Below are positions 1-64,000 of a stretch of 64,000 nucleotides of DNA, one piece after another. The notes under the pieces are model-generated. The model did no database searches, had not been told where the DNA came from, and saw only the letters and a program-made list of their open reading frames with translations. Position 1 is the first letter of the stretch, and every line of letters begins with the position of its first letter. Source of the DNA: an uncultured virus (IMG/VR IMGVR_UViG_3300031993_000054). Lineage: Duplodnaviria > Heunggongvirae > Uroviricota > Caudoviricetes. The translations under genes were made by a program, and so were the position numbers. The stretch lies in the IMG/VR virus record IMGVR_UViG_3300031993_000054; one strand, written 5' to 3'.

Positions 1-207
1 GCCGAGTTCGTGGGCCAGGTCCATCCGGCGTTTCTCGGTTATGACCTTGTGGTCATCACGCTTAACCTTCTTAAACTTATTGGCAACCTCGCCGCTTTCG
101 CCACACAGGCCACCAACGCAATAATTTACATCATCCCACTGGGTGTCTCCTTCCTCGTGGTAGTTGGCCGTCTCTGCGGCCTTCATCTGATACTCATTCA
201 GTGTCAT
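1..207 (-). CDS. MazG-like nucleotide pyrophosphohydrolase (partial, runs off window start)
   Basis: Own translation MTLNEYQMKAAETANY...GLCGESGEVANKFKKVKRD...DLAHELG has the MazG GExGE...ELG pattern; ATGA overlap with upstream ORF. Confidence 0.8.
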   Translation of the reverse strand, partial: MTLNEYQMKAAETANYHEEGDTQWDDVNYCVGGLCGESGEVANKFKKVKRDDHKVITEKRRMDLAHELG

Positions 208-551
208 TCAGTTACGTATTTTTCAAAGTTAACATCCTTCCTACCTGCCGGTACGTCTCCGGTCTTCTTGCTCAACTCCTGCCGCATCAGGAAAAGCCTA
301 TCCATCGTCCGGCCTATCTCCTTCTTCAACTGCTCAGGCGTCATCGACTTCGGACTGTCCGTCTGCTTCTCCGGGCCTTTCAGAACCCGCACGACCCCAG
401 CCAGAAGCAACTCCTTCTCCAACTCCTCGTCCGTCCAGCGCCATCCGCCACGCTGCTTGTTCCGCAGCATGGCTTTCAGAGTCACCTCATCGCGTCCGAG
501 GGTCTTGAGAATCTCATCGGCGCTTCTCTGGGCCAGTTCTTCCGGTGTCAT
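204..551 (-). CDS. hypothetical protein
   Basis: 115-aa ORF, 4-bp overlaps with both neighbours. Confidence 0.6.
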   Translation of the reverse strand: MTPEELAQRSADEILKTLGRDEVTLKAMLRNKQRGGWRWTDEELEKELLLAGVVRVLKGPEKQTDSPKSMTPEQLKKEIGRTMDRLFLMRQELSKKTGDVPAGRKDVNFEKYVTE

Positions 552-736
552 TTCGTCTTCGCTGTTACCTGATACAGGCCATCACCGAGGCTCCGAACGT
601 CGAAGTCCACCTGCGGGAGGTCGATATTCTCCTTCCAGACCTCCTTCCATAACTTCTCTTTCAGTTCCTCGACGGCCTGTTGCTTGACGGCGGAAATCTC
701 CTTCTCACCACATGCTAATTTAGTCACCTGCATCAT
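548..736 (-). CDS. hypothetical protein
   Basis: Small ORF; ATG at 736 lies just downstream of a TATATTTG box (743-750). Confidence 0.55.
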   Translation of the reverse strand: MMQVTKLACGEKEISAVKQQAVEELKEKLWKEVWKENIDLPQVDFDVRSLGDGLYQVTAKTK

Positions 737-772
737 TGCTCGCAAATATACAATTATTTTTCCGATTTACTA

Positions 773-1285
773 TCAAATGTTGTGCCAAGGACCATCCTTT
801 TCCATCAAAAATCCTTCCAGGCCGGAGTTCCTCAGCGCCTCAACGTTATTCTTGCCGAAGGCAATCAGGCAACTTCCGCTCCCGGGGCTTCCCCCACGGG
901 TCCCGTCCGGCATATAGAACCGCACCCGGTGCCGCAGGAACAGGATGGCATCGCAGTTCGGGAGTATCGTGCCCTGGAACAGCCGGTTGTCCACCCTGGC
1001 GAAAGTCAGCATGATCCCGTTGCCGTGTTCCACCATCTTCTTCACGAACTGGTCGAGAAGAGGCTGGCTATACGGCGGGTTGAGCCACACCCTCGTTTCT
1101 ACCCCCCCCCATGCCATTTTTAGCCCATCATCATTCTTGTTGAATCCGTTCTTCGCCAGGCGCCACAGCAGCCTCACCGGCTCACACGGATCCAGGTCGA
1201 ACTCGCCGAGAGCCTCGACCAGTTCCTTCGGAGTGAACCATTCGTCACTCGCCTTTGTCTTCTGAAAACTTGTGTCCATATTCAC
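773..1285 (-). CDS. phage DNA N6-adenine methyltransferase (Dam-like)
   Basis: DEWFTP, FDLDPC and VWLNPPYS motifs. Confidence 0.88.
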   Translation of the reverse strand: MNMDTSFQKTKASDEWFTPKELVEALGEFDLDPCEPVRLLWRLAKNGFNKNDDGLKMAWGGVETRVWLNPPYSQPLLDQFVKKMVEHGNGIMLTFARVDNRLFQGTILPNCDAILFLRHRVRFYMPDGTRGGSPGSGSCLIAFGKNNVEALRNSGLEGFLMEKDGPWHNI

Positions 1286-1595
1286 TTTCCTTTGGTCTTA
1301 CCCACACTTTTTCGATTTTCGCAAACCCCTCATCATCCGGTTCCCCGACATCGTATCCGAGTTCATGGGTCGTCTCCAGGATGGGGTTTCCGTCCAGGTC
1401 CTTCATCTTCTCCGCCCGTGCGACTTCCCAGAACATCGCGCAGAACTGCTTCCACCGATACTCAGCCTCCTCCAGGCGCTTCTTCTGGCTCTCCGTCAGA
1501 TCCTGGAGACCGAAAGTCTCCTTGAGAAGGTCCACGTCGCACTCGGCCGTGACATTGAAGGATATATCCCTGTTTCTCCTTACCTCTATTTCCAT
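1245..1595 (-). CDS. hypothetical protein
   Basis: 116-aa ORF in operon. Confidence 0.55.
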   Translation of the reverse strand: MEIEVRRNRDISFNVTAECDVDLLKETFGLQDLTESQKKRLEEAEYRWKQFCAMFWEVARAEKMKDLDGNPILETTHELGYDVGEPDDEGFAKIEKVWVRPKESEYGHKFSEDKGE

Positions 1596-2299
1596 AATTT
1601 CGAGTATTTTTCAAGCCACTCCTTCTGATTCTCCAGCAGGCTATGCGTCCGGCCCCAACTGGCACTCGCGTAGTGCTCCATGTACTCCTCGATCCAGACC
1701 TCCATCCCCCTCAGTCCCTTCCGGTCGGCCTCACTCAGGACCCAGCAGCCGGTGTCATCATAGGCACCATCCTGGTCCGGTATGAGGTTCCAGCAGTGCT
1801 CGGCGTTGAAGTACCCGATGCCGTTCTCCCTCAGGACCGGGACGTTGAGCCAGCAGAGGAAGGGCCACAGCCTCGTCCGGTATCCGAGCGGCGTCTTGTA
1901 CTGGCGCCTCCAGCCGGACCAGGCGAACCGCCGGTCGGCCATCCAGGTCACGTCCTGCGTCAGCAGGATATCACTATCCATGAGGATGAACCCGTCCGGC
2001 AGCAGATCGAAGCAGTAGTCAATGGTCTTCGTGTGCCTGGCGCTTGCCCAGTCGTTCCTTCTGGTGCCTTCATCCCCGAACCGGTCCGGGTACTGAGCCA
2101 GGAACTTCCCGAAATCAATCAGTTGCCCTTTCGTGTTGTCAAAAATCCTGACCCCTTCCATCGGAGGGAAGGGCCTCTTATCCGAGTTGTCAAAGATATT
2201 CACCCGCACCTCTTTCCGGCACATCTTCCGGATGCTCCGGACCAGGGCGGTCGTCAACTCGGGTGTGTTGAAGTGAACTATAAGTACATCCAATACCAT
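1586..2299 (-). CDS. glycosyltransferase, GT-A fold / family 2-like
   Basis: N-terminal VLIVHFNTPELT...IFDNS and DxD motif (LMDSD). Confidence 0.7.
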   Translation of the reverse strand: MVLDVLIVHFNTPELTTALVRSIRKMCRKEVRVNIFDNSDKRPFPPMEGVRIFDNTKGQLIDFGKFLAQYPDRFGDEGTRRNDWASARHTKTIDYCFDLLPDGFILMDSDILLTQDVTWMADRRFAWSGWRRQYKTPLGYRTRLWPFLCWLNVPVLRENGIGYFNAEHCWNLIPDQDGAYDDTGCWVLSEADRKGLRGMEVWIEEYMEHYASASWGRTHSLLENQKEWLEKYSKLWK

Positions 2300-2733
2300 T
2301 TTCCGCTCTTTCCGTTATGTCTCTGGAGCGCGGCCCTGATGGCATGTGGGTCCAGGCCGGTGGCGGCCGCCGCGTCCTTCACTGTTACAAACCTCTGGAT
2401 CATCGTGCCGTCCACGTCGAACTGGCCGAAGGCGCACAGTCTCGATTTTGGTCCCCTTCTGCCTCCCACTTCCTTCTCATCTGACCACTCCAGGTTCTCG
2501 GCCCTGTTGTCGGTCCGGTCTCCATTCTTGTGGACCACGTACTTCCGTCCTTCCATGTTCGGGACGAAGGCCCGTGCGACGAGGTAGGCCACATACCGGC
2601 GTTCTCCGCCCATGGACACCCATTCCCCACGCACCGGCGTCAGTGCCATGCCGTTGCTGAGGACGGTGCCGTCTTCCCGGACGGAGTACCGGCAGTCCAG
2701 TTTCTTCTCCCGGATTCTCTCAAGCCCCAACAT
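2278..2733 (-). CDS. HNH endonuclease with C-terminal NUMOD1-like DNA-binding domain
   Basis: LVARAFVPN...VVHKNGDRTDNRAENLEW; QFDVDG...FVTVKDAAAATG. Confidence 0.8.
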   Translation of the reverse strand: MLGLERIREKKLDCRYSVREDGTVLSNGMALTPVRGEWVSMGGERRYVAYLVARAFVPNMEGRKYVVHKNGDRTDNRAENLEWSDEKEVGGRRGPKSRLCAFGQFDVDGTMIQRFVTVKDAAAATGLDPHAIRAALQRHNGKSGKWYWMYL

Positions 2734-2884
2734 GACTCACGAGCATCGGGAGGTTGTCATAGTCCTCTACAATATAGTCCCCGCCAATGCGGAGACCGAT
2801 GTGGCTCTGAGTGAGAGCGTCGATGACAGCCTTTTTGCCATCGTATGTGAGGATTTGCCCCAGGTGAAATTTGGTCTTATCCAT
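2720..2884 (-). CDS. hypothetical protein
   Basis: MDKTKFHLGQ...; start at 2884 avoids overlap with the exonuclease. Confidence 0.5.
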   Translation of the reverse strand: MDKTKFHLGQILTYDGKKAVIDALTQSHIGLRIGGDYIVEDYDNLPMLVSHVGA

Positions 2885-2904
2885 GTTACTACCAATTAGT
2901 TGCG

Positions 2905-3477
2905 TTAAATAATCCCCTTCTCGCGGAGCGCCCAGAAGCACTCGGCCGTAGCCGAAATGTCGGCCATACTGTTGTGCGCATCCTCGAACTCCCGTCCGAA
3001 GAGTTTCTGGTACAACTCCATCAGTTTGGGCCACTTGTATCTACCATAGGCCCCCTCGATAGCGCAGAAGTCCACGCTACTCTTCATGGTGTCGAAGGTC
3101 TTCATCCCGAAGATGTAGTCCTTGTTCCAGATCCGGACGAACTCGGCGCCGACGACATGGGTATCGAAGGTGACGTTGTGTCCGACGAGGCAGTCGGCGC
3201 ACCTGGCCGCCCCGAGGAAGTAGTAGATGGCCTCCTTGACTCCGATGCCTTCCTTCAAAGCGCGTTCGGTGGTGATGCCATGCACGTTGCTGGCCTCTTC
3301 CGGGATGGTGAATCCGTCCGGGCGTATAACGAAGTCAGCCCTGGAGATCTCTTTCCGTTCGTCGGTGAGTATCCAGGACAGTTGCACGAGTCTGGGCCAG
3401 TTATTCACATCCGTGGTAGGTGCCGAGAAATTCTTGGGCAGGCCGGTGGTTTCTGTGTCGAAAAAGCAGTATCTCAT
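2905..3477 (-). CDS. DEDDh 3'-5' exonuclease (DnaQ/Pol III epsilon-like)
   Basis: FFDTETTG, VGHNVTFD and AHNSMAD motifs. Confidence 0.92.
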   Translation of the reverse strand: MRYCFFDTETTGLPKNFSAPTTDVNNWPRLVQLSWILTDERKEISRADFVIRPDGFTIPEEASNVHGITTERALKEGIGVKEAIYYFLGAARCADCLVGHNVTFDTHVVGAEFVRIWNKDYIFGMKTFDTMKSSVDFCAIEGAYGRYKWPKLMELYQKLFGREFEDAHNSMADISATAECFWALREKGII

Positions 3478-3478
3478 A

Positions 3479-3802
3479 TCAAAAATCTTTGACGGTGCTT
3501 GCTTTCAAATACCATGCCAAAGTGATATCCTTCATGCCATCAATTTCGCTTTTCTGGATTTTCCGGAGTGACTGGCCCATCGTGACGAACTTCCGGCATC
3601 TTCCTTCCCGGACGACGACGAACCATTCCTTTGTCTTCTTATCGCGCACCGCGTACACGCGGGACGCATACCTGAGGTCCGGATCTGCTTCTCTGAGTCT
3701 TCTGGACACTGTTGCGGTGGACACGCCGAGGGCGTTCGCTGCCTCTTCCAGGGTATCCCATACCCCGGGTGCGCTCATTCTGACTATTACTTGCTTTGCC
3801 AT
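3479..3802 (-). CDS. putative helix-turn-helix DNA-binding protein
   Basis: TLEEAANALGVSTATVSRRL. Confidence 0.65.
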   Translation of the reverse strand: MAKQVIVRMSAPGVWDTLEEAANALGVSTATVSRRLREADPDLRYASRVYAVRDKKTKEWFVVVREGRCRKFVTMGQSLRKIQKSEIDGMKDITLAWYLKASTVKDF

Positions 3803-4201
3803 GTGGATAAAATTTGTCCAAAACCGCCAGCAAATATCGGGCCAAAAATCGGGATTTCCAAGGCCGGATGGACGTGACCGAGGCGAAATCGACCCGAAAA
3901 TGTAGTTTCCGTACCTATTTCGTATAAGAATACATCGGCTAACGTGCTGAAAATCAATGGCCGTTAAGGCCCGATGAAAAAATGCTAAAAATTCCCCTAT
4001 ATATACTCCATAATTCGTACAGCAGCACCCCCTCTTAACTTACTACTGTTTCCTTATTTGTTTATAACTACATTTTTTCATCAGAGAGTGTAAAGTATTG
4101 TAAATAAGATATGTAAAGGGCGGGGTAGGTGATGTAGTTTCAAGCAACCTGGGAAAATACATTCATCGTGCTGATTTTGGCACAAAATGGGGGCTTTGTA
4201 G

Positions 4202-4217
4202 TGCAAAGACCGTGCCA
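4202..4217 (-). promoter_or_regulatory. sigma54-type -24/-12 promoter (leftward)
   Basis: TGGCAC-GGTCT-TTGCA matches TGGCAC-N5-TTGCW. Confidence 0.65.
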
Positions 4218-4290
4218 GGCTGTGAAAAAAAATAAAAAAAATAAGTGATGGTCCCACATAGGTCGCCCTCGGTTTTGGCTCAAAACCCCC

Positions 4291-4516
4291 GTAACCCCTT
4301 GAAAATCAATTAGTTGCGCTTTTGTGGCGGTCGTACCTATTTTTTAACGCCCTTTGTAACTCATTGATTATCAATAAGTTACGAGTTTTTAAAATTTTTT
4401 AAAATCGACTGCCATTTTGTCAGGTTTCTGCCATTCTGTCAGTTCTCTGCCATTTTGTCAGTCCATGCCAAAAATGCCGTGCCAAACTTGTAACTGCTTG
4501 TATATCAATAAGTTAC
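4291..4516. repeat. three 27-bp imperfect palindromes GTAAC-N3-TTG..TCAA-N3-GTTRC
   Basis: Copies at 4291-4317, 4356-4382 and 4490-4516. Confidence 0.7.
4409..4461. repeat. three direct repeats CTGCCATTYTGTCAG, 19-bp period
   Basis: Copies at 4409-4423, 4428-4442 and 4447-4461. Confidence 0.9.
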
Positions 4517-4543
4517 AACTTTTTTCGCTGGTTGTGCCGTTTT

Positions 4544-4559
4544 TGGCACGGGGTTTGCT
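4544..4559 (+). promoter_or_regulatory. sigma54-type -24/-12 promoter (rightward)
   Basis: TGGCAC-GGGGT-TTGCT. Confidence 0.7.
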
Positions 4560-4569
4560 CTTATAGGGG

Positions 4570-5105
4570 TGACGGCGGGGGAGTTCTGAGGGTGCAAGGG
4601 GGGCCGGGTCTGAGAGGCCCCCACGGAGGGAACCCCTACGGGGTTGATGCCGTTCTAATAGTTCATTGAAAAGGCTGAACGTGTCCGCTTGGAAAGGGTG
4701 ATACCTGGTTGTGAGGCGAACTGTACCCGAATGGGTCGAGCGAAATGCTCTTTTGCTCTTGGACGTCGTGAGACGTCGGGAGGCGGTTTCTTGCATCGTG
4801 GGAAGTCAGCGCATCCGGAACAAGGTGAACGGCACAAAAGACGTCGGGACGACGTGGGCGGAACCCATACCGCCAAAACAAGGTGAACGGACGACAAACG
4901 ACCCCCAGCGGACCCGGAGGGAGGGGGGCGACGTGTCGAAAAACGGAACAATTTGAACGACTACCGGACCCCGTAAGGGGTCAATCTGAACGGCTTACGA
5001 CGTGCAAAATCGTTAAGACAGCCCCCCGAACGGCTAACGGGGAGAGAAAGGGATGCACGTGAACGGCTTTTGTCTGGACGGGTTCGACTCCCGGAGGGAC
5101 AACCA
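4570..5105 (+). ncRNA. candidate long structured RNA/leader with tRNA-like 3' end
   Basis: No convincing ORF, GC-rich hairpins, repeated GAACG, ends CGGG-TTCGACT-CCCG-G-AGGGACA-A-CCA. Confidence 0.4.
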
Positions 5106-5149
5106 AGCAAACAAATTCAATTTATTAACTCATTAAAAATCAATCAATT

Positions 5150-5503
5150 ATGGCACACATTAAATTTACCTCCGCTTCCGTTAAGGACTTCAAAAAATTC
5201 ATTAACCAAGAGCACAAAAGCCTCTCTTCCTGCCTGCGCACGCTCAAGGAGAACTGGGCAAAATCCGAACTGCAAAAGGTTGCACGTAAGGACGGACTGG
5301 GTTTCAAGGATTTGAACCCGGCCTATATGGTGCAATGGCTTGAGGGTTCCAACTATTGCCAGCAGGGCGTATTGGGTCGCATGGTGAAGAACGCGGAAAC
5401 GGGTGAAAAGGAGTTCCGCGCTTGGGAGACTTGGACCCCCGGCCGCGTCCTCGACTACGTTCGTAGGGCCAGCGCTGCCCATTGGAAGGCTCTGAACAAG
5501 TAA
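5150..5503 (+). CDS. hypothetical protein (first early gene)
   Basis: 117-aa ORF with AT-rich leader. Confidence 0.7.
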   Translation: MAHIKFTSASVKDFKKFINQEHKSLSSCLRTLKENWAKSELQKVARKDGLGFKDLNPAYMVQWLEGSNYCQQGVLGRMVKNAETGEKEFRAWETWTPGRVLDYVRRASAAHWKALNK

Positions 5504-5591
5504 ACCGACTAAGCGGTGTAAAATAGGCTTTAGGCTTAGTGCGTGCTCCGGGGGCATGATGTGCCCGGGGCGGTAGCAATTATGTACAATT

Positions 5592-5756
5592 ATGAGCAAG
5601 ACTTACACACAATTTGACTGGGCCTGTGACCGGAGTGCACGGGAGCAGTGGGCGGACGAAGAAGAGCGCCTTTTGAACGAGATTGACGGACGGATGCGGA
5701 GGAGGGACAAACGGCAGAAACGGATGAACCACAAGAACGGGAGGGCCTGGGCATGA
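5592..5756 (+). CDS. hypothetical protein
   Basis: Own translation MSKTYTQFDW...GRAWA; ATGA overlap with next gene. Confidence 0.55.
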   Translation: MSKTYTQFDWACDRSAREQWADEEERLLNEIDGRMRRRDKRQKRMNHKNGRAWA

Positions 5757-5944
5757 TCTGCACGACTGTTAAGGCGGTGAAGAAGGGCGACTATTTCCGC
5801 CTATCGAACAACGAGAGCGCTCCGCTGTGGGTGCGTGGGTACTATTACGCCCCGGACAAGGTGTACGAGTGCTACAAGTACGACGACGTGAACCATGAAG
5901 GATTTTTCAAGGGGACGCGGAAAGTATGGATTGACGAACAATAA
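5753..5944 (+). CDS. hypothetical protein
   Basis: 63-aa ORF, coupled. Confidence 0.6.
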   Translation: MICTTVKAVKKGDYFRLSNNESAPLWVRGYYYAPDKVYECYKYDDVNHEGFFKGTRKVWIDEQ

Positions 5945-5956
5945 AACCGAATAGCA

Positions 5957-6151
5957 ATGAAAGAAATTATTGGTGCCCTGCTGCTCTGGGTGAGCGGAGG
6001 GCGAATCGTGACCAAGGCGGCCAGGGTCGAAATGAAGAAGGCCGAAGAGCGACGTGCCCGTAGGATTGAGCACATGCAGAACCGCTTGAATGATGACCAC
6101 TGGACCCGTTTGGGCTGGAAGGTCGAGGGCGGCCGAGTAATCGAACGTTAA
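5957..6151 (+). CDS. hypothetical protein
   Basis: 64-aa ORF in operon. Confidence 0.55.
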   Translation: MKEIIGALLLWVSGGRIVTKAARVEMKKAEERRARRIEHMQNRLNDDHWTRLGWKVEGGRVIER

Positions 6152-6172
6152 ACCCATAAAACCACAAGTAAT

Positions 6173-6352
6173 ATGAAAAAGTATGTAGTTATCAGAGTGT
6201 TGAACTATGTCGGACCGAGCGTCATTTTCTCCTGCGACGAGAAGAAGGACGCAGACACTTACGCAGAAATCATGAGCAGGCAGGATGGGTACGAGTATGT
6301 TGTGGCTGAGAGCCTGTCGAGGTATCAGCAGAAAACGGAGGAGGGCAAGTGA
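6173..6352 (+). CDS. hypothetical protein
   Basis: Own translation MKKYVVIRVL...EEGK; TGATG overlap with next gene. Confidence 0.55.
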   Translation: MKKYVVIRVLNYVGPSVIFSCDEKKDADTYAEIMSRQDGYEYVVAESLSRYQQKTEEGK

Positions 6353-6879
6353 TGGAATACGTAAAGCAGCACAACATCTGCCTGAGCGAAGTCTTCGAGA
6401 GCAAGCAGGCACTGGATGCGCATGAGATTGAGTGCGCAAGGTATCGGAGCGAATTTGAGACCATCAAAGCGGCACTGAGGGCGCAGACTCTCCCTGCCCG
6501 TGGTAAGTTCGGTTCGTTCGTACCTTATCAGCAGTGGGTAAGGCTGGACGCCTTGAACACGACTGACTGGCCCCACGGGATTGCCGAGAACTCGATTTAC
6601 ATCGACTTCAAAATCAACATGAAGGAGAGCAAGTTCGAGGTATCGAGTTGCGGCCACATCTATCTGAGCGAGGCCGACCAGAAGGCATCGTATCTCTGCA
6701 TGTGCTCGATGCGCAATGCGGTCGAGAAGATGGGCGGCAAGTGGATGCGCAAGAGCAAGTTCAAGGATGCCGAGGACCTGGCCAAGAAGATCCGCGACTT
6801 TTGGACGCAGGCCATCGAGTGCGTGAAGCAGGCGACCGGAGGTTATCCGTACAAACAAATGATAGTAAACATCTACTGA
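6352..6879 (+). CDS. hypothetical protein
   Basis: 175-aa ORF, phage-like codon usage. Confidence 0.7.
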   Translation: MEYVKQHNICLSEVFESKQALDAHEIECARYRSEFETIKAALRAQTLPARGKFGSFVPYQQWVRLDALNTTDWPHGIAENSIYIDFKINMKESKFEVSSCGHIYLSEADQKASYLCMCSMRNAVEKMGGKWMRKSKFKDAEDLAKKIRDFWTQAIECVKQATGGYPYKQMIVNIY

Positions 6880-6880
6880 C

Positions 6881-7192
6881 ATGGAAACGAAAGAAATCAA
6901 GGCGGTATTCGACCGCACGTTCAATGGGATGCCGAATCCCATCTTCTGCCATCCGGTGAGGTACTTCGAGCATAACGGGTACTTGTGTGAGGTGGCCAAT
7001 TCAGCATCATCCGCAGAGGTGGCGCGAGAGGTGAGCATGAACCTGCACAAGACACCGCTCGCGATGTTCGGGATGATGTTCGGGGACTGTGGCGCCTGGC
7101 TCACTGTGCTGACGATGGACGGGGAGAAGACGAGCCTTGGCGGTCACTTCGATACCGAGGAGGAACTGAACCAACTGCTTGAGAAGTTATGA
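6881..7192 (+). CDS. hypothetical protein
   Basis: 103-aa coupled ORF. Confidence 0.65.
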   Translation: METKEIKAVFDRTFNGMPNPIFCHPVRYFEHNGYLCEVANSASSAEVAREVSMNLHKTPLAMFGMMFGDCGAWLTVLTMDGEKTSLGGHFDTEEELNQLLEKL

Positions 7193-7497
7193 ACCGGGAC
7201 GATTTGAAGATGTACTCACCGGAGCGGTGGTACTTCAACCAGTACGAGAACGGACGTCTTATATCGTCCCTTGGGTTCAAGACGAAACCGCTGGCCGAGT
7301 CCTTTGCTCGCTCAGTCGAGAAGGAAGTGGAGAGTTCGATAAGGAGTGGGGCGAAGCGCAGGCCCGGGATAACCGAGAGAGTGGAGGAGGCGAAGGGCTG
7401 GAGCGTGGATGGGAAGGAGTTCAGCGACTTCCACGAGGCGCTGTGGTACATGTGGACCGAGAAACCAAACGCAAGAATCAAAGGAGTTTTCAAATGA
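7189..7497 (+). CDS. hypothetical protein
   Basis: 102-aa ORF, ATGA overlaps. Confidence 0.65.
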   Translation: MNRDDLKMYSPERWYFNQYENGRLISSLGFKTKPLAESFARSVEKEVESSIRSGAKRRPGITERVEEAKGWSVDGKEFSDFHEALWYMWTEKPNARIKGVFK

Positions 7498-7682
7498 CGA
7501 AGATTTACGACCGGAGCAGGTTCGACGAGATAGACGCGGACCTGCTCAAACTCCACAACAAATTTGTAGAGTGGAGGGATGTGCAGACGAACCCGGAGGC
7601 ACTGGCCCGTTTGGGTGAGGTAAGCGAGAACATTACGATAGCCAGGATGCAGTTGTCAAGACTGAAAAACGAAAGTGAGTAA
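7494..7682 (+). CDS. hypothetical protein
   Basis: MTKIYDRS...; ATGA overlap. Confidence 0.6.
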   Translation: MTKIYDRSRFDEIDADLLKLHNKFVEWRDVQTNPEALARLGEVSENITIARMQLSRLKNESE

Positions 7683-7684
7683 CC

Positions 7685-8059
7685 ATGATCATCGAGAAAC
7701 TATCCGGAGGGTGGCGCATCACCATCCCCGAGACGGACAACAATTCAGAGTTTGTCTATGAGATGCCGATAGTGCAGGACGGCCCGGAGCACATCCGCAA
7801 GGAGCAGCAGCGCTTGGCCCGTCAGTGCGCTATCCGTGGGTTCTCAATGGAGAACTTCTTCAAGACGCTTCCCCACGACTGGGACGAGTATTGGAAGCAC
7901 CACAAGGAAAACCCGTTTGACATCTGGTCGAAGGTGCACGGGATGGACTGGAATGAGTGGTTCCACGACGAGATGAACATGATGAAGGAGGACGCCTGGG
8001 CATTGATGCGCGAGTATCACCTTTGGCACTTCGATACTTATGGATGGACGGCATTATGA
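7685..8059 (+). CDS. hypothetical protein
   Basis: 124-aa Trp-rich ORF. Confidence 0.65.
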   Translation: MIIEKLSGGWRITIPETDNNSEFVYEMPIVQDGPEHIRKEQQRLARQCAIRGFSMENFFKTLPHDWDEYWKHHKENPFDIWSKVHGMDWNEWFHDEMNMMKEDAWALMREYHLWHFDTYGWTAL

Positions 8060-8250
8060 ACCAGGTGATAGACGAATTGAGGGAGCGCCGGCTGGCGGCC
8101 GGTGTTTCCATCGGAGAGATTGCCCGTAGGATGGGCACGGACCGCGCAAGGATCAGTGAGATAGAGAACGGGAGGGGCGGTCTGACTTTGAAAAGGTTGT
8201 ACCAGTACGCGGAAGCGCTGGGGTTGAGTGTAACAATTAACTTCAAGTAA
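8056..8250 (+). CDS. XRE-family HTH protein
   Basis: LRERRLAAGVSIGEIARRMGTDRARISEIENG...YAEALGL. Confidence 0.85.
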   Translation: MNQVIDELRERRLAAGVSIGEIARRMGTDRARISEIENGRGGLTLKRLYQYAEALGLSVTINFK

Positions 8251-8253
8251 ATC

Positions 8254-8541
8254 ATGAACGCAGCAGAAAAACTTAGGAGCGAAATGCTAAATGGTGGCGT
8301 GGTTGATAAGGCCAAGGTGCTTGCCACCGTCACGAATGGCATCAAGGAAAACGGATACTGCCTCGTGTGGGAGCCGTACAACTGCCCAAGCAAGATTAAG
8401 TACGGGGATTGCAACATCGAGATTTCAACACTGGCCGAGATGACCGCCATCAAGGAGATATGCAGGGCCGAAGGGTTCCACATCAAGCCCGCCTATCATC
8501 CGGTCAGTGGTCGAGCCTACGGATACGAAGTAAGCCTGTGA
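8254..8541 (+). CDS. hypothetical protein
   Basis: 95-aa ORF in operon. Confidence 0.6.
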   Translation: MNAAEKLRSEMLNGGVVDKAKVLATVTNGIKENGYCLVWEPYNCPSKIKYGDCNIEISTLAEMTAIKEICRAEGFHIKPAYHPVSGRAYGYEVSL

Positions 8542-8544
8542 GCC

Positions 8545-8895
8545 ATGACAAACGTTGAGACAATCAAGGATTTGATTATCCGCTTCGGTGAGCCTTGGAA
8601 TGAGCACCACCGGGATGACCTGGGCATCGAGTATGCCGAGCGCATCATCAGCATGTACGACCGCGAGGGACTGACGTACTACATGAGCAAGGCCCGTGAG
8701 TGGGTATCCGTCCAGACCATCTTCATCGACCTCGATGGGACCGTGATGGTGTCCTGCTTCTCGAATATCACCGAGCAGAGCAATGAGGATTGGATGGATG
8801 GGGCCGACTTCTGCATTGACAAGTTCGATGACTTCGATTTGTCTGAGCAAGTATGTATCATCAGCGAAATCAAGAAGAGTTATGGACAGCATTAA
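8545..8895 (+). CDS. hypothetical protein
   Basis: 116-aa ORF in operon. Confidence 0.6.
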   Translation: MTNVETIKDLIIRFGEPWNEHHRDDLGIEYAERIISMYDREGLTYYMSKAREWVSVQTIFIDLDGTVMVSCFSNITEQSNEDWMDGADFCIDKFDDFDLSEQVCIISEIKKSYGQH

Positions 8896-9112
8896 GGAAG
8901 TGGCGCGTTACTGCGCCGAGAATATCGAGGACTGGGACGTTAAGAGCGAACTGGCCCTGCGGCACATCGGTCGGCACATGCCGATTGACTACGGATTCCG
9001 TGACGAGATCATGGATAAGGTCCAGGAGTGGTGTGATGACAATGAGGTGAGCCTGGACTTCTTCGACGATAGCGAGGAGATTGCTGAGGAAATTTTAATG
9101 ACTGAGATATGA
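8882..9112 (+). CDS. hypothetical acidic protein
   Basis: MDSIKEVARY...; coupled. Confidence 0.6.
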   Translation: MDSIKEVARYCAENIEDWDVKSELALRHIGRHMPIDYGFRDEIMDKVQEWCDDNEVSLDFFDDSEEIAEEILMTEI

Positions 9113-9393
9113 AAACCTACGACACAGAGTTCATCGGCCAGTTCCTTGACGGGATTGACTTCGGTGACATCAGATGGGGTGCCCCCTACAAGGTAGATGA
9201 GGACACCGTGATGTACATGTACATGGGTAATGCCGGCTACAAGGTGGAGGTGGATGAGCAGACGGAGGAGCACGGCTTTTACGTGAACGTGGTTGGTGAG
9301 GCCACAGTGATTGGGACCGGGGAGTTTGAGGACGACCTGCGTTACTGCATTGAGTTGGCCTTGAAGGACGCTCAAGAGATAAGGGAGGCATAA
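9109..9393 (+). CDS. hypothetical acidic protein
   Basis: 94-aa ORF, ATGA overlap. Confidence 0.6.
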   Translation: MKTYDTEFIGQFLDGIDFGDIRWGAPYKVDEDTVMYMYMGNAGYKVEVDEQTEEHGFYVNVVGEATVIGTGEFEDDLRYCIELALKDAQEIREA

Positions 9394-9395
9394 TC

Positions 9396-9725
9396 ATGGA
9401 ACAGAACGTTACCATCCCGGTGCAGGGGATTATGGACTGCACACACATTCAGATCGACGCAAGGTATGACAAGGGTGACTACCGGACGCTTCGCGGTTAC
9501 TACGTGGTCGTGAAGGCCGTGAAGATAGAGCCTGCCAAGTACGGCAACTTCAACATGGTCACATGCGCCAGCGACTATCCTTACAAGCGCTACTTGGTGG
9601 AACAGACGGAGCGCAAGAGTCAGAAACGCCTGGCCGATTTGGTCAAGAAGGTGCAGGACAATGCGCAGGCCATCTGCGATGCTTTCAAGGCCGGGAACTA
9701 CAATGGGGTTTGGGCCTATGTATAA
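9396..9725 (+). CDS. hypothetical protein
   Basis: 109-aa ORF in operon. Confidence 0.6.
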   Translation: MEQNVTIPVQGIMDCTHIQIDARYDKGDYRTLRGYYVVVKAVKIEPAKYGNFNMVTCASDYPYKRYLVEQTERKSQKRLADLVKKVQDNAQAICDAFKAGNYNGVWAYV

Positions 9726-9753
9726 CAGACAATAACACACAACTTACAACATC

Positions 9754-10512
9754 ATGAAACAGACAAGCATTGACAAAATCAGCAAGGTGTATGTGGCCTT
9801 GCAGGGCAGCGAGTACGCAAAGTTGGCAGAGCTGCTGCAAGACGTGATCCGGGCAGAGGCGATGACTCCTGCGAAGGCAGGCAAGTTCAATATCTACAAC
9901 TACGTGGCCGACGATGAGATCCGTCCGGCTATGAACGGAGTGTTCCTCAATGATGGATGGAAGACGGCATCTGACAGCCACATCCTCATCAGTATCAAGG
10001 AGGAGTACGACAAGGAGTTCGAGGGGCGCGTGATGTACAAGGACGGCTCGTTCTACAACATCCACCGCAGGGTAAAGGATGAGAATGGAGAATGGGTGGA
10101 GAAAGACCAGTTCACGGCCTACAAGGATGACGAGGGCCACGAGCGCACCATCTATCCCAAGTGGCAGTCTGTGATTCCGGACGAGAAGAAGTTCGGCTAC
10201 CAGCCCTACACGTTCGACAAACAGAAGTTCTACGACTGGGTGGACAAACTCCGGACGGCATGGAAGACGGAGCACGGCAAGGGCATCAAGTGGGACGGCT
10301 ACTGGTACTGCAAGATCGGCCCGTGCGTGTTCAAGGCGGAGTTGTTCTCCAAGTTGATTGAGGCGATGGAGTACCTGGGCGCCACGGAGGTGCTGATGGC
10401 CGAGGAACGCAGGGCCGCGATGGTCCGCAGTGACAAGGGCGTGTGCATCCTCATGCCGGTGATGCAGCCGGACACGTTCAGTGAAAGCAATCCTAATCAC
10501 ATTGTGTTATGA
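9754..10512 (+). CDS. hypothetical protein with beta-clamp (DnaN)-like motif
   Basis: DEIRPAMNGVF...ASDSHIL and terminal ILMPV resemble DnaN segments. Confidence 0.5.
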   Translation: MKQTSIDKISKVYVALQGSEYAKLAELLQDVIRAEAMTPAKAGKFNIYNYVADDEIRPAMNGVFLNDGWKTASDSHILISIKEEYDKEFEGRVMYKDGSFYNIHRRVKDENGEWVEKDQFTAYKDDEGHERTIYPKWQSVIPDEKKFGYQPYTFDKQKFYDWVDKLRTAWKTEHGKGIKWDGYWYCKIGPCVFKAELFSKLIEAMEYLGATEVLMAEERRAAMVRSDKGVCILMPVMQPDTFSESNPNHIVL

Positions 10513-10787
10513 AAGCGTGGAATATGATAATCGCCATGTTCAGGTGGAGCCTGGACCTTGGCCAGGGTGGATACCTCAAGGTTGAGGATTACACCGACGA
10601 AGGATACCTCGAAACCTACTTCGGGATTGATGCCTACAAGAAAGGCAAGTTCACTCCCGGTGAGTGGGTGTACTTCTATGACACCGACAACTCCGGCCTC
10701 AAGGAAGTGGCCGATGAGTTCGGGGAACCGGATGTGATAGTCTATGACGGGAACTGCGACATCTGGTGCTGGAGGATGGAGAAATGA
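10509..10787 (+). CDS. hypothetical protein
   Basis: 92-aa ORF, ATGA overlap. Confidence 0.6.
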   Translation: MKAWNMIIAMFRWSLDLGQGGYLKVEDYTDEGYLETYFGIDAYKKGKFTPGEWVYFYDTDNSGLKEVADEFGEPDVIVYDGNCDIWCWRMEK

Positions 10788-10954
10788 AGTGGATAGGATA
10801 CGTTGTCATCATCGTCCCGATTCTGATTGTGGCATGGAAGTGGCATGTGTGGGACGGAGGAATTGGTGGACTGATTCTCGCTCTGATAGCCGTGTTTAAC
10901 TGCGTAGTATGGACAGACATCTATGAACAAAGAAAGAAGAAAAAGACTAAGTGA
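10784..10954 (+). CDS. small membrane protein
   Basis: Two hydrophobic segments and a basic tail. Confidence 0.55.
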   Translation: MKWIGYVVIIVPILIVAWKWHVWDGGIGGLILALIAVFNCVVWTDIYEQRKKKKTK

Positions 10955-11153
10955 GGCCAAGTCCAAGTTGGAGGAGGCCAAGACGATTGTTGAGGAGTGC
11001 AGGGACGAGGAGCAGGAAGGGTTCGACAATCTCAGTGAGGGGTTGCAGTGCTCGGAGCGTGGGGTGGCGATGGAGGAGGCGGCCAGCAACCTTGATAGTG
11101 CATCGGACAGCATCCAAGATGCTATTGACAACATTGAGGAGGCCATGCAATGA
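10923..11153 (+). CDS. hypothetical helical protein
   Basis: MNKERRKRL...EEQEGFDNLSEGLQ. Confidence 0.7.
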   Translation: MNKERRKRLSEAKSKLEEAKTIVEECRDEEQEGFDNLSEGLQCSERGVAMEEAASNLDSASDSIQDAIDNIEEAMQ

Positions 11154-11293
11154 AACTACTGAAATACGAGGGGTTCATCTTGGAGGATGGACCCCACGGA
11201 TACAAGAGTGAGATTCGCGGTGAGTACAAGCACTTTGTGACCGTGAAGTCTTGGAAGGAATACATAGAACAGATCAAAGGAATAAAGAAATGA
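11150..11293 (+). CDS. hypothetical protein
   Basis: Own translation MKLLKYEGF...GIKK; ATGA overlaps at both ends. Confidence 0.5.
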   Translation: MKLLKYEGFILEDGPHGYKSEIRGEYKHFVTVKSWKEYIEQIKGIKK

Positions 11294-12048
11294 AAGTCAA
11301 AGATTTGAAGGCCATCCTGGCCAACTGCGATGATGACGCTACCCTGTGGGTCAGCGATGTCGATTCGGCCTGCATCGAGGTGATCAGCGCCAACGTTACC
11401 GGACAGATTGTGTACCTCGACGTCCGGCACGAGTTCCCGGAGGCATGGTTCGAGAATGGGCTGGAGGTTCGCTACGTGGCTGGATGCCTCGTGGGCATCT
11501 ACTCCGGTGAGCCTACCCACGACACCTTCCTTCTCGGCCCCAATGAGAAGGAGACCAAGTTGGTCTTCCACGACGGATACGCACTGCGTGAAGAGGACGG
11601 GGTGAAGATGCTGGAGTACCCGAAACTGATGGACCTCACCGACGACCAGATCGAGGAACTCGACAAGGCCCTGGGCGGCCGCATCTCTGATTCCGGAGTT
11701 CTGACCTATGAGGATGCCGCCTCGGTGCTCGGCAAAGTGCTGGTTGAGGAGGAGCCGGAAGAGAAGGAGCCGCGATTTCAACTCTCACGGGACATGCACC
11801 TGCTGTGCGAGACCATCCAGGAAATCACGCTCCACGTGTGGGACAAAGTGTGGGCCAACAATAAGTACGACCAAGACTCGCGGAACGTCCTTGAGATGCT
11901 CCGGGACTGGGGCGTCGAGTTCGAGAACTACTGGCAGGAGCAACTTGCCAAGGATGAGTATTACGGAGACACTCATGATTACCTCGAAGAGGTGTGGGCC
12001 TATGCCGACAAGAAGGCCGACGAATATGTCAAAGAAATCGAAGGATAG
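11290..12048 (+). CDS. hypothetical acidic protein
   Basis: MKVKDLKAIL...; C-terminal part similar to ORF 13798-14022. Confidence 0.65.
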   Translation: MKVKDLKAILANCDDDATLWVSDVDSACIEVISANVTGQIVYLDVRHEFPEAWFENGLEVRYVAGCLVGIYSGEPTHDTFLLGPNEKETKLVFHDGYALREEDGVKMLEYPKLMDLTDDQIEELDKALGGRISDSGVLTYEDAASVLGKVLVEEEPEEKEPRFQLSRDMHLLCETIQEITLHVWDKVWANNKYDQDSRNVLEMLRDWGVEFENYWQEQLAKDEYYGDTHDYLEEVWAYADKKADEYVKEIEG

Positions 12049-12055
12049 AAACATT

Positions 12056-12334
12056 ATGGAACATCTTAGCAAAGTAGAACTGATCGGCCGCGTAGGCCGC
12101 GTAGAGGAACAGATCATCAACAATAACCGCCTCGTAAGATTCACCGTACTCGTTGAGACAAAATTCGGAGAGGCCGTACAATGCACATGGTTCAACTGCG
12201 TGTACTGGGGTAACATCGAAGTGCAGAAGGGCACGGATATCCACCTCAACGGGCGCCTGGTGGGCCAGCAGTACACTGACCAGGACGGGAATCCCCGTCA
12301 GTATCTCGAAGTCAAAGTCAACCAAATCTTCTAA
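12056..12334 (+). CDS. ssb: single-stranded DNA-binding protein (OB fold)
   Basis: KVELIGRVG...TWFNCVYWG...KGTDIHLNGRL...YTDQDG. Confidence 0.8.
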   Translation: MEHLSKVELIGRVGRVEEQIINNNRLVRFTVLVETKFGEAVQCTWFNCVYWGNIEVQKGTDIHLNGRLVGQQYTDQDGNPRQYLEVKVNQIF

Positions 12335-12337
12335 CCC

Positions 12338-12865
12338 ATGAACATACATCAGAAACTCTCCCTTGCGAAGGGAATCCTTGAGGATATCAAGAATAGCGGA
12401 TACATTCCGTTCGCCAGTCCTGCTCCGTCCAGCACGGAGTCTCAGATCAAAAAGAACATCTGTGAGGCCGTTACCCATATTGAGAACGCCATATACCTGC
12501 ACGAGTCCTGCTTCTTCGGCCGGAAGGACGAGAAGACGCTGGACTGGCCGGCGCTCGTGGACAGCCTGCGTGAAGAGATTCTCCGCCACATTAAGGAGAT
12601 GGTCAAGAAGAGGACCTACAAGTTTCTGGACGAAGACGGACAGCCGCTCGTGAAAAACGTGGCCGTAGGTCCGATGGATCCGGACACGGGCGGATACAGC
12701 TGCCTTCGCAAGGTCTTCTATGACGAAAGGGAGGATGAGGTTCTCTTTACATACGAAGACAGCCACGGAGAGGTTGAGGAGGCGTACCTAAATAGCGGAT
12801 GGCTCGACATGAAAGACCTGGCCTGGGTCCTGGAGGGTATGAAGGAGTTGGATAAAATGGCATAG
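12338..12865 (+). CDS. hypothetical protein
   Basis: 175-aa ORF in operon. Confidence 0.6.
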   Translation: MNIHQKLSLAKGILEDIKNSGYIPFASPAPSSTESQIKKNICEAVTHIENAIYLHESCFFGRKDEKTLDWPALVDSLREEILRHIKEMVKKRTYKFLDEDGQPLVKNVAVGPMDPDTGGYSCLRKVFYDEREDEVLFTYEDSHGEVEEAYLNSGWLDMKDLAWVLEGMKELDKMA

Positions 12866-12873
12866 AATTTGCA
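12858..12873 (+). promoter_or_regulatory. sigma54-type -24/-12 promoter
   Basis: TGGCAT-AGAAT-TTGCA, 32 bp upstream of ATG 12906. Confidence 0.6.
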
Positions 12874-12905
12874 GTAAATCAATCACACACAAAACTTACA
12901 TCATC

Positions 12906-13208
12906 ATGAAGACTAAAGAAAATCTCGTCAACTTCGGCTTGACGGAAAAGGAAGCCGAAAAGGTAATGACCCTCGAATCTGAGATGCTCAAGAGGGCAGT
13001 TAAGTTCCAGTACAAGAAGAAGGATGGTTCCATCCGAGAGGCCATCGGCACTCTCCGCCTCGACCTCATGAAACTCAAGGACGGCAGTCTTTGGACTCCG
13101 AAGGGAGATCCGAAGCCGGAGGACGTGTCCAAGATAGACTACTTCGACATCGAGGCCCAGTGGTGGCGTCAGTTCGCGGTGGCCAACCTCGTCAGTGTGG
13201 AGGGTTAG
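12906..13208 (+). CDS. SH3 beta-barrel / WYL_2-like protein
   Basis: VKFQYKKKDGSIREAIGTL...YFDIEAQWWRQF. Confidence 0.7.
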   Translation: MKTKENLVNFGLTEKEAEKVMTLESEMLKRAVKFQYKKKDGSIREAIGTLRLDLMKLKDGSLWTPKGDPKPEDVSKIDYFDIEAQWWRQFAVANLVSVEG

Positions 13209-13211
13209 GCT

Positions 13212-13547
13212 ATGGCACGCTTCAAGATACTCGCCGAGATTGTCATCACCGGTGAGGAAATCAAGATTGAGCGCGACGCTCTGATGGCCATGCAGGAGAT
13301 GCTGGGAGCCTACGACGAAATGACGGAGACCACCTCCAGCACGAGCATCATGATCAACGCTATCCGGACCGAGAAGGGATTCGATAGCCGGGAGGAGCAG
13401 ATTCTGATAGACTCCATGCGTGACCGCATCGGCCGCCTCTACAAGATGTCTGAGGCGTACCGGGACGGAGACAACAAGGAAGCCCAGATGGACTGCCTTG
13501 CTGAGAAGAAGGAAGTCGAGGCCCTATTAAAGAGGATCCAGGGATGA
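13212..13547 (+). CDS. hypothetical protein
   Basis: 111-aa ORF. Confidence 0.6.
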   Translation: MARFKILAEIVITGEEIKIERDALMAMQEMLGAYDEMTETTSSTSIMINAIRTEKGFDSREEQILIDSMRDRIGRLYKMSEAYRDGDNKEAQMDCLAEKKEVEALLKRIQG

Positions 13548-13795
13548 AAGTCTATGTAGGAATGTGGGATCTCCTCCCAAAGTCTTGGGAGGGAATCATG
13601 GGGCTTGAGAACGCCACCGAGAAAGAGATTGCCGATGAGGTCAAGAGGGAGATTGAAGAGTGGGCCAACAAACCTCCGTACAATCCGTACAACAACAAGA
13701 TGGGCTTCTATTCTATCAAGGAGTTCGAGTCCAGTTTCAACTACGAGACCAAGGATCCGTTCACATCGGATAAGTATTGGATCAAAATTTTCTAA
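13544..13795 (+). CDS. hypothetical protein
   Basis: 83-aa ORF, ATGA overlap. Confidence 0.6.
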   Translation: MKVYVGMWDLLPKSWEGIMGLENATEKEIADEVKREIEEWANKPPYNPYNNKMGFYSIKEFESSFNYETKDPFTSDKYWIKIF

Positions 13796-13797
13796 TC

Positions 13798-14022
13798 ATG
13801 ATCAACACCATCACCACCATCCAGGAGATTACGGCCCAGGCCATAGAGTTCGGGCTGTTCAAGACCATGTTCAATGACAAGAATATGTCGAGGGACGAGA
13901 TATTCAACACGTTCGAGGAGTGGGGCCGGGAGTTCGAGAAGAAGCATGAGGGGCGCGAGTGGAACGGAGAATACTACGACGAGATCGACAAGTTCATCAT
14001 GGAAAAAGCAGACACGCTATGA
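13798..14022 (+). CDS. hypothetical protein
   Basis: MINTITTIQEIT... Confidence 0.6.
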   Translation: MINTITTIQEITAQAIEFGLFKTMFNDKNMSRDEIFNTFEEWGREFEKKHEGREWNGEYYDEIDKFIMEKADTL

Positions 14023-14465
14023 GACAGAAACACGAACTGACGGTTCCTTGGAAAGACTTCCTTGCCGTCCTTGACCGCATCGACGAGATTGAGGCCGAAA
14101 CCAGCCGCATCACCGACGAGCGCATCAGGACCAAGGACCACGACTACATGCGAAAGGAGCACAATGCGCTCTGGGATGAGTACCACGTGCTCGACAAGAA
14201 GCGCGACGAGATGCGCCCGCACGTCATTCCGGAGGTTGGCGCCACCGGCACTATCCACTGGTACTCTGACAGCAGCAAGGCCAAGGTGACTCGTGTGATA
14301 TCGCCCAAGAAGATTGAGGTGACAGCCTGCGGCCTTTATTCCTGCACGAAGATCTACACCTACCGGACCAACGGCCACTGGGTCCAGGAGGGTACTACCA
14401 GCCGGGATTGGGGCACGCTCTTCTCCTTCGGCCGTGGCCATGACTACTACGACCAGTCCTATTGA
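14019..14465 (+). CDS. hypothetical protein
   Basis: MRQKHELT...; ATGA overlap. Confidence 0.65.
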   Translation: MRQKHELTVPWKDFLAVLDRIDEIEAETSRITDERIRTKDHDYMRKEHNALWDEYHVLDKKRDEMRPHVIPEVGATGTIHWYSDSSKAKVTRVISPKKIEVTACGLYSCTKIYTYRTNGHWVQEGTTSRDWGTLFSFGRGHDYYDQSY

Positions 14466-14491
14466 CACGCAACACACAAACTTACAACATC

Positions 14492-14758
14492 ATGAACCTT
14501 ATCGAGAAAATCAACGCTGCTCTTGACAAGCACTTCAAGAGCAACAAAGGCAACTACCAGGTTGAGAAGTACGCCAACCCTGAGATGGCGGACTGGCTCA
14601 GCCTCAGCCGCGACTGCCGCAGGACCTCGGGCGTGGATGCTCGCTGGGTCTGTGTCTTCATCTTCCGCAACTATTCCGACATCCAGGTCATCACCATTGG
14701 CACCTGGATCTTCACCCGCAGCACCCTCAACAGGGCCGGCAGCAGATTCCATGTATAG
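14492..14758 (+). CDS. hypothetical protein
   Basis: MNLIEKIN...; preceded by a repeated leader motif. Confidence 0.6.
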   Translation: MNLIEKINAALDKHFKSNKGNYQVEKYANPEMADWLSLSRDCRRTSGVDARWVCVFIFRNYSDIQVITIGTWIFTRSTLNRAGSRFHV

Positions 14759-14760
14759 CC

Positions 14761-15081
14761 ATGAGAGACTACAAGAAAGACTTCGTTGCACTTCTCCAGG
14801 AGATGATGCACGACGAGTGCGGTGGCATGATAGTTCCGATGATTGTGGAGGGTTTGGCCGAGGTTGACACCAACCACAGCCTTGACCGCTATGTCATGAA
14901 GTGGATCGAGAAGAATATCTTCGGTGGGAAAGGAAAACATGGCGGCATCCGCAAGTTCGAGACCACATCCGGCGGCCACGTCTGGCTCTACCTCGACGAC
15001 ATGAAGGTGGAGGACATCGAGTGCTACAACAAGAAAGGTCAGTACACTCACACAGTTTCATTCAAAAAGAGAGGAGAATAA
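14761..15081 (+). CDS. hypothetical protein
   Basis: 106-aa ORF. Confidence 0.6.
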   Translation: MRDYKKDFVALLQEMMHDECGGMIVPMIVEGLAEVDTNHSLDRYVMKWIEKNIFGGKGKHGGIRKFETTSGGHVWLYLDDMKVEDIECYNKKGQYTHTVSFKKRGE

Positions 15082-15084
15082 ATC

Positions 15085-15345
15085 ATGGAAAAAGTATATC
15101 TGAAAGTCAATGAGAAAGGCGAGACTGAAAACGCCTTCGCATCCATCGGCATGGCCATCTGCGGAATTGAGCAGGAAGCCAAGCGCATCGAGCCGCAGTT
15201 CATCACCAAGCAGACGCTCACGGAACTGGTCTGGACCGGCCGGGACGGAGTGGAGCGCTCCTTCAAGATCATGGAGGCGCCCATCGTCACCAACGTCTCC
15301 CTGGACTACATGAATAAGGTACGCCCGGTCAGCGTGGAGGTGTAG
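15085..15345 (+). CDS. hypothetical protein
   Basis: 86-aa ORF. Confidence 0.6.
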   Translation: MEKVYLKVNEKGETENAFASIGMAICGIEQEAKRIEPQFITKQTLTELVWTGRDGVERSFKIMEAPIVTNVSLDYMNKVRPVSVEV

Positions 15346-15418
15346 CCATGTACATCGTGGTGTTCATCATCTGCGGATTGGCCTTCGTCCCAGAGATTTT
15401 TAACGAAAAAAGGTAATT

Positions 15419-15434
15419 TGGCATGTTTCTTGTA
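15419..15434 (+). promoter_or_regulatory. sigma54-type promoter (TTGT variant)
   Basis: TGGCAT-GTTTC-TTGTA upstream of ATG 15452. Confidence 0.45.
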
Positions 15435-15451
15435 GTTAGGAGGAAGTAATT

Positions 15452-15697
15452 ATGCTGATGTACGAAATCACAGACAGGAGGACCCGGGGCGTAAGCCGCG
15501 TGGTCAATACGCCGGAGGAGGTCTCCGCCGTCGTCCAGAAATGGTTCGGCGATGCGGTGGCCGCCAATGGTATTCCCTACTATATCGAAGTCCAGGGCTG
15601 GGCAGAACTCGCCTGCCTCGGAGAACTCTACGAAGCCCCCGAGTTTTTCGTGGGGGTGTATGACCCGGAAGAGAAGGAAGAGCAGTTCTGTGACTGA
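15452..15697 (+). CDS. hypothetical protein
   Basis: 81-aa ORF. Confidence 0.6.
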   Translation: MLMYEITDRRTRGVSRVVNTPEEVSAVVQKWFGDAVAANGIPYYIEVQGWAELACLGELYEAPEFFVGVYDPEEKEEQFCD

Positions 15698-15716
15698 TAA
15701 TGTTTAGTATCTGAAT

Positions 15717-16487
15717 ATGTCACGCAGGAGAAAAGTTGAGATCAAGAAGGTTGAGGACCGCAGGCCCTATGTCCTTTGGCGCCGTGTCTCTACGGACGGC
15801 CAGGGGGATAGCGGCCTCGGCCTCGATGCTCAGGAGGCCATCGTTCTGGCCAACATGCAGCGGGATTACGTCCAGATGTTCACGGACGTGTACTCCGGCA
15901 CAAAGTTGAAGCAGTGCGTTGGCCTCTGGGAGGCCATCGAACTCTGCAAAAAGAATGATTACCTTCTGGTCATCGCCAGTTATGACCGTTTCCGTAATGT
16001 CCAGGAAGCACTGGAGGTCGTCGATTGTGTGGGAGAAAGGAACATTTTGTTCTGCGACCTTCCGAGTTCAGACCGCTTCGTCCTGACCATCATGTTCGCC
16101 GTTGCTGAAAAGCAGGCCATGATGATTCAACTCAAGACGAAGTTGGCCCTGGCGGAGCGCAAGAAGCAGATCGAGCAGGACGGAGGGTTCTTCTCGAAGT
16201 CCGGAAACTGGTGCACGCACCTTGGCAACAAGAAGGGGGCATCCATGAAGGAAGCCCACCAGGCCGGCCACGCTGCACTGCATCAGATCTCTCAGGACTG
16301 GCGCGAGACGTCTCCACTCTACTCCTGGGTGACAATTCAGGTATTCAAGCGCCGGCCGAGGAAGGATATCCTGGAGGAGGCGCAGGAACTCTACAACCGG
16401 AATCCGGATAAGTATTGTACGAGACAGGGAAAGCCGCTCAGTAAGGGCGTCCTGTCCGTGTGGGTAAATGAACTTCAAAAACAATAG
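15717..16487 (+). CDS. serine recombinase (resolvase/invertase family)
   Basis: WRRVSTDGQ catalytic motif, DVYSG, LVIASYDRFRN. Confidence 0.85.
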   Translation: MSRRRKVEIKKVEDRRPYVLWRRVSTDGQGDSGLGLDAQEAIVLANMQRDYVQMFTDVYSGTKLKQCVGLWEAIELCKKNDYLLVIASYDRFRNVQEALEVVDCVGERNILFCDLPSSDRFVLTIMFAVAEKQAMMIQLKTKLALAERKKQIEQDGGFFSKSGNWCTHLGNKKGASMKEAHQAGHAALHQISQDWRETSPLYSWVTIQVFKRRPRKDILEEAQELYNRNPDKYCTRQGKPLSKGVLSVWVNELQKQ

Positions 16488-16493
16488 CACAAC

Positions 16494-17021
16494 ATGAAAA
16501 AAGTTACACTCGAAATCCCTGACGGGAAAACACTGAAATTCAAGGATGGCGCCTACGTACTGGTCGATGACAACGTGATGGAGCGCATCAAAACCTGGGA
16601 GGACGTCGTGGAGGCCCTGGGGTACGACCCGGCCGATGGAAAGGAGAACCTTCCGGACGACGTGATTGCCTACATCAAGATGCGGGCCATCGTGGAGGTC
16701 CTCAACGAAGGCTGGAAGCCCACGTTCAAGGACGATGAGACCCGGTACTACCCTTACTACTGGCACTACACCAAGTCCGAGTGGGAGAGCCTGAGCGCAT
16801 CCAGGCGGAAGGAACTGGAGCCTACGGTCTGCCTGGTCGGCGGTCGCTCGAATAACGGGTCGGGGTCGGGGCCGCTCTACGTGTACTCGGACGGCGCCTG
16901 GTCGTTCGCGTCCTCGGGCCTCGGCGCCCGCCTTGCATTTAAAACAGGGGAACTCGCCCGCTACGCCGGGAAGCAGTTCTTCGACATCTTCAAGAAATTC
17001 TACTACGATGGAGTGCTTTGA
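16494..17021 (+). CDS. DGR target protein 2 (remote target)
   Basis: Contains VR2; VCLVGG...GARLAF motif of CLec-type DGR targets. Confidence 0.9.
   Translation: MKKVTLEIPDGKTLKFKDGAYVLVDDNVMERIKTWEDVVEALGYDPADGKENLPDDVIAYIKMRAIVEVLNEGWKPTFKDDETRYYPYYWHYTKSEWESLSASRRKELEPTVCLVGGRSNNGSGSGPLYVYSDGAWSFASSGLGARLAFKTGELARYAGKQFFDIFKKFYYDGVL
16827..16937 (+). repeat. DGR variable region VR2
   Basis: 111 nt vs TR: 17 mismatches, all at TR adenines. Confidence 0.95.
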
Positions 17022-17349
17022 AGTATGCGTTCTCCTGAGGGGAACAGTTAGACAAGAGGATCCGCACTGCCCTTCCCAATGGAGGGGCAGCGGATGCTAC
17101 GATATTGACGTGCCCGCAAGCCAGCGGGTGACGGTGACTGTACCTGCCAATAATGAGGGATTGGCGAGAAACCTGGCCAGCAATTATTGCTACGAGGGTG
17201 AGGGAGGATGCGAACTGGAGAGCGTAGATGATGTCGAGATTAAATGTGTCATCCCCTGTGGCGAGTGCGACGATCCTGGAATGGAATTTGATTGGGGAGA
17301 GTTGGAGTTGGATGAGGATGATGGCCCCGATCCGGATGAGCGTGACTGA
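17008..17349 (+). CDS. hypothetical acidic Cys-rich protein
   Basis: MECFEVCV...; overlaps end of target gene. Confidence 0.5.
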   Translation: MECFEVCVLLRGTVRQEDPHCPSQWRGSGCYDIDVPASQRVTVTVPANNEGLARNLASNYCYEGEGGCELESVDDVEIKCVIPCGECDDPGMEFDWGELELDEDDGPDPDERD

Positions 17350-17467
17350 TATGAGGGGGGGGTAAATTGGTGCCTGAGATGCTGGCACTGGAACAAGAAT
17401 GAGAAGAAGTGCTGCGCTGAGGCGGGAGACTTCTGCAAGGTGTTAAACGATTATTTCAAGAAGAGAG

Positions 17468-18238
17468 ATGAACTACCCAGAAAACCTGTACAAGTATCGT
17501 GCACTTAATGGCATCGCCAGGTACACGAGAGTCAAGGACGACATCTACGAGGACACAACATGCAAGCACCCGGGCGGGCACTGTCAAATCAGAGTGAAGC
17601 AGGACGGAGACCACTGGGACTACGTGGAGTGCGCCAACGAGGTTGCCCATGAGTTCGAGTATTTCCACAAGGTTCGCCCGATGGATTCCCATTTCCACGC
17701 CGAAAAGACATCCTGCATGATCGAGGTCAACCGCTACTGGCATGGCGAGTGTGAGCGGAAGATCCGCCGGTTCTCCGAAGATATGGCCAAGGCCGAGCAG
17801 GAACTGTCCACGATGGGACTCGCAGACGTTACGCCCCAGAAGATTGATGAGATTGAGTTTGACGAGATTCTGGTGGTGGTTCCTGAGGGAACAGATAAGC
17901 CCTTCAACGATAAGGTCGAGAACAAGGTGTTCGGTAAGGACGGTCTGAAATATCTCATCACCAATGGTAATATCCATGTCCGCGACGCAGAGAACAGCGA
18001 GCGAATGGACGGCGTGTGCACCATCGACGACTACGATGGTAGTTATGAGAAGACATACTTTGTCTTCCGAAGCCAGAAGGCTTATGATGCGTACAGGAAC
18101 AATGAGGCTTACCGAAGCCTGGAGAAGAATGTGAGCGGCATGAGCGCCGAGATTGAGCGCTACAAGCGCGATATGCAGAAGTATGCCGAGGAGATCGCCC
18201 GCCTCACCAAGGAGAAGGAGGTGATGTATGGGTCTTAG
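17468..18238 (+). CDS. hypothetical protein with coiled coil
   Basis: 256-aa ORF. Confidence 0.7.
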   Translation: MNYPENLYKYRALNGIARYTRVKDDIYEDTTCKHPGGHCQIRVKQDGDHWDYVECANEVAHEFEYFHKVRPMDSHFHAEKTSCMIEVNRYWHGECERKIRRFSEDMAKAEQELSTMGLADVTPQKIDEIEFDEILVVVPEGTDKPFNDKVENKVFGKDGLKYLITNGNIHVRDAENSERMDGVCTIDDYDGSYEKTYFVFRSQKAYDAYRNNEAYRSLEKNVSGMSAEIERYKRDMQKYAEEIARLTKEKEVMYGS

Positions 18239-18503
18239 AGGCTGGGCAGCACGAGACAAAAACGGAGCGCTTTACTTCCACAAGGACAAGCCGCACCGGG
18301 CGTATGGCTGTGTGTGGCACGCCGACTGGAAGTTGCATCCGGATCCAGAAATCTTCCATCTGAGGCTCCCTAAGCAGATGGACCTCCCGGAGTTGAAATG
18401 GGAGGACGAGCCGATAGAAGTTGAACTCATAATCAGGAAGCATGAAGAAACTACTATACATAGATTTGTTTTGTGGTGCCGGAGGCACATCTACCGGCGT
18501 TGA
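18228..18503 (+). CDS. hypothetical protein
   Basis: WAARDKNGALYF...LKWEDEPIEVEL. Confidence 0.55.
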   Translation: MGLRGWAARDKNGALYFHKDKPHRAYGCVWHADWKLHPDPEIFHLRLPKQMDLPELKWEDEPIEVELIIRKHEETTIHRFVLWCRRHIYRR

Positions 18504-20103
18504 ATCTGCAACGATTAACGGTCAGAAGTGTGCCCATGTTATTGCCTGCGTAAATCATGATCCGCACGCAATAGCATCCCACCTTGCAAATCATCCAGAG
18601 GCGAAGCATTACACCGAGGATATCCGAACTCTTGATCTATCAACGCTCATTGAGCATACGGCGAAAAAACGATCCGAGAATCCTGGATCTCTTTTGGTAT
18701 TATGGGCGTCTTTGGAATGTACGAATTTCAGTAGAGCAAAGGGAGGGCAGCCAAGAGACGCAGACAGCAGGACCCTTGCTGAGCATCTTTTCCGGTATAT
18801 TGATGCTCTCAATCCGGAGTATATCCAAATTGAGAACGTCCGCGAATTTATGATGTGGGGAGACCTTGACGAGAACGGGAGACCTATCAGCAAAGACGCA
18901 GGCCGATTATATCTTCAATGGGTTAACAACGTCTGCAAGCGAGGATATGACTTCCAGTACAGAATCCTCAATTCGGCGGACTATGGAGCATACACATCCC
19001 GTGAGAGATTCTTTGGGATTTTTGCAAGAAAGGGTCTCCCAATCGTATTCCCGGAGCCAACACACAGCAAAACCGCAGGCAATGACTTGTTCGGCGGAGT
19101 TGATTCATGGAAACCGGTCCGCGATGTGCTGGACCTCGAAGATTGCGGCAATAGCATCTTTCGCGAAAAACCTCTTTCAGAAAAGACACTCCAGCGCATT
19201 TATGCCGGTCTGGTAAAGTTTGTTGCCGGTGGAAAAGAGGCGTTTCTTGTGCGATATAACAGCGCAAGACCCCAGGACACCATAAGGACGCTTGACAAGC
19301 CATGTGGCGTGCTGACAACGGCCAATAGATTTGCTCTAACTAAAGTTCAATTCCTCTCAAAACAGTTTTCTGGAGATCCTGGAGGAAAGAACATTCCTCT
19401 TGATAGTGTCGCCGGCACAATCACATGCAGAGATCACCACGCATTTATCACCGCCTACTACGGTAACGGCGGCAATACGCCAATCGACAAACCAGCTCCT
19501 ACTGTCACCACGAAGGACAGGCTCGCCTTTGTCAAGACGCAGTTCATAGACCAGCAGTACGGAACGGGCCGTCCGGCCTCCATCAACCGACCTGCTGGCA
19601 CAGTCACTACCAACCCGAAACTGAACCTGATTTCCGTCAAGCCCTGGATCATGGACACGAGTTTCGACAACGTGGGGAGTTCCATTGACGAGCCGTCCCG
19701 CGTCATCACCGCGAACCGCAAGTGGCACTATCTGGTGAATCCGCAGTTCGCCTCCGCCGGCGCATCCATCGAGAAGCCATGCTTTACGCTCATAGCCAGA
19801 ATGGATAAGCGTCCTCCGTATATTGTAACTGCCGAGACCGGTCCGGCCATTGCGGTGTATGATGATGATAGCCCAATGACTATCAAGATAAAAGAGTTCA
19901 TGGCCCTGTATGGAATCAGCGACATTTGTATGCGTATGCTAAAAATCCCGGAGTTGAAAAGGATAATGGGATTCCCTGACACATACGTTCTGGTCGGAAC
20001 GCAGACAGAGCAGAAGAAATATATCGGAAACGCCGTGGAGACACACGTGGCTTGTGCTCTTTGCGCGTCCCTTGCCAATGAAATTAACAGAATCGCATCT
20101 TAA
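18442..20103 (+). CDS. DNA (cytosine-5) methyltransferase
   Basis: DLFCGAGG (motif I), WASLECTNFS (IV), IENV (VI), RERFF (VIII), IGNAV (X). Confidence 0.92.
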   Translation: MKKLLYIDLFCGAGGTSTGVESATINGQKCAHVIACVNHDPHAIASHLANHPEAKHYTEDIRTLDLSTLIEHTAKKRSENPGSLLVLWASLECTNFSRAKGGQPRDADSRTLAEHLFRYIDALNPEYIQIENVREFMMWGDLDENGRPISKDAGRLYLQWVNNVCKRGYDFQYRILNSADYGAYTSRERFFGIFARKGLPIVFPEPTHSKTAGNDLFGGVDSWKPVRDVLDLEDCGNSIFREKPLSEKTLQRIYAGLVKFVAGGKEAFLVRYNSARPQDTIRTLDKPCGVLTTANRFALTKVQFLSKQFSGDPGGKNIPLDSVAGTITCRDHHAFITAYYGNGGNTPIDKPAPTVTTKDRLAFVKTQFIDQQYGTGRPASINRPAGTVTTNPKLNLISVKPWIMDTSFDNVGSSIDEPSRVITANRKWHYLVNPQFASAGASIEKPCFTLIARMDKRPPYIVTAETGPAIAVYDDDSPMTIKIKEFMALYGISDICMRMLKIPELKRIMGFPDTYVLVGTQTEQKKYIGNAVETHVACALCASLANEINRIAS

Positions 20104-20115
20104 AGGACAAAAGAA

Positions 20116-20352
20116 ATGAAAAATGTAAAATTTGATGGCTGCAACGTCGTCTATGGCGAAGGACAGCCGGAATACGTCCCGCTTCACGCCCAGAAGATCG
20201 GCAACGTATCAATCACCTGCTACCGCTTATCGCTCAAGGAGCGTTTCAAGATTCTCTTTACCGGCCTGCTGTGGCTGGGTCAAATGAACTTCGGGCAGCC
20301 CTTGCAGCCGCAACTGCCGTCCCTCAACAAAGAAGACCTAATTCAGAATTGA
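20116..20352 (+). CDS. hypothetical protein
   Basis: 78-aa ORF. Confidence 0.6.
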   Translation: MKNVKFDGCNVVYGEGQPEYVPLHAQKIGNVSITCYRLSLKERFKILFTGLLWLGQMNFGQPLQPQLPSLNKEDLIQN

Positions 20353-20465
20353 CATGAACATCAAGACCAAAAAGAACGGCGAATGGGAGATTCGTCCGAG
20401 CCGTGGCATGACCCTGATTGTGGAAACCGACCTTGGGAAGGTCAAAATCAAGGAGGTAAAGGAAG

Positions 20466-20654
20466 ATGGCACTGATAACCTTAAATAAGCCTGGCCGCTA
20501 CGGCGGCACCTTCGTGATCAACACGGATGACATCTCGTCCATGTACATGGATCGTGGTTTCAGTTATTGTGACTACATCCTGTCAATGAAGAACGGAGAC
20601 AAGCACATCATTGACCACGAGTCGTACAACAAAATCAGGAACATGACAGAATGA
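20466..20654 (+). CDS. hypothetical protein
   Basis: 62-aa ORF. Confidence 0.55.
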   Translation: MALITLNKPGRYGGTFVINTDDISSMYMDRGFSYCDYILSMKNGDKHIIDHESYNKIRNMTE

Positions 20655-20669
20655 CGATAACCAGGCCCG

Positions 20670-20685
20670 TGGCACTGGATTTGCT
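20670..20685 (+). promoter_or_regulatory. sigma54-type -24/-12 promoter
   Basis: TGGCAC-TGGAT-TTGCT, 19 bp upstream of ATG 20705. Confidence 0.6.
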
Positions 20686-20704
20686 TCATGAAACACGAAT
20701 AGAT

Positions 20705-20983
20705 ATGGAACTCGGCTCAACAATCAAGCGCCTCAGGAAGGAGCGGAAACTGACCGCGAAGGAGGTGGCCCGCAGGTCCAGTATCTCGGCAAACGCTCTG
20801 TGCGCGATAGAGCGTAACATGTCCTTCCCTACGCAGAAGACCTTCTTTGCCATCTGTGAGGCCATCGGGGTCCCGTACTACCTGGTTCTCATAGAGTGTG
20901 TGACTATTGACGATATACCGCCGGAGAAGCGAGAGGCTTTCAATATCATCTGGCCTCCGATAATGAACTACCTGAAATCATGA
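20705..20983 (+). CDS. XRE-family HTH transcriptional regulator
   Basis: MELGSTIKRLRKERKLTAKEVARRSSISANALCAIE. Confidence 0.85.
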   Translation: MELGSTIKRLRKERKLTAKEVARRSSISANALCAIERNMSFPTQKTFFAICEAIGVPYYLVLIECVTIDDIPPEKREAFNIIWPPIMNYLKS

Positions 20984-21342
20984 CTATCATAATTTACATA
21001 GCAATATCACTTTTCAACGTGTTCCTGCATATTGTACGGAGCATCTTGGTAATCAAGTCTGGCAAACTGCTGGCATCTGTCGCGAACTGCATCTGTTATA
21101 CCTTCTCTGCTGTCGTGGTGAAGTTCATCGCCGAGACAGACCTGTGGATAGCCATCGCGGTCCAGGCAACGACGAATTTCGTTGGCTGCTACCTGGCGAT
21201 GTGGTTCTGCGAATGGTGGCTTGGTCGGAAGAAAAAGTACAAGCGGTACGTGAGCGACGAATCCCTGGACGCTTTGAAGGTTAGGGAGTATATGAGCGTA
21301 CCTGAAATTTGTGACATTATCAGAAAAATAAACTTTGAATAA
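20980..21342 (+). CDS. membrane protein
   Basis: Three hydrophobic segments. Confidence 0.65.
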   Translation: MTIIIYIAISLFNVFLHIVRSILVIKSGKLLASVANCICYTFSAVVVKFIAETDLWIAIAVQATTNFVGCYLAMWFCEWWLGRKKKYKRYVSDESLDALKVREYMSVPEICDIIRKINFE

Positions 21343-21667
21343 CATGGAACGTATTACAGACATTAAGCAGTTGAAGCCGGGAGACAAGATCTGGCACATC
21401 AACAAATTTAACGGAAATGCGGACGTCCTGGAGTTTGTCTGCATCCATCCCCACAATGAGGCATACTCCATTTTCCTGGACATCAACTACGATGGTATGC
21501 CGAAGTTCTACAACGACCGCATCAAGGAGGAGGAATACTTCCTCTACGACGGGACCAACAAGTGCTGGGAGAGTATGCACCTTGCGGAGCAGAACTGGTA
21601 CAAGCGGCACATCCAATATCTTGAGGAGCGCCTGGAGAAACTCAGAGAAAAAATGAAGGAGCAATGA
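21335..21667 (+). CDS. hypothetical protein
   Basis: 110-aa ORF. Confidence 0.6.
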   Translation: MNNMERITDIKQLKPGDKIWHINKFNGNADVLEFVCIHPHNEAYSIFLDINYDGMPKFYNDRIKEEEYFLYDGTNKCWESMHLAEQNWYKRHIQYLEERLEKLREKMKEQ

Positions 21668-22128
21668 AAGACTTTTTTTGGCTGTTTTTAGCGGCCTTTA
21701 CCGCATCGGTGGTAACAATGGCCGTTGACAGGGCGATAGTCCCACAGATAGAGCCGGAGGAGGCAAAGCCGGCTGTTTGCGATACCTTGTCGGATTGGCA
21801 GATGTTCGAGATGGCCGTAATCTTCACGGAGAGCAAGGGAAACCCGGATGCCGTCGGTAAGGACGGTGACTGGGGCGTGATGCAGATCCGCGACATCTAT
21901 GTGAGGGAGGCTAACCGTTTGGCCGGCACAGAGTACGTACATGAGGACGCCTTTGATATCCAGAAATCCCTGGAGATGTTCAACATCATCAATCCGGAGC
22001 AGGACATGGAGAAGGCGTTGAAGCGGCACAACCCTGGCAGTAAGGGATACGCCTACCGTCAGAACTACGAGATGATCAAACGAATGGAGAAGGTACGATG
22101 GATAATCATAAACTCGAACAAACCATAG
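21664..22128 (+). CDS. lytic transglycosylase (SLT-like) with N-terminal membrane anchor
   Basis: TESKGNPDAVG...GVMQI motifs; hydrophobic N-terminus. Confidence 0.75.
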   Translation: MKDFFWLFLAAFTASVVTMAVDRAIVPQIEPEEAKPAVCDTLSDWQMFEMAVIFTESKGNPDAVGKDGDWGVMQIRDIYVREANRLAGTEYVHEDAFDIQKSLEMFNIINPEQDMEKALKRHNPGSKGYAYRQNYEMIKRMEKVRWIIINSNKP

Positions 22129-22418
22129 AGAATATCTCCGAGGAGATGGCACAGGCCCTCATTGACGCCTTCGAGAAGAACATTGAGGCGACGCAGGAAT
22201 TACATGAGAAAGTCACCGAGTTCCTGTGGGCTGCTGCTGAAAACGCGGTGCTGTGTGCTGCCGAAGCCTACGCGAAAGCAACTTTACGCTACACCAAGGC
22301 AACGTTCCTGACCAGATGGTACAAGAAGCGTAAGATGGAGAAAGCGGAAGCGTCGCTGAATGAGGCCATCGAGTTTTACAATAAGTGGCACGATTCTTGC
22401 AAAGAGGAGAAAGCATGA
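22098..22418 (+). CDS. hypothetical protein
   Basis: 106-aa ORF. Confidence 0.55.
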   Translation: MDNHKLEQTIENISEEMAQALIDAFEKNIEATQELHEKVTEFLWAAAENAVLCAAEAYAKATLRYTKATFLTRWYKKRKMEKAEASLNEAIEFYNKWHDSCKEEKA

Positions 22419-23098
22419 AAATTACAGTAATCATACCATGCTACAACATGGAGGCATACATCGAGCGGGCCATCAAGAGTGTGCTCGACCAGACCTTCCA
22501 GAACTGGCAACTGATAGTCGTTGATGACGGGTCCACGGACAACTCCTGGAGCATCATCAACAAGACGCTCGGCCACAGCAGCCGCGTCCTCGGCATCCGC
22601 ACCGACAATCATGGTGTGGCGGCCGCCCGCAACCTTGCAATCGAAAGGGCCGAAGGAGAATGGATCCTTCCGCTCGACGCAGATGACTGGCTCCGGCCGG
22701 ACGCCCTCTATCAGTTCGCCGTAACTATCTGGAGCAACAAAAACGCGGACCTCATCGTCCCGTGGGTGCACCACACCAGTTCCGACAAGGACTGGGTGAA
22801 TAAGCGGACGTACAAGGGGTATGAGTCCTTGAAGGTCCAGAACTGCCTTCCGAATAGCTGCTGCTACCGCAGGATGGGCTGGTTTCTGGCCGGCGGATAT
22901 CGCGACGGAACCATGTACGAGGACTGGGAGTTCTGGCTGCGGCTGCTGAAACCGGACAGTAAGGTGGTAAGCCTTCCGATTCCGGTGATTGAATACACAG
23001 TGCGCCCTGGGAGCCGCGTGAAGGTGGCCGAGAAGAGGCACCGCGAAGAGGTGGAGATTATCAAGAAACTAAACCCGGAAATCTATGGCAACGCTTGA
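22415..23098 (+). CDS. glycosyltransferase family 2
   Basis: ITVIIPCYN, VVDDGSTD, AARN, LDADD, EDWEFWLR. Confidence 0.93.
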   Translation: MKITVIIPCYNMEAYIERAIKSVLDQTFQNWQLIVVDDGSTDNSWSIINKTLGHSSRVLGIRTDNHGVAAARNLAIERAEGEWILPLDADDWLRPDALYQFAVTIWSNKNADLIVPWVHHTSSDKDWVNKRTYKGYESLKVQNCLPNSCCYRRMGWFLAGGYRDGTMYEDWEFWLRLLKPDSKVVSLPIPVIEYTVRPGSRVKVAEKRHREEVEIIKKLNPEIYGNA

Positions 23099-23459
23099 CC
23101 ACATCAAGGCGCTCTTTACGCCGGAGAAGTTGAAGAAATTCGTTGACGAGAACGTGGCCTGGATGTACGAAGAGACCGAGCCTGCGGACGTAATCTCAGA
23201 GTCCTTTCAGAACATGTTCGAGAAGGAGATGAAATGGCTCGCTGCCTGCATTGACGAGACGTCCAGAAGGGCCATTGAGATGTACCAGAGGTCAGCCCGT
23301 CCGATTCTGTTTCTCAAGGGAGCAGAAAAAGCGCCAGAGATTCCGGCCGACCCGAACGTATTACTTCCCCTTGATCCTGGAGTAGATGCAAGGTTCTCGG
23401 AAGACATAGCACGCCTCACAGAAGAAATTTTCAAACAAACCCAAATACCAAAGTTATGA
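23085..23459 (+). CDS. hypothetical protein
   Basis: 124-aa ORF. Confidence 0.6.
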   Translation: MATLDHIKALFTPEKLKKFVDENVAWMYEETEPADVISESFQNMFEKEMKWLAACIDETSRRAIEMYQRSARPILFLKGAEKAPEIPADPNVLLPLDPGVDARFSEDIARLTEEIFKQTQIPKL

Positions 23460-24115
23460 GCAAAGAAAGACACAATTTCTTGAAGGAGTACAAACTATTC
23501 AAGGCTTGCGAGAAGGAAGACGCTCTGCGGCAGAACATGGAACGTGTGTACTTCCAGGGCGGAAACGCCTACGCAACCGACGCGCACATCATGGTGAAGG
23601 TTCCGCTCGCGTACTGCACCACGTTCGAGGACGAGGAGATCCAGGCCCTCAACGGCTTCTGCATCCACCACAAACTGCTCAAGATGCTGTATGACTTCGA
23701 TGTCGTCACTATCGAGCGCACTATGGCCGCCGAGGATGCCTATGGCAACCTCCTGGAGCAGGCAGAAGAGGTCGTGTACATCAAGGTCGTCTGGCAGGGC
23801 CAGCAGATCCGCTTCCGCCTGGAGCGTTCCGACAAGGAGTTCGTTCAGAACTTCGAGACCATTCTGGCCACCGAGACCGGCCACACTCCCATCAAGCAGA
23901 TCGGCATCAGCCCGTCAAGGTTGAAGCAGATTGCAGAGGCCATCAACATGGACCACATCAACATGGCGTTCACTACCGCCAAGGACAAGATTTTCATCCG
24001 CTCTACCAACGAGGAGGACCAGAAGGCCGGACCGATGGCCATCATCATGCCTATCGTGACGGATGCAACGCTGCCCGGAATGGACGGAGACGAGGAGGAA
24101 GAAGGCAATGAGTAA
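23456..24115 (+). CDS. hypothetical protein with beta-clamp (DnaN)-like motif
   Basis: DALRQNMERVYF...YATDAHIM and terminal AIIMPI. Confidence 0.5.
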   Translation: MSKERHNFLKEYKLFKACEKEDALRQNMERVYFQGGNAYATDAHIMVKVPLAYCTTFEDEEIQALNGFCIHHKLLKMLYDFDVVTIERTMAAEDAYGNLLEQAEEVVYIKVVWQGQQIRFRLERSDKEFVQNFETILATETGHTPIKQIGISPSRLKQIAEAINMDHINMAFTTAKDKIFIRSTNEEDQKAGPMAIIMPIVTDATLPGMDGDEEEEGNE

Positions 24116-24395
24116 CTTTCATAGCCTATTCATCACGTACCGTTATTCTGACGGTAAGGCTTTCTCCGGCGAAGGTTCGTTCTTTGCGAGAGTGAAGGAT
24201 GAAACCCTTCATTCGCTGAGCGAAAAGGCGAAGGAATATATGATGCAGGCGATTCCGGAAAATGTCCGCAAGGAGGATATTCACGGCCCGTTAATCACCG
24301 GCATCCAGGAGATGAGTGACGACTTGTTTTTCATGCTTAATCCACCTCAAGATGAGTCCAAAAACGGTAAGGCGCCTGAGGGCGCGGATAAGTGA
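24108..24395 (+). CDS. hypothetical protein
   Basis: MSNFHSLF... Confidence 0.55.
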   Translation: MSNFHSLFITYRYSDGKAFSGEGSFFARVKDETLHSLSEKAKEYMMQAIPENVRKEDIHGPLITGIQEMSDDLFFMLNPPQDESKNGKAPEGADK

Positions 24396-24609
24396 GCCTG
24401 GCTACTATGCCGACAGGTGCTATCAGATGATGGAGATTGCCGGAGACTGGAGCGCGGAAGCGCTCCTGTTCCGGTATGGTCCCCGGCTCAACGTACCGCA
24501 AAGCGAGCACACGAAGGTGTGGCATCGGTACAACATCAAATCTGAAATGTACAAGGCGCGTGCCAGGTGGTATGCGCTGCAAGCAGCAAGGGCGTATGGG
24601 AAAGATTAG
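24352..24609 (+). CDS. hypothetical protein
   Basis: MSPKTVRR... Confidence 0.45.
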   Translation: MSPKTVRRLRARISEPGYYADRCYQMMEIAGDWSAEALLFRYGPRLNVPQSEHTKVWHRYNIKSEMYKARARWYALQAARAYGKD

Positions 24610-24811
24610 CCAGTTCCTTTGCAAGATCTTCGGTCATCGTCCGGTCTCTGTCATAGAGTTCCGGACGAGGCCGCAGAAGCACGCACGCCTGCACCGCTGG
24701 GAGCACAACCCGAAGTGGAACGGAAAGTGGGTGAGAGGGTCGTATGTGAAGTGCGCCAGGTGCGGCAAGAAGATGAGTAATTTCAGACGACACTACGATG
24801 GAGATAATTGA
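24596..24811 (+). CDS. small Cys/His-containing phage protein
   Basis: LCKIFGH...CARCG pattern. Confidence 0.6.
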   Translation: MGKISQFLCKIFGHRPVSVIEFRTRPQKHARLHRWEHNPKWNGKWVRGSYVKCARCGKKMSNFRRHYDGDN

Positions 24812-24906
24812 GTATCTATTCGGCAGTTTCTGGCGTTGGCTCGGGGCGGTGATAATGCTGCTCTGCGTATTCGGCACGCCTTTTGTAGTAGTAGAACATA
24901 ACCACT

Positions 24907-25236
24907 ATGACAAAGATGGGAAAGATGAAGATGGTCGATGAGGACCCGTTTAGCAACGGTACTGAGTACATGATCTGGGAGGAGCGCAACTGCGACAACT
25001 GCTGGAAGGCTTCCCGGTACAGGGGCGAGAGCATCGCCGGCCCGGAGTACACCAAATGCCGGTGCGCCATTCAGCGTGACATCTTCACCCGGATGGTCAC
25101 TGACAAGCAGCCTATCGCCCAGCGCACCATCGACATCTGCCGGACTGGAACATGCCCGTACCGCCAGGAGAAGCAAAAGAAGTACGACCGTCACAAGAAG
25201 ACTGTTGCAACCATACCAAACCTATTTGAGCAGTGA
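24907..25236 (+). CDS. hypothetical Cys-rich protein
   Basis: PFSNGTEY...NCDNC. Confidence 0.65.
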   Translation: MTKMGKMKMVDEDPFSNGTEYMIWEERNCDNCWKASRYRGESIAGPEYTKCRCAIQRDIFTRMVTDKQPIAQRTIDICRTGTCPYRQEKQKKYDRHKKTVATIPNLFEQ

Positions 25237-25283
25237 TTGCGATAGACTTCTGCAAGGAAATTTTCTAACCGATTCAGGAAATA

Positions 25284-25700
25284 ATGGCAACTAATGTGAA
25301 AAAAACGGCGAAAGAGCGCCTGGAGCGCCCTACGCACAAATTCCTTGTGAACATCAACGGATATCCGGTTCTGATAGCAGCCCACAAGACCGATAAGGAC
25401 ATTGTTAGCGGCGCATTTCTGGCCGAAGAGAAGAAGTTTGATGGCAAGGAAATCTCGCTTTCACTTTCTCCAATTCCGGAGGACAAGGAGTACCGAGATG
25501 TTCGATCTGCGGCCTGCATGATGGTCAACGGCCTTGTTGACAGCATCAAAGACCAGAATGTTCTGAGGGATACGCATCGTACCATCATCGAAATGATTGA
25601 CAATTACATGAGCCGTCCAGCCTCTGACAAGATTGACCTCATCAACAACATCCGTGTCAAGTGCAAGGATGCGCTCGAATACGTAAAATACTTCATCTGA
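25284..25700 (+). CDS. hypothetical protein
   Basis: 138-aa ORF. Confidence 0.6.
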   Translation: MATNVKKTAKERLERPTHKFLVNINGYPVLIAAHKTDKDIVSGAFLAEEKKFDGKEISLSLSPIPEDKEYRDVRSAACMMVNGLVDSIKDQNVLRDTHRTIIEMIDNYMSRPASDKIDLINNIRVKCKDALEYVKYFI

Positions 25701-26020
25701 TGGAAAAACTTGGACCAGGTAAATACCAGATCGCGGAAGGGTGCCGTGGCATCCTCATCAAGGGCGTCCTTACCGTCCAGCCGAAGAAGAACCGTGGAAT
25801 CCAGTCTGACGACTACCGGTGCCGCGACTGTCTGAATCGTGCTACTGGCTACTGCAACAATAGCCAGTACCACACAACGATGGTCTGCAAGAAGCGCCCG
25901 AAGCCTGGTGGGAGATTCGGCCGCGAACTCTTCTACCACGCACCAAGGCTCCGGAAGGCTTGCTCCGACTTTGAGTTTGACGAGAGCGCTAAGGAGTCCA
26001 AATACTATGACGAACAATGA
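25700..26020 (+). CDS. hypothetical Cys-containing protein
   Basis: MEKLGPG...CRDC; TGATG overlap. Confidence 0.6.
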   Translation: MEKLGPGKYQIAEGCRGILIKGVLTVQPKKNRGIQSDDYRCRDCLNRATGYCNNSQYHTTMVCKKRPKPGGRFGRELFYHAPRLRKACSDFEFDESAKESKYYDEQ

Positions 26021-26211
26021 TTGAGCCGATAGAAGCAACCGTGGCCGGATGGTCTCAGGACATGCCGGATACGCCGTACAATCGCCAGCGCATTGCCGAG
26101 GGTATCATGCAGGACATCGTGGCCGCACACTACACGGACATGCGCGAGGCGATTCGGCGTGCCGCGTTGCTTGGAATGGCATACCATGATTTGAAGGCGA
26201 AGTATTTGTAG
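26017..26211 (+). CDS. hypothetical protein
   Basis: 64-aa ORF, ATGA overlap. Confidence 0.55.
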   Translation: MIEPIEATVAGWSQDMPDTPYNRQRIAEGIMQDIVAAHYTDMREAIRRAALLGMAYHDLKAKYL

Positions 26212-26235
26212 ATTAACTGAAAGTTAGTATATTTG
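26205..26235 (+). promoter_or_regulatory. Bacteroidota housekeeping-sigma promoter (-33/-7)
   Basis: TTTG-N19-TATATTTG. Confidence 0.7.
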
Positions 26236-26239
26236 TGCG

Positions 26240-26671
26240 ATGGAACCTACCGAGCAACAAAAGAAGGAACTGGACATAGCGGGCCTCGAAATCAATACCT
26301 GCTACCTCATGACGCAGGCCATTGACACCATCCTGCGGGACTGCGAGCGCCGGCACGCCAACCTCGGGATGCCGCTCAAGCACGAGGTGAAGCAGAAGTT
26401 CAACCGATGGGCCGAGGCCGTCAAGAAAGCCTGCATCCTGTCGGAAGACCTCTGCCAGGATATCTACAAGCACGAGGAGAAACGGAACTACAAGGACGTC
26501 CAGATCTGGCAAGAGCAGTGGAATGAGTGCGCCCGGTTCAACCTCATGCTGGCCGACATCAGCAGGTACGTGGACTACGTAAACGAAGTGTTCGGCCACC
26601 TCCGCTCCTTCAAGGGAGACGGAATCATCACCGAAGAAGTTCTCAAAAATTTTTATCTCAAGAAGTTATGA
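26240..26671 (+). CDS. hypothetical protein
   Basis: 143-aa ORF. Confidence 0.65.
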   Translation: MEPTEQQKKELDIAGLEINTCYLMTQAIDTILRDCERRHANLGMPLKHEVKQKFNRWAEAVKKACILSEDLCQDIYKHEEKRNYKDVQIWQEQWNECARFNLMLADISRYVDYVNEVFGHLRSFKGDGIITEEVLKNFYLKKL

Positions 26672-26964
26672 ATCAAGAACAAGTCAAATTGAAGAAGCCC
26701 GCGAAGGTGTTCGTGAAACTCCAGGGCGCCTACGAGGCGTCTGATTTCGTCGGCTCGGCTTACACCAAGCCTCAGGAAGGCATGGACAAGACAAATGCGG
26801 TCGAGTACCTGGCCAAAAGCGCCCTCATCCAGGCACTCCTGGTATGGAAGCCCAAGTTCGCAGCCCAGGCCGCAAGGAAAGATGCTACGGGCACTTCCAA
26901 ACTGGTCGCCAGAAAGCAGGAAGCCCTCCTCGACAAAATCATCCAACAGATAGGAGGGATGTAG
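26668..26964 (+). CDS. hypothetical protein
   Basis: MNQEQVKL...; ATGA overlap. Confidence 0.6.
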   Translation: MNQEQVKLKKPAKVFVKLQGAYEASDFVGSAYTKPQEGMDKTNAVEYLAKSALIQALLVWKPKFAAQAARKDATGTSKLVARKQEALLDKIIQQIGGM

Positions 26965-26966
26965 CC

Positions 26967-27452
26967 ATGTACGCGAAACTCAAGAAAGGAGACGTCGTTT
27001 GGCTCAAGGCCCTCAATACGGCCGGCACTGTCATGGAGTTCGACCGCAAGGAGAATGGCCGTGAGTTCTACAACGTCAGGGTGGCCACCATCGGCAACGA
27101 CGGGAAGCCCATGATCGCCGACATCAACGTCGAGAAGGCTTCGCTCTGCGACGTCCCGGAAGAGGCCGTCGTAGGCGCCAAGACCAGGGAGCGCTTCTGG
27201 GTCGAGAACTTCGGCCCCAGGTTCGCCGAGTTCCTGCACAGCGCAAACAAGTCCATCAAGTCCTTCGAGGAGAAGGACGGAGCCACTCCGCCGGACTACC
27301 GTGAGGAAGAGATGCTGGCGGCCGCCAACATCTTCCTGCACGTTCTCTGGTCTCTGGTAGAGGTTACTGCGAGCCGAAATGAAGTAGAAGGCGCCATCCG
27401 TGACCTCGTGGCCAAGTACACCCTTCTGGACTTAATCAAGGACGGAGAATGA
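26967..27452 (+). CDS. hypothetical protein
   Basis: MYAKLKKGDVVW... Confidence 0.65.
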   Translation: MYAKLKKGDVVWLKALNTAGTVMEFDRKENGREFYNVRVATIGNDGKPMIADINVEKASLCDVPEEAVVGAKTRERFWVENFGPRFAEFLHSANKSIKSFEEKDGATPPDYREEEMLAAANIFLHVLWSLVEVTASRNEVEGAIRDLVAKYTLLDLIKDGE

Positions 27453-27862
27453 AGCCGGCCGAGTTGCAGATAGACGACCTCATCCTGGGTCCGTTCTACG
27501 GCCTCATGGTCCCGTCCAAGGTGGTCAGCATCACCAAGGACCGGATCATGTACGAGCCTCTGCACCCCGGGCCTCACCGGCCGGGGCCGTATGTGAGCAA
27601 CGGCGAGAACCTGGCGCCCATCAAGATGGACTTGCAGATGTTCATTGACAGCCACTGGAACACGTGCCTTGAAGACAAGGTTTGGTACGCAACAGCGCCC
27701 ATCCCTGGCACGGACCCTCAGATAACCGTGCGGTGGTATCAGCAGTTCCAGTGCGTAGCGTTCGCCGAACTCCAGTACAACCTCCCCGTTCCCATCACGG
27801 CGCTGCATGAGTTCCAACACATCCTGCGGATCCTGGGCGTTCCAAGCGACTTTAACCTGTAA
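27449..27862 (+). CDS. hypothetical protein
   Basis: 137-aa ORF ending LHEFQHILRILG. Confidence 0.65.
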   Translation: MKPAELQIDDLILGPFYGLMVPSKVVSITKDRIMYEPLHPGPHRPGPYVSNGENLAPIKMDLQMFIDSHWNTCLEDKVWYATAPIPGTDPQITVRWYQQFQCVAFAELQYNLPVPITALHEFQHILRILGVPSDFNL

Positions 27863-27867
27863 TAGAT

Positions 27868-28092
27868 ATGAATCTCGGAAAAGTATTCAAGAAGACACGC
27901 GAGGCCCGTGGCGAGACGCAGCGGGCTTTCGCTGCGAAGTTAGGGCTGACGCCGGCCGCGCTCTGGAAGATTGAGTCCGGGCGCAACTGGCCGAAGCAGG
28001 CAACCATCAACCGCTTCCAGGAGGAGGCCGGCATGTGCACGGCCCAACTGTACGTGGAGGCATTAGAACGGGAGGATTATGGAAGCCGTTAA
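27868..28092 (+). CDS. XRE-family HTH protein
   Basis: REARGETQRAFAAKLGLTPAALWKIESG. Confidence 0.85.
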   Translation: MNLGKVFKKTREARGETQRAFAAKLGLTPAALWKIESGRNWPKQATINRFQEEAGMCTAQLYVEALEREDYGSR

Positions 28093-28306
28093 TCATCCTC
28101 AGCACTACAATAAATACTCGGTCGAAACGATCGAGATGATGCGTCGTATCTGGGGCGACGAGGCTACCGCACTCTGGTGCGAGATGACAGCCTTCAAGTA
28201 CCGGATGCGCATGGGAGAAAAGGACGGAAACCCGCTGGAGCAGGACATCCAAAAGGAAGCCTGGTATCTGGCCAAAGCGAAGGAACTATGCCCACAGTCA
28301 AAGTAA
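28079..28306 (+). CDS. DUF3310-like protein
   Basis: VNHPQHY...ETIE...KYRMR..EK....QDIQKEAWYL. Confidence 0.8.
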   Translation: MEAVNHPQHYNKYSVETIEMMRRIWGDEATALWCEMTAFKYRMRMGEKDGNPLEQDIQKEAWYLAKAKELCPQSK

Positions 28307-28851
28307 CCAACGAAACAGGGTGGAAGCGGGCGCTCAATGCGGCCCGCCGCACCATCGGGAAGGAGCCTATCGACAAGGAGCCGTCCCGCGAGTTCAAACT
28401 GCGCAGCCTCTACGCCGAGCACAGCCACATCAAACTGGTCGAGTACCTTGTGGCCTTCAAAGACTTGAAGCAGTGGATCGGCGTCCATCTGCTCCGGCAT
28501 CCGTTCATCCTGCCGTTCATCCACTCTCAGAGGGACGACCGCAGGGCCAATCCGGTCCCCCGTGACCAGATGCCCCAGGGCAGTCTCAACGACCAGGATT
28601 TCGTCATCAACGCCCAGGCAATGATCAACATGTCTCGCAAGCGCCTCTGCGGATGCGCAAGCAAGGAGACCAGAGAAGCCTGGCAGTTGGTGAAGGCCGA
28701 GATGGAGAAGGTGGATCCGGAGATGGCGCAGGTGATGGTCCGGCAGTGCGTGTACCGGGGCTTCTGTCCCGAGATGAAGTGCTGCGGATATTGCAACACG
28801 GAAGCCTTCCGGAAGGAGGTCGAAGCCTACCGAGCCGGAAAGCCACAGTAA
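28288..28851 (+). CDS. thyX: ThyX-like (flavin-dependent thymidylate synthase fold) protein
   Basis: AEHSHI, HLLRH, SQRDDR, NAQAMINMSRKRLC...ETR. Confidence 0.65.
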   Translation: MPTVKVTNETGWKRALNAARRTIGKEPIDKEPSREFKLRSLYAEHSHIKLVEYLVAFKDLKQWIGVHLLRHPFILPFIHSQRDDRRANPVPRDQMPQGSLNDQDFVINAQAMINMSRKRLCGCASKETREAWQLVKAEMEKVDPEMAQVMVRQCVYRGFCPEMKCCGYCNTEAFRKEVEAYRAGKPQ

Positions 28852-28854
28852 AAG

Positions 28855-28891
28855 AAAGCCCCGCAGGAAACCGCTAACCTACGGGGCTTTT
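28855..28891. terminator. bidirectional intrinsic terminator between convergent arms
   Basis: AAAGCCCCG...CGGGGCTTTT. Confidence 0.75.
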
Positions 28892-28892
28892 G

Positions 28893-29390
28893 CTACCGGT
28901 TAAGGTAGCCCCACACTTTCTCTGACCCGAAGGGATTGTCATCGTCCTTGAGCCAGTTCAACGTCAATTCCACGAACTTCTTGTCCATGTCCTCCGGCGT
29001 TGCGTCCGGGAACCACTTCCGCATGAGCGGGCAGTTGTCGGACTTGACCATCTGGAGGGCCACGTAGAAGTCCCAGAAGTTATATGCCTTAGGCACCTCA
29101 GCCTTGACAGAATTGTACACCTCGCGCACCTGCTCATCGGTCCAGTAGGGCGCGTATTTCTTTTGGCCGTCAGTGTCGATGTAGTACATCTTCCTGACGT
29201 CCTCTTTGGCGAAAGCCTCGTCATAGTGACCGCCGGCCATCTCACCGTAGAGACGCCGCATAAGAGCCGTTCTGGTAGCCTCGTCCATGTGTTTCTCCAT
29301 CTCGTCGGAGATGATCTCCACGGACTTCCACATCATCGCTTCGCCCTTCCCTTCGCCATATTTCTTGATGAATTGTAAGAGTGATTCCAT
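28893..29390 (-). CDS. hypothetical protein
   Basis: MESLLQFIKKYG...YNFWDFYVALQM...WLKDDD. Confidence 0.7.
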   Translation of the reverse strand: MESLLQFIKKYGEGKGEAMMWKSVEIISDEMEKHMDEATRTALMRRLYGEMAGGHYDEAFAKEDVRKMYYIDTDGQKKYAPYWTDEQVREVYNSVKAEVPKAYNFWDFYVALQMVKSDNCPLMRKWFPDATPEDMDKKFVELTLNWLKDDDNPFGSEKVWGYLNR

Positions 29391-29392
29391 GT

Positions 29393-29866
29393 CTATTTCG
29401 TTTTGATTGCCTTGATGAGTTCCGACATCCGGTTCAGCATCTCCTGGTTGGTCTTCTCCAGGGAGGAGATGCGGGTTTCCATAGCCTGCCGCTCCTTGGC
29501 CACCGGGTCCATGTCGGATATGATTGAGTCGCACTTCGCGATGATTTCCTTCTGGCGGTCAACCATCTTGAGTGCGGATTCTGCCTGGCCCTTGATGCCC
29601 TGCAATTCGCGCAGGACGACCTCGCGGTTAGGCGTGAGCAAGAGTCCCTCTACGGTCCCGAACTCGGCTCCCTCGGCGAAGACATAAGCCTTCTTGACGC
29701 CATTGACGTCAATGGTGACATCGACGACCATAGAAGGCGGATTGCCCAGCATCTTAGAATCGAAGTGGGGCTGACTGACGGATACGACGGAACATTGGCC
29801 GACTGAGACGTTGAGCCGGTCCAGGACGTAGAGTTGTGTTCCTTGTGTTACTTCTCTGAATATCAT
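29393..29866 (-). CDS. hypothetical protein with C-terminal coiled coil
   Basis: 157-aa ORF. Confidence 0.7.
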   Translation of the reverse strand: MIFREVTQGTQLYVLDRLNVSVGQCSVVSVSQPHFDSKMLGNPPSMVVDVTIDVNGVKKAYVFAEGAEFGTVEGLLLTPNREVVLRELQGIKGQAESALKMVDRQKEIIAKCDSIISDMDPVAKERQAMETRISSLEKTNQEMLNRMSELIKAIKTK

Positions 29867-29926
29867 GATTGTTCGGTTTTTTGGTTAAAAAAAGGGAGGG
29901 AGCGCCGGTGCCCCCTCCCGGGCCGG

Positions 29927-30631
29927 TTACGCCGAGGTCGTCGGAGTGGTGGTCTTGAGTGCGGCGATGAGGGCGTTCGTCTGGTTGAGACGGCCGATCT
30001 CGTCGCGCAACTGCTGGATGGTGGTCTGCTGCTCCAGATTCCAGTGGTTGTTCAGCACGTCGATGATCTTCTGCGTGTTGGCAGTGGAGGTCTCCTTGAT
30101 GTCGCAGGCATCGCGCTCGGCCTGGAAGCCGAGGGTCATGCCCAGCTGCTGCATCGTGTTCTGGAGTCCCTGGGACTGCTGGAGGATGGCGTTGGTCTGC
30201 TGGCAGTTGGCCAGTCGGTTCTCGAAACCGCTTTCGAGGATGGCCGACTTGCAGTCGCAACAACCCTGCTGGAAGGTGGAACCGAGGGCGTTGATGGCCG
30301 CGTTCAGACCGGTGGCAGCGTTGCCGCTGGATGCGGCAAGTGCGCCGATGGCATCCATCATGGCGCCATTGGCCGCGTTATCAGCGATCTGAGACTGGAT
30401 GGAGGCCAGTTGGGCCTGAACGGCATTGTTGTTGCCGTTGTTCCCAAACAGGCCGTTACCTCCAAGGCCGGCACCGATGACACCGCCGATGAGCAGTGAC
30501 ACCAGGTCGCCAGCACCGTCGCCACCAAACCAACCACCACCATTACCCCTGGCCATCAGAGCGGCAGTCAGGGCGTCGTTGCCCCCACGGCCGTCCGTAT
30601 AGACCTTAACCGGAGTCATTTCTTCTGTCAT
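29927..30631 (-). CDS. Gly/Asn/Ala-rich hypothetical protein with CC motif
   Basis: GGGWFGG, QQGCCDCK, coiled C-terminus. Confidence 0.75.
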   Translation of the reverse strand: MTEEMTPVKVYTDGRGGNDALTAALMARGNGGGWFGGDGAGDLVSLLIGGVIGAGLGGNGLFGNNGNNNAVQAQLASIQSQIADNAANGAMMDAIGALAASSGNAATGLNAAINALGSTFQQGCCDCKSAILESGFENRLANCQQTNAILQQSQGLQNTMQQLGMTLGFQAERDACDIKETSTANTQKIIDVLNNHWNLEQQTTIQQLRDEIGRLNQTNALIAALKTTTPTTSA

Positions 30632-30749
30632 GGCTGATAGGTATTAAACGTTAAACTTTGGACTTGTGGTATCAGAACCACAGTGCAAAGTTCACGAAAA
30701 AGCCCACCCCGATGAAGGAGTGGGCGAAATAAAGATAAGCCGCTGACTA

Positions 30750-31030
30750 TCAGTGATGTTTTGTCCAGTTCTTAGGTACAAGTTTGTGGAAGACGTTGAA
30801 GGAGTACATGCTGACGTTCCTCCTGTCATCTTGCGCTTGATGATGCCGTTGACAGCGGCCTTCGATTTGCCGTAGTGCTCGGCCAACTCGTCGGATGTGG
30901 CCCAGATTGGAAGGTTTTCTGAAAGGACGCGGTACATGGCATCCGTCTGCTCCTTGGTGCAATCACCGCGCTTGAATTTTGCGCGAAGGAGGTCAAACAC
31001 CTCCAGGATGAAATCGGTTTTCTCGTCCAT
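30750..31030 (-). CDS. hypothetical DNA-binding protein, probable frame break near 30825
   Basis: N-part MDEKTDF...KRKM; C-part RRNVSMYSF...W in a second frame. Confidence 0.45.
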
Positions 31031-31428
31031 TATCTGAAAAAGACTTTGTAGGCCGCAATCAGAAGCAATACAGTCATAACAATAATCACCGCGTTAATAA
31101 TGTATGCTTCCGATACGGTCAGGGTTATGATATAGCAATCAATAAAGCCCACAATTTGCGGAATTGCGGGAAGAATACATGCTGTCTTGTGCCATTTACA
31201 AAGGCGGAGGAGTTTGGATAGAATTAAAAACGCAACGATACAAACAGGGGAAATGTAGAACAGTGTATCAAGTTGCGATTGGGCCTCCTCCGGAATGAAA
31301 TTATAGACAGACAGAGTGACGATGCTGAGCGCTGAATAGACGAAAGGAAGAACTTGCACCGCTGTTGTTACACGGCGCAACGTATCAACGAGTCTTTTAA
31401 GATCTGCTCTTCGGTCTTGGTTGTCCAT
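31030..31428 (-). CDS. membrane protein (AT-richer)
   Basis: 3-4 hydrophobic segments. Confidence 0.65.
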   Translation of the reverse strand: MDNQDRRADLKRLVDTLRRVTTAVQVLPFVYSALSIVTLSVYNFIPEEAQSQLDTLFYISPVCIVAFLILSKLLRLCKWHKTACILPAIPQIVGFIDCYIITLTVSEAYIINAVIIVMTVLLLIAAYKVFFR

Positions 31429-31588
31429 TCTGCGTAGTCTCTACCCTTACGGTCAACTGCGCCTTTGTCTGGAACATCCTTTTTCCTTTTGGCTTCCCAG
31501 CGGCGCCGGTGACACGAATAGTGCTACTTGCAACTTTCGTGCCACTCTTGCCGGACCTTGCCGTTATTTTGACGCCTGCTTTACCCAT
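31397..31588 (-). CDS. small basic hypothetical protein
   Basis: 63-aa K/R-rich ORF. Confidence 0.4.
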   Translation of the reverse strand: MGKAGVKITARSGKSGTKVASSTIRVTGAAGKPKGKRMFQTKAQLTVRVETTQNGQPRPKSRS

Positions 31589-32232
31589 TACCTAAGAATC
31601 AGATTGTAGGAGGCCGTAAACTCGGCCGAGAAGCCATGCTGGAAGGATTTGTCGGCGAATGTCATGCCGTAGCCGACGGACGGCGAGAACTGCCAGCGCC
31701 CGGACCAGAAGTCCGCCCGGATGCCGGCCCCCAGGTAGAACGTGCCTGGAAGGTAAAGGCGGCCGCCCACGAAGGGAGACAGCGCAAACTTCGGAGGGAC
31801 CGGATAGGTGTCTGTGATGTACTTCGTCTCCTGGAAGGACTTGTGCCAAAGCATCTTCACGTCATACCCGGTCGCCTCACATTCGTAGGTCTTGTTGTCC
31901 GTGAAGTGATACCTGGATATCGGGACGGCGATGTAAGAGGTGTCGTGGTACGTGATGATCTTCGGCTTTGCAGACAGAGAATCGCGGAACTCGGCCAGGG
32001 CCTTCTCGTAATCCTCGATCTGAGAAACGGGGACGAGTTTGAAACCGGCCGGAATTGACGTCTCCTGGGGCTTGTAGTCGGTTATCGTGTCGCGGATGGT
32101 AACAGTGTCCTTCTGCGGCACGGGAATGTTCCTGAGCGCGTTTCTGCGCCCAGAAAGGAAACCTGCCCCGAAAAGCAGGAGCAGGATTCCAAGGAAGAGG
32201 AGAAATTCTTTTATGGTCTCTTTGCTGAGCAT
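31588..32232 (-). CDS. membrane-anchored lysis-module protein (possible spanin-like)
   Basis: N-terminal TM, DT-rich stalk, C-terminal beta strands; next to endolysin. Confidence 0.55.
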   Translation of the reverse strand: MLSKETIKEFLLFLGILLLLFGAGFLSGRRNALRNIPVPQKDTVTIRDTITDYKPQETSIPAGFKLVPVSQIEDYEKALAEFRDSLSAKPKIITYHDTSYIAVPISRYHFTDNKTYECEATGYDVKMLWHKSFQETKYITDTYPVPPKFALSPFVGGRLYLPGTFYLGAGIRADFWSGRWQFSPSVGYGMTFADKSFQHGFSAEFTASYNLILR

Positions 32233-32759
32233 ATAGCCATAGGAAATTCAGACCGGACGTCAAAGCAAGGGCAGTCCTTGATCCACTCGTTCCTGGTGAT
32301 CTTACCGTCTCCGTTTTTGTCCGGTGACGCATCGCGGTGGCCAATGACCTCCTTGATGTTCGGATATTTGTCCAGGAGTTCAAAGACGAGTTTGTGGAGG
32401 GCCATCTTCTGAGCAGGCGTGCGCGTGTCCTTCGGAATGGCGTGGCCCCTTGCATTGAGTTTCGGAACGATGACGCCCTTACTGTTCTTCTCCCCTTCAA
32501 CACCGCCGATGTAGCAGATGCCGATGGAGTGAGAATTGTAAGGCCGGCCGGATACTCCGTTCGTGTTGCAGTGGGCGCCGGAGATGGTGAGAGGGCGGCC
32601 TACGCGAACCGTGCCATCCAGTTCGATGACATAGTTGTAGCCGACCATCTTCCAACCCTTCGCCTTGTGCATCGCGTCGATGTCTTCCAGCGTCACTTCC
32701 CGGCCCTCTGGAGTGGCCGAGCAGTGGATGACGATGGCGTCAATGTCTTCCGGTCTCAT
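32211..32759 (-). CDS. endolysin, N-acetylmuramoyl-L-alanine amidase (Amidase_2)
   Basis: IVIHCSAT, GAHC, SIGICYIGG, GHRD, KDCPCFDV. Confidence 0.95.
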   Translation of the reverse strand: MRPEDIDAIVIHCSATPEGREVTLEDIDAMHKAKGWKMVGYNYVIELDGTVRVGRPLTISGAHCNTNGVSGRPYNSHSIGICYIGGVEGEKNSKGVIVPKLNARGHAIPKDTRTPAQKMALHKLVFELLDKYPNIKEVIGHRDASPDKNGDGKITRNEWIKDCPCFDVRSEFPMAICSAKRP

Positions 32760-32932
32760 TAGTTGATAAGATTGTTAAAGAATTTCTTGGCCGTCGGGAA
32801 GGCCATCACGGCCAGCACAACGACACAGACAGCGATGAACCAGGCTTTGCAGTAGGCTGCGTAGCCAAAGCCGCCGATGGCGCCCACAGCGTAGGCGAAC
32901 AGGGCGAAGAAGTAACCGAATTTTTTGAGCAT
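32759..32932 (-). CDS. small two-TM protein, possible holin
   Basis: MLKKFGYFFALF...; directly upstream of endolysin. Confidence 0.55.
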   Translation of the reverse strand: MLKKFGYFFALFAYAVGAIGGFGYAAYCKAWFIAVCVVVLAVMAFPTAKKFFNNLIN

Positions 32933-32940
32933 AGTTGAGA

Positions 32941-33237
32941 TTATTTGATGAATGGCCAGACCAGCGTGCCGATGACGCAGTAAAGCCACTCGGGTTTGTC
33001 GCAGGGGTTGTCGAAATCACAATCCTTCGTCTGGCTCCGCTTGTAGTGGAGACCATAGAGGGCATTGTGAGTCGCCCACTCCTTTTTCAGGGAATTGTCC
33101 GTCCGCTCGAAGATCTTCTTCTTTCCGTGGATGGACTTGATTTGGTTGAGCGTCTTCTGGAAATCCGCTTTCGGAACAGTGTAACTGTCGTAGATGGTCA
33201 GGACCGAGCCGTCCTCGCTGAATTTGTACTTTACCAT
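32941..33237 (-). CDS. hypothetical protein
   Basis: 98-aa ORF. Confidence 0.65.
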   Translation of the reverse strand: MVKYKFSEDGSVLTIYDSYTVPKADFQKTLNQIKSIHGKKKIFERTDNSLKKEWATHNALYGLHYKRSQTKDCDFDNPCDKPEWLYCVIGTLVWPFIK

Positions 33238-33352
33238 AGTTTATGCGATTTTTAGGATGGAATCGTGGTCGCGAGGTTGAATGTAAGACACAACAGAGCG
33301 GCATCGTACCCAACAATGTTGAGTACGGTGCCAGGCTCCATCTTAATAGGTT

Positions 33353-34822
33353 TTACAGTGACGTCCATGAAGATCCTCCGTTTGTTGTCTTCTGTATGCC
33401 AGTATTTGTGATTCTCAGTCCATAGTTCTCATTCATCATCTGGATGTAGTTGTAACCACCAGAGAGATATACGGTAAAGTACACGTTGGAAGCAAGAGCT
33501 ACACGGAAGCCGTTGTTGGCAATCTCCACCTTGCGGATTGACGTCGCCCAGGAAATGCTGTTAGACGTAATCGTTCCGCTAATACTCGCCCACAACTCAT
33601 CATTTCCTCCAAGTCGGTCGCAGTTGAGCGGCATAACGGACAACTTGATAGCAATCGTATGCGAGCCGGCACCAAGCGTTATGACACGCTCAGGAAGCAA
33701 AAGATTTGCCGTCGGATTTGCGTCGTTGTGGGTCGCTTGTATAACGGTGTTGTTCATCCCATAGGAAACACCGTCAATCAGCCACTCGGCCTGGAACAAA
33801 ACATACTGATCTTCTCCTTGCTGGCTTACAAAATCATACGTCAAAGAGCAACTCATGTACTTCGACGGCAGTTTCAACACCATGTCGTCATAAATCGTCC
33901 TCGTGGCGATAGTTGTTGTTGCCGTTGTCCAAGTTTCAGGCGTTGAAGACCTGGTGTACATGCCTCCAGCACTCGGATTCTTGTTCGTAGAAGGGTCGCT
34001 ATACGTTGTTCCGGAAATACTCGAAAGAGAACCGCCGTGGATCTTCATTCGCTCATCACCGTCGCTATTAAACAACTGCAAGACGTTCCCAAGCATCTGG
34101 AGGAAACCGTTCGAGTTCTCAGTGGTGATTTCCTTCGCTTTCAGGCTCTTGGTGTTGAGTTGATTGATGAAGGCCGATTGGGCAACAAGGTTCGTAATGA
34201 AAGCCTCGCTGGCAGACAGTTCCTGCACGTCTATGGCATCAGCCTTGATCCTCTTGGCCAGCACGAGTGCCGTCACAATCGGCTTCATGGCGTTGTACGC
34301 ACTCCATGCGGCATTAGACTGCCCGGAGGACGGAAGCGCGTAGATGTTCTGGGCTGCTACGGTAGTGTTGCCGGAAGTGTGGGTCTTTAAGCAGAGGAAT
34401 ACATCCGGCGGATTGTTCGGGTCCGTGGCAGGATCCCAGATGGTGATATCATCGCGATACACTACATCAACGATGCCACGGCCCTGAGAGTCGCGGTAGA
34501 ACGGGTTGTTGTCGTTCCGGTACTCCACGCCGGACGCCCACTTGGAATAGCGATAGGAAAGGCCGGCATCACCTTTTACTCCCACAACACCCGGAGTCGT
34601 GTCGGCATAGGACCCGTCGGAATAGACGGTATGAGTGTACTTCCAGAGGTACTTGTTGGTATCAGTGAAGGCAGGAGGCGTATTCGCAGTCCAGGAGGTC
34701 GGCGCCGTAGTGGCAGACGAGGAAACGGCATAGTAGTCCGTCTGAGACACTATGCCCTTTCCGTTCTGTCCTTTACGTGCCCGGGTGACAGTTTGTGAAC
34801 CCTTGACCTTTGCTGTCGGCAT
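33353..34822 (-). CDS. putative tail fibre / minor tail protein
   Basis: T/S/N-rich, YLWKYTHTVYSDG motif, coiled segment; tail-module position. Confidence 0.65.
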   Translation of the reverse strand: MPTAKVKGSQTVTRARKGQNGKGIVSQTDYYAVSSSATTAPTSWTANTPPAFTDTNKYLWKYTHTVYSDGSYADTTPGVVGVKGDAGLSYRYSKWASGVEYRNDNNPFYRDSQGRGIVDVVYRDDITIWDPATDPNNPPDVFLCLKTHTSGNTTVAAQNIYALPSSGQSNAAWSAYNAMKPIVTALVLAKRIKADAIDVQELSASEAFITNLVAQSAFINQLNTKSLKAKEITTENSNGFLQMLGNVLQLFNSDGDERMKIHGGSLSSISGTTYSDPSTNKNPSAGGMYTRSSTPETWTTATTTIATRTIYDDMVLKLPSKYMSCSLTYDFVSQQGEDQYVLFQAEWLIDGVSYGMNNTVIQATHNDANPTANLLLPERVITLGAGSHTIAIKLSVMPLNCDRLGGNDELWASISGTITSNSISWATSIRKVEIANNGFRVALASNVYFTVYLSGGYNYIQMMNENYGLRITNTGIQKTTNGGSSWTSL

Positions 34823-34825
34823 ACC

Positions 34826-35182
34826 TTATTCCTCCACTTCTTCGATCGGATCGGTGACGGTGTGAGCAATCTGCTTGGCCTTCACCCGCCACGCCTTGAA
34901 GGCTTCCAGATCTGCCTCGTGCTCAGGCGTATCGGCGCCATTGGCCAGGATGGCCTCTACGGCGTCAGCGGAGAACCGGTCGCGGACGATGGCGGACACC
35001 ACACGGCCATAGTCGATGGCACCTACGATGTCCACGTTCTCGCACACCAACTGCTCGACGGTCTCACCGTCGATGGTCTTGGTGATGTGCTCATAGTCGA
35101 AGTAGATGCGGGTGATGGTGCCCTCTTTTACCACAACGACGCCAGCGGGGACTTCCCCGTTGTAATCAGCATAAACTTTCAT
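34826..35182 (-). CDS. hypothetical protein downstream of DGR RT
   Basis: 118-aa ORF, ATGA overlap. Confidence 0.65.
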   Translation of the reverse strand: MKVYADYNGEVPAGVVVVKEGTITRIYFDYEHITKTIDGETVEQLVCENVDIVGAIDYGRVVSAIVRDRFSADAVEAILANGADTPEHEADLEAFKAWRVKAKQIAHTVTDPIEEVEE

Positions 35183-35787
35183 AAGTCTATAAATTTGTAA
35201 GTGAATTTTCCTCTTCCGAGATCTACGCGGGTGATGCCGATGCCGTCAACCGGAAAGACGGTCTTTCCGCTTTCCTCGGCCTTCCGGCACTCGTCCAGGA
35301 TGTTCTTCATCTGGAACGAACTGACAGTGAACTTAATCTTCTCACCGTCCTCCTTCTGGACCATGACCATGTAGCGGTCGTAGTTCATCTTGGACGGATT
35401 GTGGATATCCGGCGTCGGTATGTTGGACTCAAAATCAAGGATAGTGAGGCGCTGATTCAGCACCTCCATGATGGTCCCCTTGCGGCACTCGAAGAACTTC
35501 TTACCGTCCTTCGTGCTGGCCTGCTCGATAGATATTCCCTTGTCGGCGAATCCCATAGGTTTTCCTGTTATCGTTTCCCAGAGATGGCTGCATCGTCCGT
35601 ACATGCACCAGCCCTTGTAACTGTCAATAATTTGTTTTCTTCTTTTTCGGCTTTTGACGCGGGCCATGCTCCTTGCGAATTTTTGCTTTATCGACTTTCG
35701 GAGTTTCTGATTGTCCCTGCTGAACTGATACCCCAGAAAGTCGAGGCTTCGGCCCCCTCTGCCTCCTTCTTCTTTTCTTTTTGCCAT
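35179..35787 (-). CDS. DGR reverse transcriptase segment 3 (LDFLGY and thumb) fused in frame to a ~125-aa accessory domain
   Basis: SLDFLGYQF...LRKSIK...SYKGW...LW, then MGFADKGI (ATG 35556) with no stop between. Confidence 0.8.
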   Translation of the reverse strand: MAKRKEEGGRGGRSLDFLGYQFSRDNQKLRKSIKQKFARSMARVKSRKRRKQIIDSYKGWCMYGRCSHLWETITGKPMGFADKGISIEQASTKDGKKFFECRKGTIMEVLNQRLTILDFESNIPTPDIHNPSKMNYDRYMVMVQKEDGEKIKFTVSSFQMKNILDECRKAEESGKTVFPVDGIGITRVDLGRGKFTYKFIDL

Positions 35788-36043
35788 AGCCCTTAATCGC
35801 GCCGTAGTATGCGTTGGCCTTCACTACCATTCCCCGCTCTTCGGCCAGGCGATTGTACACGTTGAGAAGGAATCTTACCTCCTGCCTTGACCGGCCGAAA
35901 ATCACCAGGTCGTCGCAGTTCCGTTCGATCTTTGCCCCGTACTTTTCTGTGAGGATGTGGTCTATCTCTAAATGGCCGAGGTTCCCAATCATCCCGCTGA
36001 TGTACGAGCCAATTCGTACCCCTCTTCTTCTTTTCGCACTCAT
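35624..36043 (-). CDS. DGR reverse transcriptase segment 2 (palm)
   Basis: GVRIGSYISG (GxPIG-like) and RNCDD (YxDD equivalent). Confidence 0.85.
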   Translation of the reverse strand: MSAKRRRGVRIGSYISGMIGNLGHLEIDHILTEKYGAKIERNCDDLVIFGRSRQEVRFLLNVYNRLAEERGMVVKANAYYGAIKGYGKKKRRRRQRGPKPRLSGVSVQQGQSETPKVDKAKIRKEHGPRQKPKKKKTNY

Positions 36044-36620
36044 TGGCCACCATCTCGATTATTTCGTCCCCACAGTCGTAGTCCAGCACGCATATCTCAA
36101 TAAGCCGTATAAATTTCTCGTCCTTGAACCAGTGTCGGAACACCTTTACCAAGTAATCAGAATCCAGATTCTGATAGTATTTCTTGCAGTCGGACTGGGC
36201 CGCGTAGTGGTGGTCTGGATACCGCCGCATGATCCGCTTCACCCTCCTTACACCGTACAGGCATCCTCTTCCTCGGATGCAACTGGACGTGTCTGCAATC
36301 ATCTTTTTGTTGATGTAGGGTTCGATGATCTGCATGATTGCGTGGGCGATTATCTTCCACGGGTCATACGTCTCATCTTCCAAATCCCGGATTTTGTCCC
36401 GGTCCGCTCGGCGCTGCATCTTCCGGCTCTTGTGCTCAGGAAAATCCAGATTCAGAATCTGGTACTTTATCCTTTTCACCGTCCCCTTCACGTCAGCGTT
36501 CACGGCCCGAATCTGGGCGGATCTCTTGGCCTTCCCACCGCGCTGGGAGCGCTTGATGGCTAACTCCAAGTTATCCTCGTCGGCTACCTTCTCCAGGATG
36601 TGCCCTATCTTTTTCGTCAT
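35793..36620 (-). CDS. DGR reverse transcriptase segment 1 (fingers)
   Basis: NLELA, KIRDL, HAIMQIIEP, SCIRGRG, SDCKKYY, KDEKFIRL. Confidence 0.88.
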   Translation of the reverse strand: MTKKIGHILEKVADEDNLELAIKRSQRGGKAKRSAQIRAVNADVKGTVKRIKYQILNLDFPEHKSRKMQRRADRDKIRDLEDETYDPWKIIAHAIMQIIEPYINKKMIADTSSCIRGRGCLYGVRRVKRIMRRYPDHHYAAQSDCKKYYQNLDSDYLVKVFRHWFKDEKFIRLIEICVLDYDCGDEIIEMVANECEKKKRGTNWLVHQRDDWEPRPFRDRPHPHRKVRGKDRTELRRPGDFRPVKAGGKIPSQRVQSPGRRAGNGSEGQRILRRD

Positions 36621-36621
36621 A

Positions 36622-36652
36622 CAAATATACGCATTTTTTTATTCCCTGCAAT
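36622..36652 (-). promoter_or_regulatory. Bacteroidota-type promoter abutting RT start
   Basis: ATTG-N19-TATATTTG, 1 nt before ATG. Confidence 0.5.
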
Positions 36653-36903
36653 AGTGATACCGCCCGGGACGTTCGAGAGTGGCCATCGGGGAGGAACTTC
36701 AACGCTCACAATGCGCTTACTTACGCCCTCCAACACGCTCGGCCAAACCTACATTAGCCCCGCTCGCAAGCCCATACCTCCGGGCTGCTCTCCCGCATAC
36801 GAGATGTTCTGACTCGCCGGCGCGACCTGCCGCCGGGGTCAAGGCTGAGGGGGTTCGCCGGCCGGTGTCTATCCGGCAAGGCGATGAACAGGGTATTTCA
36901 CTT

Positions 36904-37014
36904 TGTATGGCGGGCGCCGATGTTCGAGTTCGCGTTCGACCAGGCGTTGTTCGAGTTCACGTAGAGCGGCCCCGACTTCGACCCGTTATTCGAGTTACCG
37001 CCGACCAGGCAGAC
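36904..37014 (-). repeat. DGR template repeat (TR)
   Basis: Intergenic, AAC-rich (25 A in 111 nt); matches VR1 and VR2 at every non-A position. Confidence 0.97.
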
Positions 37015-37149
37015 CGAGAGAACTGGAACCACCGAGCGTACTATACCCCCTCCTACCTACCACCATATCGGGCGCGGTTGCAGCCGCTTTGGGGCGACTG
37101 CCCCGCGCTTCCGAGGTGGATTTTTATTGGTAAAGGTATTTCAAAGAAC

Positions 37150-38457
37150 TTAACTGATGTCCTTCCCGTCCACAATTGTCACAGGACCAAAATATGCAGG
37201 GCGGGCGCCGAAGCCCGAGTTCGCGAGCGACCAGGCGTCGCTCGAGTTCACGCAGAGCGGCCCCGACTGCGACCCGTAACCCGAGTTACCGCCGACCAGG
37301 CAGACCTGTCCTGTGGCGTTGCCATAGAAGTAGTCGCACCAGCGCTGGTTGGAGTTTCCGGTGAGGGCAGTGGCGATGACATCGAAGAACTCGCCCTTGG
37401 TCATAACGCCAGCGTAGCCACTCGTGGTGAGGCGGGTGAGTTGGCGGAAGTGACCGTCCGGGTGGGAGGCCAGTTCACCGGCGGAGGGCAGGCGGTTTCC
37501 GTCGTAGATGAAGACTTCCGTGCCGTCCTGACCGGAGTTGCCGCTGTTGCCGAAGTAGATGCCCTGGACGAACTCCCACTGGAGGTTCCAGAGGTCTTCC
37601 AGGCCGCAGACGGAGACGTGCGTGGAGTCGGTCTGTGCGCCGGTGATGGCGACAGTGCCCGTGGCGTCACCGAGGCTCTTGGTCTTACCGGTCTTCTTGA
37701 GTTCGCCGGTGATATTGCCCCAGTCGTAACCGGCAGAACCGCCGACACCCTGGCCGATGGAAGCCTGGGCGTTCGCATTGCCGTTGGCCTCGGCCAAACA
37801 GAGCATGGAGATCCAGCGAACGTGGTCGTAGTCCTTGAGGCCCCAGTTGGAACCGAAGGTCTGGGCAGCGTTCCAGTATTGGGTGATGGTCTTGGACGAG
37901 GTGTCGAAGTCAACGCCGGAACGGGACACCAGTTTGCTGCTGGTGATGGAACCCTTGTAGGCGCCCAGAACGATGCGGTTGCCGTTGTCGGCGTTACCGA
38001 TGTAGTGGGCGGAGATGGGGAACTCGGAGCACCAGAGGTAAGGGATGCTGGTCTCCGCGTCGGTCTGCACCAGGTAGTACAGACGAGGAGCGATAACCAC
38101 GATGGAACCCTTGGTCTCGTCCAGGGTCGTGCCGTCGGCATAGATGCCGGAGTTGTTCGGGTGCAACTTCGCGGCGCGGCCGTTCGGGTCCATCAGGTAA
38201 CGGCCGATCTTGGCCTTGTAGGATTGCCAGGCTGCGATGTTTCCAACGAGGCCCCACGCAGGCGACGTCTGGGTAGCATCCTTGAGAGGGACACCCCACG
38301 CCACCTGGTGAAGCAACTCGGCCTGGCCTTCATTCATTGCAGTCTCGAAGTCCTCCATCGAGATACGGCGGATGGCGCCGTTGATCTCGACCAGGAGGCA
38401 ATTCGATTTCAGCATGGAAGTTACTGCTGTCGCATTTGCTAAAGGTTTGTTTGCCAT
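37150..38457 (-). CDS. DGR target protein 1, probable receptor-binding tail protein (CLec-type fold)
   Basis: GLEDLWNLQWEF...VCLVGG...GARPAY; VR1 near C-terminus; tail module. Confidence 0.88.
   Translation of the reverse strand: MANKPLANATAVTSMLKSNCLLVEINGAIRRISMEDFETAMNEGQAELLHQVAWGVPLKDATQTSPAWGLVGNIAAWQSYKAKIGRYLMDPNGRAAKLHPNNSGIYADGTTLDETKGSIVVIAPRLYYLVQTDAETSIPYLWCSEFPISAHYIGNADNGNRIVLGAYKGSITSSKLVSRSGVDFDTSSKTITQYWNAAQTFGSNWGLKDYDHVRWISMLCLAEANGNANAQASIGQGVGGSAGYDWGNITGELKKTGKTKSLGDATGTVAITGAQTDSTHVSVCGLEDLWNLQWEFVQGIYFGNSGNSGQDGTEVFIYDGNRLPSAGELASHPDGHFRQLTRLTTSGYAGVMTKGEFFDVIATALTGNSNQRWCDYFYGNATGQVCLVGGNSGYGSQSGPLCVNSSDAWSLANSGFGARPAYFGPVTIVDGKDIS
37195..37305 (-). repeat. DGR variable region VR1
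   Basis: 111 nt vs TR: 14 mismatches, all at TR adenines. Confidence 0.97.
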
Positions 38458-38475
38458 AAGGTATTGTATTAGGGA

Positions 38476-39579
38476 TTACATAGTCCATTCGACCTCAGAG
38501 ACCACAACCACGTCCTTCTCAACGCCGTTGACGTCAGTTTCCGCCGTGGTGATAGAGACGAGGTTGGTGGCGCCGGTGTTCTGGCCGGAAGCAGGGACCC
38601 TCTTGCGGGACACCCAGCCATCAGGGTCCATGACGTTCGACACCCATTTGGCACCGGTGATGGTGGTCAGTTCGGTGTTGGTACGAACATTCACGACGTA
38701 TGCCTGGAGGTAAACCGGCTTGTTGGCATCCACCTCGCGGTTCGGAGTGCCGGTGGTGGACCCGTCGCTGTTGCAATAGCGGTGCTCCACGTGGTAGTCG
38801 TCCAGAGTGTCGATGATGCGGATGCCGGCGCGGTACACCGGAGCGGCGCCACCTTCATACTCGGACTGGCTCTTGTAGAACTCGGCGATGAACAGTTGCG
38901 TTCCGTCCACGTCTGCCCGGGTAACGGTGATCTGGGTCTGGCCCAACTTCTCGGACCAATGGGTGTCATCCTTGAACCACTTCACGTAGAAACTGTTCTG
39001 CGTGAGGCCGCCCAGGTAGAGAGCGGTCTTGACGGTAGTCTGGGTGACGAGGGCCGTCAACTGCTCGGAGGTGGCATTGATGGTGCCGAAGTAAGAGGAT
39101 GCGCCCACGATCTGAATCTGGATGTCGATGCTCTTGCTCAGGTCGTACTCAACGCCGGCCACAGTGGCCACGCAGGAGTAAGTGAGGGAGTCGGATGCGA
39201 CATTGGTCGTGCTGGCCAGGTCGCCGATGATAGCCAGGGCACCGTTCGTCGCCATAGCAAAGCGGTCGTCCTCGGTGGATTTCGTGTAAACCACGCCGCC
39301 GATGGTGACGGTAGAGCCGGTGAATGTCAGGCTCACGTTGTTGTACTTCCAATGGTGATAGCCGAGCGTCACGGTGTTGCCGCGAGCAGACGTCACCTGA
39401 GGAGTGATGATAGGAGTCACCTTGCCGGTGCCAGTTCCCCATGCGGGAGTGACTACACCAGACTCGGGATCGACGCCCTGGAAGAGCGGAACCCCATTGG
39501 TGCCAAGAGTGATGAAGAAGGTATCACCGTTGCGGAGTCGCTTGACCGTGATACTGTTTTGTGCGCTGTAATTATCCAT
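38476..39579 (-). CDS. putative tail structural protein
   Basis: T/V/S-rich beta protein in tail module. Confidence 0.65.
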   Translation of the reverse strand: MDNYSAQNSITVKRLRNGDTFFITLGTNGVPLFQGVDPESGVVTPAWGTGTGKVTPIITPQVTSARGNTVTLGYHHWKYNNVSLTFTGSTVTIGGVVYTKSTEDDRFAMATNGALAIIGDLASTTNVASDSLTYSCVATVAGVEYDLSKSIDIQIQIVGASSYFGTINATSEQLTALVTQTTVKTALYLGGLTQNSFYVKWFKDDTHWSEKLGQTQITVTRADVDGTQLFIAEFYKSQSEYEGGAAPVYRAGIRIIDTLDDYHVEHRYCNSDGSTTGTPNREVDANKPVYLQAYVVNVRTNTELTTITGAKWVSNVMDPDGWVSRKRVPASGQNTGATNLVSITTAETDVNGVEKDVVVVSEVEWTM

Positions 39580-39788
39580 TACCAGTCTCCTTTTTTGATT
39601 AGTTTCTCGATTTGATCAAGGGTATAGATGGTCCCGCCGATTGCCGTAGCACGATCCTCCAGGGTCTCGCCCGGGATGATGTTCAGTTCCTTCTCGTCGA
39701 AGATGATGTGCTCGCCATTCCGCAGGCATCCACGGATGGACAGCCCTGCCTGGGCTGCCTGCATCCTGTCTGCGATGATGTATTTCAT
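39579..39788 (-). CDS. hypothetical protein
   Basis: 69-aa coupled ORF. Confidence 0.6.
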   Translation of the reverse strand: MKYIIADRMQAAQAGLSIRGCLRNGEHIIFDEKELNIIPGETLEDRATAIGGTIYTLDQIEKLIKKGDW

Positions 39789-39790
39789 GG

Positions 39791-41029
39791 TTAGTTGATA
39801 ATTAAGATGTTTCCACTCTCATCGACGAAGGGGTCGGTCCCGTCGGTTGCCACTTCGTAGGCCGGCTTGATTTCGCCCTCCACATACACGTCCATCCAGT
39901 CATCCTCATAGGTCCTGCCGATGCCGGTGGTCTGGATGAGGAACAAGGTCTTCTCGCCTTCATGGTGGGCCATCCTGGTCTTCTCAACCGTGTCCGTGAA
40001 CCAGTTCATCTTGATGATGCTGCCGGGGCACTCCACGACGTTGCCGTCGGCGTGCGCCATGACCTCATCGTACCGCTGGATATCCGAAGGCATGATAGCG
40101 GCTCCGTTGGTAGGCTCCAGGTTGTAGTTCGGATAGACGCGGTTCACGGAGAACTGAATCTGCGGGTTCGGGCGGGTGCTGTCGGTGAGGACGGCGCGGA
40201 CCAGGTAATCGGCCTTCGTGATGAGTCGCAGATCCAGGGTGAAACCGGTGTTGCTGAGCGCCAGCACTTCCGGGTCGGCCGTGGTCAGTTCCGTGAAGGA
40301 AGAGACATTGTTCACGCGGTAGAGTTTCAGCGTGAAGCCAGTTGTAATCACATCGGGACCCCTGTTCACCGTGACGGCGATGGCTCGCTTGTAGGCGTTC
40401 TCGTCAGTGGCGGCCGCCTCGGAGGCTGCGCTGGCCGAGATGATGTCGTGCGCCACCTTGTACTCGTACAGGTGGAGTTTGTCCTTGAAGGGATTGTACT
40501 GGATAATCTGGTCGTCACCGATGCTGATGCTGTACGCATCCTCGGAGACGTCCTCCGTGGAGAGGATGAAGGGGTCCGTCTTCACGGGGTTCAGAGTTCC
40601 CAGACGGGTGTCGGCCACAACGCCTTCAAAGCGGAGGCTGTACTGCTTCTCCGGGGGAACGTTCACACGGATGGTGATGGCGCCACGGTAGTTGGAACTC
40701 GACGTGTCAATCGAGTATTTGGGGTTGCCAAGGTCGTTGTTTCCCTGGAAGTCCGGGTGCTGCGAGATCTCGATGTCGTCCACATACCAGTGCATCTCCG
40801 TGAGGAGGTTATTGGCATACTGGTTGTGCCAGGATCCGTCGGAAGCCGACGCGAACACCTGGGGCCAGAACTCAGAGCCGGTGGCACGCCGGTCCGGCTC
40901 ATACTCGGCCGGAGACACTCGGCCGTTGTAGGTCTGCAAGGCCGGGCGGGTGGGCGTCAGGCACTCCACTGAGACGGCCAAATTCAGGGGAGCGTAGTCA
41001 ACCCTGATGCGTTTCTTGTTGCTTATCAT
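39791..41029 (-). CDS. putative tail structural protein
   Basis: 412-aa ORF in tail module. Confidence 0.65.
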   Translation of the reverse strand: MISNKKRIRVDYAPLNLAVSVECLTPTRPALQTYNGRVSPAEYEPDRRATGSEFWPQVFASASDGSWHNQYANNLLTEMHWYVDDIEISQHPDFQGNNDLGNPKYSIDTSSSNYRGAITIRVNVPPEKQYSLRFEGVVADTRLGTLNPVKTDPFILSTEDVSEDAYSISIGDDQIIQYNPFKDKLHLYEYKVAHDIISASAASEAAATDENAYKRAIAVTVNRGPDVITTGFTLKLYRVNNVSSFTELTTADPEVLALSNTGFTLDLRLITKADYLVRAVLTDSTRPNPQIQFSVNRVYPNYNLEPTNGAAIMPSDIQRYDEVMAHADGNVVECPGSIIKMNWFTDTVEKTRMAHHEGEKTLFLIQTTGIGRTYEDDWMDVYVEGEIKPAYEVATDGTDPFVDESGNILIIN

Positions 41030-44000
41030 ATCGAAAGAGTGTATTCGGTTTCAGTATCATCTGGCATCAGCACGCGAATCGTGAACAGTGTGCTCACTCC
41101 TATTTCGGCCAGGTCGGAATAGTTCGCATTGTGTACAATCTCAATCTCGCCGGCGAAGTTCCTCACCTTGGGGAGGAGTTTCCAGGCTGCGTCGGCCACG
41201 GGGTCCCCGGAGTCTCGCTCGATCTCCCACTCAATCACATCATCTGTGTGGTCGTCCCATCCCTTCATGACAGAGCACCGGACGTTCAGAGACTCTCCGT
41301 AAGCCAGCGTGTCCTGCCCCTCCGTGTCAATCTCGATGCGGTACGGCAGTTCCTCGAACTGCTTGATGGTGCCTGACATGTAGATGTTGTCAAGGTAGGC
41401 GGAGTAGCCGGACATGTTCAGGCCGAGCACGCTAAGATTCGACAGGTCGCCGAACTGGGCAGCGATGTTCTGGGCCGTGAACTCCCAGGAGTTGACGTCT
41501 TTCAGGTAGCGCTCGTAGGTCCTGGTGGAGTAGCGGCTGGTCTGACGGGTGGCGTCAGAGAAGTTGCCGTAGGCCACGAAGTTCATCTGGGCGCACGGGT
41601 GGTGCGCTTCCGGATACCTGGTGGACTCTGGACGGATGGCATAGCGGAAGCAGTGGTTGTCCTGGGCCAGCAGTTCGGTCACGCGGAAGTAGGTCGTGTA
41701 GAAACCGGCGAACTCAAAGTTTCCGATGCCATCGTCGGAATCCAGATTGGCGTTGACGGACTGGTCGAAGCCATCATGGAAGATACCCATGCAGATATCA
41801 TCGAGCGCGATGAGACCGATTTCGCCTTCCTCCAGGTGGAGGTAGGCTATGCCGGTATTCAGCATATTGCCGTTCTCATCGTAGTCCGGATAGACCTGCT
41901 CAATGATGCCGCCACCAGGAGCACGCCACTGGTTGCCTACCTGCACGGAAGTGCGGTTGTAGCGCAGTTCCGGGACTTCCAGCCAACGCCGGAGCGTCAG
42001 GGAGTCCAATTCGCCGTGGCCATACTCGTCGATGTTACCGCCCATGCCGGCCAGACCTTCCGCGTAGTCACCGAAGGAGGTGCCGGCAGCCATGTTAATC
42101 TTGCCGACGGCCGTGTCTTCGTGCTCTCTGGACAGGTAGGATTTCGTCTGGGCACGGACTGCGGCCTGTGCCTTCTGCACGATGTTGTTGACGTTCGCGA
42201 TGATCTGCTCCGGAGACAGAGACTCCGAGCCGGAAGACCGGCCCAGAACATTCTCCGAAAGCACAACCTCGACATTCGGCAGCATCTTGGCACCCATGTT
42301 CCAGGTGATAGTCATGGATCGGATGGCCAGTTGCAGAATCTCACCACCGGAGAAACGAGGGTCGTAAATCTCCATGACAACTCCGGTCCTGAGTTTGCTC
42401 ATCAGAGTCTCCGACTCATCCTGCTCCAGGGTGTTGATGCGCACGGGGTCCAACTGCACAGCCCAGGTAGGGTTGGCGTAGGACTTGGCATCCAGGGCGG
42501 CCTGCTTCGTCTCGTTCAGTTTCTTCTCGGCCCATACCACATAGAGGTGCGGCATGTCGATGCCAGTGAAGAAGAAGTGGTCGCCGGCAATAGGCTTCGG
42601 GCTGGTGCTGTTCGGCAGCATCTTGCCCGTGGAGTCAAACTCGGCATCAGACTTGGCCAGAATCAGACACCACTCGGACTGGACGCCATTGAGCGTCTTC
42701 GTGCGGTCAACGGTTGGCCAGTCCACGATGGTGAACTCATAGTCGCTGCTGGCCGACATCCAGCCATCAGAGAACGTCAGTTTCGCCTCGTTGCCAAGGC
42801 GGTCGCCCAGGATAGGCTCCCAGACGCGCTTCATGTACTCCAGGTCGGTCTCATTCGCTCCCTGCGTGGTCTGCCAGATATTCTTCACCCAGATCTTGAA
42901 GGTCATGGGGTTGTCGCCGGCATCAGACGCAAAGGACGAGATGAGGCGCACATTTGCCAATCCGACGGTGCGGATGGTCATCTTATTGGCAGGGTACGCA
43001 TTGATAGCGGCCTTGATATGCAGGTGGTAGGTGTAACCACCCATGAGGGCCGTAATCGGGAACTCAGCGTTGTCGCTCTCGCGGATGGCCACCACCTCAG
43101 AATACTGGGTATTGATGGAGCAGGCGTAGGCGTAGTTCGGATATACGATGCCAGAGGTATCGTCGCCAAGATGCCAGTTGAAGCGGATTTCTCCGACACG
43201 GTTGGACGGCACCTTGAAAGCCGGTCCATCGAACTCGTAGTAGCGCAGGGATTGGCCGGCGGCGAAGTTCTGCGTCTTTATCATGTCGCCCAGGCTTTCC
43301 GTCTGAGACGCACCGCCGTCATCTCCGTCCGTGATGGTGCCGATGGCCACAGCCTCGTCGATGCGCCCGTAAGGACTCACGGTGATTCCCTGGATTGTAG
43401 GGAAGATCTCATCATCGTCGTCCAGTTTACCCTGGCGCACTCCATACTCAGCGATAGAATCCACGTCCTCCACGTACTCGACCGGCTGGAACTTGGTGTC
43501 CGTAAGGCCCTTCTGGTACGCCCAGTGCGACTGAATCTCGGCAGGCTCCGGATTGGCCGGAGTGGGATAGTCAGGATCTACGGGGCGGTTAGGGTTGCGG
43601 AGCCATCCCTTCACGTAGTATCGGAAGTTGATGTCCAGCAGACGCTCGAAGTACACGTTGGCCAACTCGGCGCAAGCATCAGGGTCGCCGGCGAAGGCCG
43701 TGTTGTTCGGGTCCTCCTTCTTGAAGTACCGGTAAGGCAGGTTCTGCTCACCACCACGGCCAAGCAACTGGTTGTAGATGTCTGCATCCTGCAACTGGCG
43801 CTCAATGCGGGTAAGGCCGCCCTGGTATCCGTACTGGAAGATGTGACCCTGGATGGTGCTGATCTGGGAGCCGGCCGTGATGTAGTACACGCCGTTCTCC
43901 TCGCTCAGGCTCCAGATGAGGCCATACACATCGTAGAGCGCCGGGAGGACGTCCCACAGGTAGGTGTACTCAATCTGGACCTCCTTGACCTCATCGGACA

Positions 44001-44445
44001 AGGTGGCACTTTGGTCAACACGTATAACGAACCGGTTGGCCCCGAAATAGTAGGCCAGTACCCGGTTGAAAAGTTCTATGAAATTCTGGGCGTTGAGGCG
44101 GACGGAAGCGATGTACTTGTCAACAATCACCGTTCCCTGGTCAGCCTCAGAAAGTTCGATGAAGAAATACCGCTTCAACTCGGCGATGGGGAAGGACTGG
44201 AACGTCAGATCCACCATTGAGCACCTGGAAGTGTTGTCCTTCGCCGCCTGTGGCGTATGGGTATTGAGGGTGAACTTTTCCCCCTTGTACTCCACATACC
44301 ACTCTTCGCTCTCAAAGTCCGGGACGATATCACCGTCAATCCGGACCTGGGAGGTAATAATGCGGTCGCCCATCTCCTCAAAGGAAATGGTCGCCTGGGT
44401 CAGTGTCGCATAAGACGGAAAATGTTCGGTTATTCCTGGAATCAT
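41026..44445 (-). CDS. large tail / baseplate hub (Tal-like) protein
   Basis: 1139 aa, second gene class after tape measure; GRGGEQNLPYRY, DEIFPTI. Confidence 0.7.
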   Translation of the reverse strand: MIPGITEHFPSYATLTQATISFEEMGDRIITSQVRIDGDIVPDFESEEWYVEYKGEKFTLNTHTPQAAKDNTSRCSMVDLTFQSFPIAELKRYFFIELSEADQGTVIVDKYIASVRLNAQNFIELFNRVLAYYFGANRFVIRVDQSATLSDEVKEVQIEYTYLWDVLPALYDVYGLIWSLSEENGVYYITAGSQISTIQGHIFQYGYQGGLTRIERQLQDADIYNQLLGRGGEQNLPYRYFKKEDPNNTAFAGDPDACAELANVYFERLLDINFRYYVKGWLRNPNRPVDPDYPTPANPEPAEIQSHWAYQKGLTDTKFQPVEYVEDVDSIAEYGVRQGKLDDDDEIFPTIQGITVSPYGRIDEAVAIGTITDGDDGGASQTESLGDMIKTQNFAAGQSLRYYEFDGPAFKVPSNRVGEIRFNWHLGDDTSGIVYPNYAYACSINTQYSEVVAIRESDNAEFPITALMGGYTYHLHIKAAINAYPANKMTIRTVGLANVRLISSFASDAGDNPMTFKIWVKNIWQTTQGANETDLEYMKRVWEPILGDRLGNEAKLTFSDGWMSASSDYEFTIVDWPTVDRTKTLNGVQSEWCLILAKSDAEFDSTGKMLPNSTSPKPIAGDHFFFTGIDMPHLYVVWAEKKLNETKQAALDAKSYANPTWAVQLDPVRINTLEQDESETLMSKLRTGVVMEIYDPRFSGGEILQLAIRSMTITWNMGAKMLPNVEVVLSENVLGRSSGSESLSPEQIIANVNNIVQKAQAAVRAQTKSYLSREHEDTAVGKINMAAGTSFGDYAEGLAGMGGNIDEYGHGELDSLTLRRWLEVPELRYNRTSVQVGNQWRAPGGGIIEQVYPDYDENGNMLNTGIAYLHLEEGEIGLIALDDICMGIFHDGFDQSVNANLDSDDGIGNFEFAGFYTTYFRVTELLAQDNHCFRYAIRPESTRYPEAHHPCAQMNFVAYGNFSDATRQTSRYSTRTYERYLKDVNSWEFTAQNIAAQFGDLSNLSVLGLNMSGYSAYLDNIYMSGTIKQFEELPYRIEIDTEGQDTLAYGESLNVRCSVMKGWDDHTDDVIEWEIERDSGDPVADAAWKLLPKVRNFAGEIEIVHNANYSDLAEIGVSTLFTIRVLMPDDTETEYTLSI

Positions 44446-44450
44446 AAGCG

Positions 44451-44957
44451 CTAAACGGATTGCCCGCTTCCGCTCCCACTTCCAGCAGAAAGGTCGAAGT
44501 TGCAGAGGCTGGGCTTATTTACTCGGATAACCCATTCCACAACTACGACATCGTGTGCTTCACCAGTTGAATCCCTCCAAAAGTCTGTCGCAAGTGCTAT
44601 CGGTTTCGGGTATCCGACGATTTTCACTTTCTTGTAATCGTTGTAAAACTCGACCTGGTTAAAGGTCTTTACTCCGGCAGAATCTTTCGTGTACAGGGCG
44701 TCGTTGAAGGCTTTGATCACACTGTTCGCGTTCTCCAAGGCTCCTTCGGCCTTGATGTAGAATTTAACCTTGTAGTCGAAAGGAGCATCAACGGTCTTCG
44801 GCAAAATGTTCTCACCCTCCTTCTCAGGGTAGGTGGTAGTCTCAAAGTCCTTAGCCTCGGCGCCGAAGCGGTGGTCCGCAGATACGTACCACAACTTCCA
44901 GCCGGCAATGGTGTCCTTGATTGTACCGGAGCCTATTTTAAGCCTTACCTTGATCAT
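44451..44957 (-). CDS. putative distal tail protein
   Basis: Position between TMP and hub; C-terminal GSGSGSG. Confidence 0.55.
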   Translation of the reverse strand: MIKVRLKIGSGTIKDTIAGWKLWYVSADHRFGAEAKDFETTTYPEKEGENILPKTVDAPFDYKVKFYIKAEGALENANSVIKAFNDALYTKDSAGVKTFNQVEFYNDYKKVKIVGYPKPIALATDFWRDSTGEAHDVVVVEWVIRVNKPSLCNFDLSAGSGSGSGQSV

Positions 44958-45327
44958 CTCCTTGGTCCTCCTGGTTGTAACGGCATGTGGCGCACTTGTC
45001 GCCATCTACTTTTTCCTCATGATTCAGAACGGGACAGCCGTCACCCTCGTTCGTGAACCTACACCAATTCGCCTGACGGATGGAACGGCGCTTGTCATCC
45101 AGTTTCCGCTCCAGATGCTTGTTGTACTCCCTCGTCTTCCTGTTCTCGACATCCTGGTCCGCGATGTACTTCTTCTGAATCATCAGAATCTGCGACACGT
45201 TCTCAAGGACGTCTTTTTCCTTTTTCTGCTTGGAGCGCCAGACGCTCGCAAACCAACCTAAGATAGCAGTAATGGCCGGAAGCGCTACATCCCGCAGCAG
45301 ATCCAGTATGAAAGGGGAGTTCTCCAT
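44938..45327 (-). CDS. membrane protein with coiled coil (holin-like)
   Basis: One N-terminal TM, coiled coil, C-terminal Cys. Confidence 0.5.
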   Translation of the reverse strand: MENSPFILDLLRDVALPAITAILGWFASVWRSKQKKEKDVLENVSQILMIQKKYIADQDVENRKTREYNKHLERKLDDKRRSIRQANWCRFTNEGDGCPVLNHEEKVDGDKCATCRYNQEDQGDDQGKA

Positions 45328-45809
45328 TATTTGACAGAGTGTTGAAAGATTTTACATTTCATCTCCGGACTTGAGCAAGGCTCAACCTTGTTCTCACCAA
45401 AGATGTACAGAGGAATGTTGATGGACGTACCGTAGCCCTCAGCACATTCAACACGCATGTCACAGCCGTTCGCGAAATAAAGCATCGGAATCAGCTGCTT
45501 CTCAAGATTCAACCCGGTCTTGATAGTACCGGTACAGTTGTGGAAAACATAGACCTGGTGGTCCTTCAATACTTCGCCGTCGAAGTGCTTGTCAATATAA
45601 ATGCCAAACATCTCACAGCCGGTGAAATACTTCCGTAAGGTATCCATTCCCGGATAACCCTCCTCCAGCGCCCAGTCAATCGTCCGCTTGTACAAACCTA
45701 TTGCCGTGGCCCTGGAAGTCACTTCTTCCAAGGCCCGGCGGTTCTCTTCGCACATGTGATGCGCGGAAGCCTCGCGGCGCAACTGCTTTTTCCACTCGTT
45801 ATCCATCAT
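45327..45809 (-). CDS. hypothetical protein
   Basis: MMDNEWKK...; preceded by TATCTTTG box. Confidence 0.65.
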   Translation of the reverse strand: MMDNEWKKQLRREASAHHMCEENRRALEEVTSRATAIGLYKRTIDWALEEGYPGMDTLRKYFTGCEMFGIYIDKHFDGEVLKDHQVYVFHNCTGTIKTGLNLEKQLIPMLYFANGCDMRVECAEGYGTSINIPLYIFGENKVEPCSSPEMKCKIFQHSVK

Positions 45810-45829
45810 AGCGCAAAGATACAAAAATT

Positions 45830-48800
45830 CTACTTTATTGCAATGCAGTGACTATTTGTATTTGCGTTCTTCGATGTGCGGACGCTGCGGATCATCTCGG
45901 TCAGCGATGCGATGTTCTCGTCCAGGTGCTCCATCTGGGTCCGGAATTTCTCGTCCCCGAAGGTGCCTGACGTGGTTCCGGCAGTGCTCGTGGACGCAGG
46001 AGCGGCGGCAGGAGTCGTGGAAGCCCCAACCAGGGCCGCACGGATGGCAGCAACGTCTGCGCTGATGGTGGGCACGTAGGACATGTAGAAGTTCTGAGTG
46101 TTGATGCCAGCAGCCAGGCCGTTGATGCTCTGCTCAGAGGCGCCAGCGATGTCCTTGCTGATGCCGGTGAGGTTGGAATCCAGGCCGCGCATGTTCACGC
46201 CATACTTTGCGAGGTTCTGCATCAGGGCGGTCATAGAGGCATTGGCCTGGTCGATGACGGTAGCAGACATGGCCGCAATCTGGGCAATATCCTGCTCGGA
46301 CAATTCGCCGCCCTCATTAGCCAACTGGTCAATCTTATCGAACACGGGCTGGAGGATCTTCTGCATGACGGCGGCCGCCAGGGACTCAGTGACCATGCTC
46401 TGAATCATCTCCTTGAACTTATCCTTCATGGCGCCGGTGGTGGACGCGAAGGTCTGGTAAGCCTCAATCCATGCTTCCGCAAAGTCTCGGGCCGCAGAGG
46501 TGAGGTCCGTGCCGGAGAAGTGCTCAGACAACTGAGTCTCCATCTCCTTCAACTTCTCCTCGGCCTCCTCGATGTCGTCCAGCCATCCCTCAATCTTGTC
46601 CTCGTCCGTCTTCTTACCCTTGCTCTGTTCGGCCGCAATCATCCTATTGTATGCAACGATCTTGGCCTTGAGGACTTCCTGCTGTGCATTGAAGTCAGAG
46701 ATGTAGTCAGCGCCAAACGCCTTCTCCATCGCCTTATCCAGCCGGTCATATTCCTTCTCCAGGTTCTTCACCACCTTCTCCTGGGCCGCTATCTCGCGGT
46801 TAGCCTTCGCGGTGCTGAGGTTGCTCATGATCATGGCGAGGGCGGCCACCGATGCGATGATGGCCGAGATGGCCAGCACAATCGGGTTGGACTCCAGCAT
46901 GGTGAACATGGCGTTGATGAAAATCAGCGCGGTTCCAACCAGTGTGAGGCCGGCGGCGATACCGGAGAGCACAGCCTGGCCGTCGCTCAGTTCGTCCAGA
47001 TTGAGCATGTCGGACACAGTGTTGACAATTTCAGAAAGCGTGTTGAAGGAGTCACCAACTTCGGCAACACCCTTCTTTGCCTTCATAAGAGATTTCTGGG
47101 CTGAATCCTGAGCCTTCTTATACTCGATTGTATTCTTCTTGCCCTCCTTCTCCAAGCGATTGGCCGTCTTCTTTGCCTTGGCATACGCCTGCAACTCCTT
47201 GATGATGGTCTTGTAGGAATTACCACGGCTTTGCACCTGCGTCTCGGCCTTCTCCTTGGCCTGGGTGACAGTCTTGAGGTCTTCCGGGCTGGCCGTAGCA
47301 CCTGCCTTCTGGATGTACTCGTCAAGAAGAGCGATGAGGCCCTCCAGTGTCGCCGTGGAGACGTTCTCCAGGTCCTCGAAAGCCTTGGTCCACTCATAGG
47401 TAGCCTTGAGTGCTTCGAGTTCGATCTGGGCCGTTTCTTCGCCTTCCTTCTTCTGGGAAGCAGCCTGGGTCTCGGCAGATTCCTTCTTGATGGCACTCGT
47501 CTGGGTTTCAGCCTTAGCCTTGGCCTCTGCTTTTGCCTTCACCTTCTCAGGCTCGGACACATCGCTGGCTTCAATCCGGGCAATCTCCTTCTGATACTCT
47601 TCCTCAATGCGGGCAAGTTGCTTCTTCTCCCACTCCTGGATCTCGACACGCTTATTGGCCTCGCGGGTCTTGACATCAGTAATGCGCTCCTCGAAAGACT
47701 TGGACTTCTGATACGTCTTTACCAGGTCGTTGACCCAGGAGGCGTCATGCTTGCGCACCTCATCGGCAATCTCGCGGAGGTGCTTCTGCATCTCCTCTGG
47801 GAACTTATCCATGTTGGCCAGGATGTAGTCAAAATCCTGGTCTCCGAAAGCCTTGCGCATAGCATCGTCGAGGCCAACATCAGGCATGTCATTCAGTTTC
47901 TCCAGGGATTCGTTCAGTTGCTTCTGGATAGACTCGGTAAATCCTTCAACACCTTCTCCGCCATAGACAGAAAGGGTGAGAGTCATAGCGAGGTCCTGAT
48001 CGCCGGTAGCATCGAGGAGGCCGGAATAGAAGTTGCGAATCTCAGCACTACGCTTCAATTCCTCCTTCATCTTCTTGAAGGCTTCCTCGAAATTCTTGGT
48101 CATCTGGGTGGTGTCGAAATCGGTCTTCGCATCCCACAGAGACTGGAGCAATTTCTGGAAATCACGGAGGGCCTTCGCCTTGTTGCTGCTGCCTGTGATT
48201 TCCTTGGACAGGAAGGCTGTCAGGTTGTTGCCGGCGCCATGCTTCTGGGCCTTCTTGAAAGCCTCGTCAATGGCGTCCTGATACCACTTGGAAAGTTCCT
48301 CTGCGGCACGCTTCTGGTCAGCAGCGCTGATGCCAAGAGAGAGGCCACGAGTTTCCATCGTGGAAGACTCCTGGCCGAGAGCACCAGCCTTGCCCATGTA
48401 CTTTGCGAGGTTGTCGTATCCCTTCTTGAAGTCCTGCATGAATTTCATGCGGTCCTGCATGGTCTGGATGAAGGGGTCAGCCGTATATCCCTTGCCACCA
48501 TTATCCTTGACAAGATCAAGAGCGTTGAAGTCCTCCAGGATCTTCTTATACATCTCCTGCATCAGTTTAGCGTCAGCAAGAGACTGCTCGGTCTGGGCGC
48601 GACGGGCGCCGGTAGCCTTGACCATCGCCTTCGTATAGAAATCGACGAGAGCGGTCTGGGCCTCATACTCCTTCGCGACCGCCTTGAGGGCATCGCGCTG
48701 GTCGCCGAATCCTTCAATCTGGTCCTTCGTGAGAGCCTTCACCTTGGTGTTGGTGCTCTTGAGGGTGGTGGTGTAACTGTTCAACTGGCTACGCCAGGCG

Positions 48801-51214
48801 TCTCCAAAGAAGTCAGGAAGGGGCGGGCCGATGAGGTCGTCAGACAGGCCCTGCAAAGCCTTGTCTGCATCATTGATTGCTTCCTGAAACTCTCCAATCT
48901 GCTTGTTGAGTTCCATAAGGCGCTCACCAAACTTTGCGCGGTCTTCATCGGAAAGATTGACTTCCTGGTATGTGCCGCTTGCGCCGTACATACCGGAGCC
49001 GGTCTGTACATACTGGAGTTTGGTGCCGCTCTGGAGTTGAGCAATAATCTTGTTCCGCTCCTCGACCAGATCTGCCATGCTGTTCTCAGCACGCTGCTTG
49101 TCGAGTTCCATTTTGAGGCGGATTGCCTCTCGGGCCTCCTTGTTATTCTCGCGGATGGCCTCAGTATTCAGAGCAAGGGCGCCGGTCTGAGCGTCGGTGC
49201 CATTGATTGCCTGAGGATAGGCCCGGCCCAGTTCTTTTGTGACACGGACGAGTTCGTCAGTCTCCTCCTTGGTCCGGTCCGCCTTATTGGCCAACTGATC
49301 GTACTTGTCGCACAGTTTGTCAATATCATCGGCATGAGAAGATGCCTTATTGAAAGACTCGACGGACTTCTGGAAATTGTCAATAGAAATCCTCGATTCA
49401 TCGGACTTCTTGGCGAGTTTCACAAGAGCATAGATGAGCGCGGCAATGGCTGCTGCGGCCAGTGCATACGGATTCTTGAGCATCGCAGCAAGCATCCGAT
49501 AGAGGGCCTTCGTAAACAGGTTCGTAGCCATCATTTCACGAGTCTTGACGGCCACATAAGCATTACCGAGTGTGATGGAAAGTTTCGTTGCTGCGGTCTC
49601 GCCGAAGATGGCAGCAATCAGTTTGCTCCGGCTTACAGTGTTGAGTTCAAGGGCAGATATCTCTGCAACCTCAGCAGCCGTAAGAGCGTTCGCGGCAACC
49701 CGGGCATTGGCAACCACAATCTTGTAGGCCACGATGGATGCAACGAGACCTTTGAGCACCTTTCCAGTCTCGCGCCAGTTCTGCATCAGGCGCATGGACG
49801 TGGCCAGAAGGTCCGTCATGGCCTTATGTACGGTGCCGGTGTTACCGATTTCATCGTACATGATTGATGCGGCATCCTTCAACTTCATCCACTGTCCCTT
49901 GAGGGTTTCAGACTGCTTCTCCTGCATCTTGTAGAAGATGCCGCCGGCATTGGTCATGTCCTCGAAAATCTCCTTGATCATCGAGAACGGAACCGCACGC
50001 TTGGAGATAAGGTCAAACACCTCTGCCGTCTTCACAGTGCGGCCATTCAGTTTCGTGAACTTCTCGGCCAACAGATCCACGAGAGGGATGCCGGCCTCGG
50101 TGAACTGACGGAGTTCCTGACCACGCAGAACAGCAGCGGCACGCACCTGGCCGTAAGCGAGCACCAGGCGAGACATGTCAACGCCAAGACCGGCAGAGAT
50201 GTCCGCCAGGCGCATGGTGACGTCGAACAGATTCTCCGTCTCAATGCGGTATGCAGACAACTGCTTCGTGAAGGAAACGAGGTCTTTGATCTCGAACGGA
50301 GACTGGATGGCGGCCGCCTTCAACTGCTTGAACAGTTTTTCGGCACGCTCCGTATCCTGAATGATACCGCCGAGGGCAACACGTTGCATTTCAAACTCGG
50401 CGGTAACATTTCGGACATTCTGTATGAATCTGGTAGCGGAGTGGAGCGCGACAAGAGTTGCCGACCCCTTTATCAGGGCCAGCAGGTGAGAGTTGGACTG
50501 AGCAAGGCCGGCGTTCCACCTCTGGATGGCCTCATGGCCACGGCGGAAACCAGCAGCCATCTCGATGGCGGCCTTGTTGCTGAGGTCAACGGCCACGCCA
50601 ACCTGGCGAGCCTTAATGCCCATCCGGTCAAGTTCGATGGAGCAGGCCGCAAGGAAAGTCCTCGTCTCTTTCAGTTTTATATTGACGTCATCAATCTGCC
50701 TCTGATACTTGGACACATTGACACGCGGATCGAGTCCGCCGGTAGCCTTTCCAGCGAGGTTTTGCTTCCTCTGCAACTGGTCCAACTTGGCGGTATATTT
50801 TGTGATTTCTGCCTCAGCACGCTGCATGTTGAGCGTAAGGACGTTGCCCATAGTGCTCGATGCGTTGCCGACGCCTTTGATTTTTGTTTCAAGGAGTGAT
50901 GCCGCCTCAAGGAGTTCCTTTTCCTCCGCTTTGAGTCCAGAACCAAGCAGACTGAAACCGCCCTTGGCGGCCATCTTGTTGATCCTGGCATTAACCTGGT
51001 CGAGAGCAGACTGGAACTGAGCCAGGGTGGTCCTCGGCTCATCGAACAGTTCAATCAACGCCTTCTTGGATTTACCAATCTTGACATCTATGAAGAGAGA
51101 CATCGGAGCGGAGTTAATCACGTCCTCCAACGGCTTCATCGAAGTTTTTACTCGGCCAGCAGCCTCCTTGAAAGCGGCATCTATATCAATTACAACAGGT
51201 ATTTCAACTGCCAT
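45830..51214 (-). CDS. tail tape measure protein
   Basis: 1794 aa, Ala/Lys/Glu helical; tape-measure domain (SPFEIKDL...LAYGQV...ELRQFTEAGIP). Confidence 0.93.
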   Translation of the reverse strand: MAVEIPVVIDIDAAFKEAAGRVKTSMKPLEDVINSAPMSLFIDVKIGKSKKALIELFDEPRTTLAQFQSALDQVNARINKMAAKGGFSLLGSGLKAEEKELLEAASLLETKIKGVGNASSTMGNVLTLNMQRAEAEITKYTAKLDQLQRKQNLAGKATGGLDPRVNVSKYQRQIDDVNIKLKETRTFLAACSIELDRMGIKARQVGVAVDLSNKAAIEMAAGFRRGHEAIQRWNAGLAQSNSHLLALIKGSATLVALHSATRFIQNVRNVTAEFEMQRVALGGIIQDTERAEKLFKQLKAAAIQSPFEIKDLVSFTKQLSAYRIETENLFDVTMRLADISAGLGVDMSRLVLAYGQVRAAAVLRGQELRQFTEAGIPLVDLLAEKFTKLNGRTVKTAEVFDLISKRAVPFSMIKEIFEDMTNAGGIFYKMQEKQSETLKGQWMKLKDAASIMYDEIGNTGTVHKAMTDLLATSMRLMQNWRETGKVLKGLVASIVAYKIVVANARVAANALTAAEVAEISALELNTVSRSKLIAAIFGETAATKLSITLGNAYVAVKTREMMATNLFTKALYRMLAAMLKNPYALAAAAIAALIYALVKLAKKSDESRISIDNFQKSVESFNKASSHADDIDKLCDKYDQLANKADRTKEETDELVRVTKELGRAYPQAINGTDAQTGALALNTEAIRENNKEAREAIRLKMELDKQRAENSMADLVEERNKIIAQLQSGTKLQYVQTGSGMYGASGTYQEVNLSDEDRAKFGERLMELNKQIGEFQEAINDADKALQGLSDDLIGPPLPDFFGDAWRSQLNSYTTTLKSTNTKVKALTKDQIEGFGDQRDALKAVAKEYEAQTALVDFYTKAMVKATGARRAQTEQSLADAKLMQEMYKKILEDFNALDLVKDNGGKGYTADPFIQTMQDRMKFMQDFKKGYDNLAKYMGKAGALGQESSTMETRGLSLGISAADQKRAAEELSKWYQDAIDEAFKKAQKHGAGNNLTAFLSKEITGSSNKAKALRDFQKLLQSLWDAKTDFDTTQMTKNFEEAFKKMKEELKRSAEIRNFYSGLLDATGDQDLAMTLTLSVYGGEGVEGFTESIQKQLNESLEKLNDMPDVGLDDAMRKAFGDQDFDYILANMDKFPEEMQKHLREIADEVRKHDASWVNDLVKTYQKSKSFEERITDVKTREANKRVEIQEWEKKQLARIEEEYQKEIARIEASDVSEPEKVKAKAEAKAKAETQTSAIKKESAETQAASQKKEGEETAQIELEALKATYEWTKAFEDLENVSTATLEGLIALLDEYIQKAGATASPEDLKTVTQAKEKAETQVQSRGNSYKTIIKELQAYAKAKKTANRLEKEGKKNTIEYKKAQDSAQKSLMKAKKGVAEVGDSFNTLSEIVNTVSDMLNLDELSDGQAVLSGIAAGLTLVGTALIFINAMFTMLESNPIVLAISAIIASVAALAMIMSNLSTAKANREIAAQEKVVKNLEKEYDRLDKAMEKAFGADYISDFNAQQEVLKAKIVAYNRMIAAEQSKGKKTDEDKIEGWLDDIEEAEEKLKEMETQLSEHFSGTDLTSAARDFAEAWIEAYQTFASTTGAMKDKFKEMIQSMVTESLAAAVMQKILQPVFDKIDQLANEGGELSEQDIAQIAAMSATVIDQANASMTALMQNLAKYGVNMRGLDSNLTGISKDIAGASEQSINGLAAGINTQNFYMSYVPTISADVAAIRAALVGASTTPAAAPASTSTAGTTSGTFGDEKFRTQMEHLDENIASLTEMIRSVRTSKNANTNSHCIAIK

Positions 51215-51533
51215 GTTTATTTTCCTCCTCGATTATGAAAGATTGCAATTTATCATCCTCGGTGTCATCTTGAACCGGCAGGCCAAAGTTACGAAGAATT
51301 TGGTTAATTTCCTCTTTGGTCTTGCGGGTATTAGACACCAGAATCAGTTTCTCCTCCTTCTCGTAGTCGTAGTCATAATAGCCCTTGTCAATGAGCATCA
51401 TCTGGACGAAATTGGCGGAGTCCAGATACCAGTATCGGAACCACGACCAGAAGTTGTAGTTCCCATAAACACCCTTGATTCTTTCGTTGTGAGTGGACGC
51501 CTCGAAGGCCGACGTTACTTGTCGTCCTTTTTT
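51204..51533 (-). CDS. tail assembly chaperone, -1 frameshift extension
   Basis: Open frame reached by -1 slip at A_AAA_AAG (51527-51533). Confidence 0.75.
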   Translation of the reverse strand, partial: KKGRQVTSAFEASTHNERIKGVYGNYNFWSWFRYWYLDSANFVQMMLIDKGYYDYDYEKEEKLILVSNTRKTKEEINQILRNFGLPVQDDTEDDKLQSFIIEEENKHGS

Positions 51534-52042
51534 ATCCCCAAAGCGTCCTTCTCCAACATATTTATCACATTCTCCAGCCTCTCTTGCGCTTCTTTGGCGC
51601 ACTCGCCAACCGGCCTCATAAACAGTTCTCGTTCCTGCCTTGAGAGTTGCCAGTTGGCTGAGGAAAAACCCACGTCTTCACTGACGGCCCCCACTCCGTT
51701 GATCTTGAACGTTACCTCATTCCCACGGAGTTGCAGGATATGCCACTTGAGCCACCAGAGCGGCTTCACAAATATGGCCCAGTTCCCGAGCAGGTAGTAA
51801 GCGGCCTTCTTGGCGTGGAGGGAGTAGAGTTTCTTGGTCAGATTCTTCGCATCCTTCTCAGCAACTCCCTGCTTGCCCTTGATCTCCAGGACCTGCGCTT
51901 CCTGTTCCAGCAGCGCAATACGCTGCTTGACTGCTTGCGACACCTGGCGCACCTTGTACCGGCGGCCGCCGGCCACGATGGTACAAGGCGCCTGGGTGAC
52001 GGTTTCATACTCGCCGAGCAGGAACTTATCTGCTTTCTGCAT
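51515..52042 (-). CDS. tail assembly chaperone
   Basis: Upstream of TMP, slippery heptamer just before stop. Confidence 0.75.
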   Translation of the reverse strand: MQKADKFLLGEYETVTQAPCTIVAGGRRYKVRQVSQAVKQRIALLEQEAQVLEIKGKQGVAEKDAKNLTKKLYSLHAKKAAYYLLGNWAIFVKPLWWLKWHILQLRGNEVTFKINGVGAVSEDVGFSSANWQLSRQERELFMRPVGECAKEAQERLENVINMLEKDALGIKKDDK

Positions 52043-52925
52043 AGTATTTGCTCAGCATTTTGTCCAACTCGGGGATCCAGCCTGCGGGAGAGTTCTGAAT
52101 CCAGATCTTATCCTTAAAGGCTTTCTCGATGCACCAGATGCGAGGATTGCTCCTATACACTCCGCACTTGAAGTTGTCAGTGTCAAAGTGGAGGGTGAAA
52201 GGAACACGGGTCGCGAAGTAGGTGTTGAAGTAGATGTTTTCCACCACGTAGGACTGATGGTCGCAATCGTACTTGTCGTAGATGGCGAACAGTTTGTCCC
52301 ACTCGTAGTACACCGGAAGATGGCAAATCCAGTTGCGGATGGGCAGACCTTCGCGGACGCACAGTTCCCTGGTCTTGGCCAGGTCACGCTGCCATGCGTT
52401 GCTGCTGTTCGGGTCGCCCTTCATGTCGCCCTCCAGAATCTTCGGAAGCAGAACCTCCTCCATGCTAAAATCGTTGACGGCGTACATGTCGTCGCAAGCA
52501 TAGATGAAGCCTTCCGTGTCCGGGAAGCGCTCGCGCACCTTGCGGAACTTGTTCACGTGGTCGATGTGGCACCTGTACTGGCCGGGGATCTCGTCAACGC
52601 GAGGGCACTCGATGAAAACGATATCATCGCCGGTATCCACGATGGGATGATAGTCGCCGACAATCACGATGACATGGGGCTTCTTGAAGTGACGGCGCCA
52701 GCCGGCAACCGCATACTCAAGTTCACGACCCTGGGCACCTTCGGCCAGATACGGGATTACGACGAGGACTCTGGGGTCCTTCTCGGGCACCAGTTTCGTC
52801 TCCTTGGGTTCCACCTTGACTTCTTCTTCCACCTTTACTTCCTGAGTAGGGGCAACAGGTTCCTGGACCTGTGTCTTTTCCTCTGCGGGCTTCTTTTCGC
52901 CCTTCTTCTTATTACTTTCTGCCAT
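52026..52925 (-). CDS. glycosyl/phosphotransferase-like protein (GT-A or Stealth-like) in tail operon
   Basis: VVIPY...ELEYAVAG...IVIVGD...FIYACDDMY; E/K/P-rich N-terminal extension. Confidence 0.55.
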   Translation of the reverse strand: MAESNKKKGEKKPAEEKTQVQEPVAPTQEVKVEEEVKVEPKETKLVPEKDPRVLVVIPYLAEGAQGRELEYAVAGWRRHFKKPHVIVIVGDYHPIVDTGDDIVFIECPRVDEIPGQYRCHIDHVNKFRKVRERFPDTEGFIYACDDMYAVNDFSMEEVLLPKILEGDMKGDPNSSNAWQRDLAKTRELCVREGLPIRNWICHLPVYYEWDKLFAIYDKYDCDHQSYVVENIYFNTYFATRVPFTLHFDTDNFKCGVYRSNPRIWCIEKAFKDKIWIQNSPAGWIPELDKMLSKYYAESR

Positions 52926-53009
52926 AGTATTTTAAGATTTGATAAAGAAAAAGAGGGGCGGGGATCTGTTCAACCCTCCACCCCTCGGATTTAGGTTCTC
53001 TACACGAGA

Positions 53010-53663
53010 TTAGGCGCCAGCGCCGGAGCCGCTACCATTTCCGTCGAGGGTCTCTGCGGAGATCCCACCATCAGCGTAGGCAACCTCGTTGCCAGCGAAG
53101 ATAGGCATGACGGTCTTGAGGTTGGCGGTATCGACGTACTCGGCGGTCACGACCACGTGGATCTTCCAGATCTTGTCGCCCCATGCGAGGGAGCCGGCCA
53201 TCTTGGCCTTCGGGAAGAACAGGGCCTTGTTGCCCTCGTCGTTGGTGATCATGATAGGACGGGTCTTCACGGGGAGTTTGTGACCGAAGCCATAGACCTT
53301 GTGAGTACCGTTGCCGAACACGGCGGTAATGCCGGACTCGGAAGGAACAACTTCGACGGCGCCGAGGAACACCTTCAGGAAGTCGGGTTCCAGGTCGGCC
53401 AGGTCGAAGGAGAACTGGTGCGTGCCGTTGGTGGCGGTGGAGGTGATGACGTCTCCCTGTTCATCCAGGAGGTTGTTGAAGGAGACCTGCTCACCATCCC
53501 AGGAAGTAGAGTCCTGAACTACCTGGCCAAGGCTGGCGCCGTTGGTCAGAAGCTGGGCGATGGTGGTATCGTTGGTGATACCAGCGGCGGGCATGGAGAA
53601 GACGATGATGTCACCCTGCCCGGCGATGAGCTGCTGAGAGCTACCAAGATTCTTTACAGACAT
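53010..53663 (-). CDS. major tail (tube) protein
   Basis: 217 aa, after head-tail genes, strong codon bias, followed by a hairpin. Confidence 0.7.
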   Translation of the reverse strand: MSVKNLGSSQQLIAGQGDIIVFSMPAAGITNDTTIAQLLTNGASLGQVVQDSTSWDGEQVSFNNLLDEQGDVITSTATNGTHQFSFDLADLEPDFLKVFLGAVEVVPSESGITAVFGNGTHKVYGFGHKLPVKTRPIMITNDEGNKALFFPKAKMAGSLAWGDKIWKIHVVVTAEYVDTANLKTVMPIFAGNEVAYADGGISAETLDGNGSGSGAGA

Positions 53664-53689
53664 AGTTTATTGCGAGATTAAAGATTTCG

Positions 53690-54181
53690 TTATGCGCCTT
53701 CCCCGGAGCCAGAGCCGGAGCCTGGCTCAGGTTGGGCATTGAAATTGCTGTTCGTATGCCACAGGAGGTTGAGCGTGGTGATGCTGTAACCGGAAGCCTG
53801 ATTCGGTGTGGTAGGTGTAATGTAACGTTCGTCCTCGAAGTAGAAGAAGAAGTTCTGAGTGTTCCGCTTGTGAACCAGGGTCTCGAATTGCTCCAGGATC
53901 CTGTCTATCCTCTGGCCCTTGATGGAACCATCATTGTTCATCTTGCAGTAGAGACTCACTGCGACGGCGCCTTCCGCGTAATTGGCCTTGGGGCCAGGTC
54001 CGCTGATGTTGCCATTGATGTAGATGACGATGAAATCCGTAGGCAGACCATTGGTGGGGCGCTCCCAGTCGCTGTAAACAACGACCTTCTCAGTGCCGCC
54101 ATCGGCCTTACCAACTACGACCTTCCCGTCGAGGAAGTCACGCAGTTCCCTATCGGGATGTATGGAAGACATCTTTATCAT
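53690..54181 (-). CDS. putative tail terminator / completion protein
   Basis: Synteny; C-terminal GSGSGSGEGA. Confidence 0.55.
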   Translation of the reverse strand: MIKMSSIHPDRELRDFLDGKVVVGKADGGTEKVVVYSDWERPTNGLPTDFIVIYINGNISGPGPKANYAEGAVAVSLYCKMNNDGSIKGQRIDRILEQFETLVHKRNTQNFFFYFEDERYITPTTPNQASGYSITTLNLLWHTNSNFNAQPEPGSGSGSGEGA

Positions 54182-54723
54182 TTGAATCTCCTCATTGCTG
54201 CCGGAGCGGGTTTCGCTCCAGGGTGAACTTTGATGTACTTAAGAACCTGGACGCTGGTCTGCATCTGGTTCGCAAAGTGGCCTTCAAGGGTTTCAAGGTA
54301 GCCACGATGAGTCGGTTTCTCATTGACACCTTCTGCATAGGGGACTGCCACGAACAAGGTGCCTGACACCCCGGTCTTCGGATAACTGTTCTTACGGACG
54401 GCCCGGATGGCTTCGTCCATACCCCAGATTTTCTTTCTGTCCGGAGCGTTCTGCGGCCTTGTCGCTTCTTGAGGCATGTAGAGAGCACGCACAACTCGAC
54501 CACTCTGAGCAACGGCCACGGCGATACTGTCATGGAGGTTGGCCGTGTAGTAAGGGAGCACATCCTTGTTGGCCTGGACGAAATCGAGGAAACTGTTCCC
54601 CGCGTTCGTGAAGACCTGCTGGGCGGCCTTGTTCACGCCATCGGCGCAAGAGAGCAACTCGATCTCGAACTGCCTTCTTGCGTTTTTCCATCCTTGCAGA
54701 TGTCTGCCGTGACTGTAAGCCAT
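54178..54723 (-). CDS. putative neck/tail completion protein (HK97 gp10-like)
   Basis: TANLHDSI...VPYAEGV pattern; synteny. Confidence 0.55.
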   Translation of the reverse strand: MAYSHGRHLQGWKNARRQFEIELLSCADGVNKAAQQVFTNAGNSFLDFVQANKDVLPYYTANLHDSIAVAVAQSGRVVRALYMPQEATRPQNAPDRKKIWGMDEAIRAVRKNSYPKTGVSGTLFVAVPYAEGVNEKPTHRGYLETLEGHFANQMQTSVQVLKYIKVHPGAKPAPAAMRRFK

Positions 54724-54725
54724 TG

Positions 54726-55064
54726 TTAGTCTCCTTGTGCTTGCTTTAACTCGATTCTCGTGCACTTGATGTTCGCCTGCCAGGGCAGGTTGATGTCGCG
54801 GACAATCTCGGCGATGGCCTTTATCTCGCGACCCTGCTCCGTGGTCACGGCGATGGCATCGTTGATTGCGACCATGACATCATTACCGGGCAGATAGACA
54901 GTGGGATTACGGGTGATTATGCTCCTGGAGTACCCGGTGCCACCTTCCTCGTAGAGGCAGGGGCCGGAGTAGATCTCCTGGGGCGCAATCTCGTTGTCCC
55001 ATTTGTCGCGTCCACCGTTGTCCCTGGTGATGACGCAAGTGTCACGAAAGTCAATGATCTTCAT
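54726..55064 (-). CDS. putative head closure protein
   Basis: 112-aa beta protein; synteny. Confidence 0.55.
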   Translation of the reverse strand: MKIIDFRDTCVITRDNGGRDKWDNEIAPQEIYSGPCLYEEGGTGYSRSIITRNPTVYLPGNDVMVAINDAIAVTTEQGREIKAIAEIVRDINLPWQANIKCTRIELKQAQGD

Positions 55065-55522
55065 TACCTCATCCTCAATGCTGTGGCGTCATACATTTCG
55101 CAGGCGGTAGAGTCGTCCTCAGGGACTTCCCATCCCCACTTGCGGCGGAGGTCGTCGCCAAGCGCCTTAAACCGTGCGCGGTCGGCCATCGTGATGGTGT
55201 AACCGCCCCGGGAAGCGCGGACGTCTCCAACCTGTTCGGAGTATCCGCCTCCTGCAAAAACACCGCACACCGAATAGTAAACTGTCGAAGATGCGTAGTC
55301 AAGACGCATATCGAAATCGGTGTCATCGGTCCTCTCGCGGCGCTCGGTGTGAGTTCCAGAGCCTTCCTCGTCAGGAACTTCTACGTCAACATAATCGACG
55401 TCCTCATTCAGGTCGAGTCGGGCCAGACCGACCTCCTTGGGGCTACGTGCGGCGCGAGCCACAACGTTCTCTTGGAGGTCAAGTCCGGGGACCAGACTAC
55501 GCAGGTATTCTTCGACAGTCAT
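55064..55522 (-). CDS. putative head-tail adaptor
   Basis: Directly after MCP; SEQVGD motif. Confidence 0.55.
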   Translation of the reverse strand: MTVEEYLRSLVPGLDLQENVVARAARSPKEVGLARLDLNEDVDYVDVEVPDEEGSGTHTERRERTDDTDFDMRLDYASSTVYYSVCGVFAGGGYSEQVGDVRASRGGYTITMADRARFKALGDDLRRKWGWEVPEDDSTACEMYDATALRMR

Positions 55523-55541
55523 ACTTCTTCGGATTTATTGG

Positions 55542-56810
55542 TTACGCTCCTTCGCCAGAGCCACTGCCGGAACCGGAACCACTTCCACTGCCGCTGCCGG
55601 CGGTGTAGGTGATCACGTACCACATCTCCTTCGGGCGGGTGGGCACGCAGAGGCCGTAGAACTCGGACCACCAGTCCTGAGTCTTGGACTTAACGTCGTA
55701 CTCGTACTGGATGATGCCACGACCCTCGAAGAAGGTTGCGTAGATGGCGTCGCCATCGGGCAGGAGGGCCATTGCGGTCTTGATGGTGCCCAGAGGACCT
55801 GCGGGATACAGGACGTAGGTGTTGGCGTTGAAGGTGCGGAAAGCCTTGGTGACAAGTTTGGCGTTGACACCCTTGCCTTCCAGGCGCTCGGTGGCGGTGA
55901 GGCCCTGCTTGAACTTGATGTTCTTGAGGGGCAGGCCGATGAGTGCGGCGAAGGCGGACTTCACCTCGTCATCGTCGGCGTTGTTACCCACGATAAGGGC
56001 GTTGGCGTCGTTCGCAGGGGTCATGAGCAGGTCACGACGGATGCGATAGCCAATCTGCTTGCGCACGACAGGGTGCTCCATGTCGTCGAGGAAGGACAGT
56101 TCGTCAACTTCCATGATGATGGAACTCTTGTCGTAGCCCTTACGCATCATGTTACGGACGGTCTTGCGCAGAACGGCGATGAGGTCAACGTTCATGTTGG
56201 CCGTCTCGGCGGTCTTGTTCTCAGGATCGCTGAACATGTTCGGGGTACGAGTGATGTTCTCGTCCGGAACATTGGACATGAACACGAGGCCCTTGATGCC
56301 GCGAGGGTTGTTGTTGGCATCGAGGATGAGGCCACGGTTGGACACCATCTGGTCGCGCTGATACAGCATGGACAGATAGTGGGCGTTCTTGATGTCGGTG
56401 AGACCGTTGAACAGCAGGTCCAGAGCATACTCGCGTGCGGTCTGGTTCTGGAACTGAATCTTGGACAGAGCGTCCAGGTAGTTGCGGTAGTCGTCCGCAT
56501 CCCAGAAGAAACGGGCCTTCTGGCAAGGGATGACGCCTTCCGTCATCTCGAATCCCTTGGTTCCCAGAGGGATGACCTCGGAATCCTTGTCGGCGTAGGT
56601 TGCCATCACCTTGAGTTTGTTCGACATCAGCAGCTGCTTGAAGTCGAAGGTGATGGAGGAGTACGGATCCCACTCGAACCCATCCAGGTCGAGATCCTGG
56701 GAATTACCGAAACCGATAACATCGGTTACATAGAGGTCGAAACTTTCGGCGGAAAGAATACCGGCCTCTCCCATGAGGGTGCGGAAACCCTGATTGTACT
56801 TGTGAGCCAT
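55542..56810 (-). CDS. major capsid protein
   Basis: 422 aa after scaffold and decoration genes, strong codon bias; C-terminal GS tail. Confidence 0.8.
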   Translation of the reverse strand: MAHKYNQGFRTLMGEAGILSAESFDLYVTDVIGFGNSQDLDLDGFEWDPYSSITFDFKQLLMSNKLKVMATYADKDSEVIPLGTKGFEMTEGVIPCQKARFFWDADDYRNYLDALSKIQFQNQTAREYALDLLFNGLTDIKNAHYLSMLYQRDQMVSNRGLILDANNNPRGIKGLVFMSNVPDENITRTPNMFSDPENKTAETANMNVDLIAVLRKTVRNMMRKGYDKSSIIMEVDELSFLDDMEHPVVRKQIGYRIRRDLLMTPANDANALIVGNNADDDEVKSAFAALIGLPLKNIKFKQGLTATERLEGKGVNAKLVTKAFRTFNANTYVLYPAGPLGTIKTAMALLPDGDAIYATFFEGRGIIQYEYDVKSKTQDWWSEFYGLCVPTRPKEMWYVITYTAGSGSGSGSGSGSGSGEGA

Positions 56811-56825
56811 AATTCTTTTCTCCTA

Positions 56826-57458
56826 TTATTCGTTTTCGTACTCGAAGGTGATACCGGGCAGGTTGTCCTTGTAGAAGTCCAGCATCTCGGGGATGCGGTC
56901 GCCAAGGATCTGGCCCTTGGTCACAACGGCCACAGTGCCGGCGTAGGCACCGTCGTTGCTGACGTAGATTTCGCGCCAGGAGAGACCCGACGGCTTCTGG
57001 AGAGCGACATCGCTGCCGGCCTCTTTGGCCACATACAGTTTGTCACCCTTGGCGAGAGCGCCGAGAGAATTGGCGGTGATAGCGAAGGAACCAGTCTCGG
57101 GGTCATAGGCGCCGAGGGCAGCAGCCTTGGTAAGACCATTCTTGGCGGAGTTGAGGACACCCAGAATGAAGCCTTCCTCGGGGACTGCGTTGTTGGTTCC
57201 TTTCAGTTTGATGGAGGTGGAGCCGCTGGTTACAGCCTCCTGGACCTCATAGGAGTCCAGAAGAATGGCCTTACCACCCATCACAGGGAGGTAAACCGGA
57301 AGTGCGAGAGGAATCTGCGTGCCCTTGGGAAGACCGACAAGACTGACGGTGCCACCGACAAGTTTACGCTCTTTCACCTCGATCCACACGGGCATCCGTT
57401 CGGCAGGATACGCGGTTACGACCGGCTTGAAATGGACGTTTCCTAAATTGTTTCCCAT
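56826..57458 (-). CDS. putative head decoration protein
   Basis: Between scaffold and MCP; LPKGTQIPLALP. Confidence 0.6.
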   Translation of the reverse strand: MGNNLGNVHFKPVVTAYPAERMPVWIEVKERKLVGGTVSLVGLPKGTQIPLALPVYLPVMGGKAILLDSYEVQEAVTSGSTSIKLKGTNNAVPEEGFILGVLNSAKNGLTKAAALGAYDPETGSFAITANSLGALAKGDKLYVAKEAGSDVALQKPSGLSWREIYVSNDGAYAGTVAVVTKGQILGDRIPEMLDFYKDNLPGITFEYENE

Positions 57459-57486
57459 TTTGTTGTGAAAGGTTACTGGTTAAAAA

Positions 57487-58218
57487 CTACTGTTGCTCGG
57501 CAGGCTTGATGCCGTGACGAGCGTCCTGGCGGGCTTTCTCGGCCTTCCAGTCGGTCACGCCCTTCTCGGTGTTGTTCGGATCGGCCTCGAAAGGCTTGCT
57601 CGTATCAACGCCCAATTTGGACACGGCCTTGTTGAAATAGCCTTCTGCCTTCTGGGACAGTTCGTCGGCAGACATCTTACTGCCAGTCGCCTCGTTCAGT
57701 TCAGTCGCCCGTTCCCATGCCTCGTCGGCCTGATCTTTGTAATGCTTGGCGTAATCGCCACCAAAGAACTTGGCCCTGGCGGTTTCAAGAGCGTTCTTCG
57801 CTGCCTGATTCGACTCGAACCCATCAATCTTGTCCTGGAGAGGTTTGACGGCTGCTGCTACTGCGGCCTGGACGATGGAGGCGATGTCGCCTTTTCCAGA
57901 ACCGCTGTCGCCGTGGCCGGAGCCACTGCCGCTGCCAGAACCGTCGCCGGAACCAGATTCCGGGTGTGCTGCCTTGTAAGCATCAAAAGCACTCTGCGTG
58001 GAGGTCCTCTTGGTGATTTCCTGGTCGCGATGCTTCATCAACTCGTCGGCAACGAGCCTCATGGTTTCGGCGTCCGTAAGGGCGGCTTCCACCTGGGACT
58101 CTTCGGTGATCGTCTTTTCTCTCGCTGAGGCAATCCGGTCAATAGCCTCGTTACTCAGCCCGAAACGCTTGATTTCAGATTTCGCCCTGAGTCCTTCTAC
58201 GATTTTTTCTTTGAACAT
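57487..58218 (-). CDS. putative capsid scaffolding protein
   Basis: MFKEKIVEGL...; helical, AVAAAVKPLQDKI; start 58218 follows its promoter. Confidence 0.7.
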   Translation of the reverse strand: MFKEKIVEGLRAKSEIKRFGLSNEAIDRIASAREKTITEESQVEAALTDAETMRLVADELMKHRDQEITKRTSTQSAFDAYKAAHPESGSGDGSGSGSGSGHGDSGSGKGDIASIVQAAVAAAVKPLQDKIDGFESNQAAKNALETARAKFFGGDYAKHYKDQADEAWERATELNEATGSKMSADELSQKAEGYFNKAVSKLGVDTSKPFEADPNNTEKGVTDWKAEKARQDARHGIKPAEQQ

Positions 58219-58249
58219 ATATGTGTGATTTAGAAATGATATTCCGGTG

Positions 58250-58327
58250 CAAAAATAGGAGATTTTTTTGAAATCCACAAAGTTTGGCCCACTTTTTGCA
58301 AATAATCGCCCCTTTTTCGTATCTTTG
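58250..58327. promoter_or_regulatory. back-to-back Bacteroidota promoters (head operon and terminase operon)
   Basis: (-) TTTG-N20-TATTTTTG at 58250-58281; (+) TTTG-N21-TATCTTTG at 58295-58327. Confidence 0.75.
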
Positions 58328-58332
58328 CGGTG

Positions 58333-60072
58333 ATGTTCCGACTTCTCCATACTGATGTGCCCTTTCCCGCTCGATATGAACATGTTGAGCGGAAGAAGGC
58401 TACTGTCAGTGATAAAGGATGGGACAAAGTAGGCGATTTTATGCTTCGCGATGGCATCGACCTGATACCTCAGGAGGGTCTCCAAGAGAACCTGTGCCAT
58501 TGCGAGGCAAACCTTGTATTTATATGCGGGCAGGCGACTTCCGGCAAGACATTCGGCATGATGCTCAAGGGCCTCAACGGTGTCGGAAAGTACGGATATA
58601 CCGGCCGTCTTATCAACGTTCGTAAACTGGACTCCGCCAAGGGTACGTCCATGCACCGTGACGCATCCTTCGTCTGGGGCGAGTTCTCTGGGTGCGAAAT
58701 CACTACTGGAGAACTTCCCACCTTCGCGTGGCCTCGCTGGAACAACGCTATCCAGATGATCCACGCAAACTTCAACCCGGATAATCCAAAGGAGTGGGAC
58801 GAGTTCCAGGAGTACATCAAGAAGCAGCAGGCGGCCTATATCGCGATCGACGAAGCCACGGCCATCGAGCAGTTCAGAATGTTCGCCTACATGTTCTCCC
58901 GTAACCGTGACGCATCCGGAGTTGAGCCGATGATGGTTCTTTCCTTCAACCCGAAGTATGCGCACTGGACAACGGACTTCCTTATCACTGGCGGTTACAT
59001 CAATCCAGAGACCTGGTACATTCGCCCGGAAATGGACGGCAAGAAGCGCTACTTCTATATCAAAGGTAACGATGCCACTAAGGTCGTCTGGGGAGACACG
59101 AAGGAAGAGGTTGTCCAAGCGGCTCACATCAAGATCAGCGACGAAGACCGCGCTGCTGGCCTCACCGAAATGGATATGGTCAAGTCCTTCATCCTCTTCA
59201 CAGGTTCGGCTGCTGGAAACCGCAAACTCGTGGCGGCCACCAAGGGCCAGTCCGTTGCGAACCTTCACAACGTCGGCGCCGAGCAGCGTGCCGTTCTGGC
59301 TGAGGCTTACTTCGGCCCGACAGAAGACGAAGACGTAGGCGTCGCCGATGCAGACTTCCGCGCCATGTCGTCCAACCCCAGGAACGATGACGAGAACATG
59401 TATGCCACGATGGATGTATCCGGCGGTAAACTCAAGAGCGATGATAACCTCATGCTCATCTTTAGAGGAAACTGCTGGGTCGGCGTTGAGGCGTTCCGTG
59501 GAGATCCGAAGGAACTTTTGGACTGGATTGACGAGAAGTTAGAGCACTGGGGCGTTCCGAAGCAGAACTTCGCCTTCGACGCTACCGGCATCGGTTATTA
59601 CCTCACAGCCTTCAAGGAGGGTATTCCTATCACCCCGAACAAGACGCCGATGCAGGAGTACGATGAGCAGGGAAATGCCGTGACCATCGAGCAGTATTTC
59701 AACCTTCGCTCGCAACTCCTGGCAAAGACCGAAGTCCTGTTCAAGACCGGATTCTATTGCACCACCCTGGACCTCAACATGCAGATTCCTTACGGAAAGA
59801 AGGGTGGCAAGCGCCGCATCATTGATATCCTCTACAACGAGAAAAATGTGTTCATCAAGGGCCAGAAGAACAAGAAGATTCTCTATCGGAGCAAGGATGA
59901 GTACATCGCACGCTTCCACGAATCACCTGGCCTCATGGACCCGTTCACATACCGCGCTGTCTTTGAACTGGACGCAAGACCAAAGAAGCAGCCAGAGAGG
60001 GAGATCGGCGAATCTGCATACACTGGACTATTTCAAGATTATGGCGGAGGACGCTCCGTCGTATGGCTTTAA
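58333..60072 (+). CDS. terL: terminase large subunit
   Basis: Walker A ICGQATSGKT, Walker B IAIDEA, SFNP, nuclease MDVSGG...FDATGIG. Confidence 0.88.
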   Translation: MFRLLHTDVPFPARYEHVERKKATVSDKGWDKVGDFMLRDGIDLIPQEGLQENLCHCEANLVFICGQATSGKTFGMMLKGLNGVGKYGYTGRLINVRKLDSAKGTSMHRDASFVWGEFSGCEITTGELPTFAWPRWNNAIQMIHANFNPDNPKEWDEFQEYIKKQQAAYIAIDEATAIEQFRMFAYMFSRNRDASGVEPMMVLSFNPKYAHWTTDFLITGGYINPETWYIRPEMDGKKRYFYIKGNDATKVVWGDTKEEVVQAAHIKISDEDRAAGLTEMDMVKSFILFTGSAAGNRKLVAATKGQSVANLHNVGAEQRAVLAEAYFGPTEDEDVGVADADFRAMSSNPRNDDENMYATMDVSGGKLKSDDNLMLIFRGNCWVGVEAFRGDPKELLDWIDEKLEHWGVPKQNFAFDATGIGYYLTAFKEGIPITPNKTPMQEYDEQGNAVTIEQYFNLRSQLLAKTEVLFKTGFYCTTLDLNMQIPYGKKGGKRRIIDILYNEKNVFIKGQKNKKILYRSKDEYIARFHESPGLMDPFTYRAVFELDARPKKQPEREIGESAYTGLFQDYGGGRSVVWL

Positions 60073-60084
60073 TTCTTCATAGCT

Positions 60085-61710
60085 ATGAAAGTATCTGATT
60101 ACATCAACGATTCAAAGAAGCGGCTCTGGACTCGCCGCGTACTTCCGTCGATGGTTCAGGCCCCCAATCAGAAGGGAAGCAACAAACGCCGCAGGGTGGC
60201 GCCCCCCGCAGGGTCGTACATCTACCTGCGGCAGGAAGACTTCCTCAATGAGTTGACGCCTGGCGCCCACGACATCAACTCGAAGTACATGTCCAAGCGC
60301 CCGATCTACAAGGACTCGGGCGAAAAAAACGCCAAAGGCCAGACCAAATGGGTGCTGGTCGGATACGATGACGTGGAGACGGTCGCTCTCGGCATCCAGG
60401 AGTGCATCATCGGAAAGAAGATTTCACACTTCGCCGGCGATGGGTTCTGGATTTCCAACGAGACGGAAGACAAGGCCAGGTACGACAAACTCATATCCTG
60501 GATGGATATGGCTGGCATCAGCCATGCCGCATGGCTCCAGTTGGTCCGTTCCGTTTTCCGCACCGGCGATGGCGCCATCTACCTCTATCGCACGGAAGAA
60601 GGTATCGAGTACAAGGTGTTCGGCTACGAGGAAGGTTCCGTCCTGTACCCCAAGACCGATATCAACGGGAAGACAACTGTCGCCCGCAAGTACACCTTCG
60701 ACGGCCACGCCACTGTTGACATCTTCACCGGTGACGGCTCTGAGACCTGGATGATGATCGACGAAAAGGATGATGACTTCCGCGATTATGTCAAGGAAGA
60801 CACCACCAAGAGCGAAGACGGATGGTATCTGGTCAAGAAGTCCGAGCCGCAGGCAGGAAAGGGACGCTGCCAGTGCATCTACTTCCGCATCGACGACATC
60901 CCCACCGGCCCTGCCCAGTTGTCCATTGAGGCCCTGGAAGATGCCTGCTCCTACATGTCTGAGGAGATGAAGAACACTGCTTTCCCGATTCTGTTCCTCA
61001 AGTCCGAAAAACTGGTCAGCCTCCCTCCGTCCGAGATGAACGGAAAGACCATCGGCGTGAAGGGCAGTTCCGACGCTCTCGCTCACAGCGACGCGAAGTT
61101 CCTCGCACCGCCGGATGCCAGCAACACCGCAACCATCCACTTGAAGAACCTGTGGGACAACATCGTCCGCACCTGCATGTCTGTGTTCGTTGAGCCGGAC
61201 GTACTCAAGCAGGGAGCAGACTCCAGCACGACCATCAAGATTATGTTCGCGCCCGAGATTCAGTGGTGCCAGAACATCTGGCCTCAGTTCTTCAAGGGCG
61301 TCCGTGATATCATGACCATCATGAAGGCCCTGGTCGGAGCAATGGAAAACGATGTCAAGGGATACGAAGCACTCCGCACTTCCGTCGGCCCGAACGTCTG
61401 GATGCCTCAGAACATCGCAGAGCAGGTCAAGAATGAGTGCGACCAGGTGTATGCCCGCATCAAGTCCCGCGAGGCCGCAATGGAAGACCTCGGCTCCCAG
61501 CATGTCGGAGACTACGGAAAGATCAAGGAGGAATGGGAATACGAGATTCGCATCAAGTCCGAGATTCCTGCCGAAGTCAAGGCGAAGTACGGAGTATCCG
61601 GGGATGGATCAGGCGATTCGGAATCAGGGTCTGGACGTGGTTCAGGCTCCGGCTCCGGAAAGACTGGAGTCACCAAGCAAGCAGCAGGGAAATCAATCCA
61701 GGGCGCATAA
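60085..61710 (+). CDS. portal protein
   Basis: 541 aa directly after TerL; helical, FPILFLK. Confidence 0.8.
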   Translation: MKVSDYINDSKKRLWTRRVLPSMVQAPNQKGSNKRRRVAPPAGSYIYLRQEDFLNELTPGAHDINSKYMSKRPIYKDSGEKNAKGQTKWVLVGYDDVETVALGIQECIIGKKISHFAGDGFWISNETEDKARYDKLISWMDMAGISHAAWLQLVRSVFRTGDGAIYLYRTEEGIEYKVFGYEEGSVLYPKTDINGKTTVARKYTFDGHATVDIFTGDGSETWMMIDEKDDDFRDYVKEDTTKSEDGWYLVKKSEPQAGKGRCQCIYFRIDDIPTGPAQLSIEALEDACSYMSEEMKNTAFPILFLKSEKLVSLPPSEMNGKTIGVKGSSDALAHSDAKFLAPPDASNTATIHLKNLWDNIVRTCMSVFVEPDVLKQGADSSTTIKIMFAPEIQWCQNIWPQFFKGVRDIMTIMKALVGAMENDVKGYEALRTSVGPNVWMPQNIAEQVKNECDQVYARIKSREAAMEDLGSQHVGDYGKIKEEWEYEIRIKSEIPAEVKAKYGVSGDGSGDSESGSGRGSGSGSGKTGVTKQAAGKSIQGA

Positions 61711-61712
61711 AA

Positions 61713-61745
61713 GAAAAGGGGTTCGCTTCACAGCGGACCCTTTTC
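61713..61745. terminator. intrinsic terminator (bidirectional)
   Basis: GAAAAGGG...CCCTTTTC hairpin after portal. Confidence 0.7.
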
Positions 61746-61855
61746 ATTCCAACTTTTATGAAATTCTTTTCAGTAAACTCGATGCAAATATAAGGATTAT
61801 TTCTTACCTTTGCAACACACCTTTTTCCCACACACCTGATTCTGCCCATAGGCAG

Positions 61856-61889
61856 GAAATCCACCCCGCAAGAGGTGGATTTCTTTTTT
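61856..61889 (+). terminator. intrinsic terminator
   Basis: GAAATCCACC...GGTGGATTTC followed by T6. Confidence 0.75.
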
Positions 61890-61900
61890 ATTGTGGTTGG

Positions 61901-62248
61901 TTAGAACGGGTCAGGACCTTCCGCAGCAGGTGCCGGGGCAGATGCTGCCGGAGCGGGGGCGGCCGCCTGGGCGCCTTCGATGGCCCAGTCGAAGCAATTC
62001 ACGTTGTGATACCACTTGCCGTTGTACTCACGGCTGGTCACGTCATAGTAGAACGTGCCCTTCTGGCCGGCGCGGAGTTTGGCAAACTCCTCGGCGCGGT
62101 TGCTGCGACACTCCAGCATCAGCGTGCTGTTGTACCGGCCGTTCTCGTACTCAATGACAATTTTCGCCGTGGCCCAAGGACCACGCTGCCCCGTTCCCCG
62201 TTCTATCGGGAGGACTTGGGTGATGCGTCCTACTACTTCATTTTTCAT
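61901..62248 (-). CDS. DUF3127-like single-stranded DNA-binding protein
   Basis: GRITQVLP..G....W; SREYNGKWY; tail ending DPF. Confidence 0.8.
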   Translation of the reverse strand: MKNEVVGRITQVLPIERGTGQRGPWATAKIVIEYENGRYNSTLMLECRSNRAEEFAKLRAGQKGTFYYDVTSREYNGKWYHNVNCFDWAIEGAQAAAPAPAASAPAPAAEGPDPF

Positions 62249-62864
62249 CTTCGGTATTAAATTGAATGTCTAACATCTCTTCCTTTGCAAAATGTATGCC
62301 ATGCTTCTCACATTCCTGGAGATATTTGCAATGAGGGCAGGCGTCTTCTGCATTTTCCTCGCAGAACTGACGGTAAGCGCACTGGCCGCACTGAACAGGC
62401 AGATACCGGCGAGGCTCCTCAGGGGCGTTCTCGTCCATATCCAGGAGACCGATCTTGTCGGCCAACTTCATGACCATCTCAGGATCCTTCGCCTGCTCAA
62501 TGTTCTGGATTAGCGACATAGAGAACTCCGTGAGTTTCTCCTTGGACTTTGCCTTCCTTTCCTCCAGAGTGAGTTCCGGGGCGAAAGGCTTCAACTCCTT
62601 GCTCGGATCCAGGAACTTCTCCAGGGTGGCCTGATATGCAACAAGGTACTCCTTCACCTCCTTGCGGGCAAAGAACTGCCGGACGTACTCGTCGATAGCA
62701 GCCTGGGCACGGGAATTGAGCATGTCTGGACGAGCGAAGGCGATGTAGGCGTCCCGTCTGGGACAACCAGACAGGACGTGCCATGTGAGCGCGTTCTGTT
62801 CGTCCTGAGTTAGAGCGGAGACGGCGTAGCCGTCGGGCCGCATTGGAATCATTGATTTGGCCAT
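62238..62864 (-). CDS. hypothetical protein with Cys-rich C-terminus (possible terminase small subunit)
   Basis: Helical N-terminus; CGQC...C...CPHC. Confidence 0.45.
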   Translation of the reverse strand: MAKSMIPMRPDGYAVSALTQDEQNALTWHVLSGCPRRDAYIAFARPDMLNSRAQAAIDEYVRQFFARKEVKEYLVAYQATLEKFLDPSKELKPFAPELTLEERKAKSKEKLTEFSMSLIQNIEQAKDPEMVMKLADKIGLLDMDENAPEEPRRYLPVQCGQCAYRQFCEENAEDACPHCKYLQECEKHGIHFAKEEMLDIQFNTEDEK

Positions 62865-62878
62865 AGGTTACAAATATA

Positions 62879-63283
62879 CTACTTTTTGCTGAGATAATCC
62901 TTCAATACTGCGCGAAATTCCTCTTCCGACCTAACAACGACATACATGTACCCCTGTGCTTTAACGGCAGCCTCCCAAGCCTTTTGGTATGGTGACTGAT
63001 AGCCGGTCTCTGTCTTTAATTCAATGCAGAGTCCATGATATCCACCACGAGGAATGAGCAGGATAAGATCCGACACTCCACGGACGATGCCTTCTGCACG
63101 ACGCCTGGCGCCAAGGTAGCCACTCCCTCCATCGTCCATCTCATTTGCAACGTGAAACAGGAGGTTCCTGGTCTCGGGAAAATCATTCCAAGCCGCCTTG
63201 ACGCAAGCGGCCTGGATTATCATTTCAGGCGCCTGCCGGTGCCTCTTATTGTATGGATTCGGCGGTGTTGGGGTCGTTGCCAT
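62879..63283 (-). CDS. VRR-NUC domain nuclease
   Basis: FHVANE...GVSDLIL...IELKT..G.QS..Q. Confidence 0.88.
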   Translation of the reverse strand: MATTPTPPNPYNKRHRQAPEMIIQAACVKAAWNDFPETRNLLFHVANEMDDGGSGYLGARRRAEGIVRGVSDLILLIPRGGYHGLCIELKTETGYQSPYQKAWEAAVKAQGYMYVVVRSEEEFRAVLKDYLSKK

Positions 63284-63612
63284 TACCTTATGATTTTGTA
63301 CATAAGAATCAAGTCATCCTGCTCGCGAATCCTCGTGAAGCCATGCTTTTCGTAGAACGACACAACGAAAGGCTCCGTGACCGAGTTGAGGTCTATCCGA
63401 AAAATTCCACGACTTTTACACTCATCCTCGCAATGTTTCAAAAGCCTCGTGGCGATGCCGTTCTTTCTGTACTGCGGAATCACGCTAAGACCAGAAATAT
63501 ACGCAACTCCAGGATTCGATTTTTCAAACGATACTGATACACAGCCATGTCCACCATCGGCTATGAAATCAAGACTTTGGCCCCACGGCCATGTATTTTC
63601 ATGAACTATCAT
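63283..63612 (-). CDS. GNAT-family acetyltransferase
   Basis: LSVIPQYRKNGIATRLL...FYEKHGF. Confidence 0.88.
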   Translation of the reverse strand: MIVHENTWPWGQSLDFIADGGHGCVSVSFEKSNPGVAYISGLSVIPQYRKNGIATRLLKHCEDECKSRGIFRIDLNSVTEPFVVSFYEKHGFTRIREQDDLILMYKIIR

Positions 63613-63613
63613 A

Positions 63614-64000
63614 TTACAATAATTTTGGATCTGAGTCTTCGGTGATTTTCACCTTGCTTAATATATTCTTGCTGAAAAAGTAGTAGTATTTTGGATTCAA
63701 TCCCAGTACCTTTGCGGCCCTCTGGAAAGCGGCCTTTTTCTCCTTGCTGTTCATTATGCAAACCTGCACAAGAATCCAGTTCGTATTCTTCCCAAGCAAC
63801 TTCATCTCGGCCACATACTCTTCCACGGTCTGCTTCCGTTCGTAATTCCTCTTGTCAACAATCTCCTGCAACTCAGCCCGGAATGTTTCCTGCTTCGTAG
63901 GAAAGTGGTAGCCGCAGAATGGGCAGTCCGAATACTGAACCGCAATCATCTTCTGGCACTGAGGGCATATCTTCGTGGGTGCCACTCCGCCACCGGCACC
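63614..64000 (-). CDS. C-terminus of probable SF2 helicase with zinc ribbon (partial)
   Basis: APTKICPQC...CPFCGY; ORF runs off window end; next to VRR-NUC. Confidence 0.6.
   Translation of the reverse strand, partial: GAGGGVAPTKICPQCQKMIAVQYSDCPFCGYHFPTKQETFRAELQEIVDKRNYERKQTVEEYVAEMKLLGKNTNWILVQVCIMNSKEKKAAFQRAAKVLGLNPKYYYFFSKNILSKVKITEDSDPKLL

Follow-up and report, generated by a model that had tools for sequence, protein, structure and literature searches.

A DGR reverse transcriptase gene in three reading frames in a cattle-gut phage, with conserved internal start codons and a possibly tripartite product

How is an enzyme obtained from a reverse transcriptase (RT) gene whose motifs lie in three different reading frames? 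The question is raised by the DGR RT gene at 36620-35179 on the minus strand of a 64,000-nucleotide stretch of DNA from an uncultured virus (the whole stretch is hereafter called the window). The gene comprises three overlapping ORFs, each shifted +1 relative to the preceding one. ORF A (36620-35793, minus strand, 275 aa) begins at the ATG at 36620, referred to as ATG(A); its residues 1-201 (36620-36018) correspond to the fingers with motif A, and its final 74 aa form an out-of-frame tail across palm-coding DNA. ORF B (36043-35624, minus strand, 139 aa, +1 from A) runs from the ATG at 36043, ATG(B), through the palm with motifs B-D (RRGVRIG...RNCDD) and a basic KKKRRRRQRG stretch into a tail across C. 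ORF C (35787-35179, minus strand, 202 aa, +1 from B) starts at the ATG at 35787, ATG(C), followed by a 10-residue leader, motif E (GGRSLDFLGY), the thumb and an extra C-terminal domain of ~120 aa. A preliminary description of this DNA had placed the RT motifs in three frames separated by two +1 breaks, and the location of GVRIG and RNCDD in ORF B and of LDFLGY in ORF C bears this out.

The PHROG RT family phrog_1423 matches residues 1-201 of A and residues 12-166 of C. Profiles built from ORF A (A5), ORF B (A6) and ORF C (A7) match residues 3-170 (E 1e-14), 177-248 (E 3e-8) and 254-319 (E 3e-4), respectively, of the solved DGR RT 8ub7_A, which is the best match for all three. The matches are collinear and ordered A-B-C, and in both comparisons the homology of each piece ends at the junctions. 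Together, they place the RT in the DGR clade. PDB searches with the single sequences of A, B and C gave no match, and the structural matches come from the profiles only. We take the 8ub7 series to be the Bordetella phage BPP-1 DGR RT (bRT), which resembles the window RT in its collinear alignment to the three pieces and in the adenine-specific mutagenesis of TR/VR. The two differ in that bRT is encoded by a single 328-aa ORF and works with Avd, whereas the window has three ORFs and the additional C-terminal domain. A blastn search of phage records at a distant setting returned no match; the nearest record, G001, stops within the target gene and carries no RT.

The TR lies at 36904-37015 on the minus strand, with adenine at 25 of its 112 positions. 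VR1 (37195-37306, minus strand) occupies the C-terminus of the target gene (37150-38457, 435 aa), which encodes a tail protein (phrog_5302); incidentally, no avd-like ORF was noticed between this gene and the RT. VR2 (~16826-16937, plus strand) is inside an ORF at 16494-17021 (175 aa, phrog_11581) that adjoins a serine recombinase/invertase and a DNA methyltransferase. All 14 differences between VR1 and the TR fall at TR adenines. At VR2, 20 of 30 TR adenines are changed and the core changes are all at adenines, with seven non-adenine mismatches in the flanks of the 126 nt scanned. The earlier statement that both VRs depart from the TR only at adenines stands for VR1 and for the core of VR2. 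In contigs (not raw reads) from the independent run X4, VR1 differs from that of the window at 16 positions, 16 of 16 at TR adenines, and the RT is identical. The DGR looks recently active, as had been proposed from the VR variation.

Relatives show that this gene can be lost: five (L005, L006, L010, L011 and L014) have no RT owing to an internal deletion, and extra frame breaks occur in a few low-coverage contigs. Both observations would be expected if the RT were a pseudogene in decay, or had arisen through misassembly, and the VR differences were old. Several results oppose such an origin. A 2090-nt contig from run X4 reproduces 35100-36893 of the window with 0 differences and 0 gaps; because this independent contig is identical, the layout is not an assembly artefact. 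Of 56 distinct junction haplotypes in relatives, 50 share the +1,+1 layout, and these form 32 clusters at 90% nucleotide identity, all with identical frames, which range down to ~40% protein identity. The dN/dS values, 0.06-0.18 overall, are 0.06-0.09 for piece A in frame A, 0.08-0.13 for piece B in its own frame and 0.14-0.18 for piece C in its own frame, and they indicate purifying selection on every piece in the frame assigned to it. Only one indel, of 3 nt and in frame, occurs in 1460 aligned bases, and the between-sample variation of VR1 is confined to adenine sites. We thus regard decay or artefact as highly improbable, in agreement with the earlier view that the breaks are not random decay, and are close to certain that the layout is genuine, shared across the clade, subject to selection and apparently active.

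The out-of-frame tails behave differently. Read in frame A, the A tail has a dN/dS of 1.7-2.6, and by this measure we found no sign of selection on the out-of-frame tails in their own frames. The piece A tail is not conserved and varies from 7 to 93 residues across relatives (74 here), with no sign among them of selection for an early stop in frame A. Eight loci with an ambiguous junction-1 anchor (L051, L060, L097-L099 and L120-L122) were left out of the junction counts; L051 is unsplit, and in the other seven the frame of C is offset from that of A by a net +2. A few other frame patterns were treated as error or damage rather than as naturally repaired forms. L072 has an A8 run just 5' of ATG(C) where the other haplotypes have A6; L035 and L047 carry a 1-nt deletion inside B, and L101 and L102 an 11-nt difference.

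The three-frame layout is not new; it was published for human-gut phages in 2021. Benler et al. 2021 described an RT in three overlapping ORFs, using all three frames, in Quimbyvirus ('Quimbyviridae'), and suggested two programmed frameshifts (PMC8008677). Within the literature searched, this was the only mention of such an RT, and the preliminary impression that no DGR with this arrangement had been described does not hold. The same carrier, LoVEphage/Quimbyvirus, is named in one human-gut virome survey as its commonest inducible temperate phage (PMC12629997). By sequence, the window RT is a Quimbyvirus/LoVEphage-type phage DGR RT with one TR and two VRs, from a cattle-gut relative, and the window extends the layout to ruminant phages. 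Shared traits include the gene order (tail protein, TR, RT) and two VRs, one in a tail-module gene by the RT and the other remote, on the opposite strand and near a methyltransferase. A second, remote VR near counter-defence genes is a Quimbyvirus-type trait, and VR2 lies by the invertase and methyltransferase. The breaks occupy the same two sites, the junctions aligning at G-x-P/R-I-G and G-R-x-I-D-F-L-G-Y, and piece C is 43.6% identical. We also compared the LoVEphage, PV4-TP1 and BI-TP1 records, and in the GenBank record of BI-TP1 the RT is annotated as three CDS. The window differs from the LoVEphage type in its cattle-gut lineage, its 54% GC and a protein identity of ~42-46%; its palm has NCDD and S-G where LoVEphage-type pieces have YCDD and S-Q, and its frame B continues 38 codons past motif E, whereas the LoVEphage-type frame stops one codon before motif E.

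Junction 1 (36013-36043, minus strand) consists of ATG(B) at 36043-36041, a polypurine stretch and AGAGGGGTACGAA, with frames A and B both open. Junction 2 (35747-35787, minus strand) consists of ATG(C) at 35787-35785, a polypurine stretch and CAGAGGGGGCCGAAG. The junction codons, the 12-mers (36024-36035 and 35766-35777) and the in-frame ATGs (36043 and 35787) quoted in the preliminary description are located where it had placed them. Each exact junction motif has two matches in the window, both at the junctions, compared with 0.03-0.04 expected, and 0 of 100 shuffles reached two. Among 132 related loci, AGAGGGG..CGAA and the 12-mer are each present in one. The motif is thus real at both junctions of the window but fails as a conserved signal, while the breaks and the purifying selection on each piece are retained in homologs. 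Relatives encode the basic K/Q-R-G stretch with different Arg codons, and from these alignments we read the motif and the 12-mer as this genome's codon choice for that stretch. An SD-like role of AGAGGGG, as a prfB-type stimulator or a ribosome-binding site, was rejected on two grounds: relatives do not conserve the motif, and the host seems poor in SD sites.

Both alternatives raised at the outset, double recoding and three separate starts, are the live ones. Programmed +1 frameshifting (prfB, Ty1, antizyme) places a +1 frame change inside essential coding sequence, and two such shifts here would yield a single RT of ~480 aa from A, B and C, perhaps keeping the RT level low. This is the suggestion made for Quimbyvirus; both shifts would be +1 and within purine-rich stretches, and the junctions are alike in this genome. 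That the frame-A stop varies in position is what one would expect of a frame that does not matter, and a contiguous RT requires no new assembly mechanism. The zero-frame codons of the window, AAG-AGG-G and CAG-AGG-G, resemble hungry-AGG sites of the Ty1 kind, which counts for a double shift.

Comparison across relatives weakens this case. At neither junction do the relatives share a +1 shift site (a slippery codon in the P site next to a slow or stop codon in the A site), and no conserved stimulator, either an upstream SD-like sequence or a downstream structure, was found across clades; the window RT differs in these respects from prfB, Ty1 and antizyme, having no conserved shift codon, stop/hungry codon or stimulator. 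At junction 1, the interval from the last invariant Glu of frame A to the Arg-Gly of frame B spans 5-8 purine-rich codons, among which the aligned relatives show no conserved slip motif. At junction 2, the constraint is tighter. The R-x-R-x-R of the basic stretch in frame B is invariant in 28 aligned lineages and is kept via synonymous Arg swaps (AGA/CGC/CGA/CGT/CGG) while frame C varies there; the G-R-x-I-D-F-L-G-Y of frame C is kept via synonymous Gly, Arg and Ile codons, and the same motif occurs in unsplit relatives. The invariant Arg codon (frame B) and invariant Gly codon (frame C) are 1 base apart in the window, as are these stretches in L053, L054, L016 and L060; elsewhere this gap differs from lineage to lineage, in both length and sequence, and the aligned lineages have no slippery, hungry or stop codon in common there.

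At junction 2, the space left for a shift is 1 base wide in several lineages, and the P-site codons there would be unable to re-pair (e.g. CGC-G in L060). The zero-frame codon over the frame C Gly is NGG with all four N, and the preceding Arg codon is AGG, CGG, CGC, AGA or others. The synonymous variation of the frame C G, R and I codons upstream of the frame-B stop (xAT-TGA) rules out a shift at that stop. Hyperconserved stretches after each junction (alignment columns 631-720 and 931-990) had been candidates for frameshift stimulators or dual coding; they are hyperconserved in the window, L002 and L003 only, and this is lost once L016, L056-58 or other clades are added. No downstream nucleotide-level element is conserved across clades. 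Two programmed shifts would also leave the internal ATGs described below unexplained. We consider the double shift unlikely, if still a serious contender; should it be correct, it would be a rare bacterial case without a recognisable shift site.

The in-frame ATGs at the junctions, already pointed out in the preliminary description, are the best-conserved junction feature in the alignments. All 32 clusters carry ATG(C); ATG(B) is found in 29 of them, and the remaining three have TTG or GTG in its place. The frame-B codon over ATG(C) is NAT, where N is A, T, C or G (Asn, Tyr, His or Asp), followed by G. The product of the T-versus-C frequencies under the NAY usage of each lineage is 10^-9.4, a value that treats lineages as independent and is only approximate. 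In many lineages, the downstream frame has a stop 1-10 codons 5' of ATG(B) or ATG(C), and a frame-B stop is often 1-2 codons before ATG(B). ATG(B) overlaps the conserved [N/D]-E of frame A, and part of its conservation may therefore be a by-product.

Since ATG(C) and ATG(B) are conserved and both frames are read across junction 2, we lean, with modest confidence, towards three separately initiated polypeptides that form a split RT. A, B and C would each be translated from their own start (ATG 36620, ATG 36043 and ATG 35787) and would come together non-covalently as a single enzyme. The purine-rich junction inserts would serve two purposes: a basic C-terminal stretch for the upstream piece, and a weakly structured setting for the internal start codon, which would matter in hosts making little use of Shine-Dalgarno sites. 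The median MFE in 41-nt windows across lineages is -2.0 kcal/mol at ATG(A), -2.9 at ATG(B) and -2.5 at ATG(C), against a gene background of -6.1. These low values are a point in favour of separate initiation, although they do not discriminate between the readings because purine tracts are unstructured whatever their role. The window's own ATG(C) counts against it; with an MFE of -6.2 (rank 0.42), its setting is not unstructured. The non-conserved tail of piece A and the three clusters that lack ATG(B) are further points against, and we know of no naturally split RT, which also weighs against separate starts. Clear Shine-Dalgarno sites are absent from both internal ATGs and from most window genes, and for that reason the ribosome-binding context is uninformative.

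One relative, L126, has only two pieces: A and B form a single 312-aa ORF, and the C ORF, 185 aa long, has an ATG of its own. Beside it stands L125, a one-ORF relative of 437 aa. The two-piece form is an intermediate that adds to the case for separate initiation. Since it shows that junction 2 can exist alone, it would also suit a combined route, in which C has its own start at ATG(C) while a +1 frameshift at junction 1 connects A to B, or in which both routes run in parallel. Separate initiation is best supported at junction 2, where every cluster has ATG(C) and invariant residues of both frames abut, and the wider, purine-rich junction 1, with its occasionally missing ATG(B), would leave room for a shift. 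The lack of a conserved slip motif at junction 1 too, and the retention of ATG(B) in nearly all clusters, often just past a frame-B stop, make such a combination improbable.

Hankyphage (Bacteroides phage p00) and the unsplit L012, L013 and L125 belong to the same RT subfamily, including the C-terminal domain, with identities to piece C of 36.8% (p00) and 42% (L012). They differ from the window in that each is encoded by one uninterrupted ORF (L012 and L125, 421-437 aa) without purine-rich inserts at the two sites. Returning to separately initiated pieces, we give an even chance to a naturally tripartite, active adenine-mutagenic RT of fingers, palm and thumb polypeptides that arose stepwise from an unsplit form through two pieces (L126) to three. 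Separate proteins, if confirmed, would constitute a natural split RT, would inform the control of DGR activity and could provide a template for engineered split retroelements.

An Rfam search of 35000-38600 gave no match. RNA-library contigs (X16 and X17) span 36537-37015, covering the TR, the spacer and the first 84 RT bases; the junctions lie outside them. The TR-RT spacer (36621-36903, minus strand) is highly conserved, with a mean column identity of 93% with relatives, and is predicted to be structured: of 59 consensus pairs, 21 show changes in both partners.

The DGR locus occupies the minus strand in the order target gene (38457-37150, with the variable repeat VR1 at its 3' end), template repeat (TR; 37015-36904), a 283-nt spacer and reverse transcriptase (RT; 36620-35179), and neighbouring genes form a tail and lysis module of the phage, with tape measure, tail proteins and amidase. 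ORF calling on this strand divided the RT among three ORFs that overlap one another: A (36620-35793, 275 aa; fingers), B (36043-35624, 139 aa, +1 relative to A; palm) and C (35787-35179, 202 aa, +1 relative to B; motif E, thumb and an extra domain). On checking, all coordinates in the preliminary description proved correct. Pfam RVT_1 gave weak matches to A and B, and the PHROG RT family phrog_1423 matched A residues 1-201 and C residues 12-166, limits which indicate that homology ends at the junctions. Profiles of the individual pieces (28-30 lineages each) all matched the solved DGR RT 8ub7_A, which we take to be the bRT of Bordetella phage BPP-1, over collinear, non-overlapping residues 3-170 (A), 177-248 (B) and 254-319 (C). 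Taken together, A, B and C amount to an entire DGR RT, to which a C-terminal domain of ~120 aa is added.

This extra domain (KDGKKFF...; 35179-35540, minus strand) has no counterpart in the solved bRT and is also present in unsplit relatives. We noticed no avd-like gene, and the domain may substitute for an accessory role. The start of a 118-aa ORF (34826-35182, minus strand), which has no family match, overlaps the stop of C as ATGA; the same position is kept in four related RT loci (L002, L003, L010 and L126; L-numbers denote loci on metagenome or viral contigs).

The TR and VR1 showed 14 differences, 14/14 at TR adenines. A second repeat, VR2 (~16826-16937), lies on the plus strand, opposite to the RT, in a second DGR target (16494-17021, plus strand, 175 aa, phrog_11581); 20/30 TR adenines are changed in it, and non-adenine mismatches are confined to the flanks. 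A serine recombinase/invertase (15717-16487) and a DNA methyltransferase (18442-20103) border the VR2 ORF, and this setting, including the opposite strand, agrees with that described for Quimbyvirus.

An independent cattle-gut metagenome run with a different study code (X4) yielded a 2090-nt contig corresponding to window 35100-36893 with 0 differences and 0 gaps, in a comparison of assembled contigs rather than raw reads. This identity speaks against the assembly indels that the preliminary description had wished to exclude. The X4 VR1 contigs differed from the window at 16 positions, 16/16 being TR adenines (25/112 TR positions are adenine), as expected from the proposed VR variation. With VR1 changed at adenines and the RT identical, the target has diversified while the three-frame RT remained unchanged. 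The three ORFs and the places of their ATGs recur in three loci with ~80% protein identity (L002, L003, L004), and the only indel against close relatives is one in-frame 3-nt indel in 1460 aligned bases. Each piece is under purifying selection in its own frame (dN/dS of 0.06-0.09 for A, 0.08-0.13 for B and 0.14-0.18 for C). The out-of-frame tail of A gave 1.7-2.6 when read in frame A, and the tail of B gave ~0.6 in frame B versus 0.2-0.3 in frame C over the same bases. We consider it secure that the window carries a genuine three-ORF RT of the Quimbyvirus type that is conserved, under selection and apparently active, and regard decay or artefact as highly improbable.

A further 118 loci came from scanning metagenome and viral contigs. 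Counting loci with both junction anchors placed (56 distinct haplotypes; 8 loci lacking a junction-1 anchor were left out), the +1,+1 layout was found in 50/56, an unsplit RT in 2 (L012/13, L125), the second break alone in 1 (L126) and aberrant frames in 3 (L072, L035/47, L101/102). The breaks are conserved together with selection on each segment (dN/dS 0.06-0.18). The 50 split haplotypes formed 32 clusters at 90% nucleotide identity, extending to ~34-42% protein identity and including human-gut prophage contigs. Annotated relatives are the Bacteroides phages LoVEphage, BI-TP1 and PV4-TP1 (piece C identity 43.6%); the RT of BI-TP1 is annotated as three CDS, while that of Hankyphage p00 (36.8% identity) is a single ORF. 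In L126 (1621-3022), fingers and palm share one 312-aa ORF; the thumb forms a separate 185-aa ORF C in the +1 frame, which begins at an ATG of its own, and the purine-rich insert is the same. L125 (1709-3022), a relative of L126, has a single 437-aa ORF from which the insert is absent. L126 is a two-piece intermediate beside this one-ORF relative, which suggests that the second break came first.

The arrangement, first thought to be undescribed, had already been published by Benler et al. 2021 (PMC8008677) for Quimbyvirus, with two programmed frameshifts as the suggested mechanism. The available part of that paper reports two VRs with adenine-specific variation and names no shift site. Among the titles listed in the literature searched on frameshifts and overlapping ORFs of the Quimbyvirus or DGR RT, we found no other paper on the three-frame layout; the available parts of the LoVEphage paper (PMC8525569) and of a 2025 study of inducible prophages from the gut (PMC12629997) mention the RT or a second VR without the word 'frameshift'. 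The window RT adds a ruminant member, at 54% GC, to this published kind. Unlike in human-gut members, its frames A and B extend far beyond the junctions, and its junction codons happen to resemble each other. Its palm has NCDD and S-G in place of their YCDD and S-Q. In our alignment A6, the window clade (35900-36010, minus strand) reads R-N-C-D-D and G-V-R-I-G-S-Y-I-S-G, and most relatives R-Y-C-D-D and G-V-P-I-G-x-x-x-S-Q. These variant motifs seem compatible with activity, because the VR keeps adenine-specific variation.

The junction comparison bears on how the enzyme is produced. The start codon of C, ATG(C) (35787), is present in 32/32 clusters. The frame-B codon above it is NAT, with all four bases at N (Asn, Tyr, His, Asp), followed by a G-initial codon, so that the overlying amino acid varies and A-T-G is constant. 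If the choice between T and C simply tracked the NAY codon usage of each lineage, the frequencies would multiply to 10^-9.4, an approximate value that treats lineages as independent. ATG(B) (36043) is present in 29/32 clusters; L114 and L128 instead have a nearby TTG, and L016 a distant GTG alone. In many lineages, a downstream-frame stop lies 1-10 codons ahead of the ATG. We lean, with slightly better than even confidence, towards a reading of these sequences in which A, B and C would each start independently and three polypeptides would form a split RT. Counting against it are the long, unselected tails on piece A, the 3 clusters missing ATG(B), and the conservation of ATG(B), which may partly be a by-product of [N/D]-E in frame A. 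To our knowledge, a split RT would also be without precedent. Median MFE in 41-nt windows was -2.0 at ATG(A) (36620), -2.9 at ATG(B) and -2.5 at ATG(C) versus a background of -6.1 kcal/mol, low values whose reading at the internal ATGs is limited by a purine tract that is unstructured regardless of role; the window's own ATG(C) (-6.2) is unremarkable against background. Clear Shine-Dalgarno sites are absent from most window genes, which would fit a Bacteroidota-like host and makes the ribosome-binding context uninformative.

At junction 2, R-x-R-x-R in frame B is invariant in 28 lineages, preserved via synonymous Arg codon swaps, and frame C varies over the same bases. In frame C, G-R-x-I-D-F-L-G-Y is invariant or near-invariant while its Gly, Arg and Ile codons vary synonymously; unsplit relatives carry the identical motif. 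From this codon pattern we infer that junction 2 is read in both frames. One base separates the invariant Arg (B) and Gly (C) codons in the window; in other lineages they stand 0-5 codons apart, with variable sequence in between. Over the Gly, the zero frame reads NGG, with all four bases at N, and an ordinary codon comes next. The frame-B stop precedes motif E in 21/32 clusters, and a shift at this stop is ruled out by the synonymous variation of the frame-C Gly, Arg and Ile codons. The double +1 frameshift proposed for Quimbyvirus appears unlikely, as no shift site is conserved at the junctions. Both motifs initially proposed as a shared signal are specific to the two junctions within the window (2 matches versus 0.03-0.04 expected), but of 132 related loci, 1 carries AGAGGGGNNCGAA and 1 the 12-mer; the motifs are simply this genome's codons for a basic ...K/Q-R-G stretch. 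No conserved stimulator was found, and stretches near-invariant in the window, L002 and L003 vanish in wider comparisons. A mixed mechanism we regard as less probable still.

The TR-RT spacer (36621-36903, minus strand) showed 93% mean column identity (window, L002, L003, L010, L016, L056-58); the RT coding sequence is conserved far less. Of the 59 pairs in the spacer's consensus fold, 21 have changed on both sides, and Rfam gave no match to the spacer. RNA-library contigs cover 36537-37015, and the spacer is probably a structured portion of the DGR RNA. The X4 contigs and the nearest virus record (G001) break at or beside the TR and VR1 (36893-36963, 37306), the usual outcome when repeats and VR heterogeneity disturb assembly. 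Five close relatives (L005, L006, L010, L011, L014) carry an internal RT deletion, which leaves 34-40 aa from the start of A joined to 144-164 aa from the end of C. The TR of these relatives differs from that of the window at 5 positions, all adenines (columns 68-86 of our alignment A8), as if it had acquired VR-like sequence.

Follow-up and report, generated by a model that had tools for sequence, protein, structure and literature searches.

The window analysed here, a stretch of 64,000 nucleotides from an uncultured tailed virus (IMG/VR record IMGVR_UViG_3300031993_000054), encodes six virion or assembly proteins whose translated open reading frames contain Gly-Ser tracts, together with three transferases (Table 1). 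All six tracts claimed by the original prediction were found where it had placed them, and in the tail of the major capsid protein (MCP) only the length had to be corrected, by one additional GS. The three transferase genes that it named also exist, one of them recognised by Pfam and the other two by fold (GT-A and Stealth-like). No DNA match to the window was found in 50,697 GenBank phage records and no isolate is known. The nearest MAG contigs are from Bacteroidales of the herbivore gut, and an uncultured siphophage of these bacteria is the best explanation of the window.

Table 1. Transferase genes and tract-bearing genes of the window, with the positions that encode the Gly-Ser tracts
Feature	Coordinates	Strand	Length (aa)	Basis or context	Gly-Ser tract (coded at)
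Y237, GT-A fold glycosyltransferase	1586..2299	-	237	model pLDDT 92.8; no Pfam match	
GT2, family-2 glycosyltransferase	22385..23098	+	237	Pfam Glycos_transf_2 (PF00535), E 5.8e-35	
Dit-like protein	44451..45005	-	184 (as ORF)	downstream of tape measure	SAGSGSGSGQSV (44454-44489)
X299, Stealth-fold transferase	52026..52925	-	299	between tail tube gene and tail chaperones	
Major tail (tube) protein candidate	53010..53663	-	217	gene order only	GNGSGSGAGA (53013-53042)
Tail terminator / tail completion-like protein	53690..54181	-	163	gene order and look-alikes	PGSGSGSGEGA (53693-53725)
Major capsid protein (MCP)	55542..56810	-	422	Pfam Phage_cap_E, E 5.2e-6; phrog_29	TA(GS)7GEGA (55545-55604)
Scaffold-like protein	57487..58218	-	243	phrog_5824; between terminase and capsid	ESGSGDGSGSGSGSGHGDSGSGKG, internal (about 57895-57960)
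Portal protein	60085..61710	+	541	Pfam SPP1_portal, E 2.2e-10; phrog_64	GDGSGDSESGSGRGSGSGSG, 16 residues short of C-terminus (61600-61656)

Pfam and PHROGs confirm the identities of the terminase and tape measure, as well as those given originally to the MCP and portal. The names "tail terminator" and "distal tail" come only from gene order and from language-model or structure look-alikes: the terminator-like protein has Atlas look-alikes with PF13554 or PF11367 (feature score 0.94, TM 0.63-0.68), and the Dit-like protein has one Atlas look-alike cluster that is 38% Sipho_tail (score 0.94), all of which are leads only. The name "major tail" reflects only gene order, the chaperone pair and the tape measure lying downstream, its PHROG match (phrog_6767) being one without known function. 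For the Dit-like protein a start at M17 (position 44957), where its Atlas sequence begins, is more likely than the ORF start.

The number of tracts far exceeds expectation. In 5000 shuffles of the 16 virion-module proteins (5974 aa) the mean count was 0.017 and the maximum 2, and the observed 6 was never reached. Exactly three residues separate the end of the tract from the C-terminus in the capsid, tail tube, terminator-like and Dit-like proteins, giving a common architecture of (GS)n-G plus three residues, and the MCP and the terminator-like protein share the ending GSGSGSGEGA, as originally reported. Serine codons of both types (AGC/AGT and TCN) are mixed inside single tracts and all four glycine codons are used, so the tracts are not a simple DNA repeat and slippage is rejected as their origin. 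The tracts are kept at the protein level among relatives with capsid cores about 63-93% identical; close relatives differ in how long their (GS)n run is. The original view of protein-level conservation was borne out.

Homologues of these proteins occur both with and without tails. Of the 120 MCP homologues listed, most have nothing beyond the core (...YLITYSA), G/S-rich tails being present in a minority. Relatives of the major-tail candidate at 70-72% identity, from contigs without a Stealth-like gene, end tail-less in ...LDGGE or ...LDGGV. Terminator-like homologues in the close relatives L002-L005 and L007 stop at residue 150, and that of L016 is tailed; the Dit-like homologue of L011/L012 ends in ...QPGSGSGS, and that of L014 is tail-less. 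The scaffold tract lies in a hypervariable linker, which is Asp/Pro-rich in relatives that include the X299-bearing L014, L047 and L062, and the portal of close relatives has an acidic or Asn-rich stretch in place of the GS one. By textbook placement the scaffold and the portal are situated inside the capsid, and their tracts, in variable linkers, may be mere spacers. Six surface tags, as envisaged at first, are thus too many, and the credible candidates are the four C-terminal tails.

X299 consists of a disordered, Lys/Glu-rich N-terminus (residues 1-50) and a catalytic core of about residues 53-299, and is encoded in the late tail operon, not among early or moron genes. Comparison of structure models assigned it to the Stealth catalytic-domain fold, its match to Stealth enzymes exceeding that to any glycosyltransferase family by 5 Z units; its Foldseek matches include A64R structures (2p72, E 4.6e-6). 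A Pfam search with X299 gave no match even with E allowed up to 1, nor did the 40 members of alignment A1 against Stealth models or Pfam at E up to 10. A phmmer search of the PDB with X299 returned nothing, and the family profile retrieved from the PDB only ribosomal L15 (E 1.5). Stealth_CR2 was matched by 22 of 53 more distant members of the family with 16.6-36.8 bits, all below the cut-off of 39.4, and no family member tested reached the gathering score of Pfam Stealth_CR1-CR4. The link to Stealth enzymes comes only from the fold comparison and these distant members, and it is one of remote homology, not of curated membership. The family comprises 1082 clusters at 50% identity, and X299 has no homologue in the 50,697 GenBank phage records.

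Residues D145, D146, H202 and N278 of X299 are invariant in all 40 aligned sequences and are kept in homologues at 28-35% identity. By order and conservation they are candidate counterparts of Asp407/408, His956 and Asn1151 of GNPT, whose roles are metal binding, general base and phosphate holding, respectively. An invariant R77 precedes the DD pair, and K211 is kept in 38 of 40 sequences. Sequence alignment revealed no evident counterpart of the strictly conserved Stealth arginine (Arg986 of GNPT, R419 of CpsY); R240, the sole arginine in the right stretch, is shared by 30 of the 40 aligned proteins but not by distant homologues. Transfer of a phospho-sugar is consequently less certain than the fold of X299.

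The other two transferases are glycosyltransferases of the GT-A type. Y237 has a GT-A Rossmann-like fold with an Asp-x-Asp-type motif, D108-S109-D110, which is nearly invariant; its Foldseek matches are LARGE1, WbbM, ColGalT1 and SpsA (E 7.5e-6 to 1e-4). In alignment A2, 38 of the 39 fused proteins share 33-46% identity with Y237, and the remaining row scores 0%. GT2 belongs to PF00535, with 121.1 bits against a gathering cut-off of 23.3. Both are tied to X299 by gene fusion or adjacency in other phages. Y237-like and X299-like parts are joined in one protein in P0004, P0023 and L027, and a Y237-like gene was also found fused or adjacent to an X299-like gene elsewhere. An X299-like domain is fused to a GT2-homologous domain in L032 and L033/L235, to a Pfam GT2 domain in P0087, and to two Glyco_tranf_2_4 stretches in a 790-aa protein of L240. 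A GT2-like gene adjoins an X299-like gene in L022 and belongs to a three-gene cassette in L035.

In capsid family 1, tails and X299 occur together in nine contigs (the window, G015, G016, G017, L007, G018, L015, G019 and G014), and eleven contigs have neither (G002-G012, with completeness of 80% or more in six). Tails without X299 occur in no near-complete contig of this family. In two capsid families unrelated to each other, every tailed contig seen either has X299 or ends before its place. Neither Y237 nor GT2 was found in seven relatives without X299 (0/7 each), and GT2 is present in all three near-complete tailed genomes (G016, G017 and G018) and absent from G020. A DNA-pattern scan for GSGSGSG in 38 contigs yielded 87 matches where the reversed control yielded 9, with no true tract in the seven relatives without X299.

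The association expected originally between tails and transferases across related phages is thus consistent in direction, but it has exceptions. In G020 (91% complete) and G013 (48% complete) X299 is intact and in the same place, yet the capsid, tube and terminator-like proteins are tail-less; decay of X299 was rejected in these cases, the core residues being intact. A verified in-frame tract is also missing from 14 of 31 X299-bearing contigs, including the complete 99-kb G024 and G030. The original prediction had named transferases without tails, or tails without transferases, as evidence against a shared tag, and the former arrangement does occur. On the capsid tree there are only three independent pairs, too few to reach significance, in one or two of which the tail changes with X299 and never the opposite way (sign test, p 0.5).

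Tails recur well beyond the relatives of the window. C-terminal GS tails are present on non-homologous proteins in at least 14 X299-bearing contigs, with a pattern across lineages of tract, one to four residues and stop. These lineages include tailed HK97-type capsids in L087 (ending in GSGSGSGEGA) and L239, a tailed capsid-like protein in L094 and a tailed head-closure protein in L076; the capsid tail of L239 has a weak Pfam match to Serglycin (E 0.006). Capsid family 2 also divides into tailed and tail-less members, the complete tailed genome (n = 1) having X299 and the near-complete tail-less ones (n = 3) lacking it. GSGSGSGEGA followed by a stop was found in only four IMG/VR contigs, three with X299 and a fourth that ends before its expected place. 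In G025, a complete genome, two proteins have this tail and X299 is present without Y237 or GT2, so X299 alone appears sufficient there. In Firmicutes/Tenericutes MAG contigs an X299 homologue of 28% identity directly follows an ORF ending in SGSGSGSGN. As a control and not a census, IMG/VR was scanned for a generic (G-S/T)6-G pattern, which gave at least 121 stretches, 80 of them in loci with flanks (L111-L190). Most of the matches listed fell in GT microsatellites, fragments of giant viruses or internal linkers, and none of the 80 loci contained X299; long GS or GT tracts are therefore not specific in themselves.

Judged from genomes only, this is probably a phage that decorates its own virions with sugars or sugar-phosphates. 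This reading is drawn from the excess of tracts, their fixed position in the tails, the fusions, the co-occurrence and the recurrence in unrelated lineages, with tracts, folds, fusions or adjacencies and phyletic pattern all shown here. The balance leans towards a virion-decoration module made up of the divergent Stealth-fold X299 and the two GT-A glycosyltransferases, Y237 and the family-2 enzyme, acting on the tail serines. In late infection these cytoplasmic enzymes would draw on host nucleotide-sugars; Pfam recognised no gene for nucleotide-sugar synthesis among the 78 ORFs from 1-41 kb. The acceptors would be serines in the short, flexible Gly-Ser tails of the capsid, tube, terminator-like and Dit-like proteins. 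X299 might move a sugar-1-phosphate directly to the serine hydroxyl (phosphoglycosylation), or to a first sugar already placed by one of the GT-A pair, which would then lengthen the chain after the X299 step, this order being the most likely one. Head and tail would thereby acquire a brush of glycans, hydrophilic and probably anionic, with shielding, prevention of aggregation or adhesion in the gut as conceivable benefits. What we infer is that the tails are acceptors, which donor is used, that the linkage is a phosphodiester, how the steps follow one another and what the phage gains. The mycobacteriophage precedent is one of plain O-glycosylation; the likely chemistry here may instead be phosphoglycosylation. 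That phages of gut anaerobes place sugar-1-phosphates directly on these serines by means of a compact new Stealth branch, with fused or partner GT-A enzymes extending them to teichoic-acid-like phosphoglycan brushes, is put forward only tentatively. The notion of GS tails as a shared acceptor tag has gained comparative support from the Stealth fold, the fusions and adjacencies and the presence of tails with X299 in two capsid families; against it stand the contrasts (p 0.5), the exceptions, and the scaffold and portal tracts, whose place inside the capsid is at odds with a surface role.

The tails could instead be unmodified flexible spacers or "entropic bristles", serving solubility, anti-aggregation or spacing, with the transferases acting elsewhere, on host envelope polysaccharide, in a block of superinfection or on phage DNA, and with the co-occurrence due to shared ancestry or co-travelling modules. 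GS tracts are indeed common as linkers, as in L111-L190 and in the variable regions of the scaffold and portal, X299 occurs without tails in G020, G013 and several large phages, and the independent contrasts are not significant. This explanation is nevertheless unlikely, since the tails recur in X299 carriers with unrelated capsids, and even in different bacterial phyla, on capsid, head-closure and tail proteins that are not homologous, none of the eleven relatives without X299 has them, their fixed architecture and the GSGSGSGEGA ending on different proteins of one phage resemble a recognised tag, and X299 belongs to the late tail operon. Functionless tracts, produced by neutral low-complexity drift or replication slippage, would fit the varying (GS)n length but are close to refuted by the mixing of both serine codon families, the protein-level conservation, the position three residues from the stop in four proteins and the shuffling result.

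It is also conceivable, if distinctly improbable, that the tails are acceptors of plain serine O-glycosylation by the GT-A enzymes, in the style of mycobacteriophage Che8, without any serine phosphodiester, X299 being an ordinary glycosyltransferase that resembles Stealth or one that only decorates the glycan. The failure to recognise an arginine counterpart from sequence and the unreached Stealth cut-offs agree with this, and in capsid family 1 the tails track GT2 at least as well as X299. The margin by which the fold match of X299 to Stealth exceeds every glycosyltransferase family argues against it, as does G025, which is tailed without Y237 or GT2.

In mycobacteriophages the tail tube is reportedly modified too, at C-terminal sites, according to work by Freeman and colleagues from 2023. 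Two citing papers describe Che8, Corndog and Myrna as encoding GT-A-type enzymes that modify their own capsid proteins and yield a glycan shield; by the same accounts, reports of phages that glycosylate their own particles are confined to a few mycobacteriophages, in which this blunts recognition by antibodies (PMC12363180, PMC11256854). The window phage likewise encodes GT-A-type enzymes but differs in its affinity to herbivore-gut Bacteroidales, in a candidate tag that is a strict Gly-Ser repeat and in a central enzyme with a Stealth fold and no Pfam family. Stealth hexose-1-phosphate transferases include the animal GlcNAc-1-phosphotransferase GNPTAB, CpsY of M. tuberculosis and bacterial capsule polymerases. 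They transfer sugar-1-phosphate with release of NMP, their known acceptors are N-glycan mannose, glucan and capsule chains, and they depend on an essential arginine at the transferred phosphate (GNPT Arg986, CpsY R419; PMC9388126, PMC10668966). X299 differs in its compact core (about 250 aa), in Pfam regions below threshold, in having no identified counterpart of that arginine and in its presumed acceptor, a protein serine instead of a glycan.

Among eukaryotes, the acceptor stretches of Dictyostelium are Ser-Gly-rich. Its cysteine proteinases carry GlcNAc-1-P on Ser-rich domains (Ord et al. 1997, as cited in PMC13738210). A sugar-1-phosphate phosphodiester on serine in a Ser-rich low-complexity domain is what is proposed for the window tails, although the Dictyostelium case belongs to a eukaryotic secretory pathway. 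An environmental glycofibril has been modelled with a dipeptide-repeat core whose serines bear phospho-linked glycans (bioRxiv 10.1101/2025.09.30.679562). The GT-A enzyme A64R of chlorovirus PBCV-1, a eukaryotic giant virus, glycosylates the virus's own major capsid protein and resembles X299 at the general GT-A level only. The acceptor sites of PBCV-1 are not known to be Gly-Ser tails. Xylosylation of Ser-Gly in serglycin and GlcNAcylation of staphylococcal Ser-Asp repeats by SdgA/SdgB share with the window only the logic of a dipeptide-repeat serine acceptor, and their enzymes are unrelated to its transferases. The xylosylation enzyme is a GT14 and the Sdg enzymes are GT4-type. Xylosylation of specific proteoglycan serines is described in PMC13738210. 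Literature searches on Stealth proteins with phage capsids, and on glycine-serine C-terminal extensions of glycosylated capsid proteins, found no paper on such a system, and for phosphoglycosylation only the eukaryotic and glycofibril cases were found.

Tails bearing heterogeneous glycans would be invisible to phage proteomics and cryo-EM, which calls for caution in both. If the proposal is true, the tag and enzyme would form a portable pair for decorating proteins or phage particles, the tag (GS)n-x-x-x-COOH being itself portable and simple enough to be read directly from genomes, and it would serve as a genomic marker of glycan-coated phages in gut viromes. Virion self-glycosylation would then reach beyond mycobacteriophages into another group of phages with hosts of another phylum, and would involve another, Stealth-fold enzyme family invisible to Pfam; given the 1082 clusters of the X299 family, the system may be widespread. 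Phosphoglycosylation of serine, if true, would be a protein modification so far unknown from bacteria and bacterial viruses, and its direct form would be the first case beyond the eukaryotes as well as the first on any virion.

The window belongs to a tailed phage. Pfam and PHROGs recognised the terminase, portal, capsid and tape measure genes; the order of the other structural genes, all on the minus strand, is the customary one (see table). The terminase and portal block is divergent from the scaffold-capsid-tail block, an arrangement also kept in three relatives (L003-L005). A programmed frameshift usually joins the two genes of a tail assembly chaperone pair; the overlapping ORFs at this position matched no family in Pfam or PHROGs. 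In IMG/VR there are fragments whose sequence is that of the window (L001, L008-L010) as well as relatives 54-77 kb long; neither the window DNA nor the X299 protein (the 299-aa Stealth-fold protein) found a match among 50,697 GenBank phage records. Eight of the 11 genome_contigs loci encoding an X299 relative lie in Bacteroidales MAGs, several of them from rumen or horse faeces. The window encodes both an adenine and a cytosine methylase, so the phage modifies DNA too, and its serine recombinase may indicate a temperate lifestyle.

Features of the window and the basis of their assignment
Feature	Position	Strand	Basis or remark
Dam-like N6-adenine methylase	773-1285	-	
Y237, 237-aa GT-A protein	1586-2299	-	
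HNH endonuclease	2278-2733	-	
Resolvase-type serine recombinase	15717-16487	+	
C5-cytosine methylase, 553 aa	18442-20103	+	
GT2	22385-23098	+	
Scaffold-capsid-tail block	41026-58218	-	
Tail protein, 1139 aa		-	gene order; after the 44451-45005 gene
Last of three small genes after tape measure	44451-45005	-	gene order
Tape measure, 1794 aa	45830-51214	-	Pfam and PHROGs
Overlapping chaperone-like ORF pair, 175 aa and 132 aa	51204-52042	-	position between X299 and tape measure
X299, 299 aa	52026-52925	-	after tube candidate, before chaperone-like ORFs
Tube candidate, 217 aa	53010-53663	-	gene order
Last of four small connector-size genes after capsid, 163 aa	53690-54181	-	gene order
Phage_cap_E-type major capsid protein	55542-56810	-	Pfam and PHROGs
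210-aa protein	between scaffold-like and capsid genes	-	gene order
Scaffold-like protein	57487-58218	-	gene order
Terminase and portal block	58330-61710	+	
Large terminase	58330-60072	+	Pfam and PHROGs
SPP1-type portal	60085-61710	+	Pfam and PHROGs

All six Gly-Ser tracts of the original prediction were found where it had placed them. The capsid tail had been written one GS short and ends TA(GS)7GEGA; the labels tail terminator and distal tail are softened here to terminator-like and Dit-like, gene order and Atlas look-alikes being their only backing. The C-terminus reads GNGSGSGAGA in the tube candidate, PGSGSGSGEGA in the terminator-like protein and SAGSGSGSGQSV in the Dit-like protein, whose gene probably starts at the 17th codon. 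In these four C-terminal tracts the repeat stops exactly three residues short of the stop. Portal GDGSGDSESGSGRGSGSGSG sits 16 residues from the C-terminal end, and the scaffold tract is internal. As predicted, the codons vary: AGY and TCN serine codons and all four glycine codons occur inside single tracts, which indicates selection at the protein level. Shuffling the 16 virion-module proteins gave a mean of 0.017 tracts, and none of 5000 shuffles reached the six observed.

By textbook placement the scaffold and portal lie inside the capsid. In relatives, some of them X299-bearing, the linker that holds the scaffold tract is instead rich in Asp and Pro, and where the portal has its GS stretch the portals of relatives have an acidic/Asn-rich one; both tracts may simply be spacers, or be modified incidentally. 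Non-strict capsid tails (SASGSNGGQSA, SDKAGSGEGA, SAPAASGNGESA, SDPSGSTPSGEGSNNGEGA) keep G-x-(G/S)-A at the end, and from this pattern recognition may involve the final three or four residues.

The three TRANSFERASES of the window are GT2, Y237 and X299. GT2 is, by its sequence, clearly a family-2 glycosyltransferase. Y237 had no Pfam match, and its model (pLDDT 92.8) has a GT-A enzyme fold like that of LARGE1, WbbM, ColGalT1 and SpsA. X299 had no match in Pfam, among PDB sequences or by profile, and the model of its core (about residues 53-299, pLDDT >95) gave the Stealth enzyme CpsY as the top Foldseek match. Its family profile drew in 1082 clusters at 50% identity (E up to 0.001). Pfam Stealth_CR2 was matched by 22 of 53 scanned distant or multidomain members (E 4.8e-9 to 9e-3), always over the same stretch of the Pfam model and never above the curated cut-off. 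The CpsY match and these sub-cut-off matches together place X299 in a divergent, compact branch related to Stealth. Four distant members (P0451, P0457, P0467, P0494) have a TrmB/MarR-like winged helix fused N-terminally to the Stealth-like core, an odd pairing of a transferase with a DNA-binding domain.

In Stealth enzymes a nucleotide sugar donates sugar-1-phosphate to a hydroxyl, with a metal held by Asp-Asp, a His base, and Arg and Asn on the phosphate (PMC9388126; PMC10668966). In X299, D145-D146, H202 and N278 are invariant, stand in the Stealth order and are kept even at 28% identity; no counterpart of the Stealth Arg was identified, R240 being conserved in just 30 of the 40 sequences. 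The Stealth-like fold is well supported; phospho-transfer chemistry is inferred.

A Y237-like domain fused at the N-terminus brings many X299 homologues to about 485 aa (P0004, P0023, L027); of 39 fused proteins aligned with Y237, 38 share 33-46% identity with it and the remaining row gives 0%. In other fusions the partner is a family-2 glycosyltransferase domain (P0087, L032, L033/L235), DUF5672 (L050) or two Glyco_tranf_2_4 stretches (L240). In unfused loci a Y237-like or GT2-like gene often adjoins the X299-like one (L018, L019, L021, L022, L039, L232), and all three are consecutive in L035; in the window they are scattered over 50 kb. Judged from such arrangements, the three transferase genes belong together.

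Among 120 listed homologues of the window's own capsid (family 1), the majority stop at the core (...YLITYSA, ...ITISGS) and a minority have G/S-rich tails ending G-x-(G/S)-A. Tails accompany X299 between the tube and chaperone genes in the window, G015, G016, G017, L007, G018, L015, G019 and G014, X299 being cut by the contig end in the last two. Neither is found anywhere in G002-G012 (11 contigs, six at least 80% complete), nor at the tube-chaperone site in L061, L066 and L067. The expected co-occurrence of tails and transferases held in one direction, since no near-complete family 1 contig has tails without X299, but not in the other: G020 (91% complete) and G013 (48% complete) have intact X299 and no tails. 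G016 and G018 have Y237, as does G015 by a partial match at the contig end, and G017 lacks it; GT2 is present in G016, G017 and G018 and absent from G020 and G013. Neither gene occurs in any of seven relatives without X299. On the capsid tree, X299-bearing rows lie at several places (five changes for X299 against three for the tail); in three independent pairs the tail follows X299 in one or two and opposes it in none (sign test p 0.5). The family 1 sequence pattern is consistent with a link that is statistically not established. The X299-bearing L014/L052 lineage retains a GS tail on its capsid protein; its 196-aa tube protein (L052:13170-13760) has no C-terminal tail and an internal GSGSGAGT at residues 110-118, where the tag may lie in a surface loop.

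Beyond this family, a verified in-frame (G-S/T) run of at least three repeats was found in an ORF of at least 17 of 31 X299-bearing contigs, a lower bound, since the check covered the tract within each fetched locus and, for some contigs, part of the matches. The run lies within 12 residues of the C-terminus in 13 of the 17, or 14 contigs with G017, whose capsid tail was known separately. Such a run is missing from all seven relatives that lack X299, where the sole pattern match (G005) crosses a stop codon. Matches to the GS-tract pattern numbered 87, compared with 9 for the reversed control. Tails occur on HK97-type major capsids unrelated to that of the window (L087, phrog_617, ending GSGSGSGEGA; L239, PF05065), on a capsid-like protein (L094) and on a head-closure protein (L076). 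Altogether, four IMG/VR contigs have GSGSGSGEGA followed by a stop: two belong to the window's phage, the complete X299-bearing G025 has it on two different proteins, and the fourth is a fragment ending short of the expected X299 site. Capsids of G025's family (family 2) at least 56% identical mostly end ...SFSKLA(A/S)GSGSGSG(E/V/A)GA and otherwise ...SFSKLVIA; a complete tailed genome has X299, the near-complete, tail-less G050, G051 and G053 lack it, and three tailed fragments are too short to show its presence or absence. For four X299 homologues and tailed capsid proteins the longest contigs are equal in size (64520, 74598, 31067, 34785), which is circumstantial.

Against an exclusive pairing, several X299-bearing contigs, including the complete 99-kb G024 and G030, have no (GS)3G tract, and X299 must therefore have other acceptors or roles; long GS/GT tracts also occur, among the matches listed, in many unrelated viral contigs without X299. 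The contigs compared are selected sets rather than an unselected background sample of phages.

In L240/L241 (Tenericutes/Firmicutes MAG contigs; 7621-10852) a 265-aa ORF ending SGSGSGSGN, with no family match, directly precedes a 790-aa protein with a C-terminal X299-like domain (28% identity). In the complete 36-kb X299-bearing phage G037, the terminal repeat (L092, G037:1-1525, and G037:35944-35963) encodes the end of a Gly/Tyr/Ser low-complexity protein, rich in GYGNGYGSGSGSGY.

In the most likely reading, which we consider rather probable, the phage encodes a glycosylation or phosphoglycosylation module, and the Gly-Ser tails at the C-termini serve as its acceptor tags. The module would work in the cytoplasm on late proteins, X299 placing sugar-1-phosphate on Ser directly or on a first sugar, and the GT-A enzymes lengthening the chain. 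G025, which has tails and X299 and neither GT-A partner, favours X299 as the tail-touching enzyme; G020, with X299 alone and no tails, argues against this, and so does the close tie between GT2 and tails in family 1. Precedents for the direct route are GlcNAc-1-P on Ser-rich domains of Dictyostelium proteinases (PMC13738210) and a pond glycofibril whose model combines phospho-linked glycans with a core of dipeptide repeats (bioRxiv 10.1101/2025.09.30.679562). Pfam found no nucleotide-sugar synthesis genes among 78 ORFs in window 1-41 kb, so donors must come from the host. A glycan shield is reported for mycobacteriophages (PMC12363180, PMC11256854). Modified tails could provide such a shield, prevent aggregation or serve adhesion.

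A few mycobacteriophages are known to glycosylate their virions with enzymes of their own. Neither a Gly-Ser repeat tag, a Stealth-fold family without a Pfam model, fused multi-transferase architectures nor such a system in this host group was found in literature searches or GenBank phages. Ser-phosphoglycosylation, if confirmed, would add a protein modification new to bacteria and their viruses.
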